Assembly: GCA_964650645.1 (NCBI GenBank)
Contig: CAZYUH010000001.1
Span: forward strand, 153,873-217,872
Source: an uncultured Candidatus Saccharibacteria bacterium
GTDB taxonomy: Bacteria; Patescibacteriota; Minisyncoccia; Phycocordibacterales; SBAW01
Direction of reading: 5' to 3'
Length of the DNA stretch: 64,000 nucleotides
The notes under the pieces are model-generated. The model was not told the origin of the DNA. It was given only the letters and a program-made list of their open reading frames with translations, and ran no database searches. Shown here in pieces: positions 1-64,000 of the stretch; the stretch's first letter is position 1, and each line of letters begins with the position of its first letter. Both the position numbers and the translations under genes were made by a program.

Positions 1-318
1 GTTGACCTCGTCCATGCGCTCCACCACCCTCTGCATCAAAGACGACATGTTCCCCCACCAAATGGGCGTAGCGAACACGATGATGTCGGCCGCGCTCATG
101 CGGGCAAAGATGCCGGGCCACTCGTCCTGCCTGCCATCCACCATTCCCATATCGGTCTTGGTGCCGGGCGGAATATGATGCCCGACGAGCGCCACCATCT
201 CGCTCTCGACGCCCTGTTCCTTCAGCTTCTCAATCAGCAGGTCGCAGAGCACCCCGGTGTTGGAGTATTCGCCCGCTTCGCGCCGCTTCAGCGACGCCAA
301 CAAGAATACCGCTTTCAT
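1..318 (-). CDS. NAD(P)H-dependent FMN reductase / flavodoxin-like protein (start at 318; C-terminal part lies outside the window)
   Basis: Reverse translation gives MKAVFLLASLKRREAGEYSNTGVLCDLLIEKLKEQGVESEMVALVGHH...IIVFATPIWWGNMSSLMQRVVERMD, typical of the flavodoxin-like NADPH-dependent FMN reductase fold. Co-directional with and 1 nt downstream of the VOC gene. Confidence 0.5.
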   Translation of the reverse strand, partial: MKAVFLLASLKRREAGEYSNTGVLCDLLIEKLKEQGVESEMVALVGHHIPPGTKTDMGMVDGRQDEWPGIFARMSAADIIVFATPIWWGNMSSLMQRVVERMDEVN

Positions 319-319
319 A

Positions 320-709
320 TTACGCCTGGGGAGGATTAGGGTCGTGCCAGACCGCTTCTATATTATTGCCGTCGGGGTCGCGGATGAACGCCGCGTAGTA
401 GCCCGGGCCGTACTCGGTGCGGTAGCCCGGCGCCCCGTTGTCCGCGCCGCCGGCTTCGAGCCCCGCCTTGTGGAACGCGTCCACTTCCTCTTTCGTCTTC
501 ACCGCAAAAGCCGTGTGCCCGCCGCCCGCCGGCTCTTTAATGGAAATCCAGAAGTCGCTGTGCGCCGTGTCCCCGAACCCGCACACCTTGTACTCCTCCA
601 TGTCGGCGCCAAGCTTGTAGCCTATGGGCGCGAGCGCCTTTATATAGAACTCCTTTGACTTCCGGTAATCGCTGACGCCTGCGGATGCGTGGTCAATCAT
701 GCTCTCCAT
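320..709 (-). CDS. VOC family (glyoxalase/bleomycin-resistance-like) protein
   Basis: ORF 320..760; internal start MESMIDHASAGVSDYRKSKEFYIKALAPIGYKLG... matches the glyoxalase/VOC fold pattern. Confidence 0.65.
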   Translation of the reverse strand: MESMIDHASAGVSDYRKSKEFYIKALAPIGYKLGADMEEYKVCGFGDTAHSDFWISIKEPAGGGHTAFAVKTKEEVDAFHKAGLEAGGADNGAPGYRTEYGPGYYAAFIRDPDGNNIEAVWHDPNPPQA

Positions 710-864
710 AGTACCGCGCGTTTCTGAAGGAATCAGGAAGCCCCCGAGGGTACTGGACAAACTTCAGAAAATACATATAATATAAGCATATCCGTTAGAG
801 GGCTCAATAAGGCCCTTTTCGCGCCAGAATCGCCCCGCTCGGGGCGCTTGCATATCCCATCCGC

Positions 865-2013
865 ATGAAGATTTTTACCAACACCCAGACGTCGCACGTA
901 GCCGGCATAAGCCGGGTCATGTCGTCGTTCGCGAGCCATGTGCGCTCGCTGCGCGCCCAGCGCGTGGAGCTGGTATCGGTATCGCTGGCAAAAACGCCCG
1001 GCGGAGCGCAGGAATGGAGGACGGAGCGCGGCCCGGGCTGCAGCGCGCTTCATGAGTACCAGGCGCCGCTGCCGCAGTTCGGCGAGGTGATCCGCGCGGC
1101 GCGCACGCTCGACGATGTCCGCCGCGCGTACGCGCCGCTTACCGAAGCCCTGCGCCAGAAGCTCAAGGAGGAGCGCCCCGACGTGGTGCTGGTAAACGGG
1201 ACGTACTTCATGCCATGGTGCCTCATGATGGCGGCGCGTTCCCTGCGCATCCCGGTCGTGCTCTATTACCACGGCTCGCTCACCAAAGAGACCGCGCACT
1301 GGGACGACCCGCGCGCGCGCCGCCTGCTGACGCGCCTCGAGGCGTCGTTCGACCGCGCCGACGTAAAGCACATATTCCCCTCCGCGCTCATAAAAGAATT
1401 CGTCGAGCGGGAGGTATTCCTGCGCCCCCTTCCGCGCCGCAGCGCGGTAGTGCTGCCCAACCCCGTACCCGAGGCGTTCTTCAGGGCGCGCGGCCGCAAG
1501 ACCAAGCCGCGCATCGCATTCGTCGGCCGCTGGGCCCGCGTAAAGAACCCCGCCTTCCTGGTGCGGCTCGTCGCGCTCAACCGCCGCGCCGGCAGCCCTT
1601 TCGAGATATGGGTGCTGACCGACCCCGAAAGCCGCAAGCACGCGGCGAAGATACTGCACGACCGAGTGCATTTCGCGCGCCCGCGCTCGAAGAGCGCCGA
1701 CCTCGCGAGCTTCTACCGCCGCATGAGCGCGGTCATATGCCCTTCGCATTTCGAGACGTACGGCAACGTGGCGCAGGAGGCGGTCGCCGCAGGGACACCG
1801 GCGTTCGTCAGCCGCAACATGGGCGTCGCTGAGATACTCCGCAAGGTGGGGCTCGATGAGCTTATCGTTGATTTCAACAACCCGCGAGAGGTGTTCAAGC
1901 TGCTGCAGGCCGCCGCCGACACGCAGGTAGACCGCACCGCGCGACGCGCCCTGCGCCGCATCGCGGGCGCGCCCGTCGTGCACACGAAGCTCCTGGAGTA
2001 CCTGCGCGCATAG
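865..2013 (+). CDS. Glycosyltransferase family 4 (GT1-fold)
   Basis: 382 aa; C-terminal E-x7-E style motif FETYGNVAQEAVAAGTPAF typical of GT4 retaining glycosyltransferases. Confidence 0.7.
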   Translation: MKIFTNTQTSHVAGISRVMSSFASHVRSLRAQRVELVSVSLAKTPGGAQEWRTERGPGCSALHEYQAPLPQFGEVIRAARTLDDVRRAYAPLTEALRQKLKEERPDVVLVNGTYFMPWCLMMAARSLRIPVVLYYHGSLTKETAHWDDPRARRLLTRLEASFDRADVKHIFPSALIKEFVEREVFLRPLPRRSAVVLPNPVPEAFFRARGRKTKPRIAFVGRWARVKNPAFLVRLVALNRRAGSPFEIWVLTDPESRKHAAKILHDRVHFARPRSKSADLASFYRRMSAVICPSHFETYGNVAQEAVAAGTPAFVSRNMGVAEILRKVGLDELIVDFNNPREVFKLLQAAADTQVDRTARRALRRIAGAPVVHTKLLEYLRA

Positions 2014-2017
2014 CGCT

Positions 2018-2485
2018 TCAGGCCACCGACTCGCCCAGATCCAGGATGCGCTCGAAGTGCTTCCCGCTCACCGGCTGCACCGAAAGCCGCGTCGCTTGCG
2101 CGAGCACCATCCCGCGCAGCACCATGTCGGCCTTGACCTCGCCCAGGGTCACCGGGCGCTTAAAGGTCTTTACGAACGCCACGTCCACGAGCATCCATCT
2201 GGGCTTCTCTTTCGTGGCCTTCGGGTCGAAGTAGTGGCTCTTTTCATCAAACTGCGTCGGGTCCGGGTACGGCTCGCTCACCACCTTGGCGACGCCCACG
2301 CATCGCCTCTCATCGCCCGAGTGGTAAAAGACGCACAGGTCGCCCTTATGCATCCCCGTCATGTAGTTGCGCGCCTGGTAGTTGCGCACGCCGGTCCAGC
2401 CGGTCTTCTTATCGCGCCTGAGGTCGTCGATGGAGTAGGTGTCGGGCTCGGATTTCAGGAGGTAGTAGTTTTTCGCCATGGCCAT
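2018..2485 (-). CDS. EVE (PUA-like) domain protein
   Basis: 155 aa; N-terminus YYLLKSEPDTYSIDDL...WTGVRNYQARNYM is the EVE domain signature. Confidence 0.7.
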   Translation of the reverse strand: MAMAKNYYLLKSEPDTYSIDDLRRDKKTGWTGVRNYQARNYMTGMHKGDLCVFYHSGDERRCVGVAKVVSEPYPDPTQFDEKSHYFDPKATKEKPRWMLVDVAFVKTFKRPVTLGEVKADMVLRGMVLAQATRLSVQPVSGKHFERILDLGESVA

Positions 2486-2533
2486 ATGGTAGCAGACGCG
2501 GCACGCATGCCCGATCGCGCCTTATGGTGCCCG

Positions 2534-2932
2534 CTAGGGCCTGTTCATTGTCATGATCGCGAACTGCAGCACCATGGCAAAGCTCACCCATGCCAGGTAC
2601 GGCAAGTTAATGTACGCAACCCAGGGCGCGAACGGCACTATCGCCATCAGCGCCCAAATAAGGGTCGTCCAGACAAGGAAGATATCGGCCGCCGCGAGCG
2701 CGAAGCTGCGCAAGCGGAATTGGACCGCGGTGAACAGGAAGTTGAAGAGCAGATTGAGCGCGAACGGAACCGCGGCGGCGGCAGGCAGGGTTCCCGCAGC
2801 CAATGAGTATCCTACGTATCCGAACGACAGCGCCATGAGCGCGTACAGCACCGCCCACACCGGCGCAAAAAGCCGCGCAGGAGGCGCCCATGAAGGCTTT
2901 TTGTAATCGCCGTATTGGGAGCGGGCGCGCAT
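2534..2932 (-). CDS. TspO/MBR family tryptophan-rich sensory protein
   Basis: KPSWAPPARLFAPVWAVLYALMALS and NLLFNFLFTAVQFRLRS match TspO conserved blocks. Several TM helices. Start may be an upstream non-ATG codon. Confidence 0.6.
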   Translation of the reverse strand: MRARSQYGDYKKPSWAPPARLFAPVWAVLYALMALSFGYVGYSLAAGTLPAAAAVPFALNLLFNFLFTAVQFRLRSFALAAADIFLVWTTLIWALMAIVPFAPWVAYINLPYLAWVSFAMVLQFAIMTMNRP

Positions 2933-2935
2933 ACG

Positions 2936-3415
2936 CTATTCGCCACCAAGCGGTATTTCTCTCAATACATGCTCGCTGCCTTTCTGCTGGAACGCGTAAT
3001 CCCCCCAGCGCACCCATGCCGGCTTGATCCATATGACTACGCGCTCCCTGGGATCGAGCTTCGTTATCGGGCCGTAAAACCAGTTGTTCGAATTGAGCGC
3101 GTCGATAAGCCCGGGCATCTTATCCTTCGCCTCGTCGTCAAGCGATATGTCCATGGCGACGCCCTCTATCTGGAGCGTCTGCGGCACGTCCGATACGGAT
3201 ACGGTAAAGGCGACCTTGGGATTGGCCTGCACGGCGGCGAACTTGCGGCTGCTTATGAGCGTCAGGATGTATACGTTGAAATCGTCGTCGGCGGTGTAGT
3301 ACACCGTGCTCGCATGGGGCTCGCCGGTTGCGGAAACCGTGGCAAGCACGCCGGTATTGTGGCCCTTGAGGAAAAAGCGGGCGTCCAGGAGGGCATTATT
3401 GCGTTCGGCATCCAT
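2936..3415 (-). CDS. Pyridoxamine 5'-phosphate oxidase family FMN-binding protein
   Basis: 159 aa; FLKGHNTGVLATVSATGEPHASTVYY is typical of the PNPOx-like split-barrel family. Confidence 0.65.
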   Translation of the reverse strand: MDAERNNALLDARFFLKGHNTGVLATVSATGEPHASTVYYTADDDFNVYILTLISSRKFAAVQANPKVAFTVSVSDVPQTLQIEGVAMDISLDDEAKDKMPGLIDALNSNNWFYGPITKLDPRERVVIWIKPAWVRWGDYAFQQKGSEHVLREIPLGGE

Positions 3416-3422
3416 GCGCTTA

Positions 3423-3586
3423 TTATTGCATTACGGAAAGGGCCGCTCCCAAATAGAACGGCCACAACACGAGCGCCAGCACCCCCTGCCAGAACCCCAG
3501 GTGCAGGTATCCGATAGTAAACAGCCAAGCGGCGACCCACACCCCGCCCGACAGCGTATGATGCTCGATTTTTATCTTCTCCATAG
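3423..3586 (-). CDS. Small hypothetical membrane protein (54 aa)
   Basis: Internal ATG (MEKIKIEHHTLSGGVWVAAWLFTIGYLHLGFWQG...) within ORF 3423..3674. Two predicted TM segments. Weak. Confidence 0.3.
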
Positions 3587-3747
3587 CATGATCATACACC
3601 CGTTTCCTGAAGGCAGGGCGGGTATCGGGAATTGCCGGGGGCCGGGGCCCCGTCCGCCCAAAAGCAGCTATCAACTTGACAGTTTAGGAGTTTTGCAGTA
3701 CTATCGCGGCGTACTTGGATCTTTGGCACGCATAGAAAGGAGCCAAC

Positions 3748-4047
3748 ATGCTCACCACTTCCTCGCTGCTCTTCGGATTATTTACGGGCGCCTTATTCTC
3801 GTCCATCTTCTGGTTCGGATACAAGCACAAGCCCTTCCCGCCGGGAGCCAACATGACGCTATTGGCGTGCATGCTGGGCACGCCCTTCATTCCCGCGATG
3901 GCGTCCCTTGTCTTTGCGGACGGCGGCTGGATGCGGGTATTCGAGAGCGTCGCTATAAACGCGTCCGCGTCCGCTCTCGCGTTCGCGGTCGCATTTGCCG
4001 TCGTATTAGCATTGCGCGAGTATCTAAAGTCCCGGCGCCTGGTCTGA
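3748..4047 (+). CDS. Hypothetical membrane protein (99 aa)
   Basis: RBS GAAAGGAG 8 nt upstream of the ATG. Hydrophobic segments. Followed by an intrinsic terminator. Confidence 0.5.
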   Translation: MLTTSSLLFGLFTGALFSSIFWFGYKHKPFPPGANMTLLACMLGTPFIPAMASLVFADGGWMRVFESVAINASASALAFAVAFAVVLALREYLKSRRLV

Positions 4048-4066
4048 ACTGCTGACTCCCGCCTAC

Positions 4067-4104
4067 CCGCGCCGATTGAAAAATCGGCGCGGTTTTTCTT
4101 TTTT
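4067..4104 (+). terminator. Rho-independent terminator
   Basis: CGCGCCGATT-GAAAA-ATCGGCGCG hairpin followed by TTTTTCTTTTTT. Confidence 0.6.
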
Positions 4105-4147
4105 AAAAAAGCGGTTGCCGGGGATGGATTCGGCCACGCATAAAAAT

Positions 4148-4181
4148 GGCCGGCGCTTTTGGCGCCGGCCGGTGTCTTTTT
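4148..4181. terminator. Bidirectional intrinsic terminator
   Basis: GGCCGGCGC-TTTT-GGCGCCGGCC with an A-run upstream and a T-run downstream; 3 nt from the stop of the minus-strand gene ending at 4184. Confidence 0.55.
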
Positions 4182-4183
4182 GC

Positions 4184-4627
4184 TCAAGGATACGCGCGGC
4201 CCATGACGCGGCGGAACCAGTCCGGACCGGATAGGCCTTGCCAGCCATTGGCGCGGTCGCGCATCAGCTCGTCAGGAAAGGCCTGCGCGCGGGAGAGGAA
4301 CGCCCCCACATCATGCATTCTTTCCTTGTTGTTCCACCGGGCGCACTCGTCCCAGCATGGCGTTCGCCCTTCCCGCTCCATCGCGCACGGCATGTGCGCC
4401 CTCGCGAGCGCGCAGGCATTGCCCCGGTTGTCTATCATCGCGCCCGCCATGCCGACGAACCCGTAGAACGGGCACTGCGGCCGGCGCGCGCTTGTTTCCG
4501 CCTCCTGCACAGGAGGGGCATCGACGCCGCGCAGCAATCGCATGAACCGCGCACCGAGCCCCGCTCCCCTCTTGTACTCCGAGGAATCGGGCTGGAACGC
4601 CGCGCTGTTTCCGAATAGTATCCGCAT
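4184..4627 (-). CDS. Cysteine-rich hypothetical protein (147 aa)
   Basis: RBS AAAGGAG before the ATG. Six Cys (CPFYGF...C...C...CWDEC) suggest a metal/Fe-S binding small protein. No family recognised. Confidence 0.45.
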   Translation of the reverse strand: MRILFGNSAAFQPDSSEYKRGAGLGARFMRLLRGVDAPPVQEAETSARRPQCPFYGFVGMAGAMIDNRGNACALARAHMPCAMEREGRTPCWDECARWNNKERMHDVGAFLSRAQAFPDELMRDRANGWQGLSGPDWFRRVMGRAYP

Positions 4628-4698
4628 CGCGCATCTCCTTTTTACACTGCAAAGATTCAGTCCTACCGGGCACTATAGCAAACGGTCGAGATTTTTGG

Positions 4699-4711
4699 GA
4701 GGGAGGGATTC
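4699..4711 (-). repeat. Direct repeat of tRNA-Ser 3' end (distal att-like repeat, copy 1)
   Basis: GAGGGAGGGATTC is identical to 6986..6998 and to 7178..7190 inside tRNA-Ser. Confidence 0.55.
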
Positions 4712-4899
4712 AAAATTAGAAATACCCCTAGGCCTCAGAAATACGTTGCAAAATATAGTCAGCGATATGCAGCATTAGTCAGGTTTTATCACTTTTTGGG
4801 CAACCGGTGGTCAACCGGAAATTACCAACCCAAGGAGCAGTACAGGCGAAAGTGATAAAACTGGCTCACAAACTACCGCCCAGGCGGTAGTTTTGTGTT

Positions 4900-5454
4900 T
4901 TATTGAGAACCCAACTGAGGGGGTATGGGCTTTAATATTTCTACCTGAGCCGGGTCAAGTTTGACTGTTTGTGTGTTAAAGAAAGCTAGCCAAATGGAAA
5001 TAACAGAAGATATGACGATAGCGAAGACAGAAATCCCGATAGCCCACATAGAAAGTGTTCTCGCCTCTCTTGAAGCCTCCCTAGCAAACTTCAACTCTTG
5101 ATAATCGAGGTACTTAAAGTGTGCGTCCAAAGTTAAGCTGTAACGATGCGAATCATCTTGAAATAGTGAGTTGTGTGGATGCCCAAGTAAAAGAAAAGGT
5201 GTTTCGTTATTACCACTTTCACCCATCACTTTAGATTGACGAGCGTTTGTATGAGCACTATGAAGATACTTCTCTACTATCGCTTTCTCCCACCTCAAAG
5301 TATCTTCTGTTAAGCCAAGGCCTTCAATTATTTCTTTATAAGAAAAACCACCAGGATGTTCAAGGCCAAAAGCAATAGCTTTCAGAAAAATATTGTCTTC
5401 AATTTGCGCTTCAAGTTTCCTTTTCTGAATGTCCTCTATGGAAGAAATCTTCAT
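4900..5454 (-). CDS. Hypothetical protein with C-terminal TM anchor (island cargo)
   Basis: 184 aa. Strongly AT-rich relative to flanks. Hydrophobic helix WAIGISVFAIVISSVISIWLAFF near the C-terminus. Immediately downstream of the Shedu-like gene. Confidence 0.5.
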   Translation of the reverse strand: MKISSIEDIQKRKLEAQIEDNIFLKAIAFGLEHPGGFSYKEIIEGLGLTEDTLRWEKAIVEKYLHSAHTNARQSKVMGESGNNETPFLLLGHPHNSLFQDDSHRYSLTLDAHFKYLDYQELKFAREASREARTLSMWAIGISVFAIVISSVISIWLAFFNTQTVKLDPAQVEILKPIPPQLGSQ

Positions 5455-5463
5455 AAGAATATT

Positions 5464-6687
5464 TTACTGTTCAACAATGAACTTTGCTCTTTCGTACAAC
5501 TCGTCAAACGTGACGATTTCAATTCCACTTACTTGCTGCCTATACAACTCAAAAGAAGATAGCTTTTCGTAGTTGATACCTGTTTCAGTTTTAAAGTCAT
5601 CTAGCTTTCCTATAACTACAATGCCGCGGGGTTTAACAAAAAGTATTTCTTCGCCAGTAGGATTACCATCCTTGTCAGTAGGCTTGTGGTAGTTGTTTTG
5701 TATCTTGAGAGTAACTTTATGTATAGTCTTTTGTATTTGAGCAACTGCACCTCTAAGTTCTTTTGCAGGAACAAATACACCTGGCCTCTCATACGCTTCA
5801 ATCAATAAGTCAGGCAAGTGCGTTTTGATTTCACAAAATAGGAACTTTGAAATACTGCCTTTGGTCTTCAGAAGTGCATCTATTCTCTTTCCACTACCGT
5901 CTATCAGATCGTTACCGACCACCGTAGACTCTAATTTTTTATCATCTAGGCCCTCACAAGCTACGAGTTGTAGACCGTAACCAAAAATCCAGGGATTTTC
6001 CTCAAAAAACGCTTGCCATACATCTTCAGTCTTTTTATTCTCTCCTAGCTTTTCTCGTTCTTGTGCAAAAAAGTCAGCATCGTTAAGAAGTTTTTCAAAA
6101 TGTTCTAGCTTGGAACGCCTATCCTGCAATAAACCAATGTCTTTATCTGAAATCTCCTTACCGTACTTCTTTGCAAATCCTTCTAGAGCAGCCTCTTTAG
6201 TAAGGTCATCAAATATATCCTTCTTTGCCTTATCAACTACTGAGTAAGTAGCAGAAGCGAAGTCAACACCTTGTCCCTCAAAAGTACGGATAAAACTTAC
6301 CAATTTTTCAAAGTTCTCATGGCAACTATCTAGGCTAACTTTTGCCTTTATTAAGTTTTGGTCAATTGAGTCCTTTGAGAAAGTCTCAATTGCTTTCTTG
6401 GTAGTATTCCAGATTTGAAAGTCGAATCTAGGGGTAAATCGTCCATTTGCTCCCTTAATCAAAGTCACCGTGCAGGACTTCTCTGTTTGACTAGTAACTT
6501 GCAACACAAAACGTTTTATCAAACCCTTTTTCGAATTTTGAAAATACCAGAATCCTTCAATTTCTGGAGCTGATGCTATGAATACGTCCTCAAAAGAGTC
6601 CCGGCCTATTACAAAGTCAGTATTGCCAAAAGAAGGATAGACCTTATAGATGCCCATATTTTCTGCCATTTCTTTTAGAGATGCCAT
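5464..6687 (-). CDS. Shedu-like (SduA/DUF4263) PD-(D/E)xK nuclease-domain protein
   Basis: 407 aa, low GC. C-terminal region GKRIDALLKTKGSISKFLFCEIKTH ... VKPRGIVVIGK ... ELYRQQVSGIEIVTFDELYERA shows the D...E-x-K core and the C-terminal IVTFDEL block typical of DUF4263/Shedu. N-terminal domain is unrelated and variable. Confidence 0.5.
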   Translation of the reverse strand: MASLKEMAENMGIYKVYPSFGNTDFVIGRDSFEDVFIASAPEIEGFWYFQNSKKGLIKRFVLQVTSQTEKSCTVTLIKGANGRFTPRFDFQIWNTTKKAIETFSKDSIDQNLIKAKVSLDSCHENFEKLVSFIRTFEGQGVDFASATYSVVDKAKKDIFDDLTKEAALEGFAKKYGKEISDKDIGLLQDRRSKLEHFEKLLNDADFFAQEREKLGENKKTEDVWQAFFEENPWIFGYGLQLVACEGLDDKKLESTVVGNDLIDGSGKRIDALLKTKGSISKFLFCEIKTHLPDLLIEAYERPGVFVPAKELRGAVAQIQKTIHKVTLKIQNNYHKPTDKDGNPTGEEILFVKPRGIVVIGKLDDFKTETGINYEKLSSFELYRQQVSGIEIVTFDELYERAKFIVEQ

Positions 6688-6985
6688 GTGAAAATTTATT
6701 TAACACGCCAATAGAACCATAGTCTTTGCCTATGGTAAAGAGCTAGCGTGGGCAGGCATCCGAGGCGCCCTACGGAGCTTCGTGCCGCGCCTAGCGGCAT
6801 GAAGGGGCGGGCTGCCCGCGCTAGCTAAAAGGTCCTTTACGGACAGGAGTTTCAGCTTCTTTTTCCGCTCCTGGCTTACGAGTATTTTCTTCTATCTTCT
6901 CAAGCAAATTTACTATTCGATTTTGCTTCCAGGGGGATTAGGGCTAAGCTCTTTAAGAAATTACTATTCGTGGTCTTTTATTTCT

Positions 6986-6998
6986 GAGGGAGGGATTC
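6986..6998 (-). repeat. Direct repeat of tRNA-Ser 3' end (copy 2)
   Basis: GAGGGAGGGATTC(G), identical 13-14 nt to the tRNA-Ser 3' region. Confidence 0.55.
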
Positions 6999-7135
6999 GG
7001 TCAGGCGTTCAAAGCTTGCCGTCGCAAGCTTTGCCGCACGACCCTGCCTCGCTCCCGCGCCTGCTGGCGCGGGACCCGCTCCGGCTTTCGAATCCCTCGC
7101 GCAAAGCGCCCCGCGCTTTGCTCCTCTCCGCCAAC
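6999..7135 (-). ncRNA. Structured repeat element A (tRNA-flank element family; possible ncRNA or recombination-site structure)
   Basis: Homologous to elements B, C and D. Shared core GCGAGGGATTCGAAAGCCGGAGCGGG. Hairpins GCAAAGCGC-GGG-GCGCTTTGC and AAAGCTTG-CGACGG-CAAGCTTT, with stems differing from the other copies by compensatory changes. Confidence 0.5.
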
Positions 7136-7168
7136 AAAAATGGCGCCCAAACGGCGCTCATGTTTTGT
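7136..7168. terminator. Terminator downstream of tRNA-Ser, embedded in a 10-bp inverted repeat
   Basis: GGCGCC-CAAAC-GGCGC hairpin flanked by T/A runs. Outer inverted repeat CTCTCCGCCA (7116-7125) / TGGCGGAGAG (7171-7180). Confidence 0.5.
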
Positions 7169-7170
7169 CT

Positions 7171-7264
7171 TGGCGGAGAGGGAGGGATTCGAACCCTCGA
7201 TACGGATATTACCCCGTATGGGGGATTAGCAATCCCCTGCTTTCAGCCGCTCAGCCACCTCTCC
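7171..7264 (-). tRNA. tRNA-Ser (anticodon GCT), CCA encoded
   Basis: Reverse complement GGAGAGGTGGCTGAGCGG...GGGGATTGCTAATCCCC...long variable arm...CGAGGGTTCGAATCCCTCCCTCTCCGCCA; cloverleaf with anticodon loop TTGCTAA. Confidence 0.85.
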
Positions 7265-7357
7265 TTTTATTTCAATTCCCCGCCCCAGGCATATCCCCTC
7301 GAGCGAAGCGACCTCTCCTTGCCTGCCTAATTTACACCAAAAAGCGCTCCGATGCAC

Positions 7358-7396
7358 CCTATAGAAAAGCCCGCCCGAGGGTATCGGGCGGGCGGG
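7358..7396 (-). terminator. Intrinsic terminator for the gene ending at 7403
   Basis: GCCCGCCCG-ATACCCTC-GGGCGGGC followed by TTTTCTAT on the minus strand. Confidence 0.5.
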
Positions 7397-7402
7397 CGTC
7401 TT

Positions 7403-7972
7403 CTATTCCGTAACAGCGGGCCTCGGATGGCGGACGTACAAGGGGTCCAGCTTCAGCTCCATTATGAGCTTCTCGCGCCAGCCCGGCCGCTCATCGAGCT
7501 TTTCGCGGCCGTCCCGCGGCCGGATCCCTCTCCGCGCATCCTGCTCCAAATGGCGGAGCGCCCGGGCGGCATCAAGCTTATCGAGCGCGCCGCTCAGGCC
7601 GACTATGTTCCAGTCCGACAGGGACAGGGTGGCACACCCTACCGTCAAGCCGACAAGCTCGCCGGTAGCGCAGTCTATCGCCGGGGACGCGTTCGAGTCC
7701 CCAGTCAGCCAGAACCCGTGAAGATACGCGTACTGGTACCTGGCCGAATAGACGCCATCCCAGCCGTCGGCATGGAGCGCCAGCCACGGGACGCGCCGCC
7801 ACTCCTCCTTCTGCGCGCGCACGTACGCGCGGACTCCTGCAACAAGCTCCTTGCGATCGGAACGTATCTTCCCAAGCAAATCCTCCACTGCACCCTCCGT
7901 TGTGAACAAAAGCCTGGGCAGAGCGTACTCCAGGACGCCCCGCCGGGCAACCCGCGCACCAGCGCCGGACAA
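7403..7972 (-). CDS. Hypothetical protein (189 aa)
   Basis: Balanced amino-acid composition versus the overlapping P/R/G-rich + strand ORF. Has its own terminator. No family recognised. Confidence 0.4.
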   Translation of the reverse strand: MSGAGARVARRGVLEYALPRLLFTTEGAVEDLLGKIRSDRKELVAGVRAYVRAQKEEWRRVPWLALHADGWDGVYSARYQYAYLHGFWLTGDSNASPAIDCATGELVGLTVGCATLSLSDWNIVGLSGALDKLDAARALRHLEQDARRGIRPRDGREKLDERPGWREKLIMELKLDPLYVRHPRPAVTE

Positions 7973-8214
7973 AAAACGCCCCGGGAGTCCGGGGCGCTTC
8001 CTATAGTCCCATGGACGTCGCCATAACGTTTATGGTGGCGTTCGGGATGGCCGCATGCGGGCAGTCGGCGAATATGGCGCATGCGTCCTCGTGCGTTTCC
8101 GCCTGCACTACCTGCAGGAAGCTGAGGTCGTTGCGCCCTGCGGCGTGCCTGCGGCCTGAAACCCGTGGCATACTTACAAGCGTTACCAGTAACCAAGCTT
8201 TCGCTATTCGCATG

Positions 8215-8628
8215 TCGCATAAATTCTTGCGCGAGGCCGCCAAGTTCTGCGCAGGCCTCGTCGCCGCCGATTTCCTTACGCTCATGTGGGCGTGGTCCAA
8301 CGACCTCTTCCCCGTGCAGACGTGGGGCGTGTCGTGGAGCGCCGACGTGGTGCTCCCGGCCGCCGCGTTCGACATCGGCCTCTTTATCATCCTCGTGCAC
8401 TACGGCTGGCACCTGGGCCGCATCCCGCGCCCCAAGGAGCGCATGTACCTGCTCGTCGCGGGCGCCATATTCAGCGTCGTTGCCGTAGCGCACCTCGTGC
8501 GCATCTTCACCCAGGGCGACTTCGTCCTGTGGGGCTGGACGGTGCCGCTGTGGCTCTCGTGGCTGGGCACGATGATAGCCGCTTACCTCGCGTACGCGAG
8601 CTTCCACTTCAGCGCGCGCTCGCGCTAA
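8215..8628 (+). CDS. Hypothetical integral membrane protein (~137 aa)
   Basis: Internal ATG MSHKFLREAAKFCAGLVAADF...; four hydrophobic helices; ends at a strong terminator. The antisense 318-aa ORF is R-rich and rejected. Confidence 0.4.
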   Translation, partial: SHKFLREAAKFCAGLVAADFLTLMWAWSNDLFPVQTWGVSWSADVVLPAAAFDIGLFIILVHYGWHLGRIPRPKERMYLLVAGAIFSVVAVAHLVRIFTQGDFVLWGWTVPLWLSWLGTMIAAYLAYASFHFSARSR

Positions 8629-8643
8629 CGGCGGGACGCGGGC

Positions 8644-8679
8644 AAAAAAAGGCCGGCGCATGCGCGCCGGCCTTTTTCC
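8644..8679. terminator. Bidirectional intrinsic terminator
   Basis: AAAAAAAGGCCGGCGCATGCGCGCCGGCCTTTTTCC. Confidence 0.6.
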
Positions 8680-9852
8680 TTACAGCGCCCGCAGGGGCTC
8701 GGGGCCGGGCGCGACGCCCGCGCCGGCGTTAATGATGAGATGGTTCTCAAGGACGGGCGCCACGATGTTGCGCCTTATTTTCTGCTGGGCGATGAGGACG
8801 GTCGAGAGCTTTATGGAGGCGTCCAGCGCCTCGGCGAACGCCGCGTCCGCCGCGTCGTAGTCGCGCGCCTGAAGGGCCTCGTCGCCCGCGACCATGAGCG
8901 CGTCTATCTCGCTGAGCTTGCCGGTCACTTGCGCGGTAGTCGAAGCGTCGAGGCTGTCCTTGGTGTCGTTGAAATTCGCGCGCACGTAGACGACCGCGCT
9001 CTGCGCCCGGCCCATGAGCTTGCTCGCGGCGCGCTCGCGCTCGGGATCCTCCTCAGGCGTCGGCGCGGCGGCCGTAGTGCTGGCGCCCCCGGTAGTCGAA
9101 GCGTCCTGCGCATCCGCGGCGATATTCGCGGAGAGCATGGCCGGCTCTGCCGCCGTACCGGCCTTCATAAAGGCCTGGGGCGCGGCCGCCGATCGCATCA
9201 TGCTCCTTGCGGGCGCGTCCGCGCGCTCGGCGCCCGCGCGGGCGAGCACGCGCACCGCGATGCCCTCCGAGGCGTCGCCCACGCCGTTGTCCTGGCCGAG
9301 CGCCGCGAGTATCGCGCCGTGGGCGGCGAGCGACGAATCGAGCGCGGCCTTGAGCGAGGCGCCCGTGTCGGGGTCGCTCTTGGCGACGTCATCGGCCAAT
9401 TCGGCCGCGGCCTGCGCGTGCGTCTCGAAACTCGCGGCGAGCTTCTCGGACGTGCCGGACGTCAGGCTCCCCTGCGCCGCCAACGCCTCCGCCTCCTCGA
9501 TGCGCCGCTGGGCGAGCTTGGCCTGCACCTGTGCCTTCGCGACGGGCGTGGTAGCGAGCGCCACCTCGACCGTTTCGTTCACGGACACCTTCACCGCGTA
9601 AAGCGCGTCGCCCGGAAGCGCGCCGCGCGCCGCGAACGCCGTGCCGGTCCCGGCGAACACCGCGAGCACCGCCGCCAAGGGCGCAAGGACGCGCACGCGC
9701 ATGAACTGGTGCGCGAACATGAAATACGGGCTCTGCCTGGGCGCCTTCGCCGCGGGCGACGGCATGCCGAATATCCGCGCTTTCATCGCGGCCTTTTCCC
9801 CGGGCGTGAGCCCGAGCTTCTTCGATTCGTTCTTTATATTGGTGAGTTCCAT
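8680..9852 (-). CDS. Anti-sigma factor-like membrane protein (DUF5667-like extracytoplasmic domain)
   Basis: 390 aa. TM segment VLAPLAAVLAVFAGTGTAFAA. Ala-rich periplasmic region. Starts 4 nt after the ECF sigma stop, the typical CPR sigma/anti-sigma pair. Confidence 0.5.
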   Translation of the reverse strand: MELTNIKNESKKLGLTPGEKAAMKARIFGMPSPAAKAPRQSPYFMFAHQFMRVRVLAPLAAVLAVFAGTGTAFAARGALPGDALYAVKVSVNETVEVALATTPVAKAQVQAKLAQRRIEEAEALAAQGSLTSGTSEKLAASFETHAQAAAELADDVAKSDPDTGASLKAALDSSLAAHGAILAALGQDNGVGDASEGIAVRVLARAGAERADAPARSMMRSAAAPQAFMKAGTAAEPAMLSANIAADAQDASTTGGASTTAAAPTPEEDPERERAASKLMGRAQSAVVYVRANFNDTKDSLDASTTAQVTGKLSEIDALMVAGDEALQARDYDAADAAFAEALDASIKLSTVLIAQQKIRRNIVAPVLENHLIINAGAGVAPGPEPLRAL

Positions 9853-9856
9853 TCTT

Positions 9857-10399
9857 TTATTCCCGCGCTGGCCCGTCCTCCAGGAGCACTTTGAGCTTGC
9901 GCAGTCCGCGGTGCACGCGCACCGACACCACGTTCTCGCTCGCGCCTATGAGCCCCGCTATCTCCTGCGGCGAAAGCCCGTCGACGTAGCGCAGGGCGAC
10001 GGCCTCGCGGTAAGGCTCGGCAAGCTCCCTCAGCGCCGCGAGCGCGCGTGCGCCCTCGTGCCTTCCTACGGCCGCCTCCAGCGTGTTGCTCTCGTCGGGG
10101 CTCATGAAGTCCTCGACGCCCATGTCCGCCTTCTCGGCCATCGCCTCAAGCGAGACGACCTTGTGCTTGCGGTACTCGTCGATGATGAGGTTGCGCAAGG
10201 TCCGGTACAGGAAGGGCCTGATTTCCCGGATGTCGGCGGCGCCCTTCTGGGCGTACGCCCAGGTCTTCATGAAGGTCTCCTGGGTCAGTTCCATGGCCCG
10301 CTCCCGGTCGCTGAGCCTGATGCTCGCATGGCGAAAGAGCTCGTCGCTGTAGGCCTCGAAGGCCTCCTCAAAGCTGTGCCGTAGGTCATCCATATGCAT
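9857..10399 (-). CDS. RNA polymerase sigma-70 factor, ECF subfamily
   Basis: 180 aa; region 2 (FEEAFEAYSDELFRHA...) and region 4 (ALRYVDGLSPQEIAGLIGASENVVSVRVHRGLRKL) motifs. Confidence 0.8.
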   Translation of the reverse strand: MHMDDLRHSFEEAFEAYSDELFRHASIRLSDRERAMELTQETFMKTWAYAQKGAADIREIRPFLYRTLRNLIIDEYRKHKVVSLEAMAEKADMGVEDFMSPDESNTLEAAVGRHEGARALAALRELAEPYREAVALRYVDGLSPQEIAGLIGASENVVSVRVHRGLRKLKVLLEDGPARE

Positions 10400-10478
10400 A
10401 GACGCGCCAGCGCCCCGAACCTTTCAAGCGCAAGTACCTTATAGTGTACCGCGCCCGCATGCAAGCCCCCGCATGGCG

Positions 10479-11654
10479 CTAGCGCATGGCCCGCGCTACC
10501 GCTTTGGCTACCCCTTTTTCAAACGGGCCGGGTATTATCTTGCCGGCCGAGGGCTTCTTAACGAGCGCCGCAAGGTTGCGCGCCGCTTTGACCTTCATGG
10601 CGTCGGTTATCATGCGCACCTTATTATCGAGCGCGCCGCGGAATATGCCGGGAAACGCCAGCGAGTTGTTCACCTGGTTGGGGTAGTCCGAGCGGCCGGT
10701 CGCCACCACCGCCGCGCCCGCTTCAAGCGCCAGTTCGGGGAGTATCTCGGGCGTCGGGTTGGCCATCGCGAACACGACGGGCCGCGGCGCCATGGAGCGC
10801 ACCATGTCCTGCGTGACGACGCCGGGCTTGGAGACGCCGATGAATATGTTGGCGTCCACCAGGGCCATGGACAGGTCGCCGCCCTTTTCAGCGAAGATAA
10901 TCCCGTCGCTTATGAGCTTCTTCTTCGTATCGTTAAGGTCCGCGCGGCCCTTCCACACCACGCCCGCGCTGTCGGCCGCGACGATGTTCACGCGCGGCGC
11001 GGCGAGCTTGATGAGCCTCATGATAGCGACGCCCGCGGCGCCGACCCCGCTCACGACTATCCAGCAGTTAGGGTCGTTGAGCGACTTCTTCAGGACTTTC
11101 GCCGCATTGATGAGCCCCGCCAAGACGACGATGGCGGTGCCGTGCTGGTCGTCGTGCATCACGGGGATGTCGAGCCGCTTCTTTAATTCGTCTTCGATAT
11201 AAAAGCACTTGGGCGCGGCGATGTCCTCTAAATTGATGCCGCCGAAGCCGGGCGCGACGGCCATGACCGCCTCGATTATCTTGTCGGGGTCCTGCGTATC
11301 GAGCACCAGCGGGAACGCGTCCACGTCCGCGAACGCCTTGAAGAGCGCGCACTTCCCTTCCATGACCGGGAGCGCGCCCACGGGGCCGATGTTGCCGAGC
11401 CCCAGCACCGCCGAGCCGTCGCTTACCACCGCGACCGTCCTGCCCTTTATGGTGTAGTCGCGCGCGAGCTTCGGGTTCTTCGCCACGAGCGAGGACACCG
11501 CCGCCACGCCCGGCGTATATATAAGCGAAAGATCGTCGCGGGTTTTGACCGGCTGAGCGGGCACCACGCGCACCTTGCCTCCGAGCTTCTTGTGCAGGGC
11601 CAGGGCCGCCTTGGATACGTCCTTTCTGCCGCGCGCTGTGCGGGAATTTTGCAT
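10479..11654 (-). CDS. NAD(P)-dependent malic enzyme (short MaeB-like form)
   Basis: 391 aa; LSLIYTPGVA, VSDGSAVLGLGNIGP and GVGAAGVAI blocks characteristic of malic enzymes. Confidence 0.8.
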   Translation of the reverse strand: MQNSRTARGRKDVSKAALALHKKLGGKVRVVPAQPVKTRDDLSLIYTPGVAAVSSLVAKNPKLARDYTIKGRTVAVVSDGSAVLGLGNIGPVGALPVMEGKCALFKAFADVDAFPLVLDTQDPDKIIEAVMAVAPGFGGINLEDIAAPKCFYIEDELKKRLDIPVMHDDQHGTAIVVLAGLINAAKVLKKSLNDPNCWIVVSGVGAAGVAIMRLIKLAAPRVNIVAADSAGVVWKGRADLNDTKKKLISDGIIFAEKGGDLSMALVDANIFIGVSKPGVVTQDMVRSMAPRPVVFAMANPTPEILPELALEAGAAVVATGRSDYPNQVNNSLAFPGIFRGALDNKVRMITDAMKVKAARNLAALVKKPSAGKIIPGPFEKGVAKAVARAMR

Positions 11655-11702
11655 AGGTGCCAGTGTACCACGCGGCGGCCGCGAATTTCATATAATAGGC
11701 CC

Positions 11703-13871
11703 ATGCATCCCGACAGCGCGCTCACCGAGCACTTCCGGCTCACCGACCTCCAGCGCGCGGCGCTCGGCAAGCTCGGCATCCTGACGGTGCGCGACCTGTT
11801 GTACCACTTCCCCTCCCGCTACGAGGTCGCGGGCGAGGGCGCGGAAATCGCGGGCCTCGTCGCGGGCCAGGAGGCATCGGTGGTGGGCGCGCTCGAGAAG
11901 CTGGAGGCGAAGAAGGGCTGGAAGTCGCGCATCCCCATGACCGAGGGCTTTTTGCGCGACTCGACCGGCCGCATCAAGTGCCGCTGGTTCAACCAGCCCT
12001 ACATCTCAAAAATGTACGCCGACGGCACGCTCGTGCGCGCGACGGGCAAGGTCGCAGGCAGCGAGGGAAAGCTGTACCTCGCCAACCCGCAGCTTGAGAA
12101 GGTATCGGTGACGGAGGGCGCGCTGTTCGAGAAAGAGAAGGTCATCAATGCCGACTCGGGCGAAGACGTGCGCGAGCTGTTCGCCATATACCCGGAGAGC
12201 CGCGGCACGACGTCGCTCTGGATGCGCCATGCCGTCGCGAAGTTCCTCGCGGGCGGCGCGCTTGAGAAGCTGGAAGACCCCATCCCTGCCGAACTCCTGA
12301 AGCGGTACAATCTTCCGACCCTACGCACGGCCCTGGTATGGGCGCATACCCCGCACGAACTGAAGCAGGCCGAAGCGGCGCGCAAGCGCTTCGCGTTCGA
12401 GGAGGTGTTCATGATCCAGCTTGAGCGCGGCCGCGAGCGCGCGCTCCAGGCGAAGGAAAAGAGCTTCGTCATAAGCACGCCCGAGGAAAGCGTGCAGGCG
12501 TTTATCGACGCCTTCCCGTTCGAGGCAACCGACGCGCAAGTGGGCGCGATAGAGGCGATACTTGCCGACATGCGCGCGGGCCACCCGATGTCGCGCCTGC
12601 TTGAAGGCGACGTAGGCTCAGGAAAGACCGCCGTTGCCGCCGCGGCCGCCCACGCGGTCGTCGAGACGCGCCCCGAGGGCCGGAAGAACGGCACGCTCCA
12701 AGTGGCCTACATGGCGCCCACCGAAATACTGGCCAAGCAGCACTTCGAATCATTCATAAGGTATTTCGAGCGCTTCCCCATCCAGATAGGGCTCATCACC
12801 GGCTCGGGATGCTTCAAGTTCCCGTCCAAGGTGTCGCCCGAAGGGTACACCGCCATCTCGCGCGCGCAACTCTTGAAGTGGGTCATGAGCGGCGAGATAC
12901 CGGTGCTCATCGGCACGCACGCGCTCATACAGAAGGCGGTGCAGTTCAAGCACTTGGCGCTTGTCGTGATAGACGAGCAGCACCGCTTCGGCACGGGCCA
13001 GCGCCGCGCGCTCGCGCGCAAGGAGGCCCGCCTGCCGCACCTCTTGAGCATGACCGCCACGCCCATCCCGCGCACGCTCGCCCTGACCGTATACGGCGAC
13101 CTTGATCTTACCCTGCTCGACCAGATGCCGCCGGGCCGCAAGCCGATCATTACCGAAATTGTCAGGCCCGCCGAGCGCCCACGGGCGTACGCAAAGATGC
13201 GCGAGCAGCTCGCCGAGGGCCGGCAGGCGTACGTCATCTGCCCGCGCATCGACGAGCCGGACCCGGACAAGGCTTTTGCCCTCCAGGCCAAGTCGGTTAC
13301 GGCCGAAGCCAAGCGGCTTAAAAAAAGCGTGTTCCCTTCGCGCGAAATCGGCATCCTCCATTCGAAGATGACGCCCAAGGAAAAAGACGATGTCATGGCG
13401 CGCTTTTCCAGCCACGAGATAGACATACTGGTGGCGACGAGCGTGGTCGAGGTCGGCGTCAACGTCCCCAACGCGACGATGATATTCATAGAAGGCGCCG
13501 AGCGCTTCGGCCTCAGCCAGCTCCACCAATTGCGCGGGCGCGTCGTGCGCTCGAACCATCAGGCCTACTGCTTCGTCTGCCCCGAGAGCCGCGGCGAGCC
13601 CACATTGGCCCGGCTTAAGGCGCTCGTGACCGCGAAGAACGGATTCGAGCTGGCTGAGCAGGACCTGCTTCAGCGCGGGCCCGGCGAACTATCGGGCCGC
13701 AAGCAGTGGGGCATCTCCGACATCGGCATGGAGGCATTGAAGAACCTCAAGCTGGTCGAGGCCGCGCGGGCAGAGGCGCTGGCCGTTATCCAAAAAGACG
13801 GAACGCTCGCCCGCCACCCCCTGCTTTCCCAGGCGCTCGCGGCCCGGGCCGCGCAGATGCATTTGGAGTGA
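11703..13871 (+). CDS. recG: ATP-dependent DNA helicase RecG
   Basis: Wedge domain followed by helicase motifs (GDVGSGKTAVAA, DEQHRFG, TATPIPRT). ORF 11592..13871 trimmed to MHPDSALTEH. Confidence 0.85.
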   Translation: MHPDSALTEHFRLTDLQRAALGKLGILTVRDLLYHFPSRYEVAGEGAEIAGLVAGQEASVVGALEKLEAKKGWKSRIPMTEGFLRDSTGRIKCRWFNQPYISKMYADGTLVRATGKVAGSEGKLYLANPQLEKVSVTEGALFEKEKVINADSGEDVRELFAIYPESRGTTSLWMRHAVAKFLAGGALEKLEDPIPAELLKRYNLPTLRTALVWAHTPHELKQAEAARKRFAFEEVFMIQLERGRERALQAKEKSFVISTPEESVQAFIDAFPFEATDAQVGAIEAILADMRAGHPMSRLLEGDVGSGKTAVAAAAAHAVVETRPEGRKNGTLQVAYMAPTEILAKQHFESFIRYFERFPIQIGLITGSGCFKFPSKVSPEGYTAISRAQLLKWVMSGEIPVLIGTHALIQKAVQFKHLALVVIDEQHRFGTGQRRALARKEARLPHLLSMTATPIPRTLALTVYGDLDLTLLDQMPPGRKPIITEIVRPAERPRAYAKMREQLAEGRQAYVICPRIDEPDPDKAFALQAKSVTAEAKRLKKSVFPSREIGILHSKMTPKEKDDVMARFSSHEIDILVATSVVEVGVNVPNATMIFIEGAERFGLSQLHQLRGRVVRSNHQAYCFVCPESRGEPTLARLKALVTAKNGFELAEQDLLQRGPGELSGRKQWGISDIGMEALKNLKLVEAARAEALAVIQKDGTLARHPLLSQALAARAAQMHLE

Positions 13872-13896
13872 CGGTGCGCTATAGTGGTCAGCATCG

Positions 13897-13968
13897 GGCG
13901 CGTAGCTCAGTGGTAGAGCCGTCGTCTTATACACGACTGGTCGCAGGTTCGATCCCTGCCGCGCCCAC
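13897..13968 (+). tRNA. tRNA-Ile-like with anticodon UAU (TAT); CCA not encoded
   Basis: GGGCGCG-TA-GCTCAGTGGTAGAGC-C-GTCGT-CTTATAC-ACGAC-TGGTC-GCAGGTTCGATCCCTGC-CGCGCCC-A. Body resembles tRNA-Ile2. Confidence 0.7.
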
Positions 13969-13982
13969 AATGATTCGCAAAT

Positions 13983-14002
13983 ACGGCCGGGGGCCGTTTT
14001 TT
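13983..14002 (+). terminator. Intrinsic terminator after tRNA-Ile
   Basis: CGGCCGGGGGCCG followed by TTTTTTG. Confidence 0.55.
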
Positions 14003-14102
14003 GCGAGGCATCATTGCGAGGATGCGACAGGGGTCGAATGCCGGAGCAGCTTGGCTGCGAGGCGGGGTCGCGCAAATTTCCAGCAGGAAATTATGCGTGA
14101 CC
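14003..14102 (+). ncRNA. Structured repeat element D (shorter/degenerate copy of the family)
   Basis: GCGACAGGGGTCGAATGCCGGAGC ... GCGAGGCGGGGTCGCG ... AAATTTCC-AGCA-GGAAATT ... TGCGTGACC, homologous to A, B and C. Ends at a repeat of the tRNA-Ile 3' end. Confidence 0.4.
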
Positions 14103-14119
14103 GATCCCTGCCGCGCCCA
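14102..14119 (+). repeat. Direct repeat of tRNA-Ile 3' end (att-like)
   Basis: CGATCCCTGCCGCGCCCA is identical to 13951..13968 (T-loop 3' half + T-stem + acceptor 3' strand). Confidence 0.55.
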
Positions 14120-14193
14120 CTTCCATACATCCCCCCTCCGTGCTACCGTGCTTCAGGACTTCTTTCACCATCACCCACCGGAAGGATACTCCA

Positions 14194-15183
14194 ATGAAGC
14201 TGAGAGGCATACCGTTCAAGCCCTGCTGGGACGCTGCAGGCCTGCGCGGCTGGGGCGGCGAGGGCTACTGGTTCCACCATGCGCCGGTCATCCGCCGCAT
14301 GTACGACTTCAGCGGCTCCACGAGGGTTGCCAAGACCACGACCATGTACCAGCACAGGGGCAACATGCCCCTGAAAGGGCCGGCGGAAAAGTACGCGCCC
14401 AAAGAGAGCTTCCCGCGGTGCGTCTGGTGGTCCTTTGCGGGCGGCCGGACGGTCAACGCCGTCGGGCTCTCGGGACCCGGCGCTCACCTGCTCGGAAACG
14501 ACCTGTTCTGGGCAAGCGACAAGGAGCCGTACATGATTTCCTTCATGTCCGTCAGGCCGGCTTTTGAGGAGCGGCTGGAAGAACTGGCCCAATTCTGCAC
14601 GCTGCTCGACGGGCAGCTGCGAGGGACTGAGCAGGCACAACGGATAGCCCTGCAGATAAACCTGAGCTGTCCCAATACCGGGCTTGATACCGGGCACCTC
14701 ATGCATGAGGCTGCCCGGATGCTCGACATAGCGGCACGGGCGCCGGTGCCGAAGGTTGTAAAGGTCAACATACTGCCGCCAGCAAAAGCGGTCGCGGAGA
14801 TAGCACGGCACAAGGAGTGCGACGCGCTGTGCTTTTCCAACACCCTGCCGTTCGGCTCCTTGCCGGACAAGATAGACTGGAAGCGCCTGTTTCCAAAGGG
14901 GTCGCCCCTGCTCAGAAGGGACGAATGCTTTGGCGCCGGCGGATACTCGGGGCCGGAACTCCTGCGCCTGGTATGCGAGTACGGCCGAGCACTGCGCGAG
15001 GCCGGGGTCGAAAAGCCCTTCAACCTCGGCGGCGGCATCCGCAAGCCCCGCGACGTGGACTACGCCGTAGCGCACGCAGGGCTGCGCCGGGGCAAGGACT
15101 CGGTGTTCTTCGCGTCGGCGGCAATGGTGCGGCCGTGGAATATCCGCGGCATCATCAGGCGCGCCCACGAGCTTTTGGGCTGA
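14194..15183 (+). CDS. Dihydroorotate dehydrogenase-like (PyrD family) TIM-barrel flavoprotein
   Basis: RBS GGAAGGA before MKLRGIPF. INLSCPNTG matches the DHODH/DHPD N-x-S-C-P-N motif. Divergent elsewhere. Confidence 0.5.
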   Translation: MKLRGIPFKPCWDAAGLRGWGGEGYWFHHAPVIRRMYDFSGSTRVAKTTTMYQHRGNMPLKGPAEKYAPKESFPRCVWWSFAGGRTVNAVGLSGPGAHLLGNDLFWASDKEPYMISFMSVRPAFEERLEELAQFCTLLDGQLRGTEQAQRIALQINLSCPNTGLDTGHLMHEAARMLDIAARAPVPKVVKVNILPPAKAVAEIARHKECDALCFSNTLPFGSLPDKIDWKRLFPKGSPLLRRDECFGAGGYSGPELLRLVCEYGRALREAGVEKPFNLGGGIRKPRDVDYAVAHAGLRRGKDSVFFASAAMVRPWNIRGIIRRAHELLG

Positions 15184-15286
15184 CGCAGACGCCGGCCCGG
15201 CGCCCCCCTTGGGGTGGCGCCGGGCTTTTTCTTTTGGTACAGTCTGCGCGGACAAAGAACGCCAACAGCAAAAGGAACAGCACTCA

Positions 15287-16540
15287 ATGGACCAGCACTC
15301 CATAGACCTCGTTTTTTCCGATCCCGAGCCTGCCCCCGACTATCCCGCCGCCGTTACCGTGCCGGCCGTGTTCAACAGCCACGGGCACCCGCGCGACACC
15401 GTAGCCGAAGGCGACGGCCGCGCGGAGATGATGGTTCCGCTCTACGCGGAAGCGTTCGGCGACGTAATGGGCATGGGCAACACCATGCAGCCCCTCGTCA
15501 CCGCGGACCTGGCGCGGCGCAAAGGGGCGCAGTGGCGCGCGCTCATACCCGGGGGCAGCCCGCTCAGGATCCACGTCGCAGGGCTCATGCACGAGGGCAC
15601 CAGCGCCGACGAGGTACTCGCCGGGTACGACGCGCCCGGGCATGAGCAGGCGTGGATCGCGATGAAGATGTTCATGCGCTCGGTGTCCAACTCGAGCGGC
15701 GCCGACGTTGACGACCTCTCCCGCGTCATGCCCGTCATACGGGCGATGGCCGGGGCCGACTTCAGGTACCGCAAGGGGCCGATGCCGCTGTGCGTGCACG
15801 CCGAGCGCAAATACTATCCCGGCGGCAAAAGGGTGCACTTCCTCGACCGCAGCAAGGAGTCCATGGAGCGCGACATACGGCGCATCTTCAGGGAAGCGCC
15901 GGCGGCCCGCGTCATCGTCTGCCACGTCAGCAGCAAGCACGCGGTCGGCGTGATACGCGAGATGCGCGGCAGGAGGTTCGACATCTGGGGGGAGATCGCG
16001 CCGCACTACGCGCAGTTCTCGTGCGACGACCTCTTCGAGGGGCCGGGCGGGAGCACCAAGTTCAACTCGCACCTCTTCTGCCTGCCTATATTCGGCACGG
16101 AGGAGGACCGCAAGGCCATAAAGGAGGCGATGCTCTCCGGGGAGCCGTGGTGGTTCTACGGCGATGACGGGGCGTGCCATTGGGACGACCCCGCCCGCCC
16201 GGGAGGGGTCAAGATTGACTCCGACGGGTTCGTCACCGGAGGGCAGGCGCAGATCCCGCGCGCGGCCGTCTCGTACGTTATCGAGACGTTCGCCGAGGCG
16301 GGCAAGCTCGGGCTTCTGCCGGACTTCCTCTCGCGCAACGGCCGCAGGGCGTTCCACTTGCCCGAGGCCGGGCACGAGGCGGTGTTCGAGCGGCGCGAAT
16401 GGAAAGTGCCGCGCGAGATTGCGCTCGACTCCCCGGCCCTGGGACTGCGCCGGGCCCGCGTGGCCATGGGCGGCAAGACCCGCCGCTACTGGCCCAAAGG
16501 AGTCCCCCTGGGTTCGAACGACGACCCTTCCGAAGGCTGA
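15287..16540 (+). CDS. Dihydroorotase-like amidohydrolase (type II PyrC-like, with insertions)
   Basis: FNSHGHPRD (cf. HLHLRD of E. coli PyrC), HLFCLPI (cf. LYCLPILK), GDDGACHW (cf. GTDSAPH). 417 aa versus 348 for E. coli PyrC. Confidence 0.5.
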   Translation: MDQHSIDLVFSDPEPAPDYPAAVTVPAVFNSHGHPRDTVAEGDGRAEMMVPLYAEAFGDVMGMGNTMQPLVTADLARRKGAQWRALIPGGSPLRIHVAGLMHEGTSADEVLAGYDAPGHEQAWIAMKMFMRSVSNSSGADVDDLSRVMPVIRAMAGADFRYRKGPMPLCVHAERKYYPGGKRVHFLDRSKESMERDIRRIFREAPAARVIVCHVSSKHAVGVIREMRGRRFDIWGEIAPHYAQFSCDDLFEGPGGSTKFNSHLFCLPIFGTEEDRKAIKEAMLSGEPWWFYGDDGACHWDDPARPGGVKIDSDGFVTGGQAQIPRAAVSYVIETFAEAGKLGLLPDFLSRNGRRAFHLPEAGHEAVFERREWKVPREIALDSPALGLRRARVAMGGKTRRYWPKGVPLGSNDDPSEG

Positions 16541-16555
16541 GAGAAAGACAGCAAG

Positions 16556-16586
16556 CGCCCCGGCTACCAAGCCGGGGCATTTTTTC
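16556..16586 (+). terminator. Intrinsic terminator
   Basis: GCCCCGGC-TACCA-AGCCGGGGC followed by ATTTTTTCG. Confidence 0.6.
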
Positions 16587-16633
16587 GCGTGCTACACTGT
16601 ATTTTTAGAGCACTCGAAGAAAGGGGCGCGCAG

Positions 16634-16834
16634 ATGCGCAAGATAGATTACAACCTCCCCCATACCCATCCCCACAACATAGAGACCGCCCGCCTGCTCG
16701 GGCTCGTCTGGAGCGAGCGGGACCACCTGTACGTCAGCGCAGCCGACGGCTCCATCCCCGCCGGCTATGAAGGCGAGTTCGACAGCATATGGGGCCGCCT
16801 GAGCAGGAGCGACAAGGTATACGCGCACAAGTAA
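16634..16834 (+). CDS. Small hypothetical protein (66 aa)
   Basis: RBS AAAGGGG before MRKIDYNLPHTHPHN. Followed by terminator 16841..16872. Confidence 0.35.
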   Translation: MRKIDYNLPHTHPHNIETARLLGLVWSERDHLYVSAADGSIPAGYEGEFDSIWGRLSRSDKVYAHK

Positions 16835-16840
16835 AGAAGA

Positions 16841-16872
16841 CCCCCGGCTCGCACGCCGGGGTTCCCTTTTTA
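16841..16872 (+). terminator. Intrinsic terminator
   Basis: CCCCGGC-TCGCAC-GCCGGGG followed by TTCCCTTTTT. Confidence 0.5.
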
Positions 16873-17095
16873 AAACGCGCGGTATATAGTGCGCCAAGCG
16901 CAACGTTCTTGGAGGAAGCTTGTGACCGCAGGCAAGAAGGCAATCGGCTACATCGACCTGGCAGCAGACGCGTTCTTCTCTTTCTGCCTCACGCCCTTTA
17001 TGGGCAGGAAGGCTTGGAGGGGCTTTCCGCGCACCCCGGAAGCCCGCTCAGTGCTTAGGGAGTGGCGCAGGAAGCGGCACGCCCGGCAGTAGCGG

Positions 17096-17135
17096 CAAAA
17101 AAAACGCCCGGCTCATGGCCGGGCGTTCTTTTTTT
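17096..17135. terminator. Bidirectional terminator (serves ftsH)
   Basis: AAAAAAAACGCCCGGCTCATGGCCGGGCGTTCTTTTTTT. Confidence 0.65.
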
Positions 17136-17142
17136 ATAAGCC

Positions 17143-19083
<1,941 letters not shown>

Positions 19084-19172
19084 GAGACACTCATCATACC
19101 ATTTCCCCCGTATTTTAAAAGAAAACGCCGCCGAGCCATGCTCGGCGGCGAAAGCGCCTCTTCCCTGCTTTT

Positions 19173-19808
19173 TCAGTCGGTCGGCATCACGTACGCGTAC
19201 ACGCGCCCGCGCGGGACCACTGTTTCAAGAACGCGCCTGCGGCTGGACCCCTGGCCCCAGGTGTTGCCCGATACGACAACCGGATTGCCGCGCTTGTCGA
19301 TGCCGCTCACGACGCCCACGTGGCCTCCGCCGCCGCGCCGCCCCATGACGGCGATGGCGCCGACCTGCGGCCCGTGCACGCGCCGCCCGTAATGGGCGTA
19401 GCCTCTTGCGAGATTGCCGCCGCCCCTGTGGCCGGTGCGCCTCAGGACCATGTCCACGAAGTGCCCGCACCATACGCGCGACCAGCCGGTCGGGTTGGTC
19501 CCGATATGGCTGCGCGCCTCGGCCACGAGGCTATTGCCTGACGCCGAATAGCTCCAACCCCGGCTCTCCGAGCGGTAGTGCCGCGCCGAATGCCTGCGGA
19601 CCCGCCTTTGCGCGCGGTAGTACCCTTCTGGGTACTCCCACGACCAGTCTGCGCCGTAGTACGGCGAGTACTGGGCCTGGTAGCCCCAGCTTGCCCGGTA
19701 GTGCCGCGCCGATGCCGGCGAAGCCGCGAACAGGATGGAGCAGAGCGCAAGGAACAGGATCCTGCATATATTCGTTCTCACTACTAGTCTCCGTTGCTGT
19801 TTCAACAA
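19173..19808 (-). CDS. Secreted CHAP-domain protein (putative peptidoglycan hydrolase)
   Basis: Signal peptide ILFLALCSILFAASPASA. C-terminal WCGHFVDMVL ... GHVGVVSGID matches the Cys/His CHAP amidase motifs. Confidence 0.55.
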   Translation of the reverse strand: MLKQQRRLVVRTNICRILFLALCSILFAASPASARHYRASWGYQAQYSPYYGADWSWEYPEGYYRAQRRVRRHSARHYRSESRGWSYSASGNSLVAEARSHIGTNPTGWSRVWCGHFVDMVLRRTGHRGGGNLARGYAHYGRRVHGPQVGAIAVMGRRGGGGHVGVVSGIDKRGNPVVVSGNTWGQGSSRRRVLETVVPRGRVYAYVMPTD

Positions 19809-19918
19809 GGAAGGCCCCGCTTGCGCGCGGCGTTCTGCCGTAAGGACTTCCTTTTTCTTAATACCACACTTCTGTACAAATGCAAGTATTTTGCGCCCGG
19901 GCGTGGTATAGTCACCCC

Positions 19919-20362
19919 ATGGCGCTCATAGAGCACAAGAAAGCCAGGCTCAATTACGAGATCCTCGAGGAGTTCGAGGCGGGCTTGGAATTGCTCGGCA
20001 GCGAGGTGAAGAGCCTGCGCCAGGGCTTGGGCAAGCTCGAGGGCAGCCATATAATAGTGCGCGGCGGCGAGGCCTACGCGGTCGGGATGCACATCCCGCC
20101 CTACCAGCCGCTCAATACCGCGCCCGACTACGACCCTGACCGCTCGCGCCGCTTGCTCCTCAGCAAAAAGGAGCTTTCGCGGCTCAGCGACTACGAAGCG
20201 CAGAAGGGCTTGACAATAGTGCCACTTAGGGTGTATAATAAGGGGAAGTATCTCAAGCTCGCGCTGGCGGCCGCGAAAGGCCGTAAGAACTACGACAAGC
20301 GCGCCGTCTTAAAGGAGAGGGACACCAAGCGCGAGATAGAGCGCACCTTGAAAAACCAATAA
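19919..20362 (+). CDS. smpB: SsrA-binding protein SmpB
   Basis: MALIEHKKARLNYEILEEFEAGLELLGSEVKSLRQG... is canonical SmpB. Adjacent to tmRNA. Confidence 0.85.
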   Translation: MALIEHKKARLNYEILEEFEAGLELLGSEVKSLRQGLGKLEGSHIIVRGGEAYAVGMHIPPYQPLNTAPDYDPDRSRRLLLSKKELSRLSDYEAQKGLTIVPLRVYNKGKYLKLALAAAKGRKNYDKRAVLKERDTKREIERTLKNQ

Positions 20363-20430
20363 CAGCAGGCCGTGTCTGCTGGCATTCGCGTACGGAGCCC
20401 CTCCCCTTTTTCTTCGGAGGGGCCCCGCAT

Positions 20431-20809
20431 GGGGATGCCAGGCTTCGACAGCGGGACCGCTGGCGCGATGCGCGAAGTAGAAGCGGGAATCTTCTTAAAA
20501 ATATCCCACCCAATAACTGCCAAGTCAGTTGCATCGCCGTATTTCTCGGCGAACCAGTTCTCTTTCGCTTACGCGAGGGCGTAACTGGCATCCTCCAATC
20601 CTCGTCTGATGGATTGGTCCGGGTGTTATAAACCAGACTATAGCTGGTGGCCGTAATGCAGCCATCAGCCGAACAAACGCATTTGCAGACCTAAGGTATT
20701 TCGTCCGCTTTACAGCCTTAGCGTCTAAAGAAGCCTAAAGCAGACTACACTTCGTAGAAGCCCGCTGCCTCGCCCCGTTGCACGGGGGTTCGATTCCCCC
20801 CGTCTCCAC
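20431..20809 (+). ncRNA. ssrA: tmRNA (SsrA); putative tag reading frame GCG AAC CAG TTC TCT TTC GCT TAC GCG AGG GCG TAA (ANQFSFAYARA*)
   Basis: 5' GGGGATGCCAGGCTTCGACAGCGGGA and 3' GGGGGTTCGATTCCCCCGTCTCCACC form the tRNA-like domain (acceptor GGGGATG/CGTCTCC with G-U pairs). Immediately downstream of smpB. The short ORFs overlapping it are spurious. Confidence 0.8.
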
Positions 20810-20822
20810 CCGTTAAAACATT

Positions 20823-20850
20823 TGCGCCCTTTCGGGCGCTTTTGTTTTTT
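20823..20850 (+). terminator. Intrinsic terminator after ssrA
   Basis: GCGCCCTTTCGGGCGC followed by TTTTGTTTTTTT. Confidence 0.65.
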
Positions 20851-20854
20851 TGGG

Positions 20855-20984
20855 TGTAGACGGGAAGAGCGTTTGAGCGCTCTTCGCGGGGGAATCGAAG
20901 GGCGCAGCATTGCGCCGCACTGGCGGCGCCGCGAGCCGGGGTCGCGAAAAATTTTTGCGACGGCAAAAAGTTATTTGTGGCCGA
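20855..20984 (+). ncRNA. Structured repeat element C
   Basis: GAAGAGCG-TTTGA-GCGCTCTTC hairpin, core GCGGGGGAATCGAAGGGCG, GCCGGGGTCGCG, then hairpin TTTTTG-CGACGG-CAAAAA. Followed directly by a copy of the ssrA 3' end. Confidence 0.5.
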
Positions 20985-20998
20985 CTCCCCCGTCTCCA
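20985..20998 (+). repeat. Direct repeat of ssrA 3' end (att-like)
   Basis: TCCCCCGTCTCCAC is identical to 20795..20808 inside the tmRNA. Confidence 0.55.
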
Positions 20999-21033
20999 CA
21001 AAATCGCAAAAGCTCCCTTCGGGGAGCTTTTGC
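20994..21033 (+). repeat. ~40-nt direct repeat (partial ssrA end + terminator hairpin); left boundary of low-GC island
   Basis: TCCACAAAATCGCAAAAGCTCCCTTCGGGGAGCTTTTGC is repeated at 23926..23965 with 2 mismatches/indels. Confidence 0.55.
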
Positions 21034-21165
21034 ATTTGCGGGACGGAGAAATGTCCGGAGGACATTTCGCGGGGAATCGAAAGCCGGAGCGGGCCCCGTG
21101 CCAGCAGGCAGGGTCGTGCGGCCAATAGTGCGACGGCACTATTGGAACGCCTGACCAACTCCGCT
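21034..21165 (+). ncRNA. Structured repeat element B
   Basis: GAAATGTCC-GGA-GGACATTTC hairpin, core GCGGGGAATCGAAAGCCGGAGCGGGCC, CAGGGTCGTGCGG, hairpin CAATAGTG-CGACGG-CACTATTG, then GAACGCCTGACC. 80-90% identical to A in the core, with compensatory stem changes. Confidence 0.5.
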
Positions 21166-21398
21166 TATTCTCAATAAAGATGAAAAGTCTATTTATTCAG
21201 TTGTACTTTCAGTGTAACAGAGCCCAAAAGCCCGCTCTAGTGGGGTGGATTTGACCCATATCTTCAGATATACCCTCCCCCGTTTGACCGAGGTTTTCCG
21301 AGGTTAAGGAGAGCGTGATAAGAAGCGTCGCGGGCGCGTCTGACGCGTGCTCCCGGCACAAAATTAGACCTTAAAGCTATTAGCAGTAAGATGGTGCC

Positions 21399-23813
21399 AT
21401 GGCTAGCCGCCAACAAAAAAGAGAGCTTTTAAAACGCCGTAGAGCCGAGCAGAAAAAGCTGCATGGTATGGGAGAACCCAGACCAAAAAAGACAGTGGCG
21501 TACAAAAAGCCCTGGGTAATAAATAAGCAAGACATGGTGATGGTACCCAGCCCTCTGAAAGGTCTGACTCATGCACAAAGAATAGAGATTGTCAGGGCGA
21601 TAGTAGAGAAAGCGAAGGAAGAATTTAATACCAAGTACCCAAAGATTCAAGAGTGGTTTAAGGAGTATGACGCCCTTTACCTTTTGTCTTTCTGCGCAGT
21701 TTACTTCTTGTCCCACCCTGAAGGTATAGACCCTGAAGCTGATGGCTCTCTGGACTTCTACCCCTACTACATAGAAATAATGCAAGCTTTTGCGCTTTCA
21801 CAAGCTCGAAGCGGCTCTGGTAAGCCATTGCTTGAAAATGCAATGAGGCTACAGAAGGAAATGAAGGAAATCGGCCAAGCTACATCGATACGAATGATAA
21901 AAATTCCTTCGGAGGAATCCGAGGAGAGTGAAGCTTTCTCTCACAAGCTCCTGATGGAAATGCGCTCAAGTACGACGGCCGTAAGAAACTGGGCTTACTT
22001 CCACCAAATGAAGCGTGTGATGTTTGACCTTGCTCAGCTAATGGACCCTGAGTTCAGGAATACTTACGGAATAAGTTGTAAAAAGTTTTTTGAGGTGTTT
22101 TTTGCTCTAATCGAAGAGCGCAACGACTTACTTCATGAGCACCTGACAAAAATTAGAGGCTTCTATAGGCTACGAAAAACCGACCACAAGACAATAATCA
22201 AAGCCTACAACGAGACCTTCCCCGAGAACGAGCAGGTAAAAGAGGAAGAGATGGAGGAACTATGGGTGGCTGCGGGCAAAGACAAAAGGAGTTTGGCAGG
22301 GATGCTCGTATGTCATGCCGACCTTAAACTCGAGGATATTTTTTCATTCTCTATATCTCACGCTAAAGAAATTCTTAACGAACCCGAAAGCGAGCAAGCA
22401 CTGGGGACACTGCTCGACAGACTTTCCATTGCTTTTGGAGAACTAGAAAATGCCAATAAAGAGCACCTAATTCTGAACAATCCAGTTACTAGAAGGCCAT
22501 TCATAAAAACAAGCAAAGAGACCTATTTCACCTCAATATGGGGTACCCTAGCTCACTTCTCACTCGACATTCTGGAAGACTTGGTAGAGGACTCTGAGGA
22601 ACTAAAAGAGAAGTACAATCGCATAAAAGCAAAGTACCTTGAAGACGAGGTGGAAAAAATGTGCAGGGAGTATTTTCCTAGCGCCCAGATTTACCGCGGA
22701 AGCCTATGGGAAGACGGTGCCAAGAATATCAAAGGAGAAAATGACCTAATTGTTCTGATTGGAAAGTTTGCACTTGTCATAGAAGCAAAGTCTGGCGGTA
22801 TTCGAGACCGCGCGAGGCGAGGAGACCCTGCTGCCCTATTCGACACACTTAGAGCCCTAATTGAGGAGCCTTCAGAACAGGCCTTCAACTTTATCGAACT
22901 TCTCCAGAGAGAGAAAGGCGCGCACGAGTTCCGCACAAGAGACCACGGAACAAACACGATTGATAGCACAAATATAAGTTATTACATACCTCTCGGAGTG
23001 ACTTTCTCTAACCTAGGAGGTATAGGTGGCAACTTAAAAAAGTTGATAGACGCAAAGGTCATAAATAAAACATTGGAACAGCTAGCTCCTTCTGTTAGCT
23101 TTACTGACCTTGAAACAGTTCTCGGGCTCTTAGAATCTGAACCCGAAAGGATTCATTACCTTGCTCGCAGAAGAGAATTCGAGGCTCATATGATATATGA
23201 AGGCGATGAATTAGACTTGCTAGGATTTTACCTAGACAACAGCTTTAACATTGGGGAAACGGAGTATGCCCAAGATGTGGTATTAAACATCGGGCTTAAG
23301 TCAAAAGAGCTAGACCCATATGTCGTGGCGAAAAGCGAAGGCAAGGTCGTAGAAAGACCAAGGCTTGCCATGACTCAATGGTGGCGGGATTTAATAAACA
23401 GAATCGCCGCCAAAAAACCCGAAGGCTGGGTAGAGATGTGCTTTGTACTCTTAAACTCTTCCAAAGACGACCAAGAGAAGTTTGAGAAGGCTTTAGGTAG
23501 ACTAAAAGGCCGTATAAGAAAGGGGCGTATCGAAAAGCCACATAACTGGGTAGCGTTTTTATCTGGCCCCGAGCGGAGGAGGTATCTTATTGCTGGATAC
23601 CCGTACGAGACCGAAGATAGGAGTCTGAGAAACAACATAATGAATCAGATAATTGACGACGAGAGCGCAGCAAATACCAGAGGCGCCGTAATAATCGGCG
23701 TCAAAATGGGCTCAAAAGATTATCCATACTCAGTACTAGCCAACAGAGCTTCTACAGACCTATTCGATGTGCTCACACTTCCACCTAAACCCGAAGATGA
23801 GCCATCCGCTTAG
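21399..23813 (+). CDS. Large hypothetical protein with NERD-like PD-(D/E)xK nuclease motif (island cargo)
   Basis: 804 aa in an AT-rich island. Central GENDLIVLIGKFALVIEAKSGGI matches the NERD/PD-(D/E)xK D...V-I-E-x-K-x-x-G signature. N- and C-terminal regions have no recognisable family. Confidence 0.55.
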   Translation: MASRQQKRELLKRRRAEQKKLHGMGEPRPKKTVAYKKPWVINKQDMVMVPSPLKGLTHAQRIEIVRAIVEKAKEEFNTKYPKIQEWFKEYDALYLLSFCAVYFLSHPEGIDPEADGSLDFYPYYIEIMQAFALSQARSGSGKPLLENAMRLQKEMKEIGQATSIRMIKIPSEESEESEAFSHKLLMEMRSSTTAVRNWAYFHQMKRVMFDLAQLMDPEFRNTYGISCKKFFEVFFALIEERNDLLHEHLTKIRGFYRLRKTDHKTIIKAYNETFPENEQVKEEEMEELWVAAGKDKRSLAGMLVCHADLKLEDIFSFSISHAKEILNEPESEQALGTLLDRLSIAFGELENANKEHLILNNPVTRRPFIKTSKETYFTSIWGTLAHFSLDILEDLVEDSEELKEKYNRIKAKYLEDEVEKMCREYFPSAQIYRGSLWEDGAKNIKGENDLIVLIGKFALVIEAKSGGIRDRARRGDPAALFDTLRALIEEPSEQAFNFIELLQREKGAHEFRTRDHGTNTIDSTNISYYIPLGVTFSNLGGIGGNLKKLIDAKVINKTLEQLAPSVSFTDLETVLGLLESEPERIHYLARRREFEAHMIYEGDELDLLGFYLDNSFNIGETEYAQDVVLNIGLKSKELDPYVVAKSEGKVVERPRLAMTQWWRDLINRIAAKKPEGWVEMCFVLLNSSKDDQEKFEKALGRLKGRIRKGRIEKPHNWVAFLSGPERRRYLIAGYPYETEDRSLRNNIMNQIIDDESAANTRGAVIIGVKMGSKDYPYSVLANRASTDLFDVLTLPPKPEDEPSA

Positions 23814-23925
23814 ATTCCATTGGCTCCATGTGACCCATACTCCCCTGCTAAGCCAAGGCAAAGTCCCTTGCTATCAGAAGCTCGTACTGCTCGTAAATAC
23901 TAGAAACAAGGCGGTTCCAACTTTC

Positions 23926-23965
23926 AGGATGTATGTCCACAAAATCGCAAAAAGCTCCCTCCGGG
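23926..23965 (+). repeat. Right copy of the ~40-nt direct repeat bounding the ssrA-associated island
   Basis: TCCACAAAATCGCAAAAAGCTCCCTCCGGGGAGCTTTTGC. Confidence 0.55.
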
Positions 23966-24044
23966 GAGCTTTTGCTTATAAGAAAAACCCCGGCCGATTG
24001 CGCGGCCGGGGCTCGAAAGTGCGGGACGGGAGGATCTTGCGCGA

Positions 24045-25466
24045 TCAGCTTGCGAGATAGGCGTCCGCCCTCTCGCAGACCTCCCGGACCTTCTCCCGGG
24101 CGCGGCCCACGTAATTGTGCGGCTCGCGAAAGAGGCGGTGCAGGTCGCGGGGGATGTTGTCCCACGCAGCCTGCAGTTCGCGGTCCTCTTTCGCAAGGGA
24201 CTCCACCGCCTGCACCAGGGTGACTCCCCCGGAGACGAGCGGCATCGCCTTATGGTTGATGACCTCGTGCGCGTCGCCCGGATAGCCGTGCATCTGGAGG
24301 GCCAGATAGAGCGGCTCGGCCAGGATAATGTCGCCGCACGAATCCAGGTTGCGCTCGCACGCATCCTTATTGACCGCCAGGCGCGCCAGGAATTCCCGGC
24401 CGTCCCTGCCCTTGCGCAGAAGCACGTCCATCTGCGACACCAGGTTGACGATGAGCGTCGGGAAGTCGCGGCTGACCGAGCTGCCGACCAGGTCGCGCTG
24501 ATGCTCGCTGATCATAGTATCGAGCACCTTGCCGAACTCGTTCCGGTTCTTGATCCACGTCCCCTCGAGGTTCTCGAAGTTCAGCGGATTGCGCTTGTGC
24601 GCCATCGTCGAGGAGCCGACCTGACCCTTCTCAAACGGCTCCTGGAGCTCGGCGATTTCGCTGCGCATCAGGTGCCGGGCATCGCGGCCCAGCTGCCCGA
24701 ATGCGGCGGAAAGGCCGACCGCCGAGAACAGGTAGTACGCCAGGGGCTCCGGCGGCAGGATCTGCGTCGAGATGGGCGCCGGCTTGAGATTGAGGCGCTT
24801 GAGCACCCGCTCCTCGAACGCGGAGCCTTCCCCGCCGCTGATGCCGAGGCCGACCTGCGCGTTGTACGCGCCGACCGCGCCCGAGATCTTGCCGACAAGG
24901 CCGCCGGCATGCCGCTCCAGCTCATCCGCGTTGCAGAGCACGCGGCTGAGCACGGTTGCGAACCAGAAGCCGGCCGTCACCGGCAGGGCATGCTGGCCGT
25001 GCGTCCTGCCTATCTGCCCCGTATCGGCATGCTGAGAAGCCTGCTCCTTGAGGAGGCGGACGATGCGCGCGATCTTCGGACGCACCGCGCATTCGTGCGC
25101 CCGAGAGAACTGCAGCGCCCGCGCCGTGTCGATGACGTCGTAACTGGTCAGCGGCACATGCACCCAGCGCCGCAGCGGCTCGGGCAGGGTTTCCTGCATG
25201 AGGCGCACCAGGGCGCGGATGTCGTGCCTGGTCACCTCCCGCTCCACCCTGTCCATTTCGGTCGTGGTGATAAAAAACAATTTCTGCTTGATATCCGGGG
25301 TCAGGAGCGCGTAGTCCTCCGCTTTTATGATGCCCGCCTCCGCGAGCGTTTCCAAGGCCGCGAGCTCGACCTCCAGCAGGGACCTGGCGAGATTGTCGTA
25401 GCCAAACATGCCGACGAGGTCCTCGGGCTGATACCGGGGATTGCCCGGCATAGTGAGATTGGACAT
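24045..25466 (-). CDS. purB: Adenylosuccinate lyase
   Basis: Fumarate-lyase signature GSSTMAHKRNP. ORF 24045..25754 trimmed to MSNLTMPGNPRYQ with RBS AAGGAG. Confidence 0.85.
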   Translation of the reverse strand: MSNLTMPGNPRYQPEDLVGMFGYDNLARSLLEVELAALETLAEAGIIKAEDYALLTPDIKQKLFFITTTEMDRVEREVTRHDIRALVRLMQETLPEPLRRWVHVPLTSYDVIDTARALQFSRAHECAVRPKIARIVRLLKEQASQHADTGQIGRTHGQHALPVTAGFWFATVLSRVLCNADELERHAGGLVGKISGAVGAYNAQVGLGISGGEGSAFEERVLKRLNLKPAPISTQILPPEPLAYYLFSAVGLSAAFGQLGRDARHLMRSEIAELQEPFEKGQVGSSTMAHKRNPLNFENLEGTWIKNRNEFGKVLDTMISEHQRDLVGSSVSRDFPTLIVNLVSQMDVLLRKGRDGREFLARLAVNKDACERNLDSCGDIILAEPLYLALQMHGYPGDAHEVINHKAMPLVSGGVTLVQAVESLAKEDRELQAAWDNIPRDLHRLFREPHNYVGRAREKVREVCERADAYLAS

Positions 25467-25646
25467 GAGCCTGCTCCTTGATTGATTGAAAGGTCGGGCG
25501 CCGAACGCGCCTTGATCCGAGCGCACTATACGCGGCCCGGGCCGCATGTTCAACCCTGCCCGAGCGCCATGCGCCCCAGCGTTCACCCCGCCTTTAGCCG
25601 CCTGCGCGTATAGTGCTTGGGCCGCTACTACCAGCCTAAACGAACA

Positions 25647-25889
25647 ATGCTTATGGACAGCTACGCGAAGAATTACATGGAGTGGTGGGACGGGGTCGTG
25701 AAGGAAGAGGCCGCCAAGGCGCAGAAAATGGATGCCGAAGAGCGCATGGAGCACAATAGGATGCTCGAGGACTTCAGCGCCGAGGCGTCGGCCGCCGCCG
25801 ACTGGGCCGAGGCGGACTGGGAGCAGTTCAAGGGCCGCGTCCAGCAGTGGGCCAGCAGCACACAGATGAAGGCCGACAGCGCGCTCTAG
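25647..25889 (+). CDS. Small hypothetical protein (~80 aa)
   Basis: ORF 25617..25889; acidic C-terminus; weak RBS; start uncertain. Confidence 0.3.
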   Translation: MLMDSYAKNYMEWWDGVVKEEAAKAQKMDAEERMEHNRMLEDFSAEASAAADWAEADWEQFKGRVQQWASSTQMKADSAL

Positions 25890-25930
25890 CTCCGCTCCCC
25901 GCTCCCGTTCCGCGAAGTGCGCGCGAACGA

Positions 25931-25961
25931 AAAAGCCCCGGCATGCGCCGGGGCTTTTCCT
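25931..25961. terminator. Bidirectional intrinsic terminator
   Basis: AAAAAGCCCCGGCATGCGCCGGGGCTTTTCC. Confidence 0.6.
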
Positions 25962-25975
25962 GTCTGCGAAGCTTC

Positions 25976-28900
25976 TTAGTTCGCCTTGAAGATGACGTCT
26001 ACCCAGTAATTGCTCGACTGCCAGGTTGAGTTGGGGAACGCGCCGGCAGTATTGGTAGTGTACCTGTACACCCCGTTGCTCCCCGAGGGCGCATGCAGCG
26101 TGCCCGAGTTGACCGGCGCCGTGAAGTACCCGCTGTCGCCCGCGTAGCGGCCGTTAGGAGCCAGATACGACGCCACGTACGTAGTGCCGGCATTTACGCT
26201 TATAGGCGTCGCGAACAGCGCCTCCTGCCAGCCGGTCGCGGTCTCGCCCGTAAAGGTGACCGTGCCGAGCTTGGTGCCCGTACTGCTCCACAAGTGGCCT
26301 AGGTGGGTGCCGGTGTTGCCCGCGCCCTTGTAGAAGCGGATGCCGTAGATCTTGCCGGCGATGTCGGAGGTGAACTTTACGCCCACTTCGACCGACGCCG
26401 TATCCGGATCCGACGGGTTCGCCGGAGCCGGGTTGGACGGCCACAGACTGAGCGAGGGCGTCGACGTCGGGGCGGCCGCGACGCTGAAGGACGAGGTGAA
26501 CGTGGCCGAAAGCGCGTTGCCCGCGGCATCCTTGGCGCCCGAGGCTCCGCCCAAGACCCGGACCGTGTAAGACGCGCCCTGGACGAGCGCGGCGCTCGGC
26601 ACGAGCGTCGCCGAGTTCGAAGACGAAGCGTAAGTGACTATTCCCGAGACAGCCGTGCTTGAGGCATTAAGCAGCTGCACCGTCGCCGTCGTGATGCTCG
26701 AAGCGCTCATCGGCTCGGAGAACGCCACCGTGACGCTCGTGGTCGCAGCGACATTCGCCGCGTTATTGGCCGGAACCACGCCCGTCACCGTCGGGGCGGT
26801 GGTGTCGGAGGGCGGCACGGGGAGCGTCGAGGTGCTTGCCGATGCCGAGTTCGCGGACTCGTTCTGCGCCGCGTCGAACGCCGACACGGTATAGGAGTAC
26901 GAGGTCGACGCAGTGAGGCCCGTGTCAGTGTAGCCGGGCGTCGTGGTCGTCGCGATGCGCGTCCCGTTGCGGTTGACGTGGTAGCCCGCGACGCCCACGG
27001 CGTCAGTCGAGGAAGCCCAAGACAGGGTGATTTGCGTCTGGGTGACCCCCGAAGCGGTTACGTTCTGCGGCACGGTCGGCGCAGTGGTGTCTTGCGCGGC
27101 GCCGGCATAGGTCGCGGCGTAATTGCCGCCCAGCGCCTGGAACTGCGCGTACTGGACGCCCTTTATGGTAGCGAGCGTAAAGCTTACCGGCGAGCCGTCG
27201 CGCGTGAGCGATGAGAGCGCGCCTGCGGCGGCATTGGCCGGCAGGAGCGCGTACAGGTTGCGCGCGGCCGGCGCGGCTGTCACGCCAAACGTGAGGCTGT
27301 TGCCGTTCCACGAGAGAGTGTCGAAGCTCGACGCGTTGCGGCCGTCGGTCCACGTGAGGAGCTGGTCGGCCGACACCATCTGCACCTGTCCGTTGTAAGA
27401 CTGCACCGCCTGGAGCATCTGGGCCGGGAAATTGTCGCTGAAGTCGTAGTGCGTGCCGAACGCGCCGTAATAGCCCTCCGGCCCGAGCGCCTTGTCTATC
27501 ATCGCCGTAATGCCGGCCGGGTACGAAACGCCGTTCTCGTTAACGAGGTGCGACGCCTCCTGGAACACGTCTATTATCGTGCCGTCGGTGTCGGCGTAGC
27601 GCATGGGCATGCCGGAGCCGTTCATGAAGCCGGGGCGGTTCTGCACCCAGGCGGCCGGCCAGTAGTAGTAGCCCATGTCGATGCGGATGCCGTGCGCAGC
27701 CTCTACCTTGGGCACGCTCGCCCAGTCGCTCCACGCGATGCAGTGGATGCGGTTGCCGGTCTGGGGCTTGATGCCCGGGTAGGCCGCCTTGAAGCCTTGG
27801 AGCTCGCTTGCAATCCTGGAATCGAGCTGCGCTTGCGAAGTGAAGTTGGTGCAGCCGGTATCCGGGTGGACGCCCAAGTCGAAGCCCTGCGTCTGGTACT
27901 GGTTGGCCTCGGCGGACGAGAGGCCCGTGCTTCCGTAGAGCCAGGACGACGCGCGGTAGCAGGTCCAGTCTTCGACCGAGCAGCCCGCGGGGCTCGCGGC
28001 GAGCAGGTCGTCGAAGAAGTCCTCCGTACCGCTCACGGTGCCGTGGTCGTCGCTTGCGGCGACGATTACCGCCTTGCCCATGTTCGGGAAGTACCAGAAG
28101 TGCGGCAGCGGGCTCTTGCCCTGGCCCGTACTCATCATGGTGAGCATGTTGCCGAGCAGGCGCTGCGCCTCGTCGGCCTGCGGGATGGCCACCTTGTTAA
28201 GGTCGAGGTAGTCGGGATAGAAGAGCTCGTCCGGGCGTATGACGCCGGTCTCGCCGTCGCGCTCCTGCCCCGCGTACGCCGGGTTGCCCTGGCGGGTGTA
28301 CACGATGGAGCGCGCGAGGTCGAACGCGAACGCCGCCGCCTGTCCCGAGCCCGCGGAGCGGATAGTGACCGCCGGGTTCGCGGTCGGAGCGGAGGCCGAC
28401 GAGTACAGCGTCGCGACCGCGCGCGCGCCGCTGAGCGTATAGAGGTCGGCGGTGCCGTGGAACTGCATGGTCTGCGACACGATGCCCTTCCCCGGATCCT
28501 GCGTCGTGTCGACCAGGAAGTACTTGTCGGCAAGCGCGCCCGCGGCCGGGGCGATGCCCAGGAGCGAGGCGAGCTTCTGGTCGGGCTTCATCGCGATGAG
28601 ATTGCCGCCGGCATTAACCCAGTCGGAGAGCATGGAAGCCTGCGCTGCCGTGAGCGGCATGTCGCCCAGGATGGCCTCGTCGAATTCGCCCAGCACGGCC
28701 GGCGTAATCGCCGAGATGTCAGCGCTCGAGTACGCGTTGAATCCTTCCGCTTTGAGAATCTCGCCGTAGTAGTTCGTGAACTTATTGGCCGCCGAGGTGA
28801 TTATGAGTATCGGATTGCTCGCGGGCGGCGCAGCCGGCATGACGCCCACGGTCACGCTCGCGGTCGTCGTGCCCGCGGCGTTGGACGCGGTGAGGGTGTA

Positions 28901-30412
28901 GGTGGTGGTGGCCGACGGCGTGACCGAGACCGAGCTTCCGCTGACGGCGCCGACGCCCTGGTCGATGGACAGCGACGAGGCGCCCTGCACCGAGAAGGAG
29001 AGGGTCGCGCTCTGCCCCGCTACCACTGCGGCCGGGCTTGCAGTGAAGGAATTGATGACGGGAACCGACTGCGCGGCGGAATCCTCGAAGACGACGTCGA
29101 CCCAGTAGTTGCTCGACTGGTACGAATCGCTGGGGAACCCGCTCGCGGAGCCGTAGCGGTACACGCCGTTGGTCCCCGAGGGCGCGTGCAGGGGCGAGTT
29201 GTCGCGGGCGGTCCCGAAGTAGCTGTTGTCGCTCGAGTAGGAGCCGGAGGGGGCGTAGTACGAAACGACGTACGTGGTGCTCGCGGCGACGGCGACCGGG
29301 CTTGCAAGCGTCGCCTGCTGCCAGCCGCTCGCGGTCTCGCCCGCGAACGTCACGCCCGCGAGCTTGGTGCCGGAGGCCGTCCAGAGGCTGCCGGTATGCA
29401 CCCCGGTATTGCCCGCGCCCTTGTAGAAGCGGATGGCGGTAATGTAGCCGGGGCGGTCGGTGGTGAACTTCATGCCGACCTCGACGGCGCCGGGGTCATT
29501 GGTCGAGGGGGTGCCGGGCACGGCGCTTGAGGGGAACAGGCTGCAGGGGCAGGCCGACGGCGGCGGCGGCGCAGCCGGCATGACGCCCACGGTCACGCTC
29601 GCGGTCGTCGTGCCCGCGGCGTTGGACGCGGTGAGGGTGTAGGTGGTGGTGGCCGACGGCGTGACCGAGACCGAGCTTCCGCTGACGGCGCCGACGCCCT
29701 GGTCGATGGACAGCGACGAGGCGCCCTGCACCGAGAAGGAGAGGGTCGCGCTCTGCCCCGCTACCACTGCGGCCGGGCTTGCAGTGAAGGAATTGATGAC
29801 GGGAACCGACTGCGCGGCGGAATCCTCGAAGACGACGTCGACCCAGTAGTTGCTCGACTGGTACGAATCGCTGGGGAACCCGCTCGCGGAGCCGTAGCGG
29901 TACACGCCGTTGGTCCCCGAGGGCGCGTGCAGGGGCGAGTTGTCGCGGGCGGTCCCGAAGTAGCTGTTGTCGCTCGAGTAGGAGCCGGAGGGGGCGTAGT
30001 ACGAAACGACGTACGTGGTGCTCGCGGCGACGGCGACCGGGCTTGCAAGCGTCGCCTGCTGCCAGCCGCTCGCGGTCTCGCCCGCGAACGTCACGCCCGC
30101 GAGCTTGGTGCCGGAGGCCGTCCAGAGGCTGCCGGTATGCACCCCGGTATTGCCCGCGCCCTTGTAGAAGCGGATGGCGGTAATGTAGCCGGGGCGGTCG
30201 GTGGTGAACTTCATGCCGACCTCGACGGCGCCGGGGTCATTGGTCGAGGGGGTGCCGGGCACGGCGCTTGAGGGGAACAGGCTGCAGGGGCAGGCGGCCG
30301 CCTGAACGGCGGCGGGACGGCCCGCAAGGATAAAAAATCCCGCCAAAGCGGCGGCAAGCAGGCCCAATAACAGGACGGGACGCGCTAAGGCGGATATGCT
30401 CTTTGAGATCAT
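25976..30412 (-). CDS. Giant secreted multidomain protein (3x DUF4082-like, Ig-like, Fn3, central unknown ~500-aa module)
   Basis: 1478 aa. Signal peptide. The DUF4082-like block GMKFTTDRPGYITAIRFYKGAGNTGVHTGSLW...SSNYWVDVVFE occurs three times. Fn3 PTVPQNVTASGVTQTQITLSW. Contains a perfect 741-bp tandem duplication. Confidence 0.7.
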   Translation of the reverse strand: MISKSISALARPVLLLGLLAAALAGFFILAGRPAAVQAAACPCSLFPSSAVPGTPSTNDPGAVEVGMKFTTDRPGYITAIRFYKGAGNTGVHTGSLWTASGTKLAGVTFAGETASGWQQATLASPVAVAASTTYVVSYYAPSGSYSSDNSYFGTARDNSPLHAPSGTNGVYRYGSASGFPSDSYQSSNYWVDVVFEDSAAQSVPVINSFTASPAAVVAGQSATLSFSVQGASSLSIDQGVGAVSGSSVSVTPSATTTYTLTASNAAGTTTASVTVGVMPAAPPPPSACPCSLFPSSAVPGTPSTNDPGAVEVGMKFTTDRPGYITAIRFYKGAGNTGVHTGSLWTASGTKLAGVTFAGETASGWQQATLASPVAVAASTTYVVSYYAPSGSYSSDNSYFGTARDNSPLHAPSGTNGVYRYGSASGFPSDSYQSSNYWVDVVFEDSAAQSVPVINSFTASPAAVVAGQSATLSFSVQGASSLSIDQGVGAVSGSSVSVTPSATTTYTLTASNAAGTTTASVTVGVMPAAPPASNPILIITSAANKFTNYYGEILKAEGFNAYSSADISAITPAVLGEFDEAILGDMPLTAAQASMLSDWVNAGGNLIAMKPDQKLASLLGIAPAAGALADKYFLVDTTQDPGKGIVSQTMQFHGTADLYTLSGARAVATLYSSASAPTANPAVTIRSAGSGQAAAFAFDLARSIVYTRQGNPAYAGQERDGETGVIRPDELFYPDYLDLNKVAIPQADEAQRLLGNMLTMMSTGQGKSPLPHFWYFPNMGKAVIVAASDDHGTVSGTEDFFDDLLAASPAGCSVEDWTCYRASSWLYGSTGLSSAEANQYQTQGFDLGVHPDTGCTNFTSQAQLDSRIASELQGFKAAYPGIKPQTGNRIHCIAWSDWASVPKVEAAHGIRIDMGYYYWPAAWVQNRPGFMNGSGMPMRYADTDGTIIDVFQEASHLVNENGVSYPAGITAMIDKALGPEGYYGAFGTHYDFSDNFPAQMLQAVQSYNGQVQMVSADQLLTWTDGRNASSFDTLSWNGNSLTFGVTAAPAARNLYALLPANAAAGALSSLTRDGSPVSFTLATIKGVQYAQFQALGGNYAATYAGAAQDTTAPTVPQNVTASGVTQTQITLSWASSTDAVGVAGYHVNRNGTRIATTTTPGYTDTGLTASTSYSYTVSAFDAAQNESANSASASTSTLPVPPSDTTAPTVTGVVPANNAANVAATTSVTVAFSEPMSASSITTATVQLLNASSTAVSGIVTYASSSNSATLVPSAALVQGASYTVRVLGGASGAKDAAGNALSATFTSSFSVAAAPTSTPSLSLWPSNPAPANPSDPDTASVEVGVKFTSDIAGKIYGIRFYKGAGNTGTHLGHLWSSTGTKLGTVTFTGETATGWQEALFATPISVNAGTTYVASYLAPNGRYAGDSGYFTAPVNSGTLHAPSGSNGVYRYTTNTAGAFPNSTWQSSNYWVDVIFKAN
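28826..30290. repeat. Perfect tandem duplication (2 x ~741 bp) inside the giant secreted protein gene
   Basis: Identical six-frame ORFs at 28902..29108 and 29643..29849, offset by exactly 741 nt. Sequence identical from ~28826 and ~29567 onward. Confidence 0.8.
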
Positions 30413-30585
30413 ACGGCTACGTGATTATACTTACTCAATTAAAAAGCCCCGACCCGCCCCGGATTCACCGCCCCATTCTATAGCAGATAGAATGCTACAG
30501 CCAAGCGCGTGTAGCGGACATGAACGGCGCCCTGTCCCGCCCCTGGCGCGAGCAGGCACGGCTCGCAGGCGGTACACTAGGCAGG

Positions 30586-30945
30586 ATGGAAGAGATCGTC
30601 ATATACGAGAAGCGGTCCTGCTCGACGTGCCGGGCCGCGCTCCACCTGCTCGACGAGCGCGGCATCCCCTACCGGGCCGTGCGCTACCACGACGCCCCGC
30701 TTGCGCGGGAGAAGCTCTCCGAGCTTATCGGGAAAATGGGCATCGCGCCCATCGAACTGCTCCGCACGAAGGGTCCCGCGTACGAGGCGCTCGGAATGGA
30801 CCCGGCCACGCTTGGCGACAGCGAACTCATAAGCCTCATGATCGAGCATCCGGACCTCATGCAGCGGCCGATACTCGAGCGCGGCAGCCGGGCCATACTC
30901 GGCCGACCGCCGGAGCGCATCCTCGAATTCCTGAAGGAAGCCTAG
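30586..30945 (+). CDS. ArsC/Spx-family arsenate-reductase-like thioredoxin-fold protein
   Basis: MEEIVIYEKRSCSTCRAALHLLDERGIPYRAVRY... has the C-x-x-C in the ArsC/Spx context. Confidence 0.6.
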   Translation: MEEIVIYEKRSCSTCRAALHLLDERGIPYRAVRYHDAPLAREKLSELIGKMGIAPIELLRTKGPAYEALGMDPATLGDSELISLMIEHPDLMQRPILERGSRAILGRPPERILEFLKEA

Positions 30946-31391
30946 CGCGCCCCGGGGCGCTTCTGCTTCTTGGCGAACACTTTCACGTACTCGTGGTACG
31001 CGCCGTAATCGGCCGTAAGCTCCTCGCCTTTCTTAATGGCGCGGGCAGTGACGAATTCCTCCCCCTTGCCGCGCGCGGCCATGTTGGGTCTTTTGGAATG
31101 GTTCAGGAAGTACGACTTGTCTATCGCGTCCATGCCGTAGTCGGGCACGAAGTAGACGCCGTCCTGGAGGGCGCAGAAGTCGCGCACCAACTGCTTGGCT
31201 TCCTCGGGCGCGGCGCTTTCCTCCAGCTCTTTCTCGGGCAATTCCAGCACGTCGCCGAACGGGTCGCAGCGCTTGAAGGGGTCGACGCCCTTGGGGATAG
31301 GGCGTATGGCCACGACGCCCACGCCGTGGCGCGTGACCGCCAGCCGGCAGTAGACGTCGTTCAGCGACCGCAGGAACTGGCGCTTGTTCAC
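30942..31391 (-). CDS. SET-domain protein (putative lysine methyltransferase)
   Basis: FLNHSKRPNM ... GEELTADYG matches SET motifs NHSC-PN and ELT-DY. Confidence 0.6.
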   Translation of the reverse strand: MNKRQFLRSLNDVYCRLAVTRHGVGVVAIRPIPKGVDPFKRCDPFGDVLELPEKELEESAAPEEAKQLVRDFCALQDGVYFVPDYGMDAIDKSYFLNHSKRPNMAARGKGEEFVTARAIKKGEELTADYGAYHEYVKVFAKKQKRPGAR

Positions 31392-31452
31392 CCCATGAGT
31401 ATCTCACATGCGGCCGGGCCGCGCAGGGCGGCGCGGTGGTATGCTTTCCGTA

Positions 31453-32060
31453 TGAAAGGAACGCAGGCGGAGCCCTTGGGAGTGGACATGCTCTTCGTCA
31501 TCCCCGACATCGGCGGGTACACGCGCTTCATGCTGCGCCACGAGAAGTCGCCCGAGTACGCCCAGGGCGTCATCCGCACCCTCATGGAGGCGATGCTGCG
31601 CGCCAAGGAGATTCCGCTTAGGGTCTCGAGCATCGAGGGCGACGCGCTGTTCCTGTACGCGCTGCGCGAGAGCGACGAGCTGTGGGAGCGCGAGAAGGCC
31701 ACCGTCGCCGCGACCATAGAGAACTTCTTCGTCGCGTTCTACGCGGAAGCGAGCCGGCTCATGCGCGAGGAGCGGTGCGGGCACGGCGCATGCGAGGACA
31801 TAGGCGGCCTGGATATAAAGGTGGTCGTGCACGTCGGGCGCTGCGTCGTCGACCGGCTCGACCGCTTCACCACGCTCAACGGCGTCGACGTCATCATCGC
31901 GCACCGCCTGCTGAAGAACTCGCTGAGCGGGAGCTACCTCTTCGCCACCCGGGCCGCCTTCGAGGCGTGCACGTTCCCCCGCCCCGAGCGCTTCCGCCCG
32001 CACGCGGAAACCTACCCCGACGTCGGCACCATCGAGGGCTTCGTCTTCAGCGGCGACTAG
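31453..32060 (+). CDS. Class III adenylate/guanylate cyclase catalytic domain protein
   Basis: MLFVIPDIGGYTRFM (cf. FaDivGFT) and VVVHVGRCVVDRL...GVDVIIAHRL (cf. GihtGpvv...GdtVNlAsRl). The long + ORF 30396..32060 was trimmed to MKGTQAEP. Confidence 0.5.
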
Positions 32061-32283
32061 GCCGCCCCGCGTCACGGTCTCTGTCAGCGCTTCTCGTTAC
32101 ACAGCGAGAGGTGCCGACGCAAACAACAACGCCGCGCTAGGCTGCCCTTGCGCCTGCTTTGCAGGCTTTTTAAGCGGCCTGCCGTCCGCTGGACCCTCAG
32201 GAGCGCTCTGGCATAACCAAACCATCCGGTCCCTGAAGGCCGGATGAATTCGGTTACTCGTGCCCTGCCGGATAAGCGTACGG

Positions 32284-32511
32284 TTATTCCCCCGGAGCCG
32301 GCGCGCCCGCGCCGCCGTTGCCCGTGGACCCGCCGGCGGTCGGCAGGTGTATCTGGATATTTGCGCCGTCCTGGGCGGGCGCGCTCCCGTAGCGCATGTA
32401 CCAGAACGCGATGCCCGCGATGACGACAATCAGCACAATGACCGCGACCGCCCAGCCCGCCGATGAGCCGCTCTGGTCGCCCGGGGTCGGAGTATTGACT
32501 ATGGTTGCCAT
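32284..32511 (-). CDS. Small hypothetical membrane protein (75 aa)
   Basis: Single TM WAVAVIVLIVVIAGIAFWYM. Weak translation signals. Confidence 0.25.
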   Translation of the reverse strand: MATIVNTPTPGDQSGSSAGWAVAVIVLIVVIAGIAFWYMRYGSAPAQDGANIQIHLPTAGGSTGNGGAGAPAPGE

Positions 32512-32854
32512 ATCGAAATTATGGTTCGGTCGGATAGGCTTTCAGCGTACCGCCCCTGCTTGAACGAAGCATGAACAAGGGTGTATGCTTAGCGCAGGCA
32601 CCAGCACAGGAGGAGAGCGTGTCGAGGCACTTTTACCACGGAGAATCGAAGCGGACCGAGCCGTCTATCGAGGCGAAGACCAGGGCGCTTGGGCTGCTGT
32701 TCTCGGCCCTTGGCCTCATGTTCACCTTCGGGCTCTGGGCTATTCCGGGCTACTGAGGCGCCCCGCCATACACAGAGCCCCGGCACTCCCGGGGCTCTTG
32801 CGCGCCCTCCTTTATCTTTATGCCCCCGCGTGGTACAGTTAGCCGCACACCGCT

Positions 32855-33373
32855 TTGGATACCACCCGAGTCAACCACCACATACGCGCGAAAGAGGTCC
32901 GCGTCGTCGGCGCCGAGGGCGAAAACCTGGGCGTGTTGCCCCTTTCCGAGGCTATTCAGAGGGCTCAGGACCTCGGATTGGACCTCATAGAGATAAGTCC
33001 GAACGCCGTCCCCCCGGTTGCTAAAATAATGGAATATGGTAAATTCCAATACGAAGCTCAGAAGAAGCGCCGGGAGATGAAGTCCAAGTCCCACACGACC
33101 GAGACCAAATCGGTCCAGGTCAAGATCGGGACCGGCGACCACGATATGCAGCTTAAGGCCAAAAGGGCCGCCGACTGGCTCAAGGAGGGCCACCGGGTCA
33201 AGGTGGACCTGTTCTTGTGGGGACGCTACAAGTACATGGAGTTCGCCTTCCTCAAGGAGCGCCTTGAGCGGTTCCTCAAGCTCATCCCCGAGGACTACAA
33301 GCTCGCCGACGCGATACAAAAGGGGCCCAAGGGCCTCACGACGGTCCTCGAGCGCGCCAAGAAGCAGCAGTAA
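32855..33373 (+). CDS. infC: Translation initiation factor IF-3
   Basis: NHHIRAKEVRVVGAEGENLGVL... is canonical IF-3. The true start is probably an upstream non-ATG codon (AUU/AUA are usual for infC). Confidence 0.8.
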   Translation: MDTTRVNHHIRAKEVRVVGAEGENLGVLPLSEAIQRAQDLGLDLIEISPNAVPPVAKIMEYGKFQYEAQKKRREMKSKSHTTETKSVQVKIGTGDHDMQLKAKRAADWLKEGHRVKVDLFLWGRYKYMEFAFLKERLERFLKLIPEDYKLADAIQKGPKGLTTVLERAKKQQ

Positions 33374-33380
33374 CACGACG

Positions 33381-33581
33381 ATGAAAACCAACAAATCATT
33401 CTCCAAGCGCATCAAGGTCACCCGCCGTGGCAGCCTTGTCGCGCGCAAGCCGGGCAAGAACCACTTCAACGCGAAGGAGGGCCGCTCCCTGCAGATGAAC
33501 AACAACCGCACCCAGACCCTGACCCTGACCCCGAAGGTGCTCCAGCGCTACATCGGCAACCCGGTCAAGGCTAGCAAGTAA
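33381..33581 (+). CDS. rpmI: 50S ribosomal protein L35
   Basis: MKTNKSFSKRIKVTRRGSLVARKPGKNHF...; sits in infC-rpmI-rplT order. Confidence 0.8.
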   Translation: MKTNKSFSKRIKVTRRGSLVARKPGKNHFNAKEGRSLQMNNNRTQTLTLTPKVLQRYIGNPVKASK

Positions 33582-33595
33582 TACCCGAATTTTTT

Positions 33596-33946
33596 ATGGC
33601 ACGCGTAAAGGGAGGAACCACCAGCAATAAGCGCCGCAAGAACATCCTTGCGATGACCAAGGGCTACCGCTTCGGGCGCAGCACCAAGAAGCGCATGGCC
33701 AAGGAGGCTATTGCCCACGCCGGCAAGCACGCCTTCGCCCACCGCCGCGACAAGAAGAACGACTTCAAGCGCCTGTGGAACGTCCAGATCAACGGCGCCC
33801 TCGACGCCATGGGCAGCGCGGTGTCCTACAGCAAGCTCATGGGCGCCATGAACAAGAAGAAGATTGGCCTCAACCGCAAGATGCTCGCCGAGATGGCCAA
33901 CCGCTCCCCCGAATCCTTCTCCCGCCTGGTCTCCCAGGTCTCCTAA
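33596..33946 (+). CDS. rplT: 50S ribosomal protein L20
   Basis: MARVKGGTTSNKRRKNILAMTKGYRFGRS... is canonical L20. Confidence 0.9.
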   Translation: MARVKGGTTSNKRRKNILAMTKGYRFGRSTKKRMAKEAIAHAGKHAFAHRRDKKNDFKRLWNVQINGALDAMGSAVSYSKLMGAMNKKKIGLNRKMLAEMANRSPESFSRLVSQVS

Positions 33947-33954
33947 TACCGCAG

Positions 33955-33983
33955 AAACCCCCGGCTTCAGCCGGGGGTTTTCC
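33955..33983 (+). terminator. Intrinsic terminator after rplT
   Basis: AAACCCCCGGCTTCAGCCGGGGGTTTTCC. Confidence 0.65.
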
Positions 33984-34001
33984 GTATTGCACGCATGCGC
34001 C

Positions 34002-34634
34002 CTAGAGGCGCGCGGCGATGGAGGCCTTCTCTGCCCCGGCCTCGAAGCGGAAGCTGGCGCGGTTGAGCCTGTCCTTCTCCACCAGCTCCTTCACCCGCTC
34101 AACGAGCGCCTTGGGGTCGCTATCGAAGAGTATCTGGTCGTTGGGGCGGCGCCCCTTCTCGATGATGTAGCGTATCTCCTCGTCTATATCCCAGTCGGCC
34201 TCCAATATGCCCATGGGCTTCTTGTCCTCGAAGGCGATGGTGAACTCGTGGATGGTCCCGATGCGGCCGCACCCGAAAAAGACCGCGTCGCAGGAACGGG
34301 TGAATATGAGGTCCCGGCCGGGAAAGCCGAAGCCCGTGTAAATGATGAGGTCCATGTACTCGACCGGCAGGTTGTACGCCTCGATGTGCTCCTTTTCGGT
34401 GGCGGCGGGAGAGAACCCTACCGTGAAGCCCTCGGCCTCCTTGGCGCCCATGGCCGCCCATAGCGGGAAGCCGGTCGTAGCGCCGTTGACCAGGACCGCG
34501 TTCTGCTTGGCGATCTCGCGGCCGAGCTGAAGCCCCTTGTCGTAGGCATCGATGCCGCAGTGGCCGGTCTCGGCCGCGCCCGATACGCCGAATTTTATCT
34601 TTAGGTGCTCGTTCTTCGGGTCCATGTCCTTCAA
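34002..34634 (-). CDS. TIGR00725/LOG-like Rossmann-fold nucleotide-binding protein
   Basis: 210 aa; IKFGVSGAAETG ... VLVNGATTGFPLWAAMGA pattern of the SLOG/LOG superfamily. Confidence 0.5.
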   Translation of the reverse strand: MKDMDPKNEHLKIKFGVSGAAETGHCGIDAYDKGLQLGREIAKQNAVLVNGATTGFPLWAAMGAKEAEGFTVGFSPAATEKEHIEAYNLPVEYMDLIIYTGFGFPGRDLIFTRSCDAVFFGCGRIGTIHEFTIAFEDKKPMGILEADWDIDEEIRYIIEKGRRPNDQILFDSDPKALVERVKELVEKDRLNRASFRFEAGAEKASIAARL

Positions 34635-35993
34635 TTATAGCTCGATATCGGCACTGTCCCCTGCCGAAGGGGCCGTGGCATCAAGCCCCAGGTAATCGCG
34701 GATGCGCTGGGTGAGGAACTTCGCGGCGGCAGGCTCGCCCTGCACGACGAACACCCGCTTGAGCGAGTCCCGGGCGCCCTCGACCAGCTCCAGGAGCCCC
34801 GCGCTATCGCGGTGCGCCGAGTAGCCGTACAAGGTCTCCACATGGGCGCGCACGGGTATGACCTCGCCGCGGCCCGCATGGAGCTTCTTCTCGCCCTCCA
34901 GGAGCCGCCGGCCTATGGTGCCCGCCGCCTGGTAGCCCACGATGAGCAGGGTCGAAGACGGGTCCGGCAGGACGTAGCGCTCGTGGCTCAAGACCCGCCC
35001 GCCGTTGCTCATGCCCGAGCCCGCGAGGATTATCTTGGGTCCCTCGTGCCCCTGTATGGCGCGCGACTCGCGGGTGTCGCGGGCGAACTTCAGCTCGGGA
35101 AACCGGAGCACCTGCTCCCCCGCCTTTATGCGCGCCTTGAGGGCCGGCGCGAAGTACCCGCTGTTGCGCTCGAAGGTTTCGGTTATATTCTGCGCCAGCG
35201 GCGAGTCGAGGAACACCGGCACCGAAGGTATTTTCTTCTCTGCCATGAGCGCGCGTATCTCGTACACGAGGTCCTGCGTGCGCTCGGTCGAGAACGCCGG
35301 TATGAGCAGGGTGCCGCCGCGCGCGATAGTCTCTCGTATCACCTTCTGGAACAATTCCTTGCGGTCCTTGTCCTCGGGGCGGGTGCGGTCGCCGTAGACG
35401 CTCTCTATGACGAGGTAGTCGGGCGCGGGCAGGGCCTCGGTCTGCGGCAGGAGCGGCGAGTTGCCGGCGCCCAGGTCGCCCGTTACGACCAGGCTTTTCC
35501 CGCCGCGGCTGAATTTCGACATGGCCGAGCCCAGGATGTGCCCGGCGTCAAAAAATTCATGCACCATGCCGCCTTCGAGCTCCAGCGGCTCGTGGAGCCC
35601 GCGCGGCTCCCACAGCTTGAGCGCCGCGTCGATGTCCTGCTCGGCGTATATAGGCTCGGGCGCGCCGTGCTCGTGCGCGCGCACCATAAGGGAAAGCGCG
35701 TCGCGCATGATGAATTCGGCCACGTCGCGCGTGGCGCCCGTCGAGATAATTTTCCCCTTGAAGCCCGATTTTGCCAAAAACGGGATGCGCCCCACATGGT
35801 CGAGGTGCGCATGGCTCACGAACAAATGCGAGCAGTCGCCGGGCGCGTAGGCGAACGGCTTGTAATTGTCCTCCTCATGGCTCCCCTGCTGGAGCCCGCA
35901 GTCTATAAGGAGCTTCTGCGCGCCCGTGTCGAGCATGAAATTGGAGCCGGTCACGGACCCGGCCCCGCCGTAGAACGTAAGCGTGGATGTCAT
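34635..35993 (-). CDS. MBL-fold beta-CASP ribonuclease (RNase J/CPSF-like)
   Basis: HAHLDHVGRIP metallo-beta-lactamase motif. ~450 aa beta-CASP architecture with C-terminal His motifs. Confidence 0.75.
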   Translation of the reverse strand: MTSTLTFYGGAGSVTGSNFMLDTGAQKLLIDCGLQQGSHEEDNYKPFAYAPGDCSHLFVSHAHLDHVGRIPFLAKSGFKGKIISTGATRDVAEFIMRDALSLMVRAHEHGAPEPIYAEQDIDAALKLWEPRGLHEPLELEGGMVHEFFDAGHILGSAMSKFSRGGKSLVVTGDLGAGNSPLLPQTEALPAPDYLVIESVYGDRTRPEDKDRKELFQKVIRETIARGGTLLIPAFSTERTQDLVYEIRALMAEKKIPSVPVFLDSPLAQNITETFERNSGYFAPALKARIKAGEQVLRFPELKFARDTRESRAIQGHEGPKIILAGSGMSNGGRVLSHERYVLPDPSSTLLIVGYQAAGTIGRRLLEGEKKLHAGRGEVIPVRAHVETLYGYSAHRDSAGLLELVEGARDSLKRVFVVQGEPAAAKFLTQRIRDYLGLDATAPSAGDSADIEL

Positions 35994-36228
35994 TGCGCTC
36001 GTAATTGTAGCAAAAATGCCACCCGAAGGTGGCGTTCTTGGTAGGACTTCTAAAGCAAAGCGTCTACTTCAGTGATAGGTGGGTGCCCGCAGACCCGAAC
36101 CAATGGCGCGGGAAGATGTAGGGCTCCCTGTAGAACACTTAGTAACTTTTGCCTTAGAGCGTCCTACCCGTAAGTATACCAAACCCCGCATGAAAGCGGG
36201 GTGGATAGGGCATTTGGGTTCTCTGAAC

Positions 36229-36825
36229 CTATTCGTCAATGCCGAAGCGCTTGTACTTGTACACGGGGCTCTTTCCAAACCAGTGCTTTATCTCGTGCGC
36301 AGCCTCTTCAGGGGTCTCGCTGGCGTGGATGAGGTTGTACACCGCACGCTTCTCGATGTTCGCGCTTATGGCAGAGTCGGCCGAGTAGTCGCCGCGGATG
36401 GTGCCCATTTCCGCCAGGTACGGCATGGTGGGGCCCACTATCTTGCGCACCATGTCCACCGCGTGCACGCCCTGCACGACCATTTTTACCATGGGAGCGC
36501 TCGTCATGAAGTCGATGAGCCAGCCGCGCACCTCCTTGCCGATTTTGAGCTTGTCGTCGGTGCCGAAGTCGCGCTTGACGCTGTGCCCGTACTTCTCGTA
36601 GGTGGTGGTGGTCTTGTCGCCCAGGCGCGTGAGCCACTTCTCGTCCTTGGGGTAGTGGTTGTCCATCTCCTTGCGGGTCGAGAGGAACATGTCCATGGCG
36701 ACGACCTTCAGGTCGCGCTGCTCGAACCGCTTGATGACCTCGCCGATAAGCCCCTTGCGCACGCCGTCGGGCTTGATGAGCACGAACGTCTTCTCCTCTT
36801 TTGGATGGATCATATGTGGCCCCAC
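36229..36825 (-). CDS. ndk: Nucleoside diphosphate kinase (with insertion)
   Basis: KTFVLIKPDGVRKGLIGEVIKRFEQRDLKVVAM ... NLIHASETPEEA. Start may be the internal MIHP at 36813. Confidence 0.75.
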   Translation of the reverse strand: MGPHMIHPKEEKTFVLIKPDGVRKGLIGEVIKRFEQRDLKVVAMDMFLSTRKEMDNHYPKDEKWLTRLGDKTTTTYEKYGHSVKRDFGTDDKLKIGKEVRGWLIDFMTSAPMVKMVVQGVHAVDMVRKIVGPTMPYLAEMGTIRGDYSADSAISANIEKRAVYNLIHASETPEEAAHEIKHWFGKSPVYKYKRFGIDE

Positions 36826-36878
36826 AATAGCCCAGGCGGGCCGTTTTTACAAGAAGCGCGAGCCTGTATACTTGCCCC

Positions 36879-37361
36879 ATGTTCATGGATATAGGATTCG
36901 GCATCCTGCTTTCCGTAGGGGCGTCCTGGCTGTCGGAGGCCCCGCTCACCCCCGCCCTGCTCGCGCTCGGCATAGGGAGCGCCCTCCTGCCCGACATAGA
37001 CATACTCTGGTTCGGCATCGGAAGGCTCTTGGGAAGCAAAAAAGCCGACCACCGCTCGTTCACCCACTACCCATTGCTCTGGGTTCCCGCAGTCGGCGCC
37101 CTGTACGCGCTCTTCGGCGGGCTCGTCGCGTCGATGGTCGCGGCAGGCGTCGCACTGCACCTCATTCATGACACCGTGGGCCTCGGCTGGGGCATCGCCT
37201 GGCTCGCGCCCTTCTCGTATAAAAAATACCGGCTCCTGCCCGTGCCTGCGGGAGACGGCCGGTGGATTCGCGCCCATTACCTGCGGCCGGGCATCATCGC
37301 CTACCTCGAGTACGGCACGCTCCTCGCGGCGCTCGCCTGCCTGTATTCGTACGCGCTCTAG
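36879..37361 (+). CDS. Membrane-bound metal-dependent hydrolase (DUF457/YdjM-like)
   Basis: 160 aa, 4-5 TM; HRSFTHYP and HLIHDTVG His-rich motifs. Confidence 0.5.
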   Translation: MFMDIGFGILLSVGASWLSEAPLTPALLALGIGSALLPDIDILWFGIGRLLGSKKADHRSFTHYPLLWVPAVGALYALFGGLVASMVAAGVALHLIHDTVGLGWGIAWLAPFSYKKYRLLPVPAGDGRWIRAHYLRPGIIAYLEYGTLLAALACLYSYAL

Positions 37362-37430
37362 GCTTCTCCAAGCGCGAAGCCATGGCATGAAAAAGGCCGG
37401 CGGAATATCCGCCGGCCTGCCTGTTCCCTG

Positions 37431-38018
37431 TTACGCCGCTCTGCGGGACCCCTCCAAAAGCGAGCGGACCAGCGAAAGCATCTCGCCCTTCGCGGTTTCC
37501 AGGTCGTCATTGACGACCCGGTGGTCGAAGAAGTCCTTTTGCGCGAGCTCTATGCGCGCGGTTTCGAGCCGGAGCTCCATGCTCTCCTTGGACACGTCGC
37601 CGCGCCCGAGGATGCGCTTGCGCAGGGTGTCGAAGGCGGGCTCCGCCGGCAGGATGAATATCGTCTCCGCCTCGGGCATCTTTTCCTTTACCTGCTTGGC
37701 GCCCTCGATTTCTATCTCCGCAAGCACGGTCGTGCCCTTGGAGAGCTTTTCGAGGATGAAGTCCTTGGGCGTGCCGTAGAGGTTCCCCGCGAACTCCGCC
37801 CATTCGAAGAAATCGCCGGCATCGATATGCGACCGGAACGCCTTCATGTCGATGAAGTAGTAGTCCTTGCCGTGCGTCTCCCCGGGCCGCGGCGCGCGGG
37901 TCGTCGCCGACACCGAGAACCAGCAATTGGGCACATTTTCGAGAACATGCTCGATGAGCGTGCGCTTGCCGACGCCTGACGGCCCGGTTACGACGATAAG
38001 CTTTCCTTGGGTATGCAT
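37431..38018 (-). CDS. gmk: Guanylate kinase
   Basis: GKLIVVTGPSGVGKRTL ... SVSATTRAPRPGE. Confidence 0.85.
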   Translation of the reverse strand: MHTQGKLIVVTGPSGVGKRTLIEHVLENVPNCWFSVSATTRAPRPGETHGKDYYFIDMKAFRSHIDAGDFFEWAEFAGNLYGTPKDFILEKLSKGTTVLAEIEIEGAKQVKEKMPEAETIFILPAEPAFDTLRKRILGRGDVSKESMELRLETARIELAQKDFFDHRVVNDDLETAKGEMLSLVRSLLEGSRRAA

Positions 38019-38087
38019 GATGGTCCTTTACGGAAAATGCGGCCGGGAGGCCGCAGTACAACCTGTACGCACTATATAAGAATTCCT

Positions 38088-38849
38088 CTACGCGGTCAAA
38101 ATCTCCGCGCCGTCCTTGGTTATAAGGACCGTATGCTCGGTCTCGGCCGAGCGGCTGCCGTCGGCCGTCACGTACGTCCACTCGTCGTCCAGAAGCTCGA
38201 TATCGCCCGCTCCTTCAGTGAATATGGGCTCTATGGCAAGCACGAGGCCTTCTTCAAGGACATGACCCTTGCCCGCCGTGCCCGTGTTGGGCACGAACGG
38301 CGGCTCGTGCGGGACGCGGCCCAGCGAGTGGCCGCCCAAATCCTCGACGACGCCGAGGCCGCGCTTCTTCGCGACCGCCTCAATCGCGGCGCCGATGTCG
38401 CCCGTGCGCGCGCCCGGGCGGGCGGCCTTGAGCGCCGCCCTGAACGCCTCCTCGGTCGCCTTGATGAGCGCCTTCCCCTTCTCGTCGCAGGCGCCCGCGC
38501 ACACCGTCGTGGCCATATCGGCGAAGTAGCCGTTAAGCGAAAGCCCTAAATCGAGCATGACCAAGTCGCCTTCTTCTATAATGCGGTCCTCCGAGGGGAT
38601 GCCGTGCACGACCTCGTCGTTTATGGACACGCACAGCGCGGCCGGGAACGCGTAGGACGCGCCCTCGGGCTTGTAGTTTAAAAACGCGGGCGCGGCCCGG
38701 CGCTCGCGGATGAACGCCTCGGCAGCCAGGTCGAGCGCCGAGGTAGCCACGCCGGGCTTCACAAGCGCCGCGGCATGGCGCAAGGCCTCGGCGAGCAGCT
38801 TCCCCGCCGCGCGCAGGCCCTCGATCTCTTCTTGAGTCTTCGCAATCAT
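38088..38849 (-). CDS. map: Methionine aminopeptidase type I
   Basis: ORF trimmed to MIAKTQEEIEGLRAAG. Metal-ligand blocks VSINDEVVHGIP, DLGLSLNGYFADMA, HSLGRVPHE, EPIFTEG and the EHTVLIT context. Confidence 0.85.
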   Translation of the reverse strand: MIAKTQEEIEGLRAAGKLLAEALRHAAALVKPGVATSALDLAAEAFIRERRAAPAFLNYKPEGASYAFPAALCVSINDEVVHGIPSEDRIIEEGDLVMLDLGLSLNGYFADMATTVCAGACDEKGKALIKATEEAFRAALKAARPGARTGDIGAAIEAVAKKRGLGVVEDLGGHSLGRVPHEPPFVPNTGTAGKGHVLEEGLVLAIEPIFTEGAGDIELLDDEWTYVTADGSRSAETEHTVLITKDGAEILTA

Positions 38850-39415
38850 AGTCCGAGGGCCTCCAGCACCTTCTTGTGCACGTTCTCCACCGTATCCATG
38901 CCGCTCACCTCGACCAGGACGCCCTTCTCGCGGAACAGCTCTATGGCGAGCGCGGTGTGCTCCTCGTACTCGACCAGGCGGCGGTCGACCGTGTCGGACT
39001 CGTCGTCGGAGCGACCCTCGACGAGCTTGCGCTCGGCGATGCGGCGGTCCACCTCTTCGTCGGGGATGTTGAGGAACACCGCCTTGTAGGGGCGCTCGAG
39101 CCAGCGGGCCGTCTCGTCGAACGCCCGCGCCTCGTGCAGCCTGCGGCACGCGCCCTCGAACACGATAGTCTCCTGCGGCGCGAGCTCCAGCAGGGCCCCG
39201 ACGAACAGGTGCGAGGAGAACCAGTTGGGCAGGAGCTCGCCGCGGTCGATAGTGCAGCGTATCTTCTCCGCCACGTAGCCGCTCCCGCGCGCCATCTCGC
39301 GGAAGCGGTTCCCCGAGGAGTAGATGTCGCACCCGAGCTTCTGGGCGAGCAATTTGCCCTGCGTCCCCTTCCCGCTCCCGGGCCGGCCCATCATGACGAA
39401 TGTATGCGTGTCCAT
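38846..39415 (-). CDS. adk: Adenylate kinase (divergent)
   Basis: GRPGSGKGTQGKLLAQKLG P-loop; located between secY and map as in spc/alpha operons. Confidence 0.7.
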   Translation of the reverse strand: MDTHTFVMMGRPGSGKGTQGKLLAQKLGCDIYSSGNRFREMARGSGYVAEKIRCTIDRGELLPNWFSSHLFVGALLELAPQETIVFEGACRRLHEARAFDETARWLERPYKAVFLNIPDEEVDRRIAERKLVEGRSDDESDTVDRRLVEYEEHTALAIELFREKGVLVEVSGMDTVENVHKKVLEALGL

Positions 39416-39462
39416 ATGCTACACAATAGCAGGATTATGAAGAAGGCGCCCGAGGGGCGCTT

Positions 39463-40731
39463 CTAGTATTCCCTGATGGAAAGCTGGGCGTCTATGCGCC
39501 GCGCGATGTCGAGGACTACCGACACGACGATGAGGAGGCCGGTGCCGCCTATGGCGAGGTTCTGGATGCCGGTCAGGTTCTGCACCGCTATAGGCAGGAC
39601 CGCGATGACGCCCAAAAAGAGCGCTCCTACGAACGTGATGCGGGTTATGGTACGGGCGAGGTAGTCGCTGGTGTGGCCGCCGGGGCGGATGCCCGGGATG
39701 AACGCGCCGTTGCGCTGGAGGTTCTCGGCTATCTGGGTGGGCTCGAAGGTGACCGCCGTGTAGAAGTAGGTAAAGAGGAACACGAGCACGAAGTAGATGC
39801 CGCCGTAGAGCCACTGGTTCTGTATGAAGCCGAGTATCACGGCCGCCGTCGAGGCGAGCCACGGGATGCTCGATGCCTGGAAGAACGTGCCGAACATCTG
39901 CGGCAAGAGGAGGAACGAGAGCGCGAAGATGATGGGGATGACGCCCGCCTGGTTGAGGCGCAGGGGCAGGTAGGTCGAGGCGCCGCCGAAGAACTTCATG
40001 CCGCGCACGCGCTTGGCGTAGGTAACCGGCACGGGGCGCTCAGCCTCGGTAATAGCGACGACCGCCGCGATGACCGCGAGGCCGGCCGCCAGGAACATGA
40101 GGTACATGGGGAGCTGGGCCGCCTCGAACGAGAAGAGCGTCTGGCTTATGGCGGAGGGCAGGCCCGCCACGATGCCCGCGAAGATGACCACCGACACGCC
40201 GTTCCCGAGGCCGTACTCGGAAATGAGCTCGCCAATCCACATAAGGAGCATGGAGCCGGCGATGATTATCATGAGATTGATGCCGAACTGGAAGGGGCTG
40301 AGCGCCGGCAATACGCCCTGGCGCTCGAGGAGTATCAGGAAGCTGATGCCCTGCACGGCGGCGATGGGAAGCGTCAGGAAGCGCGAGTACTGGGCGAATT
40401 TCGTGCGGCCGGCCTCGCCCTCTTCCTGGTACATGGCCTTGAGCTTGGGGCTCATCATGGTCGTAAGCTGCATGACGATGCTCGCGGTGATGTAGGGGCC
40501 CACGCCGAGCATCACCAGGGAAAGGTTGGCGAGGCCGCCGCCCGAGAAGAGGTTCAGGAGGCCGAAGAACTGGTTATTGGCGAGGAAAAGGCTGAGCTGC
40601 GCCGCATCGATGCCGGGAATCGGGATGGCAGAGAGGACGCGCGTCACCGCAAGGGCGCCGGCCACGAACAAGAGCCGGTTGCGCAGTGCCGGGTCGGAGA
40701 GGAGCAGGGAGAGTTTCTGGAAAGGGTTCAT
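39463..40731 (-). CDS. secY: Preprotein translocase subunit SecY
   Basis: 422 aa, 10 TM, canonical SecY blocks. Follows rplO. Confidence 0.9.
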   Translation of the reverse strand: MNPFQKLSLLLSDPALRNRLLFVAGALAVTRVLSAIPIPGIDAAQLSLFLANNQFFGLLNLFSGGGLANLSLVMLGVGPYITASIVMQLTTMMSPKLKAMYQEEGEAGRTKFAQYSRFLTLPIAAVQGISFLILLERQGVLPALSPFQFGINLMIIIAGSMLLMWIGELISEYGLGNGVSVVIFAGIVAGLPSAISQTLFSFEAAQLPMYLMFLAAGLAVIAAVVAITEAERPVPVTYAKRVRGMKFFGGASTYLPLRLNQAGVIPIIFALSFLLLPQMFGTFFQASSIPWLASTAAVILGFIQNQWLYGGIYFVLVFLFTYFYTAVTFEPTQIAENLQRNGAFIPGIRPGGHTSDYLARTITRITFVGALFLGVIAVLPIAVQNLTGIQNLAIGGTGLLIVVSVVLDIARRIDAQLSIREY

Positions 40732-40773
40732 GGGCTAACGGGCGAACGAAGGCGAACCGGGGACGGAGGAAGG

Positions 40774-41220
40774 TTACGCGACCGAACCGCCCGCCTTCTC
40801 TATCTTCTCACGGGCGGAGCCGGACACGGCGCAGCCGGTAACCACGAGCTTCTTGGACAGCTCGCCGGTGCCGAGGATTTTTACGACGGCCTTCTTCCCG
40901 CGACGGGCCTGCACGACCCCGCGCTCCTGGAGGGTGGCAGGGTTGACCGCATCGCCCGCGGCGAATACCGCCTCGAGCGCGGACACGTTGACCACCGAGG
41001 GCTTGTCCTGGATGCTCGTGAGGCCGTGTATGCCGCGGCCGCGGAGCTTCGGAAGCTTCTTAAGCTGCTCGCGCACCTCGGGGCGCTTCTTGTGGCCGGC
41101 GCGGGCGTTCTGGCCCTTGGTGCCGCGCCCGGAGGTCTTGCCCTTGCCGGATGCGCGGCCGCGGCCGATGCGCTTGGAGGCTTTCTGCGGCGTTTTGCGT
41201 TGTAGTTCGTGGAGCTGCAT
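40774..41220 (-). CDS. rplO: 50S ribosomal protein L15
   Basis: GRGRASGKGKTSGRGTKGQ motif. Directly follows rpsE with no rpmD between them. Confidence 0.85.
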   Translation of the reverse strand: MQLHELQRKTPQKASKRIGRGRASGKGKTSGRGTKGQNARAGHKKRPEVREQLKKLPKLRGRGIHGLTSIQDKPSVVNVSALEAVFAAGDAVNPATLQERGVVQARRGKKAVVKILGTGELSKKLVVTGCAVSGSAREKIEKAGGSVA

Positions 41221-41225
41221 AGGAT

Positions 41226-41840
41226 TTAAGCTTTGAGGGTCTTAAGGGCCTCGACGGCGGCGCGGGCGTTATTGAGGCCGTTCTTGGAGCCCGAGTGCAC
41301 CTTTGCGACGATGTTGGAGATGCCGGCGAGCTCGAGGACCGGGCGCACGGAGGAGCCTGCGACGAGGCCGCGGCCGCGGGCCGGCATGAGGGTCACGCGC
41401 GAGGCGTTGAACTTGGCCGACACCTCGTGCGGGATCGAATTGTCCTTGGTGAGCGCGAGCGTGATCATGTGCTTCTTGGCGTCGCGGGTCGCCTTGTCTA
41501 TGGCGAGCGTGGTGTCCCCCGCCTTGCCGAGGCCGACGCCGACGCGGCCCTTCTTGTTGCCGATGATGATGGCGACCGAGAACGAGAAGCGGCGGCCGCC
41601 GGCGACCACGCGGGACACGCGGCGGATGGTGATCATCTTGGAATCGAACTCGCTCTTCTGGCGCGGAGGGCGCGGGCCGCGGCGGTCCGAGCCGGGGCGG
41701 CCTCCGGGGCGGCCGCCGCGCATGCCGCCGCGCGCGCCTGCGCGCGGTCCGCGCGCCGGGGAGGCGGCAGGAGCAACAGCCCCTGCAGCGGGAGCCTCGG
41801 GTGCCGGAGCGGTCGTCGTTGTGTTCAGTTCTTCAGCCAT
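41226..41840 (-). CDS. rpsE: 30S ribosomal protein S5 (Ala/Pro/Gly-rich N-terminal extension)
   Basis: ITIRRVSRVVAGGRRFSFSVAIIIGNKKGRVGVGLGKA ... S5 core. Confidence 0.9.
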   Translation of the reverse strand: MAEELNTTTTAPAPEAPAAGAVAPAASPARGPRAGARGGMRGGRPGGRPGSDRRGPRPPRQKSEFDSKMITIRRVSRVVAGGRRFSFSVAIIIGNKKGRVGVGLGKAGDTTLAIDKATRDAKKHMITLALTKDNSIPHEVSAKFNASRVTLMPARGRGLVAGSSVRPVLELAGISNIVAKVHSGSKNGLNNARAAVEALKTLKA

Positions 41841-41864
41841 ATCTTTATTCAGTCGGGCGATGCA

Positions 41865-42170
41865 TTAAAATTTCAAGCCGCCCTCGCGCGCCGCGTCGGC
41901 GAGCACCGCTATCGCGCCAGTATAGCGGAACCCGCCGCGGTCGAACACCACCGCAGTGACGCCCTTCGCCTTGGCGGCCTTCGCTATCTCCTCGCCCGCC
42001 TTCTTGGCGTCGGCGATCTTGATGCTCGCGAGCGTCATGCCCTTGGTGTCGTCGATGACCTGCGCCTCGAGGTAGCGGTTGGACTTGTAGACGCACAGGC
42101 GGGGGCGCTCGGCGGTACCCGAGACCTTGGCGCGTATGCGGTTGTGGCGGCGTGTGCGGTTAGTGTCCAT
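41865..42170 (-). CDS. rplR: 50S ribosomal protein L18
   Basis: [34 protein letters not shown]. Confidence 0.85.
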
Positions 42171-42178
42171 ACGTTAAT

Positions 42179-42712
42179 TTATGCGGCCTTCTTGCCCTGC
42201 TTGCGGCGTATCACCTCGCCCTCGTAGCGGATGCCCTTGCCCTTGTACGGCTCCGGCTTCTTGAGGGCGCGGATGTTAGCGGCGAACTGGCCCACGGCCT
42301 CCTTGTCGAAGCCCGAGACCGTAAGCGCGTTCTTCTCGGCGACGACGGCAAGGCCCTCGGGGATGTCGACCACGACCGGGTGGCTGAAGCCGAGCGCGAG
42401 CTTGAGGGTCTTGCCCTGCACCTCCCACTTGAAGCCGACGCCCTCGACCAGGAGCTTCTTTGAGAAGCCCTCGGTGACGCCCTTGAGCATGTTGCGCACG
42501 TGGCTGGCGTACGTGCCGACCGCCGCGCGCGACTCGATGGACGCGCCCTTGCGCGCGACCTGCACGCCCTCCGCGCCGACCTCGATGGTGACGAAGCGGC
42601 TGAGGGGCTTCTGAAGGGTGCCCTTGGGGCCCTTGACCACGAAGCTGTCCCCCGAGACGGTTATCTCGGCCTGGGCGGGTATGGCGATGGGGCGTTTAGC
42701 GAGGCGTGACAT
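42179..42712 (-). CDS. rplF: 50S ribosomal protein L6
   Basis: MSRLAKRPIAIPAQAEITVSGDSFVVKGPKGTLQ. Confidence 0.9.
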   Translation of the reverse strand: MSRLAKRPIAIPAQAEITVSGDSFVVKGPKGTLQKPLSRFVTIEVGAEGVQVARKGASIESRAAVGTYASHVRNMLKGVTEGFSKKLLVEGVGFKWEVQGKTLKLALGFSHPVVVDIPEGLAVVAEKNALTVSGFDKEAVGQFAANIRALKKPEPYKGKGIRYEGEVIRRKQGKKAA

Positions 42713-42717
42713 AGTGG

Positions 42718-43101
42718 TTACCAGATTTCGAACAGGGCTTCTCCGCCGACGCGCATCTGACGCGCCTCCTTGCCGGTAAGGACGCCGGCCGGGGTCGAAA
42801 GGACCAGGAGGCCGTGGCCGCGCTTGACGGGCTGGACGTCGCGCACGCCCATGTACATGCGGCGCGAGGGCTTGGAGATGCGCTTGACGCCGTTTATGGC
42901 CGGGCGGCCTGCCGCGGTGTAGGAGAGGCCCACGACGAGGGTGTTGTTCCTCTTGGAGACCTGGGTGAGGTAGCCCTCGCGCTCGAGGATCTTCGCGATG
43001 GCGCTCTTGATGCCCGAGAACGGCAAGGACACGGTGGAATGGCCCACCATGGAGGCGTTCTGAAGGCGAACCAGGAAGTCTGCGATAGGGTCGTTTACCA
43101 T
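42718..43101 (-). CDS. rpsH: 30S ribosomal protein S8
   Basis: MVNDPIADFLVRLQNASMVGH. Confidence 0.9.
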   Translation of the reverse strand: MVNDPIADFLVRLQNASMVGHSTVSLPFSGIKSAIAKILEREGYLTQVSKRNNTLVVGLSYTAAGRPAINGVKRISKPSRRMYMGVRDVQPVKRGHGLLVLSTPAGVLTGKEARQMRVGGEALFEIW

Positions 43102-43105
43102 AGGA

Positions 43106-43291
43106 TTACCAGGAAGATTTGCGGACGCCCGGGATGAGGCCCTCGTTGGCCGCCTCGCGGAAGCACACGCGGCACATGCCGAAGTCGCGCATGAACGCGC
43201 GGGCGCGGCCGCAGCGGAAGCAGCGGCGCACGACCCGGGACTTGAACTTCGGGGCGCGATTCGAGCGTACGACGGTAGATTTCTTTGCCAT
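43106..43291 (-). CDS. rpsZ: 30S ribosomal protein S14 type Z (zinc-binding)
   Basis: 61 aa; [20 protein letters not shown] has the four-Cys motif. Confidence 0.9.
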
Positions 43292-43485
43292 TTGTGGATG
43301 TTTTGCCCGGAACCCGGTCCGGGATACTCCCTTGCCTAGGAGTTACGATTCTGGAGGTATGCCTCGCCCGAAGACTAAGCGGCACCTGGCAGAAAAAAGG
43401 AGCCCTACTGGGCGTGGGGCTACTGTAGCATAGCCGCTACGCGAGCGCAAACGACACGTCTTCTGAGGCCTTCAGCTCCGGTTCA

Positions 43486-43520
43486 TTGACACGCTTGTTT
43501 TTTTAGGTTAATTTTTAAAA
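43486..43520 (+). promoter_or_regulatory. Sigma70-like promoter for the inserted gene cluster
   Basis: TTGACA, 17-nt spacer, TAATTT, in an AT-rich stretch; then RBS AAAGGAG and TTG start at 43548. Confidence 0.4.
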
Positions 43521-43547
43521 AGACACGTAGCACGAAAGGAGCATTGC

Positions 43548-43784
43548 TTGCCGACAGAACCATCCCTCCCCTACGGAGAGAACGTATGCCTGGACACACT
43601 GGCGACCAGGATGACGTACGTCGGTCTCAAGACCATATACGACTGCCGGGCCGAAAATAACCCGTCAAAGCCGATTCCTCCGGACGAGAGGATTTCCAAG
43701 CTTGCGGCGTTCCTCAAGAAACGCTCCATACGGAACGGCCCCGATAATTATCTGGGCAGTGCCGATATTAAAAACGTAGCGTAG
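43548..43784 (+). CDS. Small hypothetical protein (78 aa, TTG start)
   Basis: Strong RBS AAAGGAG 8 nt upstream of TTG. No family recognised. Confidence 0.4.
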   Translation: MPTEPSLPYGENVCLDTLATRMTYVGLKTIYDCRAENNPSKPIPPDERISKLAAFLKKRSIRNGPDNYLGSADIKNVA

Positions 43785-43999
43785 TACCTTCCACATTTCC
43801 CGTTGGGGGTCCTCCAGGACTCCCCGACAGCCCGCCTTGCATATGTCCTCCGCCCCCGACAACAGCAAGGCGGGTTTTTTCTTTTGCGCGGCGCGCGGCC
43901 GGCCCGCAGCGCGCTCATTGACTCAATGTAACTTTTAGTGTCTAGTACCACGCAGTTGCGTACATCATCCGTTCATCCGTACATCCCAAGGAGGGCGTT

Positions 44000-44506
44000 G
44001 TGGCCGTCATCATTCGCATTACCCGCGATTCCGACCCTGAAGAGACCGAAAGAAAGAAGGAGCGCCCGCCCGAGCTGCCCGTAGCGCTCCCGGCGGCGAT
44101 CATGGTACTCATCATCACGTTCTTCTGCGTCACCGCATGCGTGCAGATGTGGGACAAAGGGGCCAAGAACCCCTACGCCCTCTGCGCGCTCCTGTCCCCT
44201 CTTGCCGTTGCCGTCTTCGCCATAGCGTTCTCTTTGGCCGGCCCGGCACGAAAGGCCGCACGGCCGGCGCCGGAACGCCGTCCCGTCAGGGCGGCCATGG
44301 CGCTCCTGTTCGCCCTGGCCTGCGCAGCAGGGTGCGCGCTCATCGCGATTGAGGTGGACTGGAGCAGGGCGCTGAAGAGCTGGGACTGGATTCCGTACGC
44401 TCTGCTGTGCGCGGGACTGGCCCTAATCGCCGTGCAGCTGCTCAACAGCAGCCTCACTTGGTACCAGGGACCCCCGCAAAGCGAGAGGCGCCGCAAGCGC
44501 GTGTAA
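44000..44506 (+). CDS. Hypothetical membrane protein (168 aa, GTG start)
   Basis: RBS AAGGAGG before GTG. Four hydrophobic helices. Confidence 0.45.
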   Translation: MAVIIRITRDSDPEETERKKERPPELPVALPAAIMVLIITFFCVTACVQMWDKGAKNPYALCALLSPLAVAVFAIAFSLAGPARKAARPAPERRPVRAAMALLFALACAAGCALIAIEVDWSRALKSWDWIPYALLCAGLALIAVQLLNSSLTWYQGPPQSERRRKRV

Positions 44507-44625
44507 GCAAGGCGCCAAAGGCCCGGAGCGATGCTCCGGGCCTTTTTCTTTGGACACCGCCCGGTTGCGCGTGCGCAAATACTGGCGCATGATTGCCCAA
44601 GACGCCCCTTACAGGAGTATCCGCC

Positions 44626-45078
44626 ATGAAAGCGCTTGCCGTACTGCTTGCCGTATTCATAAGCAAAGCCGCGCCCATAGAGCTGTGGAGGACGCCCTTG
44701 CCCAGCACGCTGGTCGAGATCCGGCTCGCCAAGGACCGGCGCTTCTACGCCCCGACCCCGCTCTATTTCAAGAACCTCCAGCTAGGCTGCGCGCTGGTAG
44801 CGAAAAGCCTCTCTGAAATTGCGGACTGCCAGCGCCTGGTCAAGGATATCGCAAGGCTGTCCTCGTTCATGGTCGCGGAAGCGATTCATGCGGATAAGCT
44901 GCGAAACTGGGGCCTGCTGGGGGTATCGGACAGCTGGAGCCTGCGCGCGCTGGAGAAAGCCGCCCTTGAAGCGGCCGACAAGAGCGCGGCACCCGCCGAA
45001 CGCTCGTTCGACGAGCTCCTCAGGCGCTACCCCTCCCTCCCCGCCTTCGGCCGCCTGCCGAAGCGCAGGGAGGCATAA
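44626..45078 (+). CDS. Hypothetical secreted protein (150 aa)
   Basis: RBS AGGAG before MKALAVLLAVFISKAAP signal peptide. Followed by terminator 45081..45115. Confidence 0.45.
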   Translation: MKALAVLLAVFISKAAPIELWRTPLPSTLVEIRLAKDRRFYAPTPLYFKNLQLGCALVAKSLSEIADCQRLVKDIARLSSFMVAEAIHADKLRNWGLLGVSDSWSLRALEKAALEAADKSAAPAERSFDELLRRYPSLPAFGRLPKRREA

Positions 45079-45080
45079 CG

Positions 45081-45115
45081 AAAGCCCGCGCCCAGCAAGC
45101 GCGGGCGCTTTCTTG
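45081..45115 (+). terminator. Intrinsic terminator
   Basis: GCCCGCGC-CCAGCAA-GCGCGGGC followed by GCTTTCTTGC. Confidence 0.5.
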
Positions 45116-45214
45116 CACGCACCATCGGCGCAGTTGACAGTACGAATCTATGGGTGTGTAATGGCAACCGGACGCCGCAACTATTCGTACTAACCGCACG
45201 CCTCAGGAGGGCGC

Positions 45215-45493
45215 ATGGATACCGACGAGCCTACTCTCTGCCAGAAGATAGCCATAACGCTCCCGCTCGCCATCGCCTGCATCATGACAATGCTACCGTT
45301 AGGAAGCGCTGCCTGGTACGGGAGATGGTACGGGGCATGGAGCGAAACGGATTGGGAGCCCCTAGACCGTATTATTTTCGCGACAGCATGCCTGACGGTC
45401 CCCGTTTGCGGGACCTATGCGTGGAAGTACCTTATCGCCAAATGCCGCGAAGCAAACTGCCGCAAGGCCAAGTACTACAGGCAGTACCAGTAG
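45215..45493 (+). CDS. Small hypothetical membrane protein (92 aa)
   Basis: RBS AGGAGG before the ATG. Trp/Tyr-rich with Cys pairs. Followed by terminator 45518..45552. Confidence 0.4.
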   Translation: MDTDEPTLCQKIAITLPLAIACIMTMLPLGSAAWYGRWYGAWSETDWEPLDRIIFATACLTVPVCGTYAWKYLIAKCREANCRKAKYYRQYQ

Positions 45494-45517
45494 CATCCGC
45501 CCCCGCAGCGGAACCCG

Positions 45518-45552
45518 AAAGCCCCGGACAAGTCCGGGGCTTCTTTATTTCG
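45518..45552 (+). terminator. Intrinsic terminator
   Basis: GCCCCGGACAAGTCCGGGGC followed by TTCTTTATTT. Confidence 0.55.
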
Positions 45553-45641
45553 CTCGCATCAGCTGATGCTTCCGCTTTTCGCGCTTTAAAATCTAGGCTT
45601 TCTTGAACGGGAAGCGCGGGCGGAAAGGGTCCGGGCTTTTC

Positions 45642-46991
45642 TTATTCTTTTTCGCCTGCCGGGAGTATCCCTTGGCGCTGCCACCGCTGCCACGCCACCT
45701 CCTTGTTGCGCGCCATGCCCCACAGCGAGCGGAAAATCGCATTAATCTCGACCAGGGCCATTACATACGACAAGACCCAAGCGATAGGCGTCAGCAGGAG
45801 GAGCTTCAGGTCGTGCTCGCGCTCAAACGCGAAGACAATGAGCGCCATAAAGGCCGACAGCGCCATGATCATAAAAAAGGGCGCGAAGTTGTGCGTCATG
45901 GTGCCTATCGCGTAGAACGCGAGCAGGAAGAGCGGCTCGAATATGAGCACGATATCTCCCAGTAGCGCGATGGGCAGGACCAGCCAGCTCAGCGCCTTGC
46001 CGTGCCTGCGGTCGGCGCTGAAGAAGAGCGCCTTATGCTCCCTGAAGGTATCGATGCGGCCGCGCTTCCACCGCAGGCGCTGCTTCATGAGGCCGCCGAG
46101 GTCGCTTGCGCCTTCCGTGTAGATGACCGCCCGATCGGCGTACACTATCCTCATCCCCGCGCGCTGTATGCGCACCGACAGGTCTATGTCCTCGGTAATA
46201 TGCTTTTCATTGTACGGGCCGACCGCGTCGAACACCTCCCTGCGGAAGGCGCCTCCCGCGCCGCCGATGATGTAGATCGAATTGAGCACGGAGTCCGCTT
46301 TCTTGAAGTAGAAGGAGAGCGCGAATTCGAGGTACTGGACCATGGAAAGGAAGGAGCCCGGATTCCCTATCTTCACGTTGGCGACCGCGGCCATGACGGA
46401 CGGATCGGCGAAGCATGACACGATGCGCCCGACAGCCTCGCGATCGACCACGCAGTCCGCATCGACCGACATTATGATATCGCCGCTCGCGAGCGCTATG
46501 CCGAAATTGAGCGCGCTTCCCTTCCCGCCGTTTTCCTTGTAGCGGTACACCAGCCGCGCAGGATCGCCCCCGCGGCTCGCGTTAAAGCGCTCGGCATACC
46601 GGGTCATGATGGCGTCAGAGCGGTCGGTGGACCCGTCGTTTACCACTAGTATCTCCAGGTTCCGATACGTGCTCTTAAGCAGCGAGTCGACGGTGCCGAC
46701 AATGCCGACTTCCTCGTTCCAGGCGGGTATGACGACCGAGACGAGCGGGGCGTAGGGGCGGGTCAGGCGCGGGCGCGAGGACTCATGCCACGGGCTCACC
46801 ATGAGGTAGAAGAAGTAACGGAACACCTGAATAAACGCGAGCGCGACGATGGCGTTGGCAAACCACAGAAGCGGGCCTAGTTCAACCTGAACGCGCTCAG
46901 CCGAAATGGCATAGGCTATGAGCCCGAGCGTTATCGCATACAGAACAGCATAGGGCATCCCCCGCCGGGCAACAGCAAGCAGCGCGCGCAT
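45642..46991 (-). CDS. Processive family-2 glycosyltransferase (PgaC/cellulose/chitin-synthase-like)
   Basis: 449 aa membrane protein; DGSTD, DADC and QRLRWKRG (QxxRW) motifs. Confidence 0.75.
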   Translation of the reverse strand: MRALLAVARRGMPYAVLYAITLGLIAYAISAERVQVELGPLLWFANAIVALAFIQVFRYFFYLMVSPWHESSRPRLTRPYAPLVSVVIPAWNEEVGIVGTVDSLLKSTYRNLEILVVNDGSTDRSDAIMTRYAERFNASRGGDPARLVYRYKENGGKGSALNFGIALASGDIIMSVDADCVVDREAVGRIVSCFADPSVMAAVANVKIGNPGSFLSMVQYLEFALSFYFKKADSVLNSIYIIGGAGGAFRREVFDAVGPYNEKHITEDIDLSVRIQRAGMRIVYADRAVIYTEGASDLGGLMKQRLRWKRGRIDTFREHKALFFSADRRHGKALSWLVLPIALLGDIVLIFEPLFLLAFYAIGTMTHNFAPFFMIMALSAFMALIVFAFEREHDLKLLLLTPIAWVLSYVMALVEINAIFRSLWGMARNKEVAWQRWQRQGILPAGEKE

Positions 46992-47187
46992 TCTTATTCT
47001 TTGCTGAGATGGCGCGCCATCTTGCTCGCGACATTGGAAAGCACTACGCCCATCATGCCGAATTCTATTAATTTCACAGTTATATCAAACATAGGCATAT
47101 TTTGCGGATCCTTCAGGAAATAAGACGGCTGAGCGCTGTCCCGCTTACCTCCCAATCGGACATCTCAGGGGCGGGATCCGGCCAGGC

Positions 47188-47229
47188 AAATAAAAACAGC
47201 CTTAATCCAAGGAGCAAGGCTGTTTTTGC
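47188..47229 (-). terminator. Intrinsic terminator after rplE (operon split point)
   Basis: Minus-strand hairpin CAGCCTT-...-AAGGCTG followed by TTTTTATTT, immediately after the L5 stop. Confidence 0.55.
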
Positions 47230-47234
47230 AATGC

Positions 47235-47783
47235 TTATTTCTTGAAAGGAAAGCCGAGGTGGGCCAGATAGGCCTTGGCCTCCGCCTTGCTCTTGGCGGT
47301 AGTGACGACCGTCACCGCCATGCCGAAGACGTCCCTGATGTCCTCGTCGGCGGTCTCGGGGAACACCGAGTGCTCCTTGATGCCGAGCGTGTAGTTGCCC
47401 ATATCGTCAACGGAGCTGGCGCTGATGCCCTTGAAGTCCTTGGTGCGCGGCAAAGCAACATGGATGAGGCGGTTGAGGAAGTCCTCGGCGCGCTTGCCGC
47501 GCAGGGTGACCTGGTAGCCCACCTTGTCGCCGATGCGGGTCTTGTAGGTGGCGATGGCCTTCTTGGCGCCGCGCACGACCGGCTTCTGACCCGTGATGCG
47601 TCCCAGGCGCTCGGCGACGAGCTCCACCTTGTTCTTGTCCTTCGCCATCTTGCCAACGCCAACGGACACGACGACCTTGGCCACCTTGGGGGTCTGCATG
47701 ACATTGCTCCAACCCAAGTCCCCCTTGAGCGTATCAAAGGTCTTCTTCTGGTTGTCCTGGATGAGGGGGGTCTTGTGTGCCAT
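47235..47783 (-). CDS. rplE: 50S ribosomal protein L5
   Basis: Canonical L5 (182 aa). Confidence 0.9.
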   Translation of the reverse strand: MAHKTPLIQDNQKKTFDTLKGDLGWSNVMQTPKVAKVVVSVGVGKMAKDKNKVELVAERLGRITGQKPVVRGAKKAIATYKTRIGDKVGYQVTLRGKRAEDFLNRLIHVALPRTKDFKGISASSVDDMGNYTLGIKEHSVFPETADEDIRDVFGMAVTVVTTAKSKAEAKAYLAHLGFPFKK

Positions 47784-47788
47784 ACGAT

Positions 47789-48016
47789 TTACTTCTTGAG
47801 GGCTACCTTGCTTGCGTGTATCGGGTGCTGCTTCTTGACTATCTGGCCCGCCTGGCCGGCGCGGCGCGGCTTCTGGTGCTTGGTACGCATCCCGATGCCT
47901 TCCACCACCACCATGCCGAGCTTGGGGTACGCGCGGGTCACCTTGCCGGACTTGCCCTTCTCGTTGCCCGAGAGGATGACTACCGTGTCGCCTTTCTTAA
48001 CGTGGATCTTGTTCAT
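47789..48016 (-). CDS. rplX: 50S ribosomal protein L24
   Basis: MNKIHVKKGDTVVILSGNEKGKSGKV. Confidence 0.9.
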   Translation of the reverse strand: MNKIHVKKGDTVVILSGNEKGKSGKVTRAYPKLGMVVVEGIGMRTKHQKPRRAGQAGQIVKKQHPIHASKVALKK

Positions 48017-48024
48017 ACAGGTGG

Positions 48025-48405
48025 TTATACGACCTCGGGGGCGCGGGAAATGATGGTCTGGTAGCCAAGCTCCTGGAGCTCGCGCGGTATCGGGCCGAAG
48101 ATGCGGCCGGCCTTGGGCTCCTTCTTATCCTTGGCGCCCCAGTCGAGCACGACGACCGCGTTATCGTCGAAGCGGATGTAGCTGCCGTCCTTGCGGCGGA
48201 AAGGCTTGCGCTGGCGCACGACCACGCCATGGAGCACGTCCTTCTTCTTCACCGCCTTGCGCGGCTCGGCGGACTGCACCGAGAGGATGACTATCTCCCC
48301 TATCTCGGCGTAGCGCTTCTTGGACGCTCCGGGAATCTTGAAGATGCGTCCGATCTTCGCGCCGGAGTTGTCTGTAACAGTTACGAGTGTGCGGTCTTGG
48401 ATCAT
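48025..48405 (-). CDS. rplN: 50S ribosomal protein L14
   Basis: MIQDRTLVTVTDNSGAK... The N-terminal extension in ORF 48025..48474 is rejected. Confidence 0.9.
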   Translation of the reverse strand: MIQDRTLVTVTDNSGAKIGRIFKIPGASKKRYAEIGEIVILSVQSAEPRKAVKKKDVLHGVVVRQRKPFRRKDGSYIRFDDNAVVVLDWGAKDKKEPKAGRIFGPIPRELQELGYQTIISRAPEVV

Positions 48406-48410
48406 ACGAT

Positions 48411-48662
48411 TTACGAGTGCGAGGCGGCGCCAGAGACGATCTCGAAGCGCTTGGTCTTGGAGAGCGGGCGGCACGAGCGGATGGTGACCTTGTCGCCCTC
48501 CTTTGCCTTGTTGCCGGGGTTATGGGCGGCGAAGCGCGAAGTCTTCTTGAGGTACTTCTTGTACTTGGGGTGCTTTACGTAGCGGGATACGGCCACTATG
48601 GCGGACTCCGCCATCTTGTCGGATACGACTACCCCCGTGAATTCTTTGCGCTTTGTTTCCAT
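48411..48662 (-). CDS. rpsQ: 30S ribosomal protein S17
   Basis: KEFTGVVVSDKMAESAIVAVSRYVKHPKYKKY. Confidence 0.9.
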   Translation of the reverse strand: METKRKEFTGVVVSDKMAESAIVAVSRYVKHPKYKKYLKKTSRFAAHNPGNKAKEGDKVTIRSCRPLSKTKRFEIVSGAASHS

Positions 48663-48663
48663 A

Positions 48664-48855
48664 TTAGTTCGATGCCTTGCCGGCCTGGGTCAGGGCGCGG
48701 GCCACTTCCTTGCGCAGCGACCGGGCGGCCTTCACATTACGATTCTTACTACCTGCGACGCCAAAGCGCAAGGCCCTCAGCTCTTCGCGCTTGTCCTGGG
48801 CGAGCTTCATGAGCTCGGCTTTGGAGTGTTTCGTGAGGTCTTGTTTCTTTGCCAT
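48664..48855 (-). CDS. rpmC: 50S ribosomal protein L29
   Basis: 63 aa; KAELMKLAQDKREELRALRF. Confidence 0.85.
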   Translation of the reverse strand: MAKKQDLTKHSKAELMKLAQDKREELRALRFGVAGSKNRNVKAARSLRKEVARALTQAGKASN

Positions 48856-48882
48856 ACGGGTATTATGCGATGAATGCGCGGA

Positions 48883-49302
48883 TTAATGGCGCGCGACCAC
48901 CTTCGCCTTCAGCGGGAGCTTCTTGGCGGCCTTGACGAGCGCCTCTGTAGCGACCGCGTCGCTCACGCCGTCCACCTCGAACAGCACGCGCCCGGGCCAG
49001 ATCTGCACCTCGTAGCCCACCGGGTCGCCCTTGCCCTTGCCGAGCTTCACCTCGGGCGGCTTCTGGGTGTAGGGCTTGTCCGGGAAGATGCGGATCCAGC
49101 TGCGGCCGGTCTTGCCAAGCGAGCGGGCGATGACCTTGCGGGCCGACTCTATCTGGTTGGAGCGCACGCGGGCGGACGTAACCGCCTTGAGCCCATGGCT
49201 CCCGAAGGCCACGGTAATGCCGCGCGTGGCGACCTTGGCCTTCTTGGGGTTAACGCGCATGGTGTGCGACTTGCGGAATTTTACTTTCTTAGGGAAAAGC
49301 AT
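48883..49302 (-). CDS. rplP: 50S ribosomal protein L16
   Basis: MLFPKKVKFRKSHTMRVNPKKAKVATRG. Confidence 0.9.
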   Translation of the reverse strand: MLFPKKVKFRKSHTMRVNPKKAKVATRGITVAFGSHGLKAVTSARVRSNQIESARKVIARSLGKTGRSWIRIFPDKPYTQKPPEVKLGKGKGDPVGYEVQIWPGRVLFEVDGVSDAVATEALVKAAKKLPLKAKVVARH

Positions 49303-49308
49303 AACGGT

Positions 49309-49974
49309 TTATTTCTTCGCGTTGGCGGCAAACACCTCGCCGCGGTATATCCACACCTTGATGCCGACGACGCCCAAAGGCAGGTTGGCGCGCTCGCGGG
49401 CGAAGTCGATGTCGGAGCGGAAGGTCTGCAGGGGCACGCGGCCCTTCTTGAGGTTCTCGACGCGGGACATGGAGCCGCCGCCGAGCATGCCGGATATCTG
49501 GACGCGCACGCCCTTCACGTCGCGGTTGGCGCCCACCTTCTCGATGGTCTGCTTCATTACGCGGCGGAACGGCATGCGCTTCTCGAGACCCTCGGCGACC
49601 ATGTAGGCCACTATGGCTGCGTTGCTCTCCGGCGAGCGGATCTCCTCGATATCGAGCTTGATCTCGGGGACCGGGAGCTTGCGGCTCTTGAGGAAGTCCG
49701 CTATCTGCTGGCGCAGCTTGGTCGAGCCCTCGCCGGAGCGGCCGATGAGAACGCCCGGGCGGGAGGTCTTTATGATGACGCGCAGCTGCTTGGCGTTGCG
49801 CTCTATCTCGAGCCCGCCCACGTACATGCCGCGCAGGGACTTCATGAGGTGCTCGCGCAAAAGGACGTCCGCCTTGAGGTTCTCGCGGTAGACGGGGCCG
49901 GAGGCGTACCAGCGATGGCGCCAGTCCTTGATGATGCCGAGCCTATGGGCGAATGGGTTTACTACTTTAGACAT
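49309..49974 (-). CDS. rpsC: 30S ribosomal protein S3
   Basis: KH-domain S3 (221 aa). Confidence 0.9.
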   Translation of the reverse strand: MSKVVNPFAHRLGIIKDWRHRWYASGPVYRENLKADVLLREHLMKSLRGMYVGGLEIERNAKQLRVIIKTSRPGVLIGRSGEGSTKLRQQIADFLKSRKLPVPEIKLDIEEIRSPESNAAIVAYMVAEGLEKRMPFRRVMKQTIEKVGANRDVKGVRVQISGMLGGGSMSRVENLKKGRVPLQTFRSDIDFARERANLPLGVVGIKVWIYRGEVFAANAKK

Positions 49975-49975
49975 A

Positions 49976-50374
49976 TTAGTTGTGTGCGGCTTCCGCTTGC
50001 TCAGCCTTCTCTGCCTTTGCGGCCTTCAGGGCCTTGCCCTTCTTGGGAGCCTTCTTGGAGAGAGCGAGCGTAATGTGGCTGGTGCGCTTGAGGATCTGGC
50101 TGGCGCGGCCGCGGGCGCGGGGCATGTGGCGCTTGAAGACGATGCCGCCGTTGACCTGGATGGAGGATACGTAGAGGTCGGCGGCGCCCATCTTCGAGTT
50201 GGCCACGGCCGACTCGACGAGCTTCTTCATCGGCTCGCCGGCGCGCTTAGGCAGGACGGAAAGCAGGCTGATGGCATTGGACGCCGTCTTGCCGCGGATG
50301 AGGTCGGCCACGAGGCGTACCTTGCGGGGCGCCTGGCGGTAGTTTGAAAGCTTTGCGGTAGATGCGGTGTCCAT
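49976..50374 (-). CDS. rplV: 50S ribosomal protein L22
   Basis: Canonical L22 (132 aa). Confidence 0.9.
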   Translation of the reverse strand: MDTASTAKLSNYRQAPRKVRLVADLIRGKTASNAISLLSVLPKRAGEPMKKLVESAVANSKMGAADLYVSSIQVNGGIVFKRHMPRARGRASQILKRTSHITLALSKKAPKKGKALKAAKAEKAEQAEAAHN

Positions 50375-50380
50375 ACGGGA

Positions 50381-50725
50381 TTACTTCTTCTTGGCGTCGC
50401 CGGCGGCCTTTGCAGCCTGGGCGGACGCGATCTCGGCCTGCTTGGCCTTCGCCTCCTGCTCCTTCTGCATCTTGCCTCCGTGGCGCACGAACTTCTTGGT
50501 CGGGCTGAACTCGCCCAGGCGGTGGCCCACCATGTCCTCGTTTACGAGGACCTCTATGTGGGTCTTGCCGTTGTGGACGCCGAACTTGAAGCCCACCATC
50601 TCGGGGGCTATCTGGGAGCGGCGCGCCCACGTCTTTATCATCTCAGTGGTCTGAGGCTTCTTCCCCTCGATCTTCTTGAGGAGCTTCTCGTCGACGTAGG
50701 GTCCTTTCTTTACTGAGCGTGCCAT
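50381..50725 (-). CDS. rpsS: 30S ribosomal protein S19 (Lys/Ala-rich C-terminal extension)
   Basis: [20 protein letters not shown] ... [17 protein letters not shown]. Confidence 0.9.
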
Positions 50726-50884
50726 GTAGCAATTTAAAATCCCTGCCCGCCACAGTCAGGAGAGCGACTGGGCCTTGCGGCTGGGAGTGGGTCTAATGTA
50801 CAGGAAAGCCCTCCCGGAGTCAAATCGGCTTGCTCGAAGGAACTGCGCGGTATAGCTTTAAGCGGGAAAAGAAGGAGACGCCCA

Positions 50885-51076
50885 ATGCGCGCCTACACGT
50901 TCCGCTACATCGACGGCACCTCGAAACCCTCCAGAACGCTCCACGCCAAGGATGATGGCGAATTTTATGAACTGCTCAGGGAATTCCTGGGCAGTGACAA
51001 GCAGTTCGTGCCGGGAAGCATCGCGTATGTTGAAACCGGCAAAGTCGCCGACCCTCCCCCGCACACAGGCGCCTAG
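50885..51076 (+). CDS. Small hypothetical protein (63 aa), opposite strand, inserted between rplB and rpsS
   Basis: RBS AAGGAG 7 nt before the ATG. Followed by bidirectional terminator 51095..51122. Confidence 0.4.
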   Translation: MRAYTFRYIDGTSKPSRTLHAKDDGEFYELLREFLGSDKQFVPGSIAYVETGKVADPPPHTGA

Positions 51077-51094
51077 CGTGGCCCGGAAACGAAC

Positions 51095-51122
51095 AACCGC
51101 CCCTTTCGGGGCGGTTTTTTCT
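51095..51122. terminator. Bidirectional intrinsic terminator
   Basis: AACCGCCCCTTTCGGGGCGGTTTTTTC; also lies directly after the rplB stop on the minus strand. Confidence 0.6.
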
Positions 51123-51123
51123 A

Positions 51124-51975
51124 TTACTTGTTTCCGCGGGTGCGCTTGCCCACCTTGCGGCGCGAGACGATGAGGTAGTTGGAGTACTTCTTGGGCGCGC
51201 GGGTCTTCTGGCCCTTGCCGGTCGGCTTGCCCCAGAGCGACTTGGCGCGCTTGAGGCCGCGGCCCTGGCGGCCCTCGCCGCCGCCGTGCGGGTGGTCTAC
51301 CGGGTTCATGGCGGTGCCGCGGACGGTCGGGCGCTTGCCCATCCAGCGGGAGCGGCCCGCCTTGCCTATCGTGCGCAGGTGGTGCTCGTCGTTGGACACT
51401 TCGCCGATGGTCGCCCAGCAGGTGTCGAGCACCTTGCGCACCTCTGAAGACGGCATCTTGAGGTCGGCATAGCCCTGGTCGCGGGCGATAAGCTCGATGT
51501 AGGTGCCCGCGGCGCGGCCCAGCTTGCCGCCGTTGCCCGGCTTTATCTCGACGTTGTAAACGAACGAGCCGATGGGGACGTTCTTCAGAGGCATGCGGTT
51601 GCCCGGAGCGGCGAGCGCGGTCTCGGACGTATCGATGGTCTGGCCCACGGTTACCGACTTGGGGAGGAGCATGTAGCGGCGCTCGCCGTCCGGGTAAAGC
51701 ACGAGGCCGATGAAGCCCGAGCGGTTCGGATCGTACTCGACGGTCTCGATTTTCGCGGGGATATGCTTCTTGTAGCCGAAATCCACGTCGCGGAAGAGGC
51801 GCTTGTGGCCGCCGCCCTTGTGGCGCACCGAGATGCGGCCGGCGTTGTTGCGGCCCACATCGCGCTTGCCGCCGCGGGTGAGCGCCTTGTGCGGCTCATT
51901 GGTCGTGACCTTCCCCTTGAAGGTGACGGTGGTCATGTGGCGGCGCGACTTGGTGTAAGGTTTGTAGGATTTCAT
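51124..51975 (-). CDS. rplB: 50S ribosomal protein L2
   Basis: Canonical L2 (283 aa). Confidence 0.9.
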   Translation of the reverse strand: MKSYKPYTKSRRHMTTVTFKGKVTTNEPHKALTRGGKRDVGRNNAGRISVRHKGGGHKRLFRDVDFGYKKHIPAKIETVEYDPNRSGFIGLVLYPDGERRYMLLPKSVTVGQTIDTSETALAAPGNRMPLKNVPIGSFVYNVEIKPGNGGKLGRAAGTYIELIARDQGYADLKMPSSEVRKVLDTCWATIGEVSNDEHHLRTIGKAGRSRWMGKRPTVRGTAMNPVDHPHGGGEGRQGRGLKRAKSLWGKPTGKGQKTRAPKKYSNYLIVSRRKVGKRTRGNK

Positions 51976-51988
51976 AAAAGTATGCGGG

Positions 51989-52276
51989 CTAGACGAGCTC
52001 GATGGTGTCGCCCTTCTTCAGGTGCACGTAGGCCTTCTTGCCCGCGCGGGTCTGGCCCTTGCGGTTGGTGCCGCGGGTCATGGTCTGCTTGCGCGGGGTG
52101 TTGACCACCGTCACGCGGCGCGGGGTCACGTTGAAGGTCTCGCGTATGGCGGCGGCCACCTGCGCCTTGTTGGCGTCGCGGGCGATATTGAAGACGTACA
52201 CGCCCGTTGCGGCCAGGTAGGCGGCCTTCTCGGTGATGCGCGGCGCAAGCAGTATTTGTGAGGAAAGCTTTTTCAT
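51989..52276 (-). CDS. rplW: 50S ribosomal protein L23
   Basis: Canonical L23 (95 aa). Confidence 0.85.
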   Translation of the reverse strand: MKKLSSQILLAPRITEKAAYLAATGVYVFNIARDANKAQVAAAIRETFNVTPRRVTVVNTPRKQTMTRGTNRKGQTRAGKKAYVHLKKGDTIELV

Positions 52277-52280
52277 AATT

Positions 52281-52979
52281 TTATTTCGCGGCCTTGCCGG
52301 AAACGGCGGCCTTGGCGGAGAGCTTCTTCTGCAGGGTCTCTATGGCCGCCTTGGGGTCCGCGATGACCAGGTACTTGGCGCTGAGCACCGAGACCGGGTT
52401 GAGGTCCGCAAGCGCGCCCGCGCGCACGTGGCCCATGTTGGCGAACGACTTGAGCGTGTGCGCGTTGCGCGAAGGCAGGGCGACGTAAGCGGCGTTGCGC
52501 GCCTTGCCGAGGCCCGAGAAATTCTTGCCGAGCGCCGTCATCATGGCCTTGGCCGTAGCGGTCTTGGGAGCGTTCATTTCGAGCGAGTCGACGAAGATGA
52601 CCTCGCCGTCCTTGTGCTTGCGCGAGAGGGTGACCAGGAGGGCCTTCTGGCGCATGGCGCGGTTTATCTTTACCTCGTAGTTCTTGTCCGCGCGCGGGCC
52701 GTGGGTCACGCCGCCGCCCTTCCATATGGGAGACCTGCTGGAGCCGTGGCGGGCGCGGCCCGTACCCTTCTGCTGCCAGGGCTTGCGGCCGCCGCCGCGC
52801 ACCTCGCCGCGGGTCTTGGTGTGCGCGGTGGACTGGCGGGCGTTCGCCTGCATCGAGGTGACCACCTGGTGGACCAGGTCGGCGTTCCAGGGCAGGCCGA
52901 AGATATTCTCCGGCAGAGCCACCGTGCCCGCCTCCTTGCCCTCCATGTTGTAGATCTTGGTTTCCATAGTGGTATTCAA
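52281..52979 (-). CDS. rplD: 50S ribosomal protein L4
   Basis: Canonical L4 (232 aa). Confidence 0.9.
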   Translation of the reverse strand: MNTTMETKIYNMEGKEAGTVALPENIFGLPWNADLVHQVVTSMQANARQSTAHTKTRGEVRGGGRKPWQQKGTGRARHGSSRSPIWKGGGVTHGPRADKNYEVKINRAMRQKALLVTLSRKHKDGEVIFVDSLEMNAPKTATAKAMMTALGKNFSGLGKARNAAYVALPSRNAHTLKSFANMGHVRAGALADLNPVSVLSAKYLVIADPKAAIETLQKKLSAKAAVSGKAAK

Positions 52980-52984
52980 ATGCG

Positions 52985-53623
52985 TTAGCCGCGGATTTCT
53001 ACGACGGTGCCGCGGCGGCCGGGCACGGCGCCCGCGATCACGAGCTCGTTGGTCTCCGGCAGCACCTGGAGCACCGCGAGATTGCGCACCGTCACCCTGT
53101 CCTGGCCCATGCGGCCGGCCATGCGCATACCCTTGGCGACGCGGCCTCCCGCGCGGCCGCCGGAGCCGCCGATGGAGCCCGGTGCGCGCTCGGAGTGCTT
53201 CTGGCCGTGCGAGCGCGGGCCGCCCTTGAAGTTATAGCGCTTCACCACGCCCTGGAAGCCGCGGCCCTTGGAGATCGCCGAGACAACGACCTTGTCCCCC
53301 ACGGCAAACGACGAGACATCCACCGTCGAGCCTACCTCGGGGAAATTGGTGTCTATCGGTCCGTTCTTGGTGGCCGGGCGCGGGCGCAGCTCGCGGAACT
53401 CGCGCAGGGACTTGCCCTTGGCGTGGCCCACCTGGGGCTTTGCAATGCGGCCGTCCTTGGCCTCGAAGGCGCCCAGCTGCACGGCGGCGTAGCCGTCCTT
53501 CTCGGCGGTCTTTATCTGGGTGACGGTGTTGGGGGCGGCGTTGATGACGGTCGCGGCAAAGGCCCGGCCCTCCTCCGTGAAGACAGTCGTCATCTTGCCC
53601 TTGGTTCCAAGGATGAATTTCAT
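52985..53623 (-). CDS. rplC: 50S ribosomal protein L3
   Basis: MKFILGTKGKMTTVFTEEG... Upstream extension in the ORF track rejected. Confidence 0.9.
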   Translation of the reverse strand: MKFILGTKGKMTTVFTEEGRAFAATVINAAPNTVTQIKTAEKDGYAAVQLGAFEAKDGRIAKPQVGHAKGKSLREFRELRPRPATKNGPIDTNFPEVGSTVDVSSFAVGDKVVVSAISKGRGFQGVVKRYNFKGGPRSHGQKHSERAPGSIGGSGGRAGGRVAKGMRMAGRMGQDRVTVRNLAVLQVLPETNELVIAGAVPGRRGTVVEIRG

Positions 53624-53775
53624 GGTTTCTATTGGTCCCACTGCGCGAGCCAAAGCTCTGGGACATGGACAACCCTATGTCTAGAGAGTCCCCAAGACTA
53701 TACACAACCGCCCGGGTTTACGCAAGAAACGGAAAAGCCGCCGGCGGGACGCCGGCGGCTTAGCATCTTTCATGG

Positions 53776-54078
53776 CTAGACAGACACCATGGCGTCTGGC
53801 GGGCGCGATCCAGGCGAACCCGGCTGCCGCCATTCATCGACAATAAGGCCGATAACGTACCCCGCCTCAAGAGCCACTATTGCGGCTGCCTGTATGGCAA
53901 AAGACCACCAGGTGCCATGGACCACGAAGTGCGCCGCGCCGGCACACACCAAGGCTATGAGGCACGGAATAAGCATGTAGACCCTATAGACCATGCCCAC
54001 GAGGACGCCGCATACGAACGAAACGAGTATCGCAAGAAGCAGTATCACGACAAACTCCCTAAACGGACAACTGCGCAT
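53776..54078 (-). CDS. Hypothetical small membrane protein (~100 aa)
   Basis: C-terminal hydrophobic part of ORF 53776..54477 (MRSCPFREFVVILLLAILVSF...). The R-rich N-terminal part is rejected. Confidence 0.3.
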   Translation of the reverse strand: MRSCPFREFVVILLLAILVSFVCGVLVGMVYRVYMLIPCLIALVCAGAAHFVVHGTWWSFAIQAAAIVALEAGYVIGLIVDEWRQPGSPGSRPPDAMVSV

Positions 54079-54140
54079 AAGTATGCCATACGGCACGCGC
54101 ATGCAGAACCCGTTCGGGCTTTTGCGCCGAGCCTTTCCTG

Positions 54141-54578
54141 CTACGGCCAGACGGATATGATGACCGCCATGACGAGCATCGACGCCAGGTAGTAGCCGGC
54201 GCTTATCATCCAGAAGCGCAGGGGCTTCTTCTCCCACAACACCGGACCAAGAAGGACCGGGGCCACGAACCCGGCCCAGAACCAGAACGCGCTTATGAGC
54301 GCCGCCGGCACGCCGGAAGAGCCCAGGTAGGCGTTGCCGAAGGCGATGCCGCGCGAGAGCACGAACGCCATCACTAGAGCGCCGGCGAACGCGATGGCGT
54401 AGCCGCGGTACATCTTGGAGGGATTCTTCTGCGCCGCCTCCATATCGGCGCGCGTCATGCCCGTGAGCGCCATCCATTGCTTACCGAACAGCGGGCCGTA
54501 CCAGACGAAGCCCATGAGCATGCCCATCGCCCCGCACGCGAGTATCGCCCAATAATTCACCGCCATATCCATATGCAA
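54141..54578 (-). CDS. DUF1761-like membrane protein
   Basis: 145 aa, four TM; WYGPLFGKQWMALTG motif resembles DUF1761. Confidence 0.45.
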   Translation of the reverse strand: MHMDMAVNYWAILACGAMGMLMGFVWYGPLFGKQWMALTGMTRADMEAAQKNPSKMYRGYAIAFAGALVMAFVLSRGIAFGNAYLGSSGVPAALISAFWFWAGFVAPVLLGPVLWEKKPLRFWMISAGYYLASMLVMAVIISVWP

Positions 54579-54908
54579 ATTACAGCTTAATGACTACTCC
54601 CTCATCCTAGTATAGGCGGGTTCGGAACGCGAGGATGCGGAAAATCCCCCATGCATGGGGGATTTTCCGCTTAATTCCTTTACTCGGCGCACAGGTACTG
54701 CCCTGGGATTGCATGTCGAGTAAAAAAAGCGACGCCTAGAAGTCGCTCGGAACTTGCATTATTTGGCTGCAGACAAACCAATGAGCACCTTTTTCCGAGT
54801 ATACGCTACCATGTTCGATTCATCAAAAACAGCCTTGTGGAAAAGAAAGAATCCCCTCGTGCGAGGGGATTCTTCCAGACCGTCTTTCCTTTTTATCAGC
54901 GGAAACGG

Positions 54909-55271
54909 CTATACCATTTTCACGTCGATGGTGACGCCGGACGGGAGGCTGAGGTTGGTCAGCGCCTCGATGACCTTCGGGGTCGGTTCGAGGATGTCGA
55001 TGACGCGCTTGTGCACGCGCATCTCGAACTGCTCGCGCGCGTCCTTGTAGACGAAGGTCGAGCGGTTGACCGTGTACTTCTTGATTTCGGTCGGCAGGGG
55101 TATAGGGCCCGCCACCTTCGCATCGTAGCGCAGGGCGGTGTCGAGTATCTGCTTGACTGAGGCGTCGAGCACTTTGTGCTCGTACGCGCGGACCTTGATG
55201 CGCAGCTTCTGCGCGGGAGCTTCTGCCTTCTTGGCGCGCTTGGGCGCCGCCTTCTTCGCTTCGGTAGCCAT
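54909..55271 (-). CDS. rpsJ: 30S ribosomal protein S10 (Lys/Ala-rich N-terminal extension)
   Basis: [26 protein letters not shown]... Confidence 0.85.
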
Positions 55272-55438
55272 ATGTTGTCTGGGCCTAGTTCTCCCCTCTT
55301 TAAAGGGGTAACCTATGCCCGATTAGCTTACGCTTACAGATTAATGTCGAACACGTAGAGTATGCCCTACTCCCTCCCTTTTAGCAATAGAAAAGCCCCG
55401 GCGGATGCCGGGGCTTTTCGTTCAAACCTTAGAGTAAG

Positions 55439-56632
55439 TTAGGCAATGATCTTCGTCACGACGCCGGCGCCTACCGTCTTGCCGCCCTCGCGGACCGCGA
55501 AGCGGGTCTTGTCCTCGAGCGCGACCGGCGCTACGAGCTTGACCTTGAAGGTGATGGTGTCGCCCGGCATGACCATCTCGGTGCCTGCCGGAAGGGTTAC
55601 CTCTCCGGTCACGTCCGTGGTGCGGACGTAGAACTGCGGCTTGTAGCCCGAGAAGAACGGCGTGTGGCGGCCGCCCTCGTCCTTGGTGAGGATGTACACC
55701 TCGGCCTCGAACTCGGTGTGCGGGGTCACGGAACCCGGCTTGGCGAGCACCTGGCCGCGGTGGATGTCATCCTTGGCGGTGCCGCGCAAGAGGATACCCG
55801 CGTTGTCGCCCGCCTGGCCCTGCTCGAGCTGCTTGTTGAACATCTCGATGCCGGTAATGGTGGTCTTGGTGGTGGGCTGGAGGCCGACGATCTCGACTTC
55901 CTCGCCAACCTTGACGACGCCGCGCTCGATGCGGCCGGTCACCACGGTGCCGCGGCCTTCGATCGAGAAGATATCCTCGACCGGCATGAGGAACGGCTTG
56001 TCGAGCTCGCGCTCGGGGTCAGGGAAGAACGAGTCCATCGTATTGACGAGCTCGAGCACCTTCTGCGACCACTCGGAATTGATGTCGGTGGACTCAAGCG
56101 CCTTGAGGCCCGAGCCGCGGATAACCGGAGCGCCCTCGTAGCCCTGCTTGGCCAGGAGCTCCTTGATCTCCTCCTCGACGAGCTCGAGAAGGTCCTTGTC
56201 CTCGACCATGTCGCACTTGTTGAGGAAGACGATGAGCTTCGGTACGCCGACCTGCTTTGCGAGGAGCACGTGCTCGCGGGTCTGGGGCATGAGGCCGTCG
56301 GTCGCCGCGACCACGAGGACCGCGCCGTCCATCTGGGCGGCGCCGGTAATCATGTTCTTGATGTAGTCGGCGTGGCCCGGCGCGTCGATGTGCGCGTAGT
56401 GGCGGTTAGGGGTCTCGTACTCGGAGTGGTGGAGCGCGATGGTAATGCCGCGCGCCTTCTCCTCAGGAGCGTTGTCGATGCCGTCGACGCCCTCGAGGCG
56501 GGCGCTGTAGCCCTGCGCCTTCGCCATGTCGAGCGTGTGGAGAATGGATGCGGTAAGGGTGGTCTTGCCGTGGTCGACGTGACCGATGGTGCCGACGTTC
56601 ATGTGCGGCTTTGCCCTCTCAAATGTTGCCAT
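55439..56632 (-). CDS. tuf: Elongation factor Tu
   Basis: [24 protein letters not shown] and the rest of the canonical EF-Tu (397 aa). Confidence 0.95.
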
Positions 56633-56711
56633 AAATAATCCCTAAATTAATAACTCGATAATCTGCTAAGCACAGGAAAGCACCCCTAGTGCATTGCGGC
56701 TAACTATAACC

Positions 56712-56805
56712 CAGTGGAGTGAGGAGCGCAAACTTGTTTGCGGCTCCGAACGGAACGCCGGTTATATGGGCTTCTAGCCCATATACCCCAGTGGAGTGAG
56801 GAGCG
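56712..56805. promoter_or_regulatory. Two 24-nt direct repeats flanking a palindrome upstream of tuf
   Basis: CCCAGTGGAGTGAGGAGCGCAAAC occurs at ~56712 and ~56782. Between them TATATGGGC-TTCTA-GCCCATATA is a 9-bp perfect palindrome. Confidence 0.4.
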
Positions 56806-56820
56806 CAAACGCTTCCCGGC

Positions 56821-57576
56821 CTAGTAGAGACCGGCCTTAAAGAGCGCGCTTGAAAGCCCGTCGGTTATGACGTGCAGGGGCGCCATCTCGACCGCGGCCA
56901 TGAAATCGGTGGCATTGCCTACGGTTTCATACAGGCTCTGCGGCAGGAAGGACACCGTCGCCCAGAGCGACTCCCCCGCCGGCGCGCGCGCGTACGCGGG
57001 CTCCGGAGCGAGCGTGGCCGCGGCCGCCTGCGCGACAGCGTCGATTGCGAACAGGTCCACGTAGGCCGAGAGCACGCCGGCAAGCGCGTAGTTAACCTCA
57101 AGCACCTGGTCTGCAACGATGTTTATAGAATTCGCCGCCGCGGTCATCGGCACCATGGCGACGCTTGCCGCCAAAGCGGACGCGTCTACCTCTATGCGGT
57201 AGGCGGCGGGCGCGTGCCCGGGCATGGGGTGATGCGGCATAGGCGGCACGCCGGGCACGGGAGGCATGGGCGGCACATGCGCCGCAGACGGCGTCGGCGC
57301 GTACGACACGGGCTCCGGCGCCTGCGCAGCCTGCGAAGCGTCGGCAGTCCGGCCTTCAAGCACATCGCGCACGTCGCCTATGGTCGCCTGGGGCACGTCG
57401 TACGCAGAAAGAAGCTCCGCGACCGCGTCCAGCTGCTGGCCGGTGAGGCCGGACGCGCTGGCGGGCGCCGGCATCGCGCAGAGCGCGAGCGCGCAGGCCA
57501 TTGCAAACGCAACGAACCCGAGGCGCAGGTCGATAGTAAGGCTGAGGGAGCGGGCGTGCGTGGTGCTGGCGTTCAT
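56821..57576 (-). CDS. Hypothetical secreted Ala/Pro-rich protein (251 aa)
   Basis: Signal peptide FVAFAMACALALCAMPAPASA. PMPPVPGVPPMPHHPMPGH proline/His-rich linker. Confidence 0.4.
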   Translation of the reverse strand: MNASTTHARSLSLTIDLRLGFVAFAMACALALCAMPAPASASGLTGQQLDAVAELLSAYDVPQATIGDVRDVLEGRTADASQAAQAPEPVSYAPTPSAAHVPPMPPVPGVPPMPHHPMPGHAPAAYRIEVDASALAASVAMVPMTAAANSINIVADQVLEVNYALAGVLSAYVDLFAIDAVAQAAAATLAPEPAYARAPAGESLWATVSFLPQSLYETVGNATDFMAAVEMAPLHVITDGLSSALFKAGLY

Positions 57577-57820
57577 ATGTTCTATAAAGGACTGCTAATT
57601 TTTTAATAAGGCGCACGGGAGCGGAGCGACAAGCGAGCCGAAGGGGGCGACAATAAACGAGAAAGAACACCCAGCTTTCGCCGGGTGCCCTGATATAGCC
57701 AGTATAGCCTTCCCTGCCAGCCTTACAAGCAGGAGGGTGGGGATAAATGGCAAACTGCTTTGCCATTTATCCGGTGCCGCAGGCAAGCGCCGATGCCGAA
57801 GGCAGGCGCTAGGTGGGAGA

Positions 57821-58924
57821 TTAGCGGTCTATCGTGAAGGTGCCGCTGGTGTCGCTGTCGAGGACGTCGCCGCCGTTGAAGCCGTTCCCTTCTACGAGGC
57901 TCGCCTTTACGTAGTAGTCGCCGTCGAGGTCGTAGCCGCACAGCCCGTTGGGGAACTGCTGGGTGCAGAAGGCGCGGCGCACGGGGACGCGCCAGCTGTA
58001 GCTGCCATCCTCATCGTCCGAAACGGCTATGGTCCCGACGCGGTCGCCGTCCTCTTCGTAGAGCTCGAGCACGACCGAAGCGTTGCGCGGCGCGTCCTCG
58101 CTGTCCCAGGAAATCCTGAGGGTATCCCCCTGCTCCACGTCGTCGCCGGAGGAAGGGCGGGTCACTTCTATGGAAGCATCGTCGTTGTCGTTGGCGTCGT
58201 CGTCCGTTTCAGTGACGCGGAACGCGGCGTCGCGCGCGCCGATGTCCCTGACCTCGATGTTCCAGCCGCGGAAGTCCACGTCATCGCCGTCTTCGAGCGT
58301 ATACGTCTGCGACGGCGCGTAGAAGCAGTACGTGCCGCGCGCGCAGCCCTCGGTTACCGTTATGCGCACCGCCTCGGGCTCCTGGCTGTAGTAATAGCCG
58401 TAGCCGTACTGGCGGGTCACTATCTGCGCCAGGGTGATGGTGAGGTTCTCGTTGCGCAATTCGCCCGTCTCACCGACCTTGAGCGAGAAGTCGCGGTCGA
58501 GGCGGAAAGTGACCCTGCCGCCGTTCGGATTCGGGTACGGAGTATAGCCGCCGCACGCACGCTGTATAGCCTGGCGGGTCAACGGGCCCACGCCGCCGGT
58601 TACCGGGTACACGCCCTGCTCCTGCTGGAAGCGGGACACGTAGTAGGTCGTGAGCTGGCCGTAGTAGCCGCCTACAAGGCGCGCGTCGCCGTAGCGGGCG
58701 CGCAGGAACGCCTGCAACTGGGACACCTGGCCGCCGGTGGAGTAATCGGTCAACCCTATGGTGAGGTTATAGGAAAGCGCCGGGCACGAGCCGTACTGGG
58801 GCTGGGGGTACTGCTGGGGATAGTAGTAGCTCTGGCTGAATGTCTGGGCCATTGCCGGAGCTGCGGCAAAAAGCCCGCAGAGCGCGAGAATGCCGGCACA
58901 AAAAGCATTGATGCGGGTAGTCAT
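57821..58924 (-). CDS. Secreted protein with peptidoglycan-binding (PG_binding_1-like) domain
   Basis: Signal peptide AGILALCGLFAAAPAMA. LTIGLTDYSTGGQVSQLQAFLRARYG ... GQLTTYYVSRFQQEQGVYPVTGGVGPLTRQAIQ. Acidic C-terminal region. Confidence 0.45.
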   Translation of the reverse strand: MTTRINAFCAGILALCGLFAAAPAMAQTFSQSYYYPQQYPQPQYGSCPALSYNLTIGLTDYSTGGQVSQLQAFLRARYGDARLVGGYYGQLTTYYVSRFQQEQGVYPVTGGVGPLTRQAIQRACGGYTPYPNPNGGRVTFRLDRDFSLKVGETGELRNENLTITLAQIVTRQYGYGYYYSQEPEAVRITVTEGCARGTYCFYAPSQTYTLEDGDDVDFRGWNIEVRDIGARDAAFRVTETDDDANDNDDASIEVTRPSSGDDVEQGDTLRISWDSEDAPRNASVVLELYEEDGDRVGTIAVSDDEDGSYSWRVPVRRAFCTQQFPNGLCGYDLDGDYYVKASLVEGNGFNGGDVLDSDTSGTFTIDR

Positions 58925-59088
58925 AGCGAATGAGTATGTTAAATGGCCCCTTAATTCGACGCGCTTACAGTACCACAAGACGGCCGGGAGGCAACCTTGT
59001 TACAGGTGCCGGGACCGTCCGGCCCCTGGCGCAAAAAGCGCCGCTCCGGATGCCGGAGCGGCGCTTTCGGTACCCGCATTGCGGAGGC

Positions 59089-61236
59089 TTACTTGCGGGA
59101 CGCGACGATGGTCGCGGCAACCTGCGGAGGCACGACCTCGTAGTGGTCGAACTCCATGGTGAAGCTCGCGCGGCCCTCGCTCATGGAGCGCAGGGCAGTC
59201 GTGTAGCCGAACATCTCCGAGAGCGGCACCTTGGCCTTGATGACACGGGCGAGGCCGCGCTCCTCCATGCCCTCTATCTGGCCGCGCTTGGAGTTGAGGC
59301 TGCCGGTAACGTCGCCCATGAACTTGTCGGGGGTTACAACCTCGACCTTCATGATGGGCTCGAGCAATACCGCCTTGGCCTTCTCGGCCGCTGCCTGGAA
59401 GCCCATGGACGCCGCGATTTTGAACGCGATTTCCGAGGAGTCCACGTCGTGGTAGGAGCCGTCGTACAGCTCGACCGAGATGTCCACCATCTTGAAGCCG
59501 GCAACGAAGCCGCGCTCCATCGCCTCGCGCACGCCGTCCTCGACGGGGCCGATGAACTCGTTGGGCACGACGCCGCCCTTGATGTTGTTTATGAACTCGA
59601 AATGGTCCTCGCGCGTGACGTTCTTGGCCTGCTTCTTGTCCTCGTCGACGGCCTCAAGCGGCTTGATGCGCAGGCGCACGTGGCCGTACTGGCCCTTGCC
59701 GCCCGTCTGCTTGATGTACTTGCCCTCTGCCTCTGCCATGGCCTGGATGGTCTCGCGGTACGCCACCTGCGGCTTGCCGGTATTGGCCTCGACGCCGAAC
59801 TCGCGCTTCATGCGGTCAACCAAAATCTCCAAGTGCAGTTCGCCCATGCCCGATATGAGCGTCTCGTTGGTCTCGGTGTCGGTGGTGACGCGGAAGGTCG
59901 GGTCCTCGTCGGAGAGCTTCCTCATGGCGATGCCCATCTTCTCCTGGTCGGCCTTGGTCTTAGGCTCGATGCGCATGGAAATGACCGGCTCGGGGATGAT
60001 GATGCCTTCAAGGACGACGGGGTTCGCCTCCTCGCAGAGCGTGTGGCCGGTCTTTGCGGACTTCAGGCCCACCGCCGCGGCAATCTCGCCGGCGAACACC
60101 TTCTTCACCTCCTCGCGCTTGTCGGCCTGGAGGCGCACTATGCGGCCCAGGCGCTCTTTCTCGCCGGTCGAGGAGTTGATGATGTAGGAGCCGGCCTCGA
60201 CGGTGCCCGAGTACACGCGGAAGAACGTCAGCTGGCCCACGAACGGGTCGGCCTGGAGCTTGAACGCGAGCGCGGAGAACGGCTCGTCGTCGGCGGCGTG
60301 GCGCTCGCGCGGCTCGCCGGTCTTGGGGTCGGTGCCGGTGACCGGCGGAAGGTCCAAGGGCGACGGGAGATAGTCGACGACCGCGTCAAGCACCAGCTGG
60401 ACGCCGCGGTTCTTGAGCGACGAGCCGGCGTAGACCGGGAATATCTTATTGTCGATGACCGCGCGGCGCAGGACGCGCTTGAGGTCCTCGAGCGACGGCT
60501 CTGTCCCGTCGAGGTACGCGGTCATCAGGGCGTCGTCGTTCTCGACGATCTTCTCGACGAGCTCGGCGCGGAACTTCTTGGCGTCCTCCATCATGCCCTC
60601 AGGGACGTCGTAGGTCGAGACCAGCTCGCCCATGGAGCCGTCGAACTTGTAAGCCTTCATGGTAAGGAGGTCGACCAGGCCGTCGAACTCGGACTCGGCG
60701 CCGATGGGGAGCTGCATGCGCACCGCGCGCGGGCTCAGGCGGTCGATGATGGACGCGAACGACTTCTCGAAGCTGGCGCCCATGCGGTCCATCTTGTTTA
60801 TGAAGCACAGGCGCGGGACGCTCGCCTCGTCGGCGTAGCGCCAGTTGGTCTCGGACTGCGACTCGACGCCCGCCACGCCGTCGAAGACGCATACGGCGCC
60901 GTCAAGGACGCGCAGGGAGCGCTTCACCTCGACGGTGAAGTCGATGTGGCCCGGCGTGTCGATGACGTTGAAGCGGTACTTCTTGGAGGCGTCCTTCTTA
61001 TCCTCCTCGTCGGTCTTGCTCCAGAAGCAGGTGATGGCGGCCGCGGTAATGGTGATGCCGCGCTCGCGCTCCTGCTCCATCCAGTCGGTGGTGGCCTCGC
61101 CCTCGTGCACCTCGCCTATCTTGTGCTGGCTGCCGGTGTAATAGAGGATGCGCTCCGAAGTGGTGGTCTTGCCGGCGTCGATGTGGGCGATGATGCCGAA
61201 GTTGCGGATCTTCTCGAGTGGATAGTCGCGATTCAT
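59089..61236 (-). CDS. fusA: Elongation factor G
   Basis: AHIDAGKTTTSERILYYTG ... canonical EF-G (715 aa). ORF 59089..61890 trimmed to MNRDYPLEKIRNFGI. Confidence 0.95.
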   Translation of the reverse strand: MNRDYPLEKIRNFGIIAHIDAGKTTTSERILYYTGSQHKIGEVHEGEATTDWMEQERERGITITAAAITCFWSKTDEEDKKDASKKYRFNVIDTPGHIDFTVEVKRSLRVLDGAVCVFDGVAGVESQSETNWRYADEASVPRLCFINKMDRMGASFEKSFASIIDRLSPRAVRMQLPIGAESEFDGLVDLLTMKAYKFDGSMGELVSTYDVPEGMMEDAKKFRAELVEKIVENDDALMTAYLDGTEPSLEDLKRVLRRAVIDNKIFPVYAGSSLKNRGVQLVLDAVVDYLPSPLDLPPVTGTDPKTGEPRERHAADDEPFSALAFKLQADPFVGQLTFFRVYSGTVEAGSYIINSSTGEKERLGRIVRLQADKREEVKKVFAGEIAAAVGLKSAKTGHTLCEEANPVVLEGIIIPEPVISMRIEPKTKADQEKMGIAMRKLSDEDPTFRVTTDTETNETLISGMGELHLEILVDRMKREFGVEANTGKPQVAYRETIQAMAEAEGKYIKQTGGKGQYGHVRLRIKPLEAVDEDKKQAKNVTREDHFEFINNIKGGVVPNEFIGPVEDGVREAMERGFVAGFKMVDISVELYDGSYHDVDSSEIAFKIAASMGFQAAAEKAKAVLLEPIMKVEVVTPDKFMGDVTGSLNSKRGQIEGMEERGLARVIKAKVPLSEMFGYTTALRSMSEGRASFTMEFDHYEVVPPQVAATIVASRK

Positions 61237-61304
61237 AATGATATGGAGTAAATAAAAGCCGCCTGAGGCGTTACGGCTATAGTAGTTCAATCGGGGCAAA
61301 AAGC

Positions 61305-61340
61305 AAAGGGCGGGCGCTTCAGCGCCCGCCCCTCTTTTCC
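61305..61340. terminator. Bidirectional intrinsic terminator
   Basis: AAAGGGCGGGCGCTTCAGCGCCCGCCCCTCTTTTCC. Confidence 0.55.
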
Positions 61341-61546
61341 AAGCGAGCCTTCCCTGCCGCGGCCCGCTTAAGCTCGCGCTCTTCCCACTCGGCGTACGGG
61401 CGCAGGTGCGGGGGCTCGAACCCCTGCGACCGCATGCTGCGGTCGCTCGCATAGTCGGCCGCCGCCCACCCCGGCGGGCACGGGTCGCTCGGATCGAGCG
61501 GCGCCCGCGGGTCGATATAAGGATCGAACTTGTAGCCCACTCGCGC
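61319..61546 (-). CDS. Small hypothetical protein (75 aa, GTG start)
   Basis: RBS AAAGGAGG 5 nt upstream of GTG; VGYKFDPYIDPRAPLDPSDP... Stop lies in the terminator loop. Speculative. Confidence 0.3.
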   Translation of the reverse strand, partial: ARVGYKFDPYIDPRAPLDPSDPCPPGWAAADYASDRSMRSQGFEPPHLRPYAEWEERELKRAAAGKARLEKRGGR

Positions 61547-61603
61547 CTCCTTTCCTTCCTTCTGAAAGTATAAGGCCGCGGATTTTTGAAGTACACTGCC
61601 CCT

Positions 61604-62050
61604 ATGGATAACGTGACCGAGCCGTACTTCGAGTGCTGCCATTGCTCCCTGGAGGTGCGCCCGAGCGGGGCGATGGGAAGCGCGCACCGCAACCACTGCA
61701 CGCACTGCCTGTGGTCAAAGCACGTCGACACCGCGCCCGGCGACCGCGCCTCGTCCTGCGGCGGCTGCATGGAGCCCGTGGGCGTGACGCTCAAGCGCGA
61801 GGGCGCTGACAAGTACGGGCGCGAGAGGCTCGGCGACGTGATGCTCGCGCACCGGTGCGCGGGGTGCGGGCTCGTGAACATAAACCGCATCGCGGCCGAC
61901 GACCCGGAAGACCTGGTACTGGGCGCATTCGAAAAGTCCCTCGCCCTGCCCCAAGAAGCCCTGGACGAACTCGCTAAACTCGATATCGCCCTGTTAGGCG
62001 CGGATGAAAAGCCGCTCCTAATGGAGCGGCTGTTCGGGAAGCCTTTTTAG
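61604..62050 (+). CDS. RNHCP-domain protein (opposite strand, between fusA and rpsG)
   Basis: CCHCSLEV ... HRNHCTHCLWSKHVD ... CGGC ... HRCAGCG matches the RNHCP zinc-ribbon-like domain signature. Confidence 0.5.
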   Translation: MDNVTEPYFECCHCSLEVRPSGAMGSAHRNHCTHCLWSKHVDTAPGDRASSCGGCMEPVGVTLKREGADKYGRERLGDVMLAHRCAGCGLVNINRIAADDPEDLVLGAFEKSLALPQEALDELAKLDIALLGADEKPLLMERLFGKPF

Positions 62051-62054
62051 CGGA

Positions 62055-62525
<471 letters not shown>

Positions 62526-62550
62526 ATGGGTGGATTACAAAAAATACTGC

Positions 62551-62958
62551 TTATTTGGGGCGCTTGGCGCCGTACTTGGAGCGCGAGCGGCGGCGCTTGT
62601 CGAGGCCGGCGGCGTCGAGCTTGCCGCGCACGACCTGGTAGCGGACGTTGATGTCCTTCACGCGGCCGGCGCGCACGACGACGACCGAGTGCTCCTGGAG
62701 GTTGTGGCCCTCGCCCGGGATGTAGGCGGTGATCTCCTGGCCGTTGGTGAGGCGCACGCGGGCGATCTTGCGGATAGCGGAGTTAGGCTTGCGGGGGGTC
62801 GTAGTGGTCACCTTGGTGCAGACGCCGCGCTTGAAGGGCGAGGGGTAGAAGACCGGCTTGTTCTTGAGCACGTTGAAGCCGCGGCCCAGCGCCGGCGACT
62901 TGGTCTTGCTGACGGGGGCCTTGCGGCCCTTGCGTACGAGTTGTGAGAGGCGTGCCAT
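62551..62958 (-). CDS. rpsL: 30S ribosomal protein S12
   Basis: Canonical S12 (135 aa); PNSAIRK motif. Confidence 0.9.
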
Positions 62959-63030
62959 CGGTTCTTCTTTTTATTCCAATTGCCCCGCGGGCAATTAAAA
63001 ACGCCCTTTCGGCGTTAGGGACACTCTACT

Positions 63031-63669
63031 CTATGCCGCGACGCCTGTCAAAAGGCCGAACAGGCGAAGCAGGGCGGCGCCGAACAAGGGCGACAGGAAG
63101 TAGAAGATCATCAGTATGAGGAGCGTGCCCGATAGGATGCCGAGGCGCTCGAAGTTGAGGCGGAACGTGTCGTAGCCGCGGGCCAGGCCGGGCGAGACGG
63201 CCAGGAACAGCGAGGAGAGCACCTTCGAGCCGTCCAAGGGCGGTATCGGGATGAGGTTGAAGAGCGCCAAAAGCATGTTGACGTAGGCTATCGTGCCGAA
63301 CGCGGTGAGCATCGTAGTATCGAGCTGCATTCCAAAGAGGCGTATGCAGAGCCCGAATATGAGCGCCAGCACGATATTGACCCCGGGGCCGGCGAAGGCC
63401 ACCAGGCCCTCGGCGTACTTGCCGCGCAGGTTGTAGGGATTGTAGGGCACCGGCTTTGCGTAGCCGATGAGCATCGGCGAATGGGTGACGACCAGCACCG
63501 CCGGCAGCAGCAGCGACCCCACCGGGTCTATGTGCTTTACGGGGTTGAGCGTCAGCCGGCCCATGAGGCGCGCGGTGGGGTCGCCCAGCCAGTTGGCCAT
63601 ATAGCCGTGCGCCACTTCGTGGAGGATGACCGAGACCGCCAGGACCGCTATGCCGAAGATGATATCCAT
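63031..63669 (-). CDS. Peptidase M50 (site-2 protease-like) membrane metalloprotease
   Basis: MDIIFGIAVLAVSVILHEVAHGYMA carries HExxH in TM1. Multiple TM helices. ORF trimmed from 63933. Confidence 0.55.
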   Translation of the reverse strand: MDIIFGIAVLAVSVILHEVAHGYMANWLGDPTARLMGRLTLNPVKHIDPVGSLLLPAVLVVTHSPMLIGYAKPVPYNPYNLRGKYAEGLVAFAGPGVNIVLALIFGLCIRLFGMQLDTTMLTAFGTIAYVNMLLALFNLIPIPPLDGSKVLSSLFLAVSPGLARGYDTFRLNFERLGILSGTLLILMIFYFLSPLFGAALLRLFGLLTGVAA

Positions 63670-63733
63670 ACGCTTGCCTTTACAGTGAATCATGATAGCA
63701 TATGGCCATCTGAGGAACCGCCTCAGTTTTTCT

Positions 63734-63979
63734 ATGGCAAAAACCTGCGCGATAACCGGAAAGGGCTCGAAGATGGCTGGAAAGTACTCCAACCGTATTC
63801 GCGCTACCAAATTCAACCCCTCGGGCATGCGCCGCAAGCAGGTCAACCTCCAGAAGAAGCGCATCTTCGTCCCCGAGCTCAACAAGACCGTCACCGTCAC
63901 CGTCTCGACCCAGGGCCTGCGCACCATCACCAAGAACGGCGCCTACAAGACGCTGAAGAAGGCCGGCCTTATCGACTAA
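63734..63979 (+). CDS. rpmB: 50S ribosomal protein L28
   Basis: MAKTCAITGKGSKMAGKYSNRIRATKF...; 81 aa. Confidence 0.8.
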   Translation: MAKTCAITGKGSKMAGKYSNRIRATKFNPSGMRRKQVNLQKKRIFVPELNKTVTVTVSTQGLRTITKNGAYKTLKKAGLID

Positions 63980-64000
63980 TCCAAAAAGCAAACCCCGCCG

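Follow-up and report, generated by a model that had tools for sequence, protein, structure and literature searches.

We found that four repeats in a 64,000-nucleotide stretch of DNA from an uncultured Candidatus Saccharibacteria bacterium (the window) are members of a large and apparently undescribed family of insertions of 150-200 bases, which occupy tRNA and tmRNA genes of CPR bacteria within the T-loop. The reading that we favor, with a probability of about 0.5, is a non-autonomous insertion element that inserts between T-loop positions 55 and 56, exchanges the tRNA 3' end for its own, carries a core that folds as a single strand and acts in cis, and depends on an enzyme provided in trans. 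An earlier note on the window had located the four elements (A to D), and their positions and their orientation, the same as that of the upstream RNA gene in each case, were confirmed from the sequence and with ARAGORN and Rfam (Table 1).

The element has a fixed order of parts. After X1, which extends from tRNA position 56 to the 3' end, come a spacer (a terminator in some copies), an arm (X') exactly complementary to tRNA positions 54 to about 70, a core in which a few invariant bases link two hairpins (P2 and P3), and X2, where the tRNA end is present a second time and decays. A hairpin with the loop CUGC often divides X' in two. The repeat starts at C56 of the T-loop in most copies, with 55 of 96 abutting the last C of TGRCC, and usually ends within 2 nt of the gene 3' end. 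Where the gene has no CCA (C and D), X2 has none either, and the repeats therefore derive from DNA or precursor sequence, not from mature tRNA. X2 had been taken as the pairing partner of the 5' arm of the core; X' matches the functional tRNA end better, pairing more strongly with X1 than with X2 in 55 copies and less strongly in 5, with little difference in 42; the duplexes have median energies of -17.4 kcal/mol (X1) and -15.25 kcal/mol (X2). Additionally, the supposed core motif TCGAA turned out not to belong to the core: it complements positions 54-58 in the T-loop of the gene upstream. It tracks T-loops deviating from TTCGA (TTCAA with TTGAA in loci L126 and L183; TCCGA with TCGGA in L144, L146, and L152), with one exception (L147), and the complementarity reaches T54 and T55, both outside the element.

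Table 1. Positions of the four elements, their target genes, and the associated islands in the window.
Feature	Position	Strand	Remarks
Repeat copy X3, TGAATCCCTCCCTC	4696-4712	-	CCA directly after
Low-GC island	4713-6985	-	39-41% GC, host ~64%; between X2 and X3
184-aa ORF	4900-5454		in low-GC island with Shedu SduA
Shedu SduA	5464-6687		in low-GC island
A, X2, CGAATCCCTCCCTC	6986-6999	-	
A, conserved core	7000-7086	-	P2: GCC..GGC and variable hairpin
A, core P3		-	GGGTCG..TGACC and hairpin, loop CGACGG
A, arm X'b, GAGGGATTCGAA	7087-7098	-	complement of tRNA positions 54-65
A, hairpin 1, GCAAAGCGC / GGG / GCGCTTTGC	7101-7121	-	
A, arm X'a, TGGCGGAGAGG	7123-7133	-	complement of tRNA-Ser acceptor 3' strand including CCA; read directly
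A, spacer	7134-7170	-	terminator-like hairpin (stem 7143-7157) and T run
A, X1	7171-7191	-	last 21 nt of tRNA-Ser, T-loop C56 to CCA
tRNA-Ser(GCT)	7171-7264	-	ARAGORN, Rfam, sequence
tRNA-Ile(TAT)	13896-13968	+	ARAGORN, Rfam; 13950-13968 is X1 of D
D, spacer	13969-14019	+	terminator-like hairpin 13983-13997; inverted trailer copy 14000-14016
D, arm X', GGATGCGACAGGGGTCGAA	14020-14038	+	
D, conserved core	14039-14101	+	short P2; P3 loop AGCA
D, X2, CGATCCCTGCCGCGCCCAC	14102-14120	+	
tmRNA (ssrA)	20431-20810	+	ARAGORN, Rfam; 20791-20809 is X1 of C
C, trailer and terminator 1	20810-20851	+	stem 20824-20839
C, arm X'a	20852-20864	+	
C, hairpin 1	20864-20885	+	
C, arm X'b	20887-20899	+	with TCGAA
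C, conserved core	20900-20981	+	
C, X2, CGACTCCCCCGTCTCCAC	20982-20999	+	
Trailer and terminator 2	21000-21033	+	with CCAC 20996-20999, first copy of 38-nt repeat
B, arm X'a	21038-21048	+	
B, hairpin 1	21048-21068	+	
B, arm X'b	21069-21081	+	with TCGAA
B, conserved core	21082-21155	+	P2 partly deleted; lowest score of the four copies
B, putative decayed ssrA 3' end, CAATTCCGCCCATCTCC type	21156-21172	+	
Cargo	21173-23936	+	low GC, 45-48%
Second CCAC, trailer and terminator 2	23937-23975	+	

The 3'-end duplicates noted earlier are exact for A (14 nt; 6986-6999 and 7178-7191), D (19 nt; 14102-14120 and 13950-13968), and C (14 nt; 20986-20999). Element D has no hairpin 1, and near-identical copies of the trailer and terminator 1 of C occur in relatives (L122, L124, L126, and L147). 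A third copy of the tRNA-Ser end was identified at 4699-4712, so that repeats also flank the low-GC Shedu island; we read X3 as the original tRNA-Ser 3' end, which would have lost 4 nt. Element B had been described as followed by AT-rich cargo, and the low-GC cargo is present, but what appears to be a decayed ssrA-type 3' end comes between. The 804-aa cargo ORF (21399-23813, + strand) had no match in Pfam, PADLOC, or PDB. B and the cargo are bracketed by the 38-nt repeat (CCAC, trailer, and terminator; 20996-21033 and 23937-23975), the second copy of which is read as the native ssrA end and terminator, as comparison with L126 and L138 suggests.

A search pattern derived from the four window copies was run on the GTDB species representatives and identified at least 120 loci, of which four were clear chance matches in coding DNA and three more were set aside as doubtful; at least 116 copies in these genomes were genuine. 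Among the matches listed, about 90 copies were in Patescibacteria/CPR and 8 in Elusimicrobia, 95 of 122 followed a tRNA or tmRNA gene of like orientation at a distance of 24-190 nt, and those associated with such genes spanned 18 amino-acid specificities. The family is not a chance pattern. The Rfam comparison suggested earlier revealed no known family: none in Rfam 15 matched the element, and ribozyme and intron families gave no match even at permissive thresholds. The element was also absent from the IMG/VR viral contigs searched. Cores at different tRNAs in different CPR classes were 92-96% identical, as in L034 (tRNA-Leu, Paceibacterota) and L111 (tmRNA, Saccharibacteria), which also have a homologous terminator in common; we count this as horizontal spread.

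All four window copies fold alike, and their RNAfold z-scores range from -3.5 to -5.0. Across 117 aligned sequences, pairing cells amounted to 90.5%, compared with 33-44% when the partners were slid, double-sided changes numbered 702 against 230 in shuffles, and none of 500 shuffles reached the observed covariation score. This alignment bears out the earlier claim of covarying stems and a selected secondary structure. The cores, described as conserved and single-stranded, are indeed conserved but largely paired: GGGTCG pairs with TGACC (P3a), including one G.U whose constancy is not independent evidence because the search pattern itself fixes it, and GCC pairs with GGC (P2a), covarying between GCC/GGC and GGC/GCC in 36 sequences. 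Within P2 and P3, G.T pairs outnumbered A.C pairs 81 to 20, excluding the pattern-fixed pair. The covarying hairpins and this excess do not fit a classical double-stranded attP. They also weigh against the view that the copies are inert scars, namely the attL/attR ends that ordinary integrase-borne islands left after deletion of everything in between, the integrase gene included. The repeat from T-loop to 3' end is the classical tyrosine-integrase signature, and the cargo islands in the window are bracketed by the same repeats. Nevertheless, scars would not keep the compensatory covariation and strand-specific G.T excess seen across hundreds of lineages; the near-identical cores across classes, the absence of a full-length relative with an integrase beside the core in about 200 loci, and the fact that classical arm-type binding sites are not covarying hairpins make this explanation very unlikely.

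The structure and its G.U pairs lie on the tRNA-sense strand, and the hairpin loops CUGC, AGCA, and CGACGG are conserved. A terminator-like hairpin separates tRNA and core in only 37 of 96 copies; most are thus probably transcribed along with the tRNA, and the other candidate of the earlier note, a co-transcribed small RNA, is possible as well. For tRNA-Ile plus D, the RNAfold minimum-energy structure (-123 kcal/mol, z = -7.3) contains an X1:X' hairpin, a tRNA body closed on X2, and a four-way junction replacing the T-loop. These properties would all suit a functional ncRNA, produced by read-through from the tRNA promoter and acting on the tRNA transcript, which we regard as possible but rather doubtful. 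In such an RNA, X' would sequester the tRNA 3' half in a long hairpin and the tRNA body could close on X2, with the predicted junction formed by the T stem, the X1:X' hairpin, P2, and P3; the core might bind a ligand or a protein or serve as a signal for processing. Copies would have spread by homologous recombination after DNA uptake, in which the left arm would be the conserved tRNA gene and the right arm X. A topology mirroring that of tRNA (acceptor-like stem, side hairpin, and T-stem-like stem) points in the same direction, as does the complementarity of X' to T54 and T55, which matters only if the element is integrated or transcribed.

The distribution of the copies argues against such a role. 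In the fetched loci, 114 of 212 tRNAs carried a copy and 98 did not, so that roughly one tRNA in two in these genomes is without one, and an ssrA sample gathered regardless of the element had about 14 filled and more than 25 empty sites. Relatives thus show both states, the presence/absence variation that the earlier note had looked to. In tandem arrays, the tRNA-proximal copy scored higher in all eight non-identical arrays and likewise in L059 and L062, and the distal copies and X2 decay; therefore, neither a closed RNA nor an alternative tRNA fold is kept for long. Moreover, 37 of the 96 copies have their terminator-like hairpin ahead of the core, and the downstream genes are unrelated and lie in both orientations (57 on the same strand, 42 on the opposite). 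A Pfam search with the 99 nearest ORFs revealed housekeeping genes, and BLAST clustering of 518 downstream ORFs gave no recurrent family. The reported absence of an integrase from the window was upheld, with no recombinase or reverse transcriptase among its ~30 ORFs, and no integrase, reverse transcriptase, or other conserved protein was found near the copies at about 200 other loci.

The target-specific segments (X1, X'a, and X'b; 9-20 nt) are interleaved with conserved modules (terminator, hairpin 1, and core). This alternation resembles a guide, with the core as scaffold for a programmable recombinase or transposase encoded elsewhere and with antisense X' and sense X2 flanking it, each able to pair with one target strand. 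Nearly all tRNAs and the tmRNA are targeted with the core unchanged, X' covaries with the target even at positions beyond the repeat, and arrays could arise from repeated insertion at one site. However, no protein is associated in cis at about 200 loci, the arms are mutually complementary, which the loops of bridge RNAs and the guides of omega RNAs are not, X2 would also direct a nuclease to cut the restored tRNA gene at its own site, and X2 decays, which a working guide should not; we consider this reading improbable. A self-splicing or self-cleaving intron of ribozyme type in the T-loop, bearing a spare 3' exon and moving by reverse splicing, would account for a fixed nucleotide inside an RNA gene, a conserved junction with invariant bases, and arms that pair with both "exon" sides, in a phylum, Patescibacteria, known for abundant tRNA introns (PMC13011429). 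It is extremely unlikely in view of the negative Rfam result, a core far smaller than a group I intron, X2 copies without CCA where the gene has none, and the reverse transcriptase that fixation in DNA would need, none being linked.

We therefore return to the insertion element as the preferred reading. Each copy would be protein-less and would supply the replacement gene 3' end (X1), so that the gene stays intact, and its load would comprise X1, spacer (sometimes with a terminator), X', and the P2/P3 core, with nothing further. X2 would be the original 3' end, displaced and then decaying. On which end is original, L123 is informative: the orthologue of D there precedes an older, truncated copy, and the outermost remnant of this locus, CCACC-AAAAAGAAGACCCGCGG, is similar to the trailer that L126 has at its empty tRNA-Ile site; in the window, CCA follows X3. 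New copies would always enter at the live gene, and thus older copies and unrelated cargo islands (e.g., that with the Shedu gene) would move farther out and erode. The tRNA-sense strand, either RNA or DNA, may fold as a single strand in which the core and the X1:X' stem act in cis. Within the X1:X' stem, the putative left junction (T55|C56) would lie two pairs in, and within P3 the right one (GAC|C) one pair in; the fold would bring both to the feet of adjacent helices, where a strand-specific recombinase or transposase encoded elsewhere could cut and rejoin them. Integrases targeting tRNA genes cross over in the T-loop, and integron attC, the CTX-phage attP(+) hairpin, and IS200/IS605 or REPIN ends are folded sites that enzymes cut and rejoin.

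The mobile element proposed in the earlier note fits the comparative data (occupancy, polar arrays, near-identical cores, and the T-loop start). Several observations count against this reading. Mobilization by an integrase in trans is putative, no mobilizing enzyme having been found, and no excised form or circle junction was observed. Because target-specific segments alternate with conserved modules, a new tRNA needs several coordinated changes, which simple cut-and-paste does not explain; we can only propose an ancient colonization of each tRNA, followed by module exchange between copies. The pairing of X' with T54 and T55 exists only when the element is integrated or in a read-through transcript, and its tandem G.A motifs and ANYA-type tetraloops would suit RNA. 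Classical integrases act poorly on double-stranded circles as small as 150-200 bp. The absence from IMG/VR contigs and the majority of copies without a terminator-like hairpin are also counted against it.

Among known systems, genomic islands and CIMEs enter tRNA and tmRNA genes via tyrosine integrases, with a T-loop sublocation, and have integrase-less derivatives. They share with the element T-loop insertion, a restored gene 3' end, a displaced 3' fragment at the far border, and arrays with the newest copy beside the gene; the element differs by its total size of 150-200 nt, the lack of an integrase in about 200 copies, a covarying strand-specific fold in place of double-stranded arm sites, and the tRNA end that it also contains in inverted form. 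Integron attC and the CTX-phage attP(+) hairpin, used by XerCD, are folded single-strand recombination sites. Like them, the element conserves structure with free stem sequence, forms polar tandem arrays through repeated integration, and may have one active strand and a double-stranded site made by intramolecular pairing (X1:X'), whereas it targets the tRNA T-loop instead of attI or dif, lacks an R/L box consensus, and has only a putative partner recombinase and single-stranded intermediate. IS200/IS605 ends, their miniature derivatives (PATEs), and REPINs moved by RAYT depend on HUH Y1 transposases. These are also protein-less miniatures moved in trans (proposed for the element), with hairpins just inside both ends, no terminal inverted repeats, and cleavage sites at hairpin feet (likewise proposed), and their recognition of the flank by pairing with an internal segment recalls the AA of TCGAA pairing with T54 and T55. 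However, the pairing arm of the element reaches 20 nt instead of 4, part of its target is duplicated, the target is a structured RNA gene, and no TnpA or RAYT gene lies near any copy.

Bridge RNAs belong to IS110/IS1111 and omega/reRNAs to TnpB and IscB, and complementarity sets their target choice. A conserved RNA-like scaffold flanked by target-matching segments is common to them and the element, which has no linked recombinase or nuclease gene, no Rfam match, and mutually complementary arms, compared with guides in internal loops or a free 3' guide. The tmRNA tRNA-like domain and viral TLS have the same three-stem topology, but the CCA of the element can be base-paired (copy A and L011) and its 5' arm, instead of copying the tRNA 5' strand, complements the 3' strand by Watson-Crick pairing. 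Patescibacterial tRNA introns likewise occupy a fixed position in tRNA genes of a phylum known for such insertions, but the group I introns are much larger and lie in the anticodon loop (PMC13011429). Islands in tRNA and tmRNA genes are the subject of the Islander database paper (PMC4383910).

Four homologous elements lie behind RNA genes in the window, each on the strand of its gene: a single copy at tRNA-Ser (A), a single copy at tRNA-Ile (D), and two at the tmRNA gene ssrA (C, then B). The RNA genes were located by both ARAGORN and Rfam, and the four copies align with one another and share a common fold, a closing stem round a three-way junction with two hairpins (z-scores -3.5 to -5.0), confirming what the earlier note had observed. 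The duplicates of the cognate gene's 3' end, also described there, proved to be exact repeats of 14 nt at A, 14 nt at C, and 19 nt at D. A covariance-model search of the window recovered only A-D and no fifth copy, everything else scoring 19 bits or less; the 19-bit match at 19509-19620(-) was rejected as an element, being coding-like sequence without the core motifs. The window is a housekeeping chromosomal region that encodes EF-Tu, EF-G, L2, FtsH, RecG, and SmpB, together with a DUF5667 protein typical of the candidate phyla radiation (CPR). Additionally, a perfect (12/12) sigma-70-type promoter match (TTGACA, 18 nt, TATAAT) was observed inside the 3' part of smpB at 20210-20239(+), approximately 190 nt upstream of ssrA.

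Coordinates of RNA genes and of annotated ORFs behind element A in the window
Feature	Position	Strand	Support
tRNA-Ser(GCT)	7171-7264	-	ARAGORN + Rfam
tRNA-Ile(TAT)	13896-13968	+	ARAGORN + Rfam
tmRNA	20431-20810	+	ARAGORN + Rfam
Shedu SduA	5464-6687	-	PADLOC E = 7.7e-116
184-aa ORF, predicted membrane tail	4900-5454	-	

The search pattern TCGAANGSCGSAGC-N(12-42)-GGGTCGYG-N(20-40)-TGRCC, run on GTDB species representatives, matched at least 120 loci. Going by record title, the matches listed included 43 Saccharibacteria, 19 Paceibacteria/Paceibacterota, 28 other named Patescibacteria, 8 Elusimicrobia, 1 WS2, and 15 unclassified bacteria; also among the matches listed, the labels Gammaproteobacteria and Nanoarchaeia on two are probably binning errors, and four are chance matches in coding DNA. 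On the window, only tRNA and tmRNA reached the Rfam 15 gathering threshold, and permissive E-value scans of the B/C region and five small loci gave hairpin- or terminator-type chance matches far below threshold. A known RNA family was rejected on these grounds, in line with the earlier statement that no described ncRNA was recognized. No description of the element was found in the searchable full-text literature, a coverage that leaves subscription journals outside, and the nearest topic in it, group I introns in the anticodon loop of patescibacterial tRNA genes (PMC13011429), is unrelated. The strict pattern had zero matches in IMG/VR viral contigs, and a relaxed pattern gave 50, all by chance in GC-rich coding DNA and none fitting the covariance model, so that a phage-borne attP was rejected. 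The family is real and widespread, and neither Rfam 15 nor the searchable literature describes it.

The structure tested on an alignment of 117 sequences (A2) comprised four helices: a closing stem of 9 bp (P1), P2a (GSC/GSC), P2b, and P3 (GGUCG/UGACC, then a variable hairpin), with P2 and P3 making up the core. Pairing was found in 90.5% of the cells, versus 33-44% when the 3' partners were slid by 1-3 columns, and both-sided changes occurred in 702 cells versus 230 ± 13 in shuffles. The covariation score was 0.47 versus 0.14 in shuffles, none of the 500 shuffles scored as high, and RNAalifold agreed; in particular, P2a covaries between GCC/GGC and GGC/GCC in 36 sequences. The compensatory stem changes first noticed in the four window copies were upheld across the aligned family. 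Such covariation contradicts the view that the elements are inert scars of integrase-borne islands, which we regard as very improbable. With the pair fixed by the search pattern removed, G.T exceeded A.C by 81:20 in P2 and P3, indicating that the core folds on the tRNA-sense strand, as RNA or single-stranded DNA; the corresponding ratio in P1 was 54:62, and this stem looks like a decaying duplication.

Loop sequences are also conserved: hairpin 1 was present upstream of the core in 78 of 111 copies (CUGC loop in 25), the P3 loop was GACG inside CGACGG (39 copies), AGCA (23), or GAA (10), and the P2 loop was AGCA in 21 copies and ACGG in 12. Columns 84 and 120 of A2 in P3 (7039 and 7004 in window A) hold C-G in most copies and a U.C mismatch in the A/B subtype, whose P3 reads GGGTCGTG...CCTGACC. 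This consistent non-Watson-Crick replacement may point to non-canonical pairing there, or to contact with a protein or within the tertiary structure. An extra mini-hairpin between the core and the tRNA-end copy was seen at L030, L037, L067, L085, L026, L014, L031, L177, L182, and L184, located 3' of TGACC-GA and consisting of NNG-UAAU/UACU-CNN or a longer GUG...CAC stem; in such copies the repeat begins 13-30 nt past the core. Minimal variants (L177 3839-4040 and L170 3109-3320) were without hairpin 1 and the TCGAA segment, and their closing stem is formed by the last 4 nt of tRNA-Ile and the trailer (GACAATT; ACAAAAG), not by the T-loop and T-stem.

A same-strand tRNA or tmRNA gene lies 24-190 nt upstream of 95 of the 122 matches, covering 18 amino-acid specificities, and one more apparent orphan sits behind a tmRNA missed by ARAGORN. 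Orphans without a tRNA, tmRNA, or Rfam gene within several hundred nt upstream were observed at L001 2194-2309(-), L013 1087-1200(+), and L028 117-229(-); some 100 nt upstream, the first two have in common a GGTTCGAA(C/G)TTC motif that might mark where an unrecognised RNA gene ends. The repeat common to the gene (X1) and the 3' flank of the element (X2) begins at T-loop C56, has a median exact length of 15.5 nt, mostly stops no more than 2 nt from the 3' end of the gene, and in 55 of 96 cases adjoins the final C of TGRCC. The arm 5' of the core (X'), often split by hairpin 1, is the complement of the gene from T54 onwards. TCGAA, which the earlier note counted among single-stranded conserved core sequences, is indeed present, but it appears conserved simply because it is the complement of the T-loop TTCGA, and it changes with the target. 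Deviant T-loops are tracked by X', TTCAA occurring with TTGAA (L126, L183) and TCCGA with TCGGA (L144, L146, L152), with L147 as an exception. X' pairs better with X1 than with X2 in 55 copies and less well in 5, the two being about equal in 42, which identifies X2 as the decaying partner.

The tRNA-Ile and ssrA genes are without a full CCA, and the X2 copies track the gene (..CCCAC|TT and ..CTCCAC|AA). Therefore, the template of the repeats was DNA or a precursor, not mature tRNA; a retro-copy primed by or taken from mature tRNA was rejected, as X2 of C and D has no added CCA. A duplicated tRNA gene carrying an insertion was also rejected: in A, C, and L011, the 5' arm is complementary to the 3' strand by Watson-Crick pairing, CCA/discriminator included, and does not reproduce the tRNA 5' strand and its G.U pairs.

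Relatives of the window bear on which part is inserted. In 80 ssrA loci from an SmpB-anchored metagenome scan, chosen irrespective of the element, about 14 loci had the element and more than 25 did not. L126 has an orthologue of B directly behind ssrA, with a compensatory double change in the P3 stem (CCAATAGTG/CACTATTGG against CCGATAGTG/CACTATCGG), followed by X2 and then by a 'AAAATCGCAAAAGC...' trailer and terminator, the same as at the end of the window array. Only the terminator and X' are retained in L124 and only the terminator in L122, and L138 has the second terminator type directly behind ssrA with the element absent. At tRNA-Ile, L123 has an orthologue of D followed by a truncated older copy, and its outermost remnant, 'CCACC-AAAAAGAAGACCCGCGG', resembles the trailer of the empty tRNA-Ile site in L126; in the window, CCA follows the third copy of the tRNA-Ser repeat (4699-4712). 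Homologous terminators accompany cores between different tRNAs (L034 and L111; L025, L084, and L083), which fits a terminator belonging to the element. The trailers of relatives, the CCA remnant, and the better match of X' to X1 favour an element made up of X1, a spacer, X', and the core, placed between position 55 and the original 3' end, X2. Such a placement resembles classical T-loop integration. Insertion after the native terminator, with X2 borne by the element, was disfavoured: X' matches X1 and not X2, trailers of native type or CCA are found on the outermost remnants, terminator 1 shows about 90% conservation while SmpB of the relatives is only 72-88% identical, and homologous terminators move with the cores.

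Occupancy is patchy, with copies at 114 of 212 tRNAs in the fetched loci and none at the other 98 in the same loci. Arrays are common (window C-B, L042, L044, L053, L059, L062, L063, L065, L102, and L183); the tRNA-proximal copy scores higher in 8/8 comparable arrays, and distal copies are truncated or contain nested fragments in L053, L059, and L123. These arrays show that new copies enter beside the live gene and that old ones decay. Cores at different tRNAs and in different CPR classes can be 92-96% identical including the stems, as in the pairs L034 (tRNA-Leu, Paceibacterota) and L111 (tmRNA, Saccharibacteria), and L051 (tRNA-Trp) and window D (tRNA-Ile). Since stems otherwise vary freely, these near-identical cores point to recent horizontal exchange. 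Hairpin 1 of L147 resembles that of window B and is joined to a different core and terminator; judging by such sequences, modules recombine. Among individual arrays, an inverted partial core at L059 6396-6470(+) is nested between two same-strand copies behind tRNA-Arg(TCT), and the flanking repeat of the proximal copy there extends about 60 nt, across X' and hairpin 1. Three tandem, 100% identical units behind tRNA-Arg(CCT) at L087 2627-3005 contain an N run and may have arisen in assembly or scaffolding.

No recombinase, reverse transcriptase, or HUH domain was found among the approximately 30 window ORFs tested, which agrees with the earlier report of no integrase there, and no Y1 HUH transposase (TnpA or RAYT) was found among the neighbours in the 8-12 kb round each copy. 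BLAST clustering of 518 ORFs up to 3.5 kb downstream revealed no neighbour family in more than four loci, and Pfam assigned only housekeeping families, such as ClpB, RF-1, and Mur ligase, to the 99 nearest ORFs. Among the nearest downstream ORFs, 57 are same-strand and 42 opposite-strand, and their functions are unrelated, unlike the arrangement of a riboswitch or 5' leader. A ribozyme-type intron has no Rfam support and would require a reverse transcriptase to fix the DNA insertion; we consider this origin highly improbable. The only recombinase seen was a 537-aa large serine recombinase in L071 with Resolvase, Recombinase, and Zn_ribbon_recom domains. It was rejected as the enzyme of the element, as it belongs to an independent insertion of about 4 kb at the tRNA-Ser 3' end (junctions CCGC|AA), which displaced the element by 4.2 kb. 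This insertion (L071 880-5350) also carries a deaminase-like ORF and a GrpB protein, and it holds inverted flank copies (970-1095 inverted at 2500-2625; ~4990-5190 inverted at 2625-2790), which suggest that an inversion took place or that the insertion retains an attP-like junction internally.

As in Islander-type tRNA/tmRNA islands, a direct repeat of the tRNA 3' part, 13-27 nt or more from C56, lies at the far border; unlike them, the element is 150-200 nt long, has no ORF or integrase gene, and shows no recombinase enriched among its neighbours. The integrase-less, tRNA/tmRNA-targeting mobile element put forward earlier fits the repeat and the patchy occupancy, with mobilisation in trans by an integrase a conjecture. 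Unlike MITEs, the element ends in C56... and ...GTGAC without terminal inverted repeats, and its repeat varies from 13 to more than 27 nt instead of being a short target-site duplication of fixed length. The family behaves as a tRNA-targeting integrative element, yet it lacks defining features of integrase islands and MITEs and matches no RNA family in Rfam 15.

Inserted between positions 55 and 56, the element carries a replacement 3' end together with its inverted complement, and the folded core is strand-specific. On the folded sense strand, the X1:X' helix and P3 would converge at one junction; the left boundary, T55|C56, would then fall within X1:X' at a depth of two pairs, and the right one, GAC|C, within P3 at a depth of one pair. 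Enzymes acting on folded single strands with such geometry include IntI on attC, XerCD on CTX attP(+), and Y1 HUH transposases on IS200/IS605 ends and REPINs; in IS200/IS605, the flank is also read through base pairing with an internal segment. Like attC and CTX attP(+), the element keeps its structure with free stem sequence on one strand, as the covariation and the G.T excess indicate. The geometry is also compatible with IS200/IS605 miniatures or REPINs, in that the AA of X' pairs with T54 and T55 and covaries with them; unlike these, the element duplicates its target. We therefore favour a non-autonomous element served in trans by a folded-strand enzyme, with DNA or RNA as the active strand, a reading to which we assign a probability of about 50%. 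Its main difficulty is re-targeting: segments specific to the target are interleaved with conserved modules. A conceivable explanation is that each tRNA was colonised long ago and that copies later exchanged modules, with X/X' common to array copies and the conserved cores providing the homology.

More tentatively, though with a substantial chance, the core and arms might be the cis or guide part of a new programmable single-strand-based insertion system that addresses any tRNA/tmRNA 3' end by pairing: X' would read the target from T54, cleavage would take place at the helix feet, and a widely conserved CPR enzyme would act in trans. A guide scaffold for a programmable recombinase seems improbable, and X2 as the guide of a TnpB-like homing nuclease was rejected, as the restored tRNA itself would be cut. 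It is also possible, though less probable than a mobile element served in trans, that the element acts on the tRNA transcript as a co-transcribed RNA. Folding of tRNA-Ile together with D gave, as the structure of lowest energy (-123 kcal/mol, z = -7.3), a tRNA body closed on X2 in which the X1-terminator-X' hairpin, P2, and P3 are predicted to form a four-way junction in the T-loop. This is consistent with such a role, as is a terminator-like hairpin ahead of the core in only 37 of 96 copies, whereas patchy occupancy and the decay seen in X2 and in distal copies argue against it.

If mobile, the element would be an abundant genetic parasite or insertion platform of the CPR, whose tiny genomes have few recognised mobile elements, and it would explain how short pieces of displaced tRNA, and small islands of defence genes, came to lie behind tRNA genes there. 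With its clear covariation, this structured nucleic acid allows the partner enzyme to be sought. Should the pairing of the arms set the target, it would be of direct interest for programmable DNA insertion, and a truly programmable system would represent a natural means of inserting DNA, defence cassettes among it, at sites chosen by sequence and with no need for one integrase per site. If it acts as RNA, it would be a widespread new RNA class tied to tRNA transcripts. Either way, it belongs in RNA-family and mobile-element annotation, as these 100-nt blocks are currently unannotated and can mislead tRNA-fragment and island callers.

Two low-GC islands accompany the window copies. Behind A, the Shedu island (4696-6999(-), 2.3 kb, 39-41% GC vs ~64% in the host) is bracketed by the exact 13-nt repeat GAATCCCTCCCTC from the 3' side of the tRNA-Ser T-arm, contains no integrase, and sits at a displaced tRNA fragment, not at the live gene. 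Behind B, a low-GC segment (21173-23975(+)) holds an 804-aa ORF (21399-23813), and a 38-nt repeat of CCAC, trailer, and terminator (20996-21033 and 23937-23975) brackets B and the cargo. Both islands are without a core at the far end, and such cargo is rare in other loci; we infer that they are separate insertions into the displaced tRNA fragment. This fragment would accept islands safely, since insertion into the live gene would be lethal unless the tRNA were restored. The 804-aa protein had no relative in Pfam, PADLOC, or PDB, and its assignment as a relative of Shedu or of a solved structure was rejected for want of similarity. A PD-(D/E)xK-like motif (...DLIVLIGKFALVIEAKSGG...) was spotted by eye in this ORF.

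Follow-up and report, generated by a model that had tools for sequence, protein, structure and literature searches.

A str-S10-spc ribosomal protein cluster in an Adlerbacteria-like Parcubacteria lineage keeps its gene order but is predicted to be split into short units at junctions of variable gene content

The str-S10-spc cluster is the textbook case of extreme conservation of gene order and operon structure, and its genes are standard markers for the placement of uncultured bacteria. In the 64,000-nucleotide stretch of DNA analysed here (the window), whose host is an ultra-small, Adlerbacteria-like Parcubacteria lineage, a preliminary description had recognised the canonical order from rpsL to map and reported insertions at five places within it. 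The locus raises the question of whether these insertions are accidents of one genome or belong to a different organization of the cluster. The reading that we consider likely is that the cluster is an order-keeping chain of about seven short modules, the spacers of which are insertion hotspots throughout the clade.

The ORF map and tblastn agree on the canonical order (rpsL-rpsG-fusA-tuf-rpsJ-rplCDWB-rpsS-rplV-rpsC-rplP-rpmC-rpsQ-rplNXE-rpsZ/N-rpsH-rplFR-rpsE-rplO-secY-adk-map), with all genes on the minus strand, rpsL (62551-62958) being the first and map (38088 to about 38820) the last. Gene identities were read as Pfam labels on colinear contigs of 98.5% identity. The L30 gene (rpmD) is absent, with rpsE and rplO spaced 5 bp apart; absence of L30 is reportedly a CPR trait. 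The RplC of the window, encoded by an ORF with a TTG start, has no exact protein match on record. A 933-aa extended fusA ORF and many long GC-rich antisense ORFs were rejected as spurious on the basis of Pfam coverage and a GC3 frame plot. Gap boundaries anchored by tblastn bear out the insertions at all five places: the gaps measure 818 bp at rpsG/fusA, 2456 bp at fusA/tuf, 1255 bp at rpsJ/rplC, 398 bp at rplB/rpsS and 3943 bp at rplE/rpsZ. Judged in silico, a cluster with five gaps of 0.4-3.9 kb does not have the organization into three long operons with compact spacing. The units delimited by these gaps are listed below, the promoters and terminators being sequence predictions.

62055-62958, minus strand: first ribosomal unit, rpsL (62551-62958) and rpsG (62055-62525); ORFs; the colinear contig L094 (98.8% identical) has the Pfam S12 and S7 labels
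59034-61304, minus strand: fusA unit; promoter-like site and short hairpin leader 61237-61304, fusA 59089-61236 (Pfam EF-G domains), terminator 59034-59068 (fold -44 kcal/mol, z -4.5)
55391-56730, minus strand: tuf unit; promoter-like TTGCGC-N17-TATAGT and leader about 56633-56730, tuf 55439-56632, terminator 55391-55419 (fold -30.9 kcal/mol, z -4.45)
54727-55366, minus strand: rpsJ unit; conserved leader 55272-55366, rpsJ 54909-55271, U-rich hairpin 54727-54748 (weak fold, z -0.9)
51095-53730, minus strand: rplC-rplD-rplW-rplB unit; predicted promoter CTTGCGTAAA...TGTATAGT and leader 53624-53730, genes 51124-53623, bidirectional terminator 51095-51116 (z -5.3)
47190-50823, minus strand: rpsS...rplE unit; predicted promoter TTGACT-N17-TACATT 50795-50823, nine genes 47235-50725, terminator 47190-47228 (fold -19.8 kcal/mol)
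43106-43422, minus strand: first part of the rpsZ unit; rpsZ 43106-43291, preceded by a structured leader 43292-43422; the unit runs on through rpsH...secY-adk-map

Strong hairpins followed by a U-run lie directly 3' of rplE, rplB and fusA (the preliminary description had placed terminators after rplE, rplB and the fusA-distal genes), and further ones follow tuf, the PG_binding_1 gene, the small membrane gene and orf73. A terminator-like hairpin is found 3' of each gene upstream of the five breaks and of tuf (weakly so after rpsJ), and the terminators of the window have fold z values of -2.5 to -5.3. At rpsG/fusA the strong terminator sits after the cargo gene orf73 and not right after rpsG. 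Across loci, a terminator-like hairpin occurs no more than 110 nt from the stop codon in 61% (rpsG), 64% (fusA), 69% (rpsJ), 73% (rplB) and 78% (rplE) of cases, against 21% for random windows and about 0% for other junctions. A consensus promoter scan of the window alone returned 6 sites against 4.7 expected from shuffled sequence, which is not above chance, so the case for the promoters is made from their conservation among relatives. Upstream alignments with close relatives contain a conserved promoter and 5' leader for fusA, tuf, rpsJ, rplC, rpsS and rpsZ, the promoters sharing a TTGaca-like -35 and an extended TGnTAnnnT -10; the tuf upstream region is conserved in 15 sequences (the window and 14 relatives), and the rplC promoter in about 20 relatives. 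The 167-bp gap between tuf and rpsJ also holds a terminator and a promoter-like site, bringing the predicted number of ribosomal units to about seven. The earlier suggestion that the cluster is broken into several units is in keeping with a prediction of about seven separately controlled transcription units.

The leaders of rpsS and rpsZ combine a fixed upstream position with compensatory substitutions, as is generic for structured cis-regulatory leaders. In the rpsS leader (50726-50801), 17 pairs are paired in 96% of alignment cells and 12 of the 17 have compensatory changes on both sides; the observed pairing was reached in none of 500 shuffles, and sliding the partner strand lowers it to about 40%. 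Compensatory changes affect 9 of 18 pairs in the rpsZ leader. Each alignment was fitted to its own model, which favours pairing. Searched against 1.29 Mb, both models match at their own site alone, including in a previously unseen locus (L087), and the rpsZ model, in the window as in 15 related loci, matches nowhere but in front of rpsZ. Both motifs were detected in the closest family alone (the window, L001-L020 and L087), so that for farther relatives modularity is deduced from gaps and hairpins alone. The rplC leader structure is partly recovered, as the analysed windows cut its 3' part. At the gathering threshold, Rfam 15 gave zero matches over the whole window, the known ribosomal leader families included; at E≤5, the cluster region yielded just sub-threshold matches on terminator hairpins and no known leader or sRNA. 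The leaders may have a regulatory role, and the hairpin-plus-U elements within them could be attenuators, in which case modules may be coupled by read-through.

The gaps of the window carry the following genes.

61604-62050, plus strand: RNHCP-domain gene (rpsG/fusA), antisense to the cluster; convergent, its stop 4 bp from the rpsG stop
61319-61540, minus strand: orf73 (rpsG/fusA); GTG start, Shine-Dalgarno AAGGAAAGGAGG, 73 aa in independent assemblies; terminator 61305-61334, overlapping its stop (fold -31.3 kcal/mol, z -4.5)
57821-58978, minus strand: secreted protein with PG_binding_1 (Pfam 3e-7) and Ig-like domains (fusA/tuf); likely start 58924; terminator 57664-57691
56821-57576, minus strand: 251-aa Ala/Pro-rich protein (fusA/tuf) with an N-terminal signal/TM segment
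54141-54578, minus strand: DUF1761 gene (rpsJ/rplC); PF08570, 98.6 bits (cutoff 31), 3.9e-28
53776 to about 54100, minus strand: small membrane protein, about 102-108 aa long (rpsJ/rplC); terminator 53735-53761, z -3.85
50885-51076, plus strand: orf63 (rplB/rpsS), antisense and convergent with rplB; called as a gene in L081
46994-47098, minus strand: 34-aa ORF (rplE/rpsZ), abutting the start of the GT2 gene; co-directional with the ribosomal genes
45642-46991, minus strand: GT2 synthase-like gene (rplE/rpsZ); PF00535, 6e-32, QRLRW motif, C-terminal TM helices
45215-45493, plus strand: orf92, 2-TM protein (rplE/rpsZ), antisense single-gene unit; terminator 45519-45542
44593/44626-45078, plus strand: orf150/161, secreted protein (rplE/rpsZ), antisense single-gene unit; terminator 45084-45106
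44000-44506, plus strand: orf168, 4-TM protein (rplE/rpsZ), antisense single-gene unit; terminator 44517-44545
43548-43784, plus strand: orf78 (rplE/rpsZ), antisense single-gene unit; terminator 43831-43885

The GT2, DUF1761, PG_binding_1 and RNHCP assignments of the preliminary description were all upheld by Pfam, while some of its gene calls need amendment. The rplE/rpsZ gap, said to hold five plus-strand genes, has six ORFs: orf78, orf168, orf150/161 and orf92 do lie on the plus strand, supported by a GC3 frame plot and called in L081-L086, but the GT2 gene and the 34-aa ORF, called likewise in six independent assemblies, lie on the minus strand. Opposite-strand genes are present in three gaps (rplE/rpsZ, rplB/rpsS with orf63, and rpsG/fusA with the RNHCP gene) and not in two, and the supposed 75-aa ORF is orf73, of 73 aa, with a strong Shine-Dalgarno sequence and a terminator. 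For orf63, mismatches against L002 fall at codon positions 1/2/3 as 19/22/31, a third-position bias that supports the plus strand; it has a conserved Shine-Dalgarno sequence and terminator, and homologues in L002 and L005. An antisense 68-aa ORF of the same gap was rejected as coding (32/21/22 at positions 1/2/3 against L002). The RNHCP domain (PF12647) scores 89.7 bits against a cutoff of 24 (1e-25); among 38 homologues R29, N30 and C32 are invariant, H31 is nearly so, and the Cys residues are conserved. The 251-aa protein has no Pfam match; it is present in L094/L096, with partial matches at most in L002. The GT2 protein scores 173 bits against PgaC_IcaA (TIGR03937, the equivalog for poly-beta-1,6-GlcNAc synthase), below the cutoff of 422 bits, and NCBIfam matched no other cargo protein, all matches being under equivalog cutoffs. 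No terminator was seen after the GT2 gene.

Synteny was compared by tblastn over 80 species loci (72 Patescibacteria and 8 non-CPR), the gene boundaries of relatives being extrapolated from the alignments and gap ORFs called naively. The insertions had been taken as specific to this genome, but it is the cargo alone that varies. Among the 72 Patescibacteria loci, the gap exceeds 300 bp in 45% at rpsG/fusA, 80% at fusA/tuf, 64% at rpsJ/rplC, 75% at rplB/rpsS and 68% at rplE/rpsZ. Of the other 20 junctions, 18 never exceed this length in these loci, and tuf/rpsJ and rplC/rplD do so in 7% and 1%, respectively; taken together, all other junctions give 0/310 cases in close relatives and 1/463 in distant ones. 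The 8 non-CPR loci are compact at the same five junctions. Since these five are widened in 45-80% of 72 species, the five-gap layout is, on sequence comparison and by the refuting condition set in the preliminary description, lineage-wide and not a one-off set of insertions. The split is not universal, as some relatives have tight junctions: rpsJ/rplC measures 17-67 bp in L038, L045, L052 and L055, and L072 is compact throughout.

What fills the gaps turns over heavily, in support of the earlier proposal that they are insertion hotspots. Of 393 gap ORFs, 315 are singletons that resemble none of the rest, and no family has more than 9 members. Opposite-strand genes, described as very unusual in such a cluster, are so for bacteria generally but not for this clade, where about 30% of cargo ORF residues are antisense; antisense ORFs with solid Pfam domains include NUDIX, NTP_transferase, DUF3298 and DUF6280. 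The domains are diverse, with PG_binding_1 in 10 of 149 co-directional ORFs alongside PKD, CAAX protease, epimerases, DAG kinase, NUDIX and others. The 25 most frequent families on the 149 co-directional ORFs and the 11 families on 70 antisense ORFs include no transposase or classical integrase family; one ORF matches the 'Integrase repeat unit' (INT_rpt).

A rival reading, the insertional one of the preliminary description, is that the extra genes came recently and in this genome alone, by mobile elements or horizontal transfer, into an otherwise intact superoperon. The GT2 island is missing from L001 and L002 (RplC 92% and 86% identical), and a GT2 homologue at 59% identity sits in a different context. 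From its distribution, the GT2 gene with orf161 (which is also in L087), common to one closer relative alone, is a recent addition; orf92, orf168, orf73 and the small membrane protein, for which neither the 80 species loci nor L087-L092 contain a relative, are additions at strain or species level. Composition is also slightly lower at 43-44 kb. Against such an origin of the layout itself stands the widening of the same junctions in most of the 72 species. The RNHCP, PG-binding, DUF1761, orf63 and orf78 genes recur in relatives, with 33-75% identity and at unchanged junctions, and are, by this measure, old residents: orthologues of the PG-binding protein occur in L002 (64%), L090 (55%), L006, L014 and L017, and the DUF1761 gene in L002 and L023. 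The window gaps contain no integrase, transposase or recombinase (Pfam, NCBIfam), its 43-63 kb region no tRNA, and 43100-47400 only short, chance-level repeats beside the GT2 island. Beyond every break the downstream unit has a conserved promoter and leader, which shows that the units are old. As regards the layout, recent insertion is largely refuted, and as an account of the whole we regard it as improbable.

Some of the inserted genes could instead be partners of translation that selection keeps in place, as lineage-specific ribosome-associated factors (a suggestion of the preliminary description), as regulators or through antisense transcription. Candidates are the RNHCP gene and orf78, which diverge from fusA and rpsZ, respectively, and orf63, which converges with rplB. 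In genomes where its protein is 73-97% identical, the RNHCP gene keeps both its junction and its antisense orientation, a position next to fusA that allows a local role, and its four conserved Cys pairs/motifs are typical of zinc ribbons; in the window strain, a transcript running past rpsG would enter it antisense. In all four loci that carry it (window, L001, L020 and L087), orf78 points away from the rpsZ leader; a homologue search with it returned nothing beyond a near-copy (99% identical) of the protein in the window. However, many relatives spanning rpsG/fusA (L003, L010, L014, L016, L018, L023 and L025) lack the RNHCP gene, homologues of which also occur in Alphaproteobacteria and Chloroflexia; its predicted model has no structural match hinting at function, and a full-text search found no literature on the domain. 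Most cargo consists of envelope, secreted, membrane or miscellaneous genes without conservation, and such selected roles appear to have little chance of explaining the pattern. An artefact of assembly or binning, in which ribosomal fragments were joined to unrelated DNA, might be suspected from the metagenomic origin and the heterogeneous GC elsewhere in the window (39-48% at 5-7 kb and 21-24 kb). Independently assembled JGI, ENA and Logan contigs are nevertheless colinear with the window at 95-100% identity and, spanning rplC to secY and rplB to beyond rpsL (the window end), cross all five junctions; species-level relatives have the same neighbours. The junctions recur in independent assemblies from at least six samples, which excludes chimeric assembly and leaves an artefact of any kind extremely improbable.

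The chain of short modules would comprise [rpsL-rpsG], [fusA], [tuf], [rpsJ], [rplC-rplB], [rpsS-rplE] and [rpsZ...map]. The six after [rpsL-rpsG] each have their own promoter-like site and 5' leader, and a terminator-like hairpin comes after every module, weak for rpsJ and, for rpsL-rpsG, placed after orf73. Five of the six module boundaries would have become long-lived hotspots, in which unrelated cargo, mostly membrane, secreted and cell-envelope genes, accrues in either orientation and turns over. Because the boundaries would be neither co-transcribed nor translationally coupled, gain or loss of DNA there would be harmless to ribosomal protein expression. Both this 'safe-harbour' reason for the hotspots and the actual transcription start and stop sites are matters that we infer.

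The cluster resembles that of E. coli and B. subtilis in its genes, their order and the tight or overlapping junctions inside modules. The predicted boundaries, by contrast, differ from the classical ones (tuf/rpsJ and rpsQ/rplN): the breaks fall inside str (rpsG/fusA, fusA/tuf), S10 (rpsJ/rplC, rplB/rpsS) and spc (rplE/rpsZ), while rpsQ/rplN stays overlapping and L30 is absent. Known insertions at operon-operon joints likewise preserve order and hold a few unrelated, variable genes that are later lost or extended. Those are scattered, lineage-specific and mostly at classical boundaries (tusDCB, bfd-bfr, ilv-leu), some with transposable elements, whereas in the present clade the occupied junctions are five, fixed and filled in most species of a large radiation, three lying inside classical S10/spc, with heavy cargo turnover and common antisense genes. 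As in autoregulatory ribosomal protein leaders (the E. coli S10 leader with L4, spc with S8; the Rfam r-leader families), a conserved promoter-proximal stem-loop precedes the first gene, and here too there is an attenuator-like U-run end with compensatory changes; the predicted leaders differ in lying before other units (rpsS, rpsZ) and in having no Rfam match. The GT2 gene and four small genes recall a genomic island in forming a block confined to one sublineage and missing from close relatives, but they come without integrase, transposase, tRNA target or flanking repeats, and their composition is near the genome average. Full-text literature searches on CPR/Patescibacteria ribosomal operon organization turned up no description of the split pattern, on which AGNOSTOS (PMC9132574) and FESNov (PMC10849945) have no bearing.

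If the modular reading holds, selection on co-transcription can relax without loss of synteny, order being kept while the cluster is split at five fixed points. The leaders would supply candidate regulatory RNAs for organisms whose gene regulation is almost unstudied, and the junctions predictable sites of accessory-gene turnover, mainly of envelope and secreted genes likely relevant to an episymbiotic lifestyle. A wider claim, which we advance only tentatively and hold to be doubtful, is that a large part of the Parcubacteria/Paceibacteria has rebuilt its ribosomal protein control as about seven promoted modules with new leader or attenuator RNAs of their own, the boundaries serving as safe harbours. 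In that event such regulatory RNAs would include the rpsS and rpsZ leaders at the least, with those of rplC, rpsJ, tuf and fusA as probable further cases, and envelope and surface genes, some antisense, would be continually recruited to the part of a tiny genome where expression is highest. For practical purposes, gaps or antisense genes in this marker cluster of CPR metagenome-assembled genomes are by themselves no evidence of mis-assembly.

Differences are also visible between strains. In contigs of 98.5% identity, orf73 is called, along with a 108-aa ORF at the place of the small membrane protein. In strains at this identity, the RNHCP gene and rpsG are separated by a segment of about 170 bp that contains a terminator and a 25-aa ORF; this segment is missing in the window, a presence/absence difference that is, as far as the aligned contigs indicate, strain-level turnover.

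The best-supported reading of the str-S10-spc ribosomal-protein cluster is a clade-wide modular reorganisation into about seven predicted units. In the window (GC ~64%) the ribosomal genes occupy the minus strand. Their order was set by ORF listing, a GC3 frame plot and tblastn anchoring, and gene callers and precomputed Pfam assign the same labels on 98.5%-identical public contigs. L30 is absent from the cluster, with rpsE and rplO spaced 5 bp apart.

Ribosomal cluster in the window, in gene order
62551-62958, minus: rpsL
62055-62525, minus: rpsG, then a gap before fusA
59089-61236, minus: fusA, then a gap before tuf
55439-56632, minus: tuf, with rpsJ next
54909-55271, minus: rpsJ, then a gap before rplC
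51124-53653, minus: rplC-rplD-rplW-rplB, then a gap before rpsS
47235-50725, minus: rpsS-rplV-rpsC-rplP-rpmC-rpsQ-rplN-rplX-rplE, then a gap before rpsZ
43106-43291, minus: rpsZ, then rpsH, rplF, rplR, rpsE, rplO, secY, adk and map (Peptidase_M24 product)

Downstream of map lie the guanylate kinase (gmk) and nucleoside diphosphate kinase (ndk) genes (36229-38018, minus). These, and not infA-rpmJ-rpsM-rpsK-rpsD-rpoA-rplQ, follow map, so that this genome has its alpha operon apart from the cluster.

Non-ribosomal genes (cargo) fill five widened gaps. The positions and domains in the preliminary description agree with Pfam and the ORF map; the GT2 gene lies on the minus strand, co-directional with the ribosomal genes, and opposite-strand genes occur in three gaps (rplE/rpsZ, rplB/rpsS and rpsG/fusA) instead of the two claimed.

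The five gaps: window size (tblastn-anchored mapping) and content (domains by Pfam); median gap and share of species above 300 bp among relatives
rpsG/fusA, 818 bp: RNHCP gene (1.2e-25), plus; 73-aa ORF (orf73), minus; median 265 bp, 45%
fusA/tuf, 2456 bp: secreted PG_binding_1 and Ig-like protein, and 251-aa Ala/Pro-rich protein, both minus; median 690 bp, 80%
rpsJ/rplC, 1255 bp: DUF1761 gene (3.9e-28) and ~105-aa membrane protein, both minus; median 611 bp, 64%
rplB/rpsS, 398 bp: orf63 (63 aa), plus; median 831 bp, 75%
rplE/rpsZ, 3943 bp: 34-aa ORF and 449-aa GT2 synthase-like gene, minus; orf92, orf150/161, orf168 and orf78, plus; median 727 bp, 68%

The GT2 gene matches PF00535 (6e-32) and carries the QRLRW motif; against PgaC_IcaA it scores 173 bits, under the 422-bit cutoff. 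All four plus-strand genes of the rplE/rpsZ gap have separate hairpin-plus-T terminators; orf92 and orf168 have two and four TM helices, and orf150/161 a signal peptide. The orf63 frame shows third-position-biased substitutions relative to locus L002, a conserved Shine-Dalgarno sequence and a terminator, and orf73 a strong Shine-Dalgarno sequence and a terminator. An ORF antisense to orf63 was rejected as a coding frame, lacking third-position substitution bias. The 34-aa ORF (MPMFDITVKLIEFGMMGVVLSNVASKMARHLSKE; 46994-47098, minus), in an AT-rich patch, stops 2 nt short of the GT2 start codon, and gene callers predict it in several assemblies made independently; its translation may be coupled to that of GT2.

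Misassembly does not account for the five-gap layout. An identical GT2 protein occurs on 13 public contigs. Six of these, originating from separate JGI, ENA and Logan samples, were retrieved; the five aligned (L081-L083, L085, L086) match the window colinearly, with 95-99% identity, over a span that starts at rplC or rplX, crosses the island of GT2 and small genes and ends at secY. A Logan contig spans fusA-orf73-RNHCP-rpsG at 100% identity, and ENA contigs (98.5%) span rplB to the window end past rpsL. Junction continuity, which the preliminary description had wanted checked, is thus borne out by independent contigs colinear across the cluster at 95-100% identity.

Twenty-six cluster proteins were mapped onto 80 loci retrieved with RplC from GTDB species, each represented by a single genome; they comprise 8 non-CPR outgroups and 72 Patescibacteria (Adlerbacteria, Nomurabacteria, Paceibacterota and 'Minisyncoccia'; RplC identity 92-49%). 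Adlerbacteria fall within the Parcubacteria group in the NCBI taxonomy. The junctions widened across the clade are exactly the five widened in the window, where the summed gaps (~8.9 kb) approach the maximum of 9.7 kb among the 19 loci spanning all junctions. At the remaining junctions, tuf/rpsJ set aside, gaps exceed 300 bp in 0 of 310 cases in close relatives and 1 of 463 in distant ones; tuf/rpsJ does so in 7% of species. A minority retains tight junctions, such as rpsJ/rplC (17-67 bp in L038, L045, L052 and L055), and the interrupted layout is widespread, not universal. Tight junctions in this cluster are the rule for bacteria in general, and the outgroups are likewise compact at all five; the layout is therefore most simply derived within this radiation. 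Many MAG records that bear the title 'uncultured Candidatus Saccharibacteria bacterium', and two titled Gammaproteobacteria, show 50-92% RplC identity to the window and Parcubacteria-type synteny (L001-L005, L009, L013, L021 and others); the titles look like generic mislabels, and the window sequence is Adlerbacteria-like.

All statements on transcription are predictions. Upstream alignments of fusA, tuf, rpsJ, rplC, rpsS and rpsZ from the 25 closest species share a conserved -35 box (TTGACT or TTGCAT), an extended -10 box (TGTAGTAT or TGTATAGT) and a 5' leader with a stem-loop ending in a U-run.

Strong hairpin-plus-U elements directly 3' of their genes (z, fold z-score) and promoter-plus-leader or leader regions (conserved in closest relatives) in the window
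61305-61334: orf73 hairpin, z -4.5
61237-61304, minus: fusA promoter-plus-leader
59034-59068: fusA hairpin, z -4.5
57664-57691: PG-binding gene hairpin, z -3.7
56633-56730, minus: tuf promoter-plus-leader
55391-55419: tuf hairpin, z -4.45
55272-55366, minus: rpsJ promoter-plus-leader
53735-53761: small membrane gene hairpin, z -3.85
53624-53730, minus: rplC promoter-plus-leader (leader covered short of its 3' part)
51095-51116: rplB hairpin, z -5.3
50726-50801, minus: rpsS leader, a long two-helix stem-loop with U-run end between conserved promoter and rpsS
47190-47228: rplE hairpin, z -2.5
43292-43422, minus: rpsZ leader

A weak hairpin lies downstream of rpsJ. With one uniform detector applied to all relatives, rpsG, fusA, rpsJ, rplB and rplE have a terminator-like hairpin within 110 nt past the stop codon in 61-78% of loci, against 21% of random windows and ~0% at other junctions.

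The rpsS leader, with equivalents in L001-L005, L007, L010, L012, L014 and L017, is a candidate new leader or attenuator RNA. Compensatory changes on both sides affect 12 of its 17 predicted pairs, and 96% of cells are paired; the observed value was reached by 0 of 500 shuffles, and sliding the partner reduces pairing to ~40%. The rpsZ leader, with equivalents in 15 related loci including L087, is a candidate new structured leader. It comprises a GCCC/GGGC hairpin with a U6 run, then a conserved helix (UUCUGnnAGGUGCC...GGCAnACCnnCAGAA) whose loop accommodates a variable extra hairpin, and finally a third hairpin; compensatory changes affect 9 of 18 predicted pairs. Speculatively, it might mimic an rRNA site for S8 or S14. 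Over 1.29 Mb, covariance models of the rpsS and rpsZ leaders matched nothing but the expected site, in 12 loci for rpsS and 16 for rpsZ; one hit is in a locus outside the training set. No Rfam family matched either leader, and both motifs are confined to the closest family.

Under the modular reorganisation, spacers between units would tolerate DNA gain and loss, becoming persistent hotspots with fast turnover of cargo in either orientation. In Gammaproteobacteria and Bacilli, insertions of a few genes between ribosomal-cluster operons, with later loss or further separation, have been described (PMC8046335). By contrast, the classical str, S10 and spc operons are here broken internally, at a set of five junctions that recurs over a large candidate-phyla radiation, and each downstream unit has, in the closest family, its own conserved promoter and leader. 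No account of such a split ribosomal cluster in CPR bacteria was found by full-text literature searches.

The expanded gaps hold 393 ORFs of at least 45 aa, of which 315 have no relative among the rest; the largest family has nine members. About 70% of cargo ORF residues are encoded on the strand of the ribosomal genes and ~30% antisense. The 219 ORFs with 100 aa or more gave a miscellany in a Pfam scan (PG_binding_1 in 10 ORFs, PKD, CAAX protease, epimerases, DAG kinase, DUF1761, Band 7, NYN, PemK), with DUF3298, NUDIX, NTP_transferase, DUF6280 and others antisense. Neither the 25 most frequent co-directional Pfam families nor the 11 antisense families include a transposase or classical integrase; one ORF matches the 'Integrase repeat unit' (INT_rpt). 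In the window, the GT2 island lacks flanking repeats, tRNA or recombinase.

In the window's cargo, RNHCP, the PG-binding protein, DUF1761, orf63 and orf78 are old residents. Antisense RNHCP beside fusA occurs at 73% identity in an Adlerbacteria genome, at 75% in one from Paceibacterota, and in strain-level contigs; seven other relatives spanning rpsG/fusA lack it. The PG-binding protein recurs at fusA/tuf in L002 (64%), L090 (55%), L006, L014 and L017, DUF1761 at rpsJ/rplC in L002 and L023, orf63 in L002 and L005, and orf78, divergent from rpsZ, in L001, L020 and L087. GT2, orf161, orf92, orf168, orf73 and the small membrane protein are recent additions. Among the relatives, GT2 and orf161 recur only in L087 (GT2 83% identical, same junction); another genome has a 59%-identical GT2 at a different location. 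For the other four, the 80 species loci and L087-L092 yield no relative; strain-level contigs carry them.

Cargo turnover is visible even among strains. The RNHCP-rpsG spacer is ~170 bp longer in 98.5%-identical contigs (L094 10438-10615 versus window 62050-62055), the extra segment comprising a bidirectional terminator and a 25-aa hydrophobic ORF (MKPFILWLLGVPVFVIILLYAFHIL). Neither the window nor a 100%-identical contig has it, and there rpsG and RNHCP are convergent, 4 bp apart; without it, transcription that continues beyond rpsG would cross RNHCP in antisense and reach orf73.

Elsewhere in the window, two stretches of much lower GC, 5001-7000 (39-41%) and 21001-24000 (45-48%), stand out against ~64% and may be foreign islands. 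Three RNA genes were also located:

20431-20811, plus: tmRNA gene, tag peptide AKSVASPYFSANQFSFAYARA
13896-13968: tRNA-Ile, anticodon TAT
7171-7264: tRNA-Ser(GCT)
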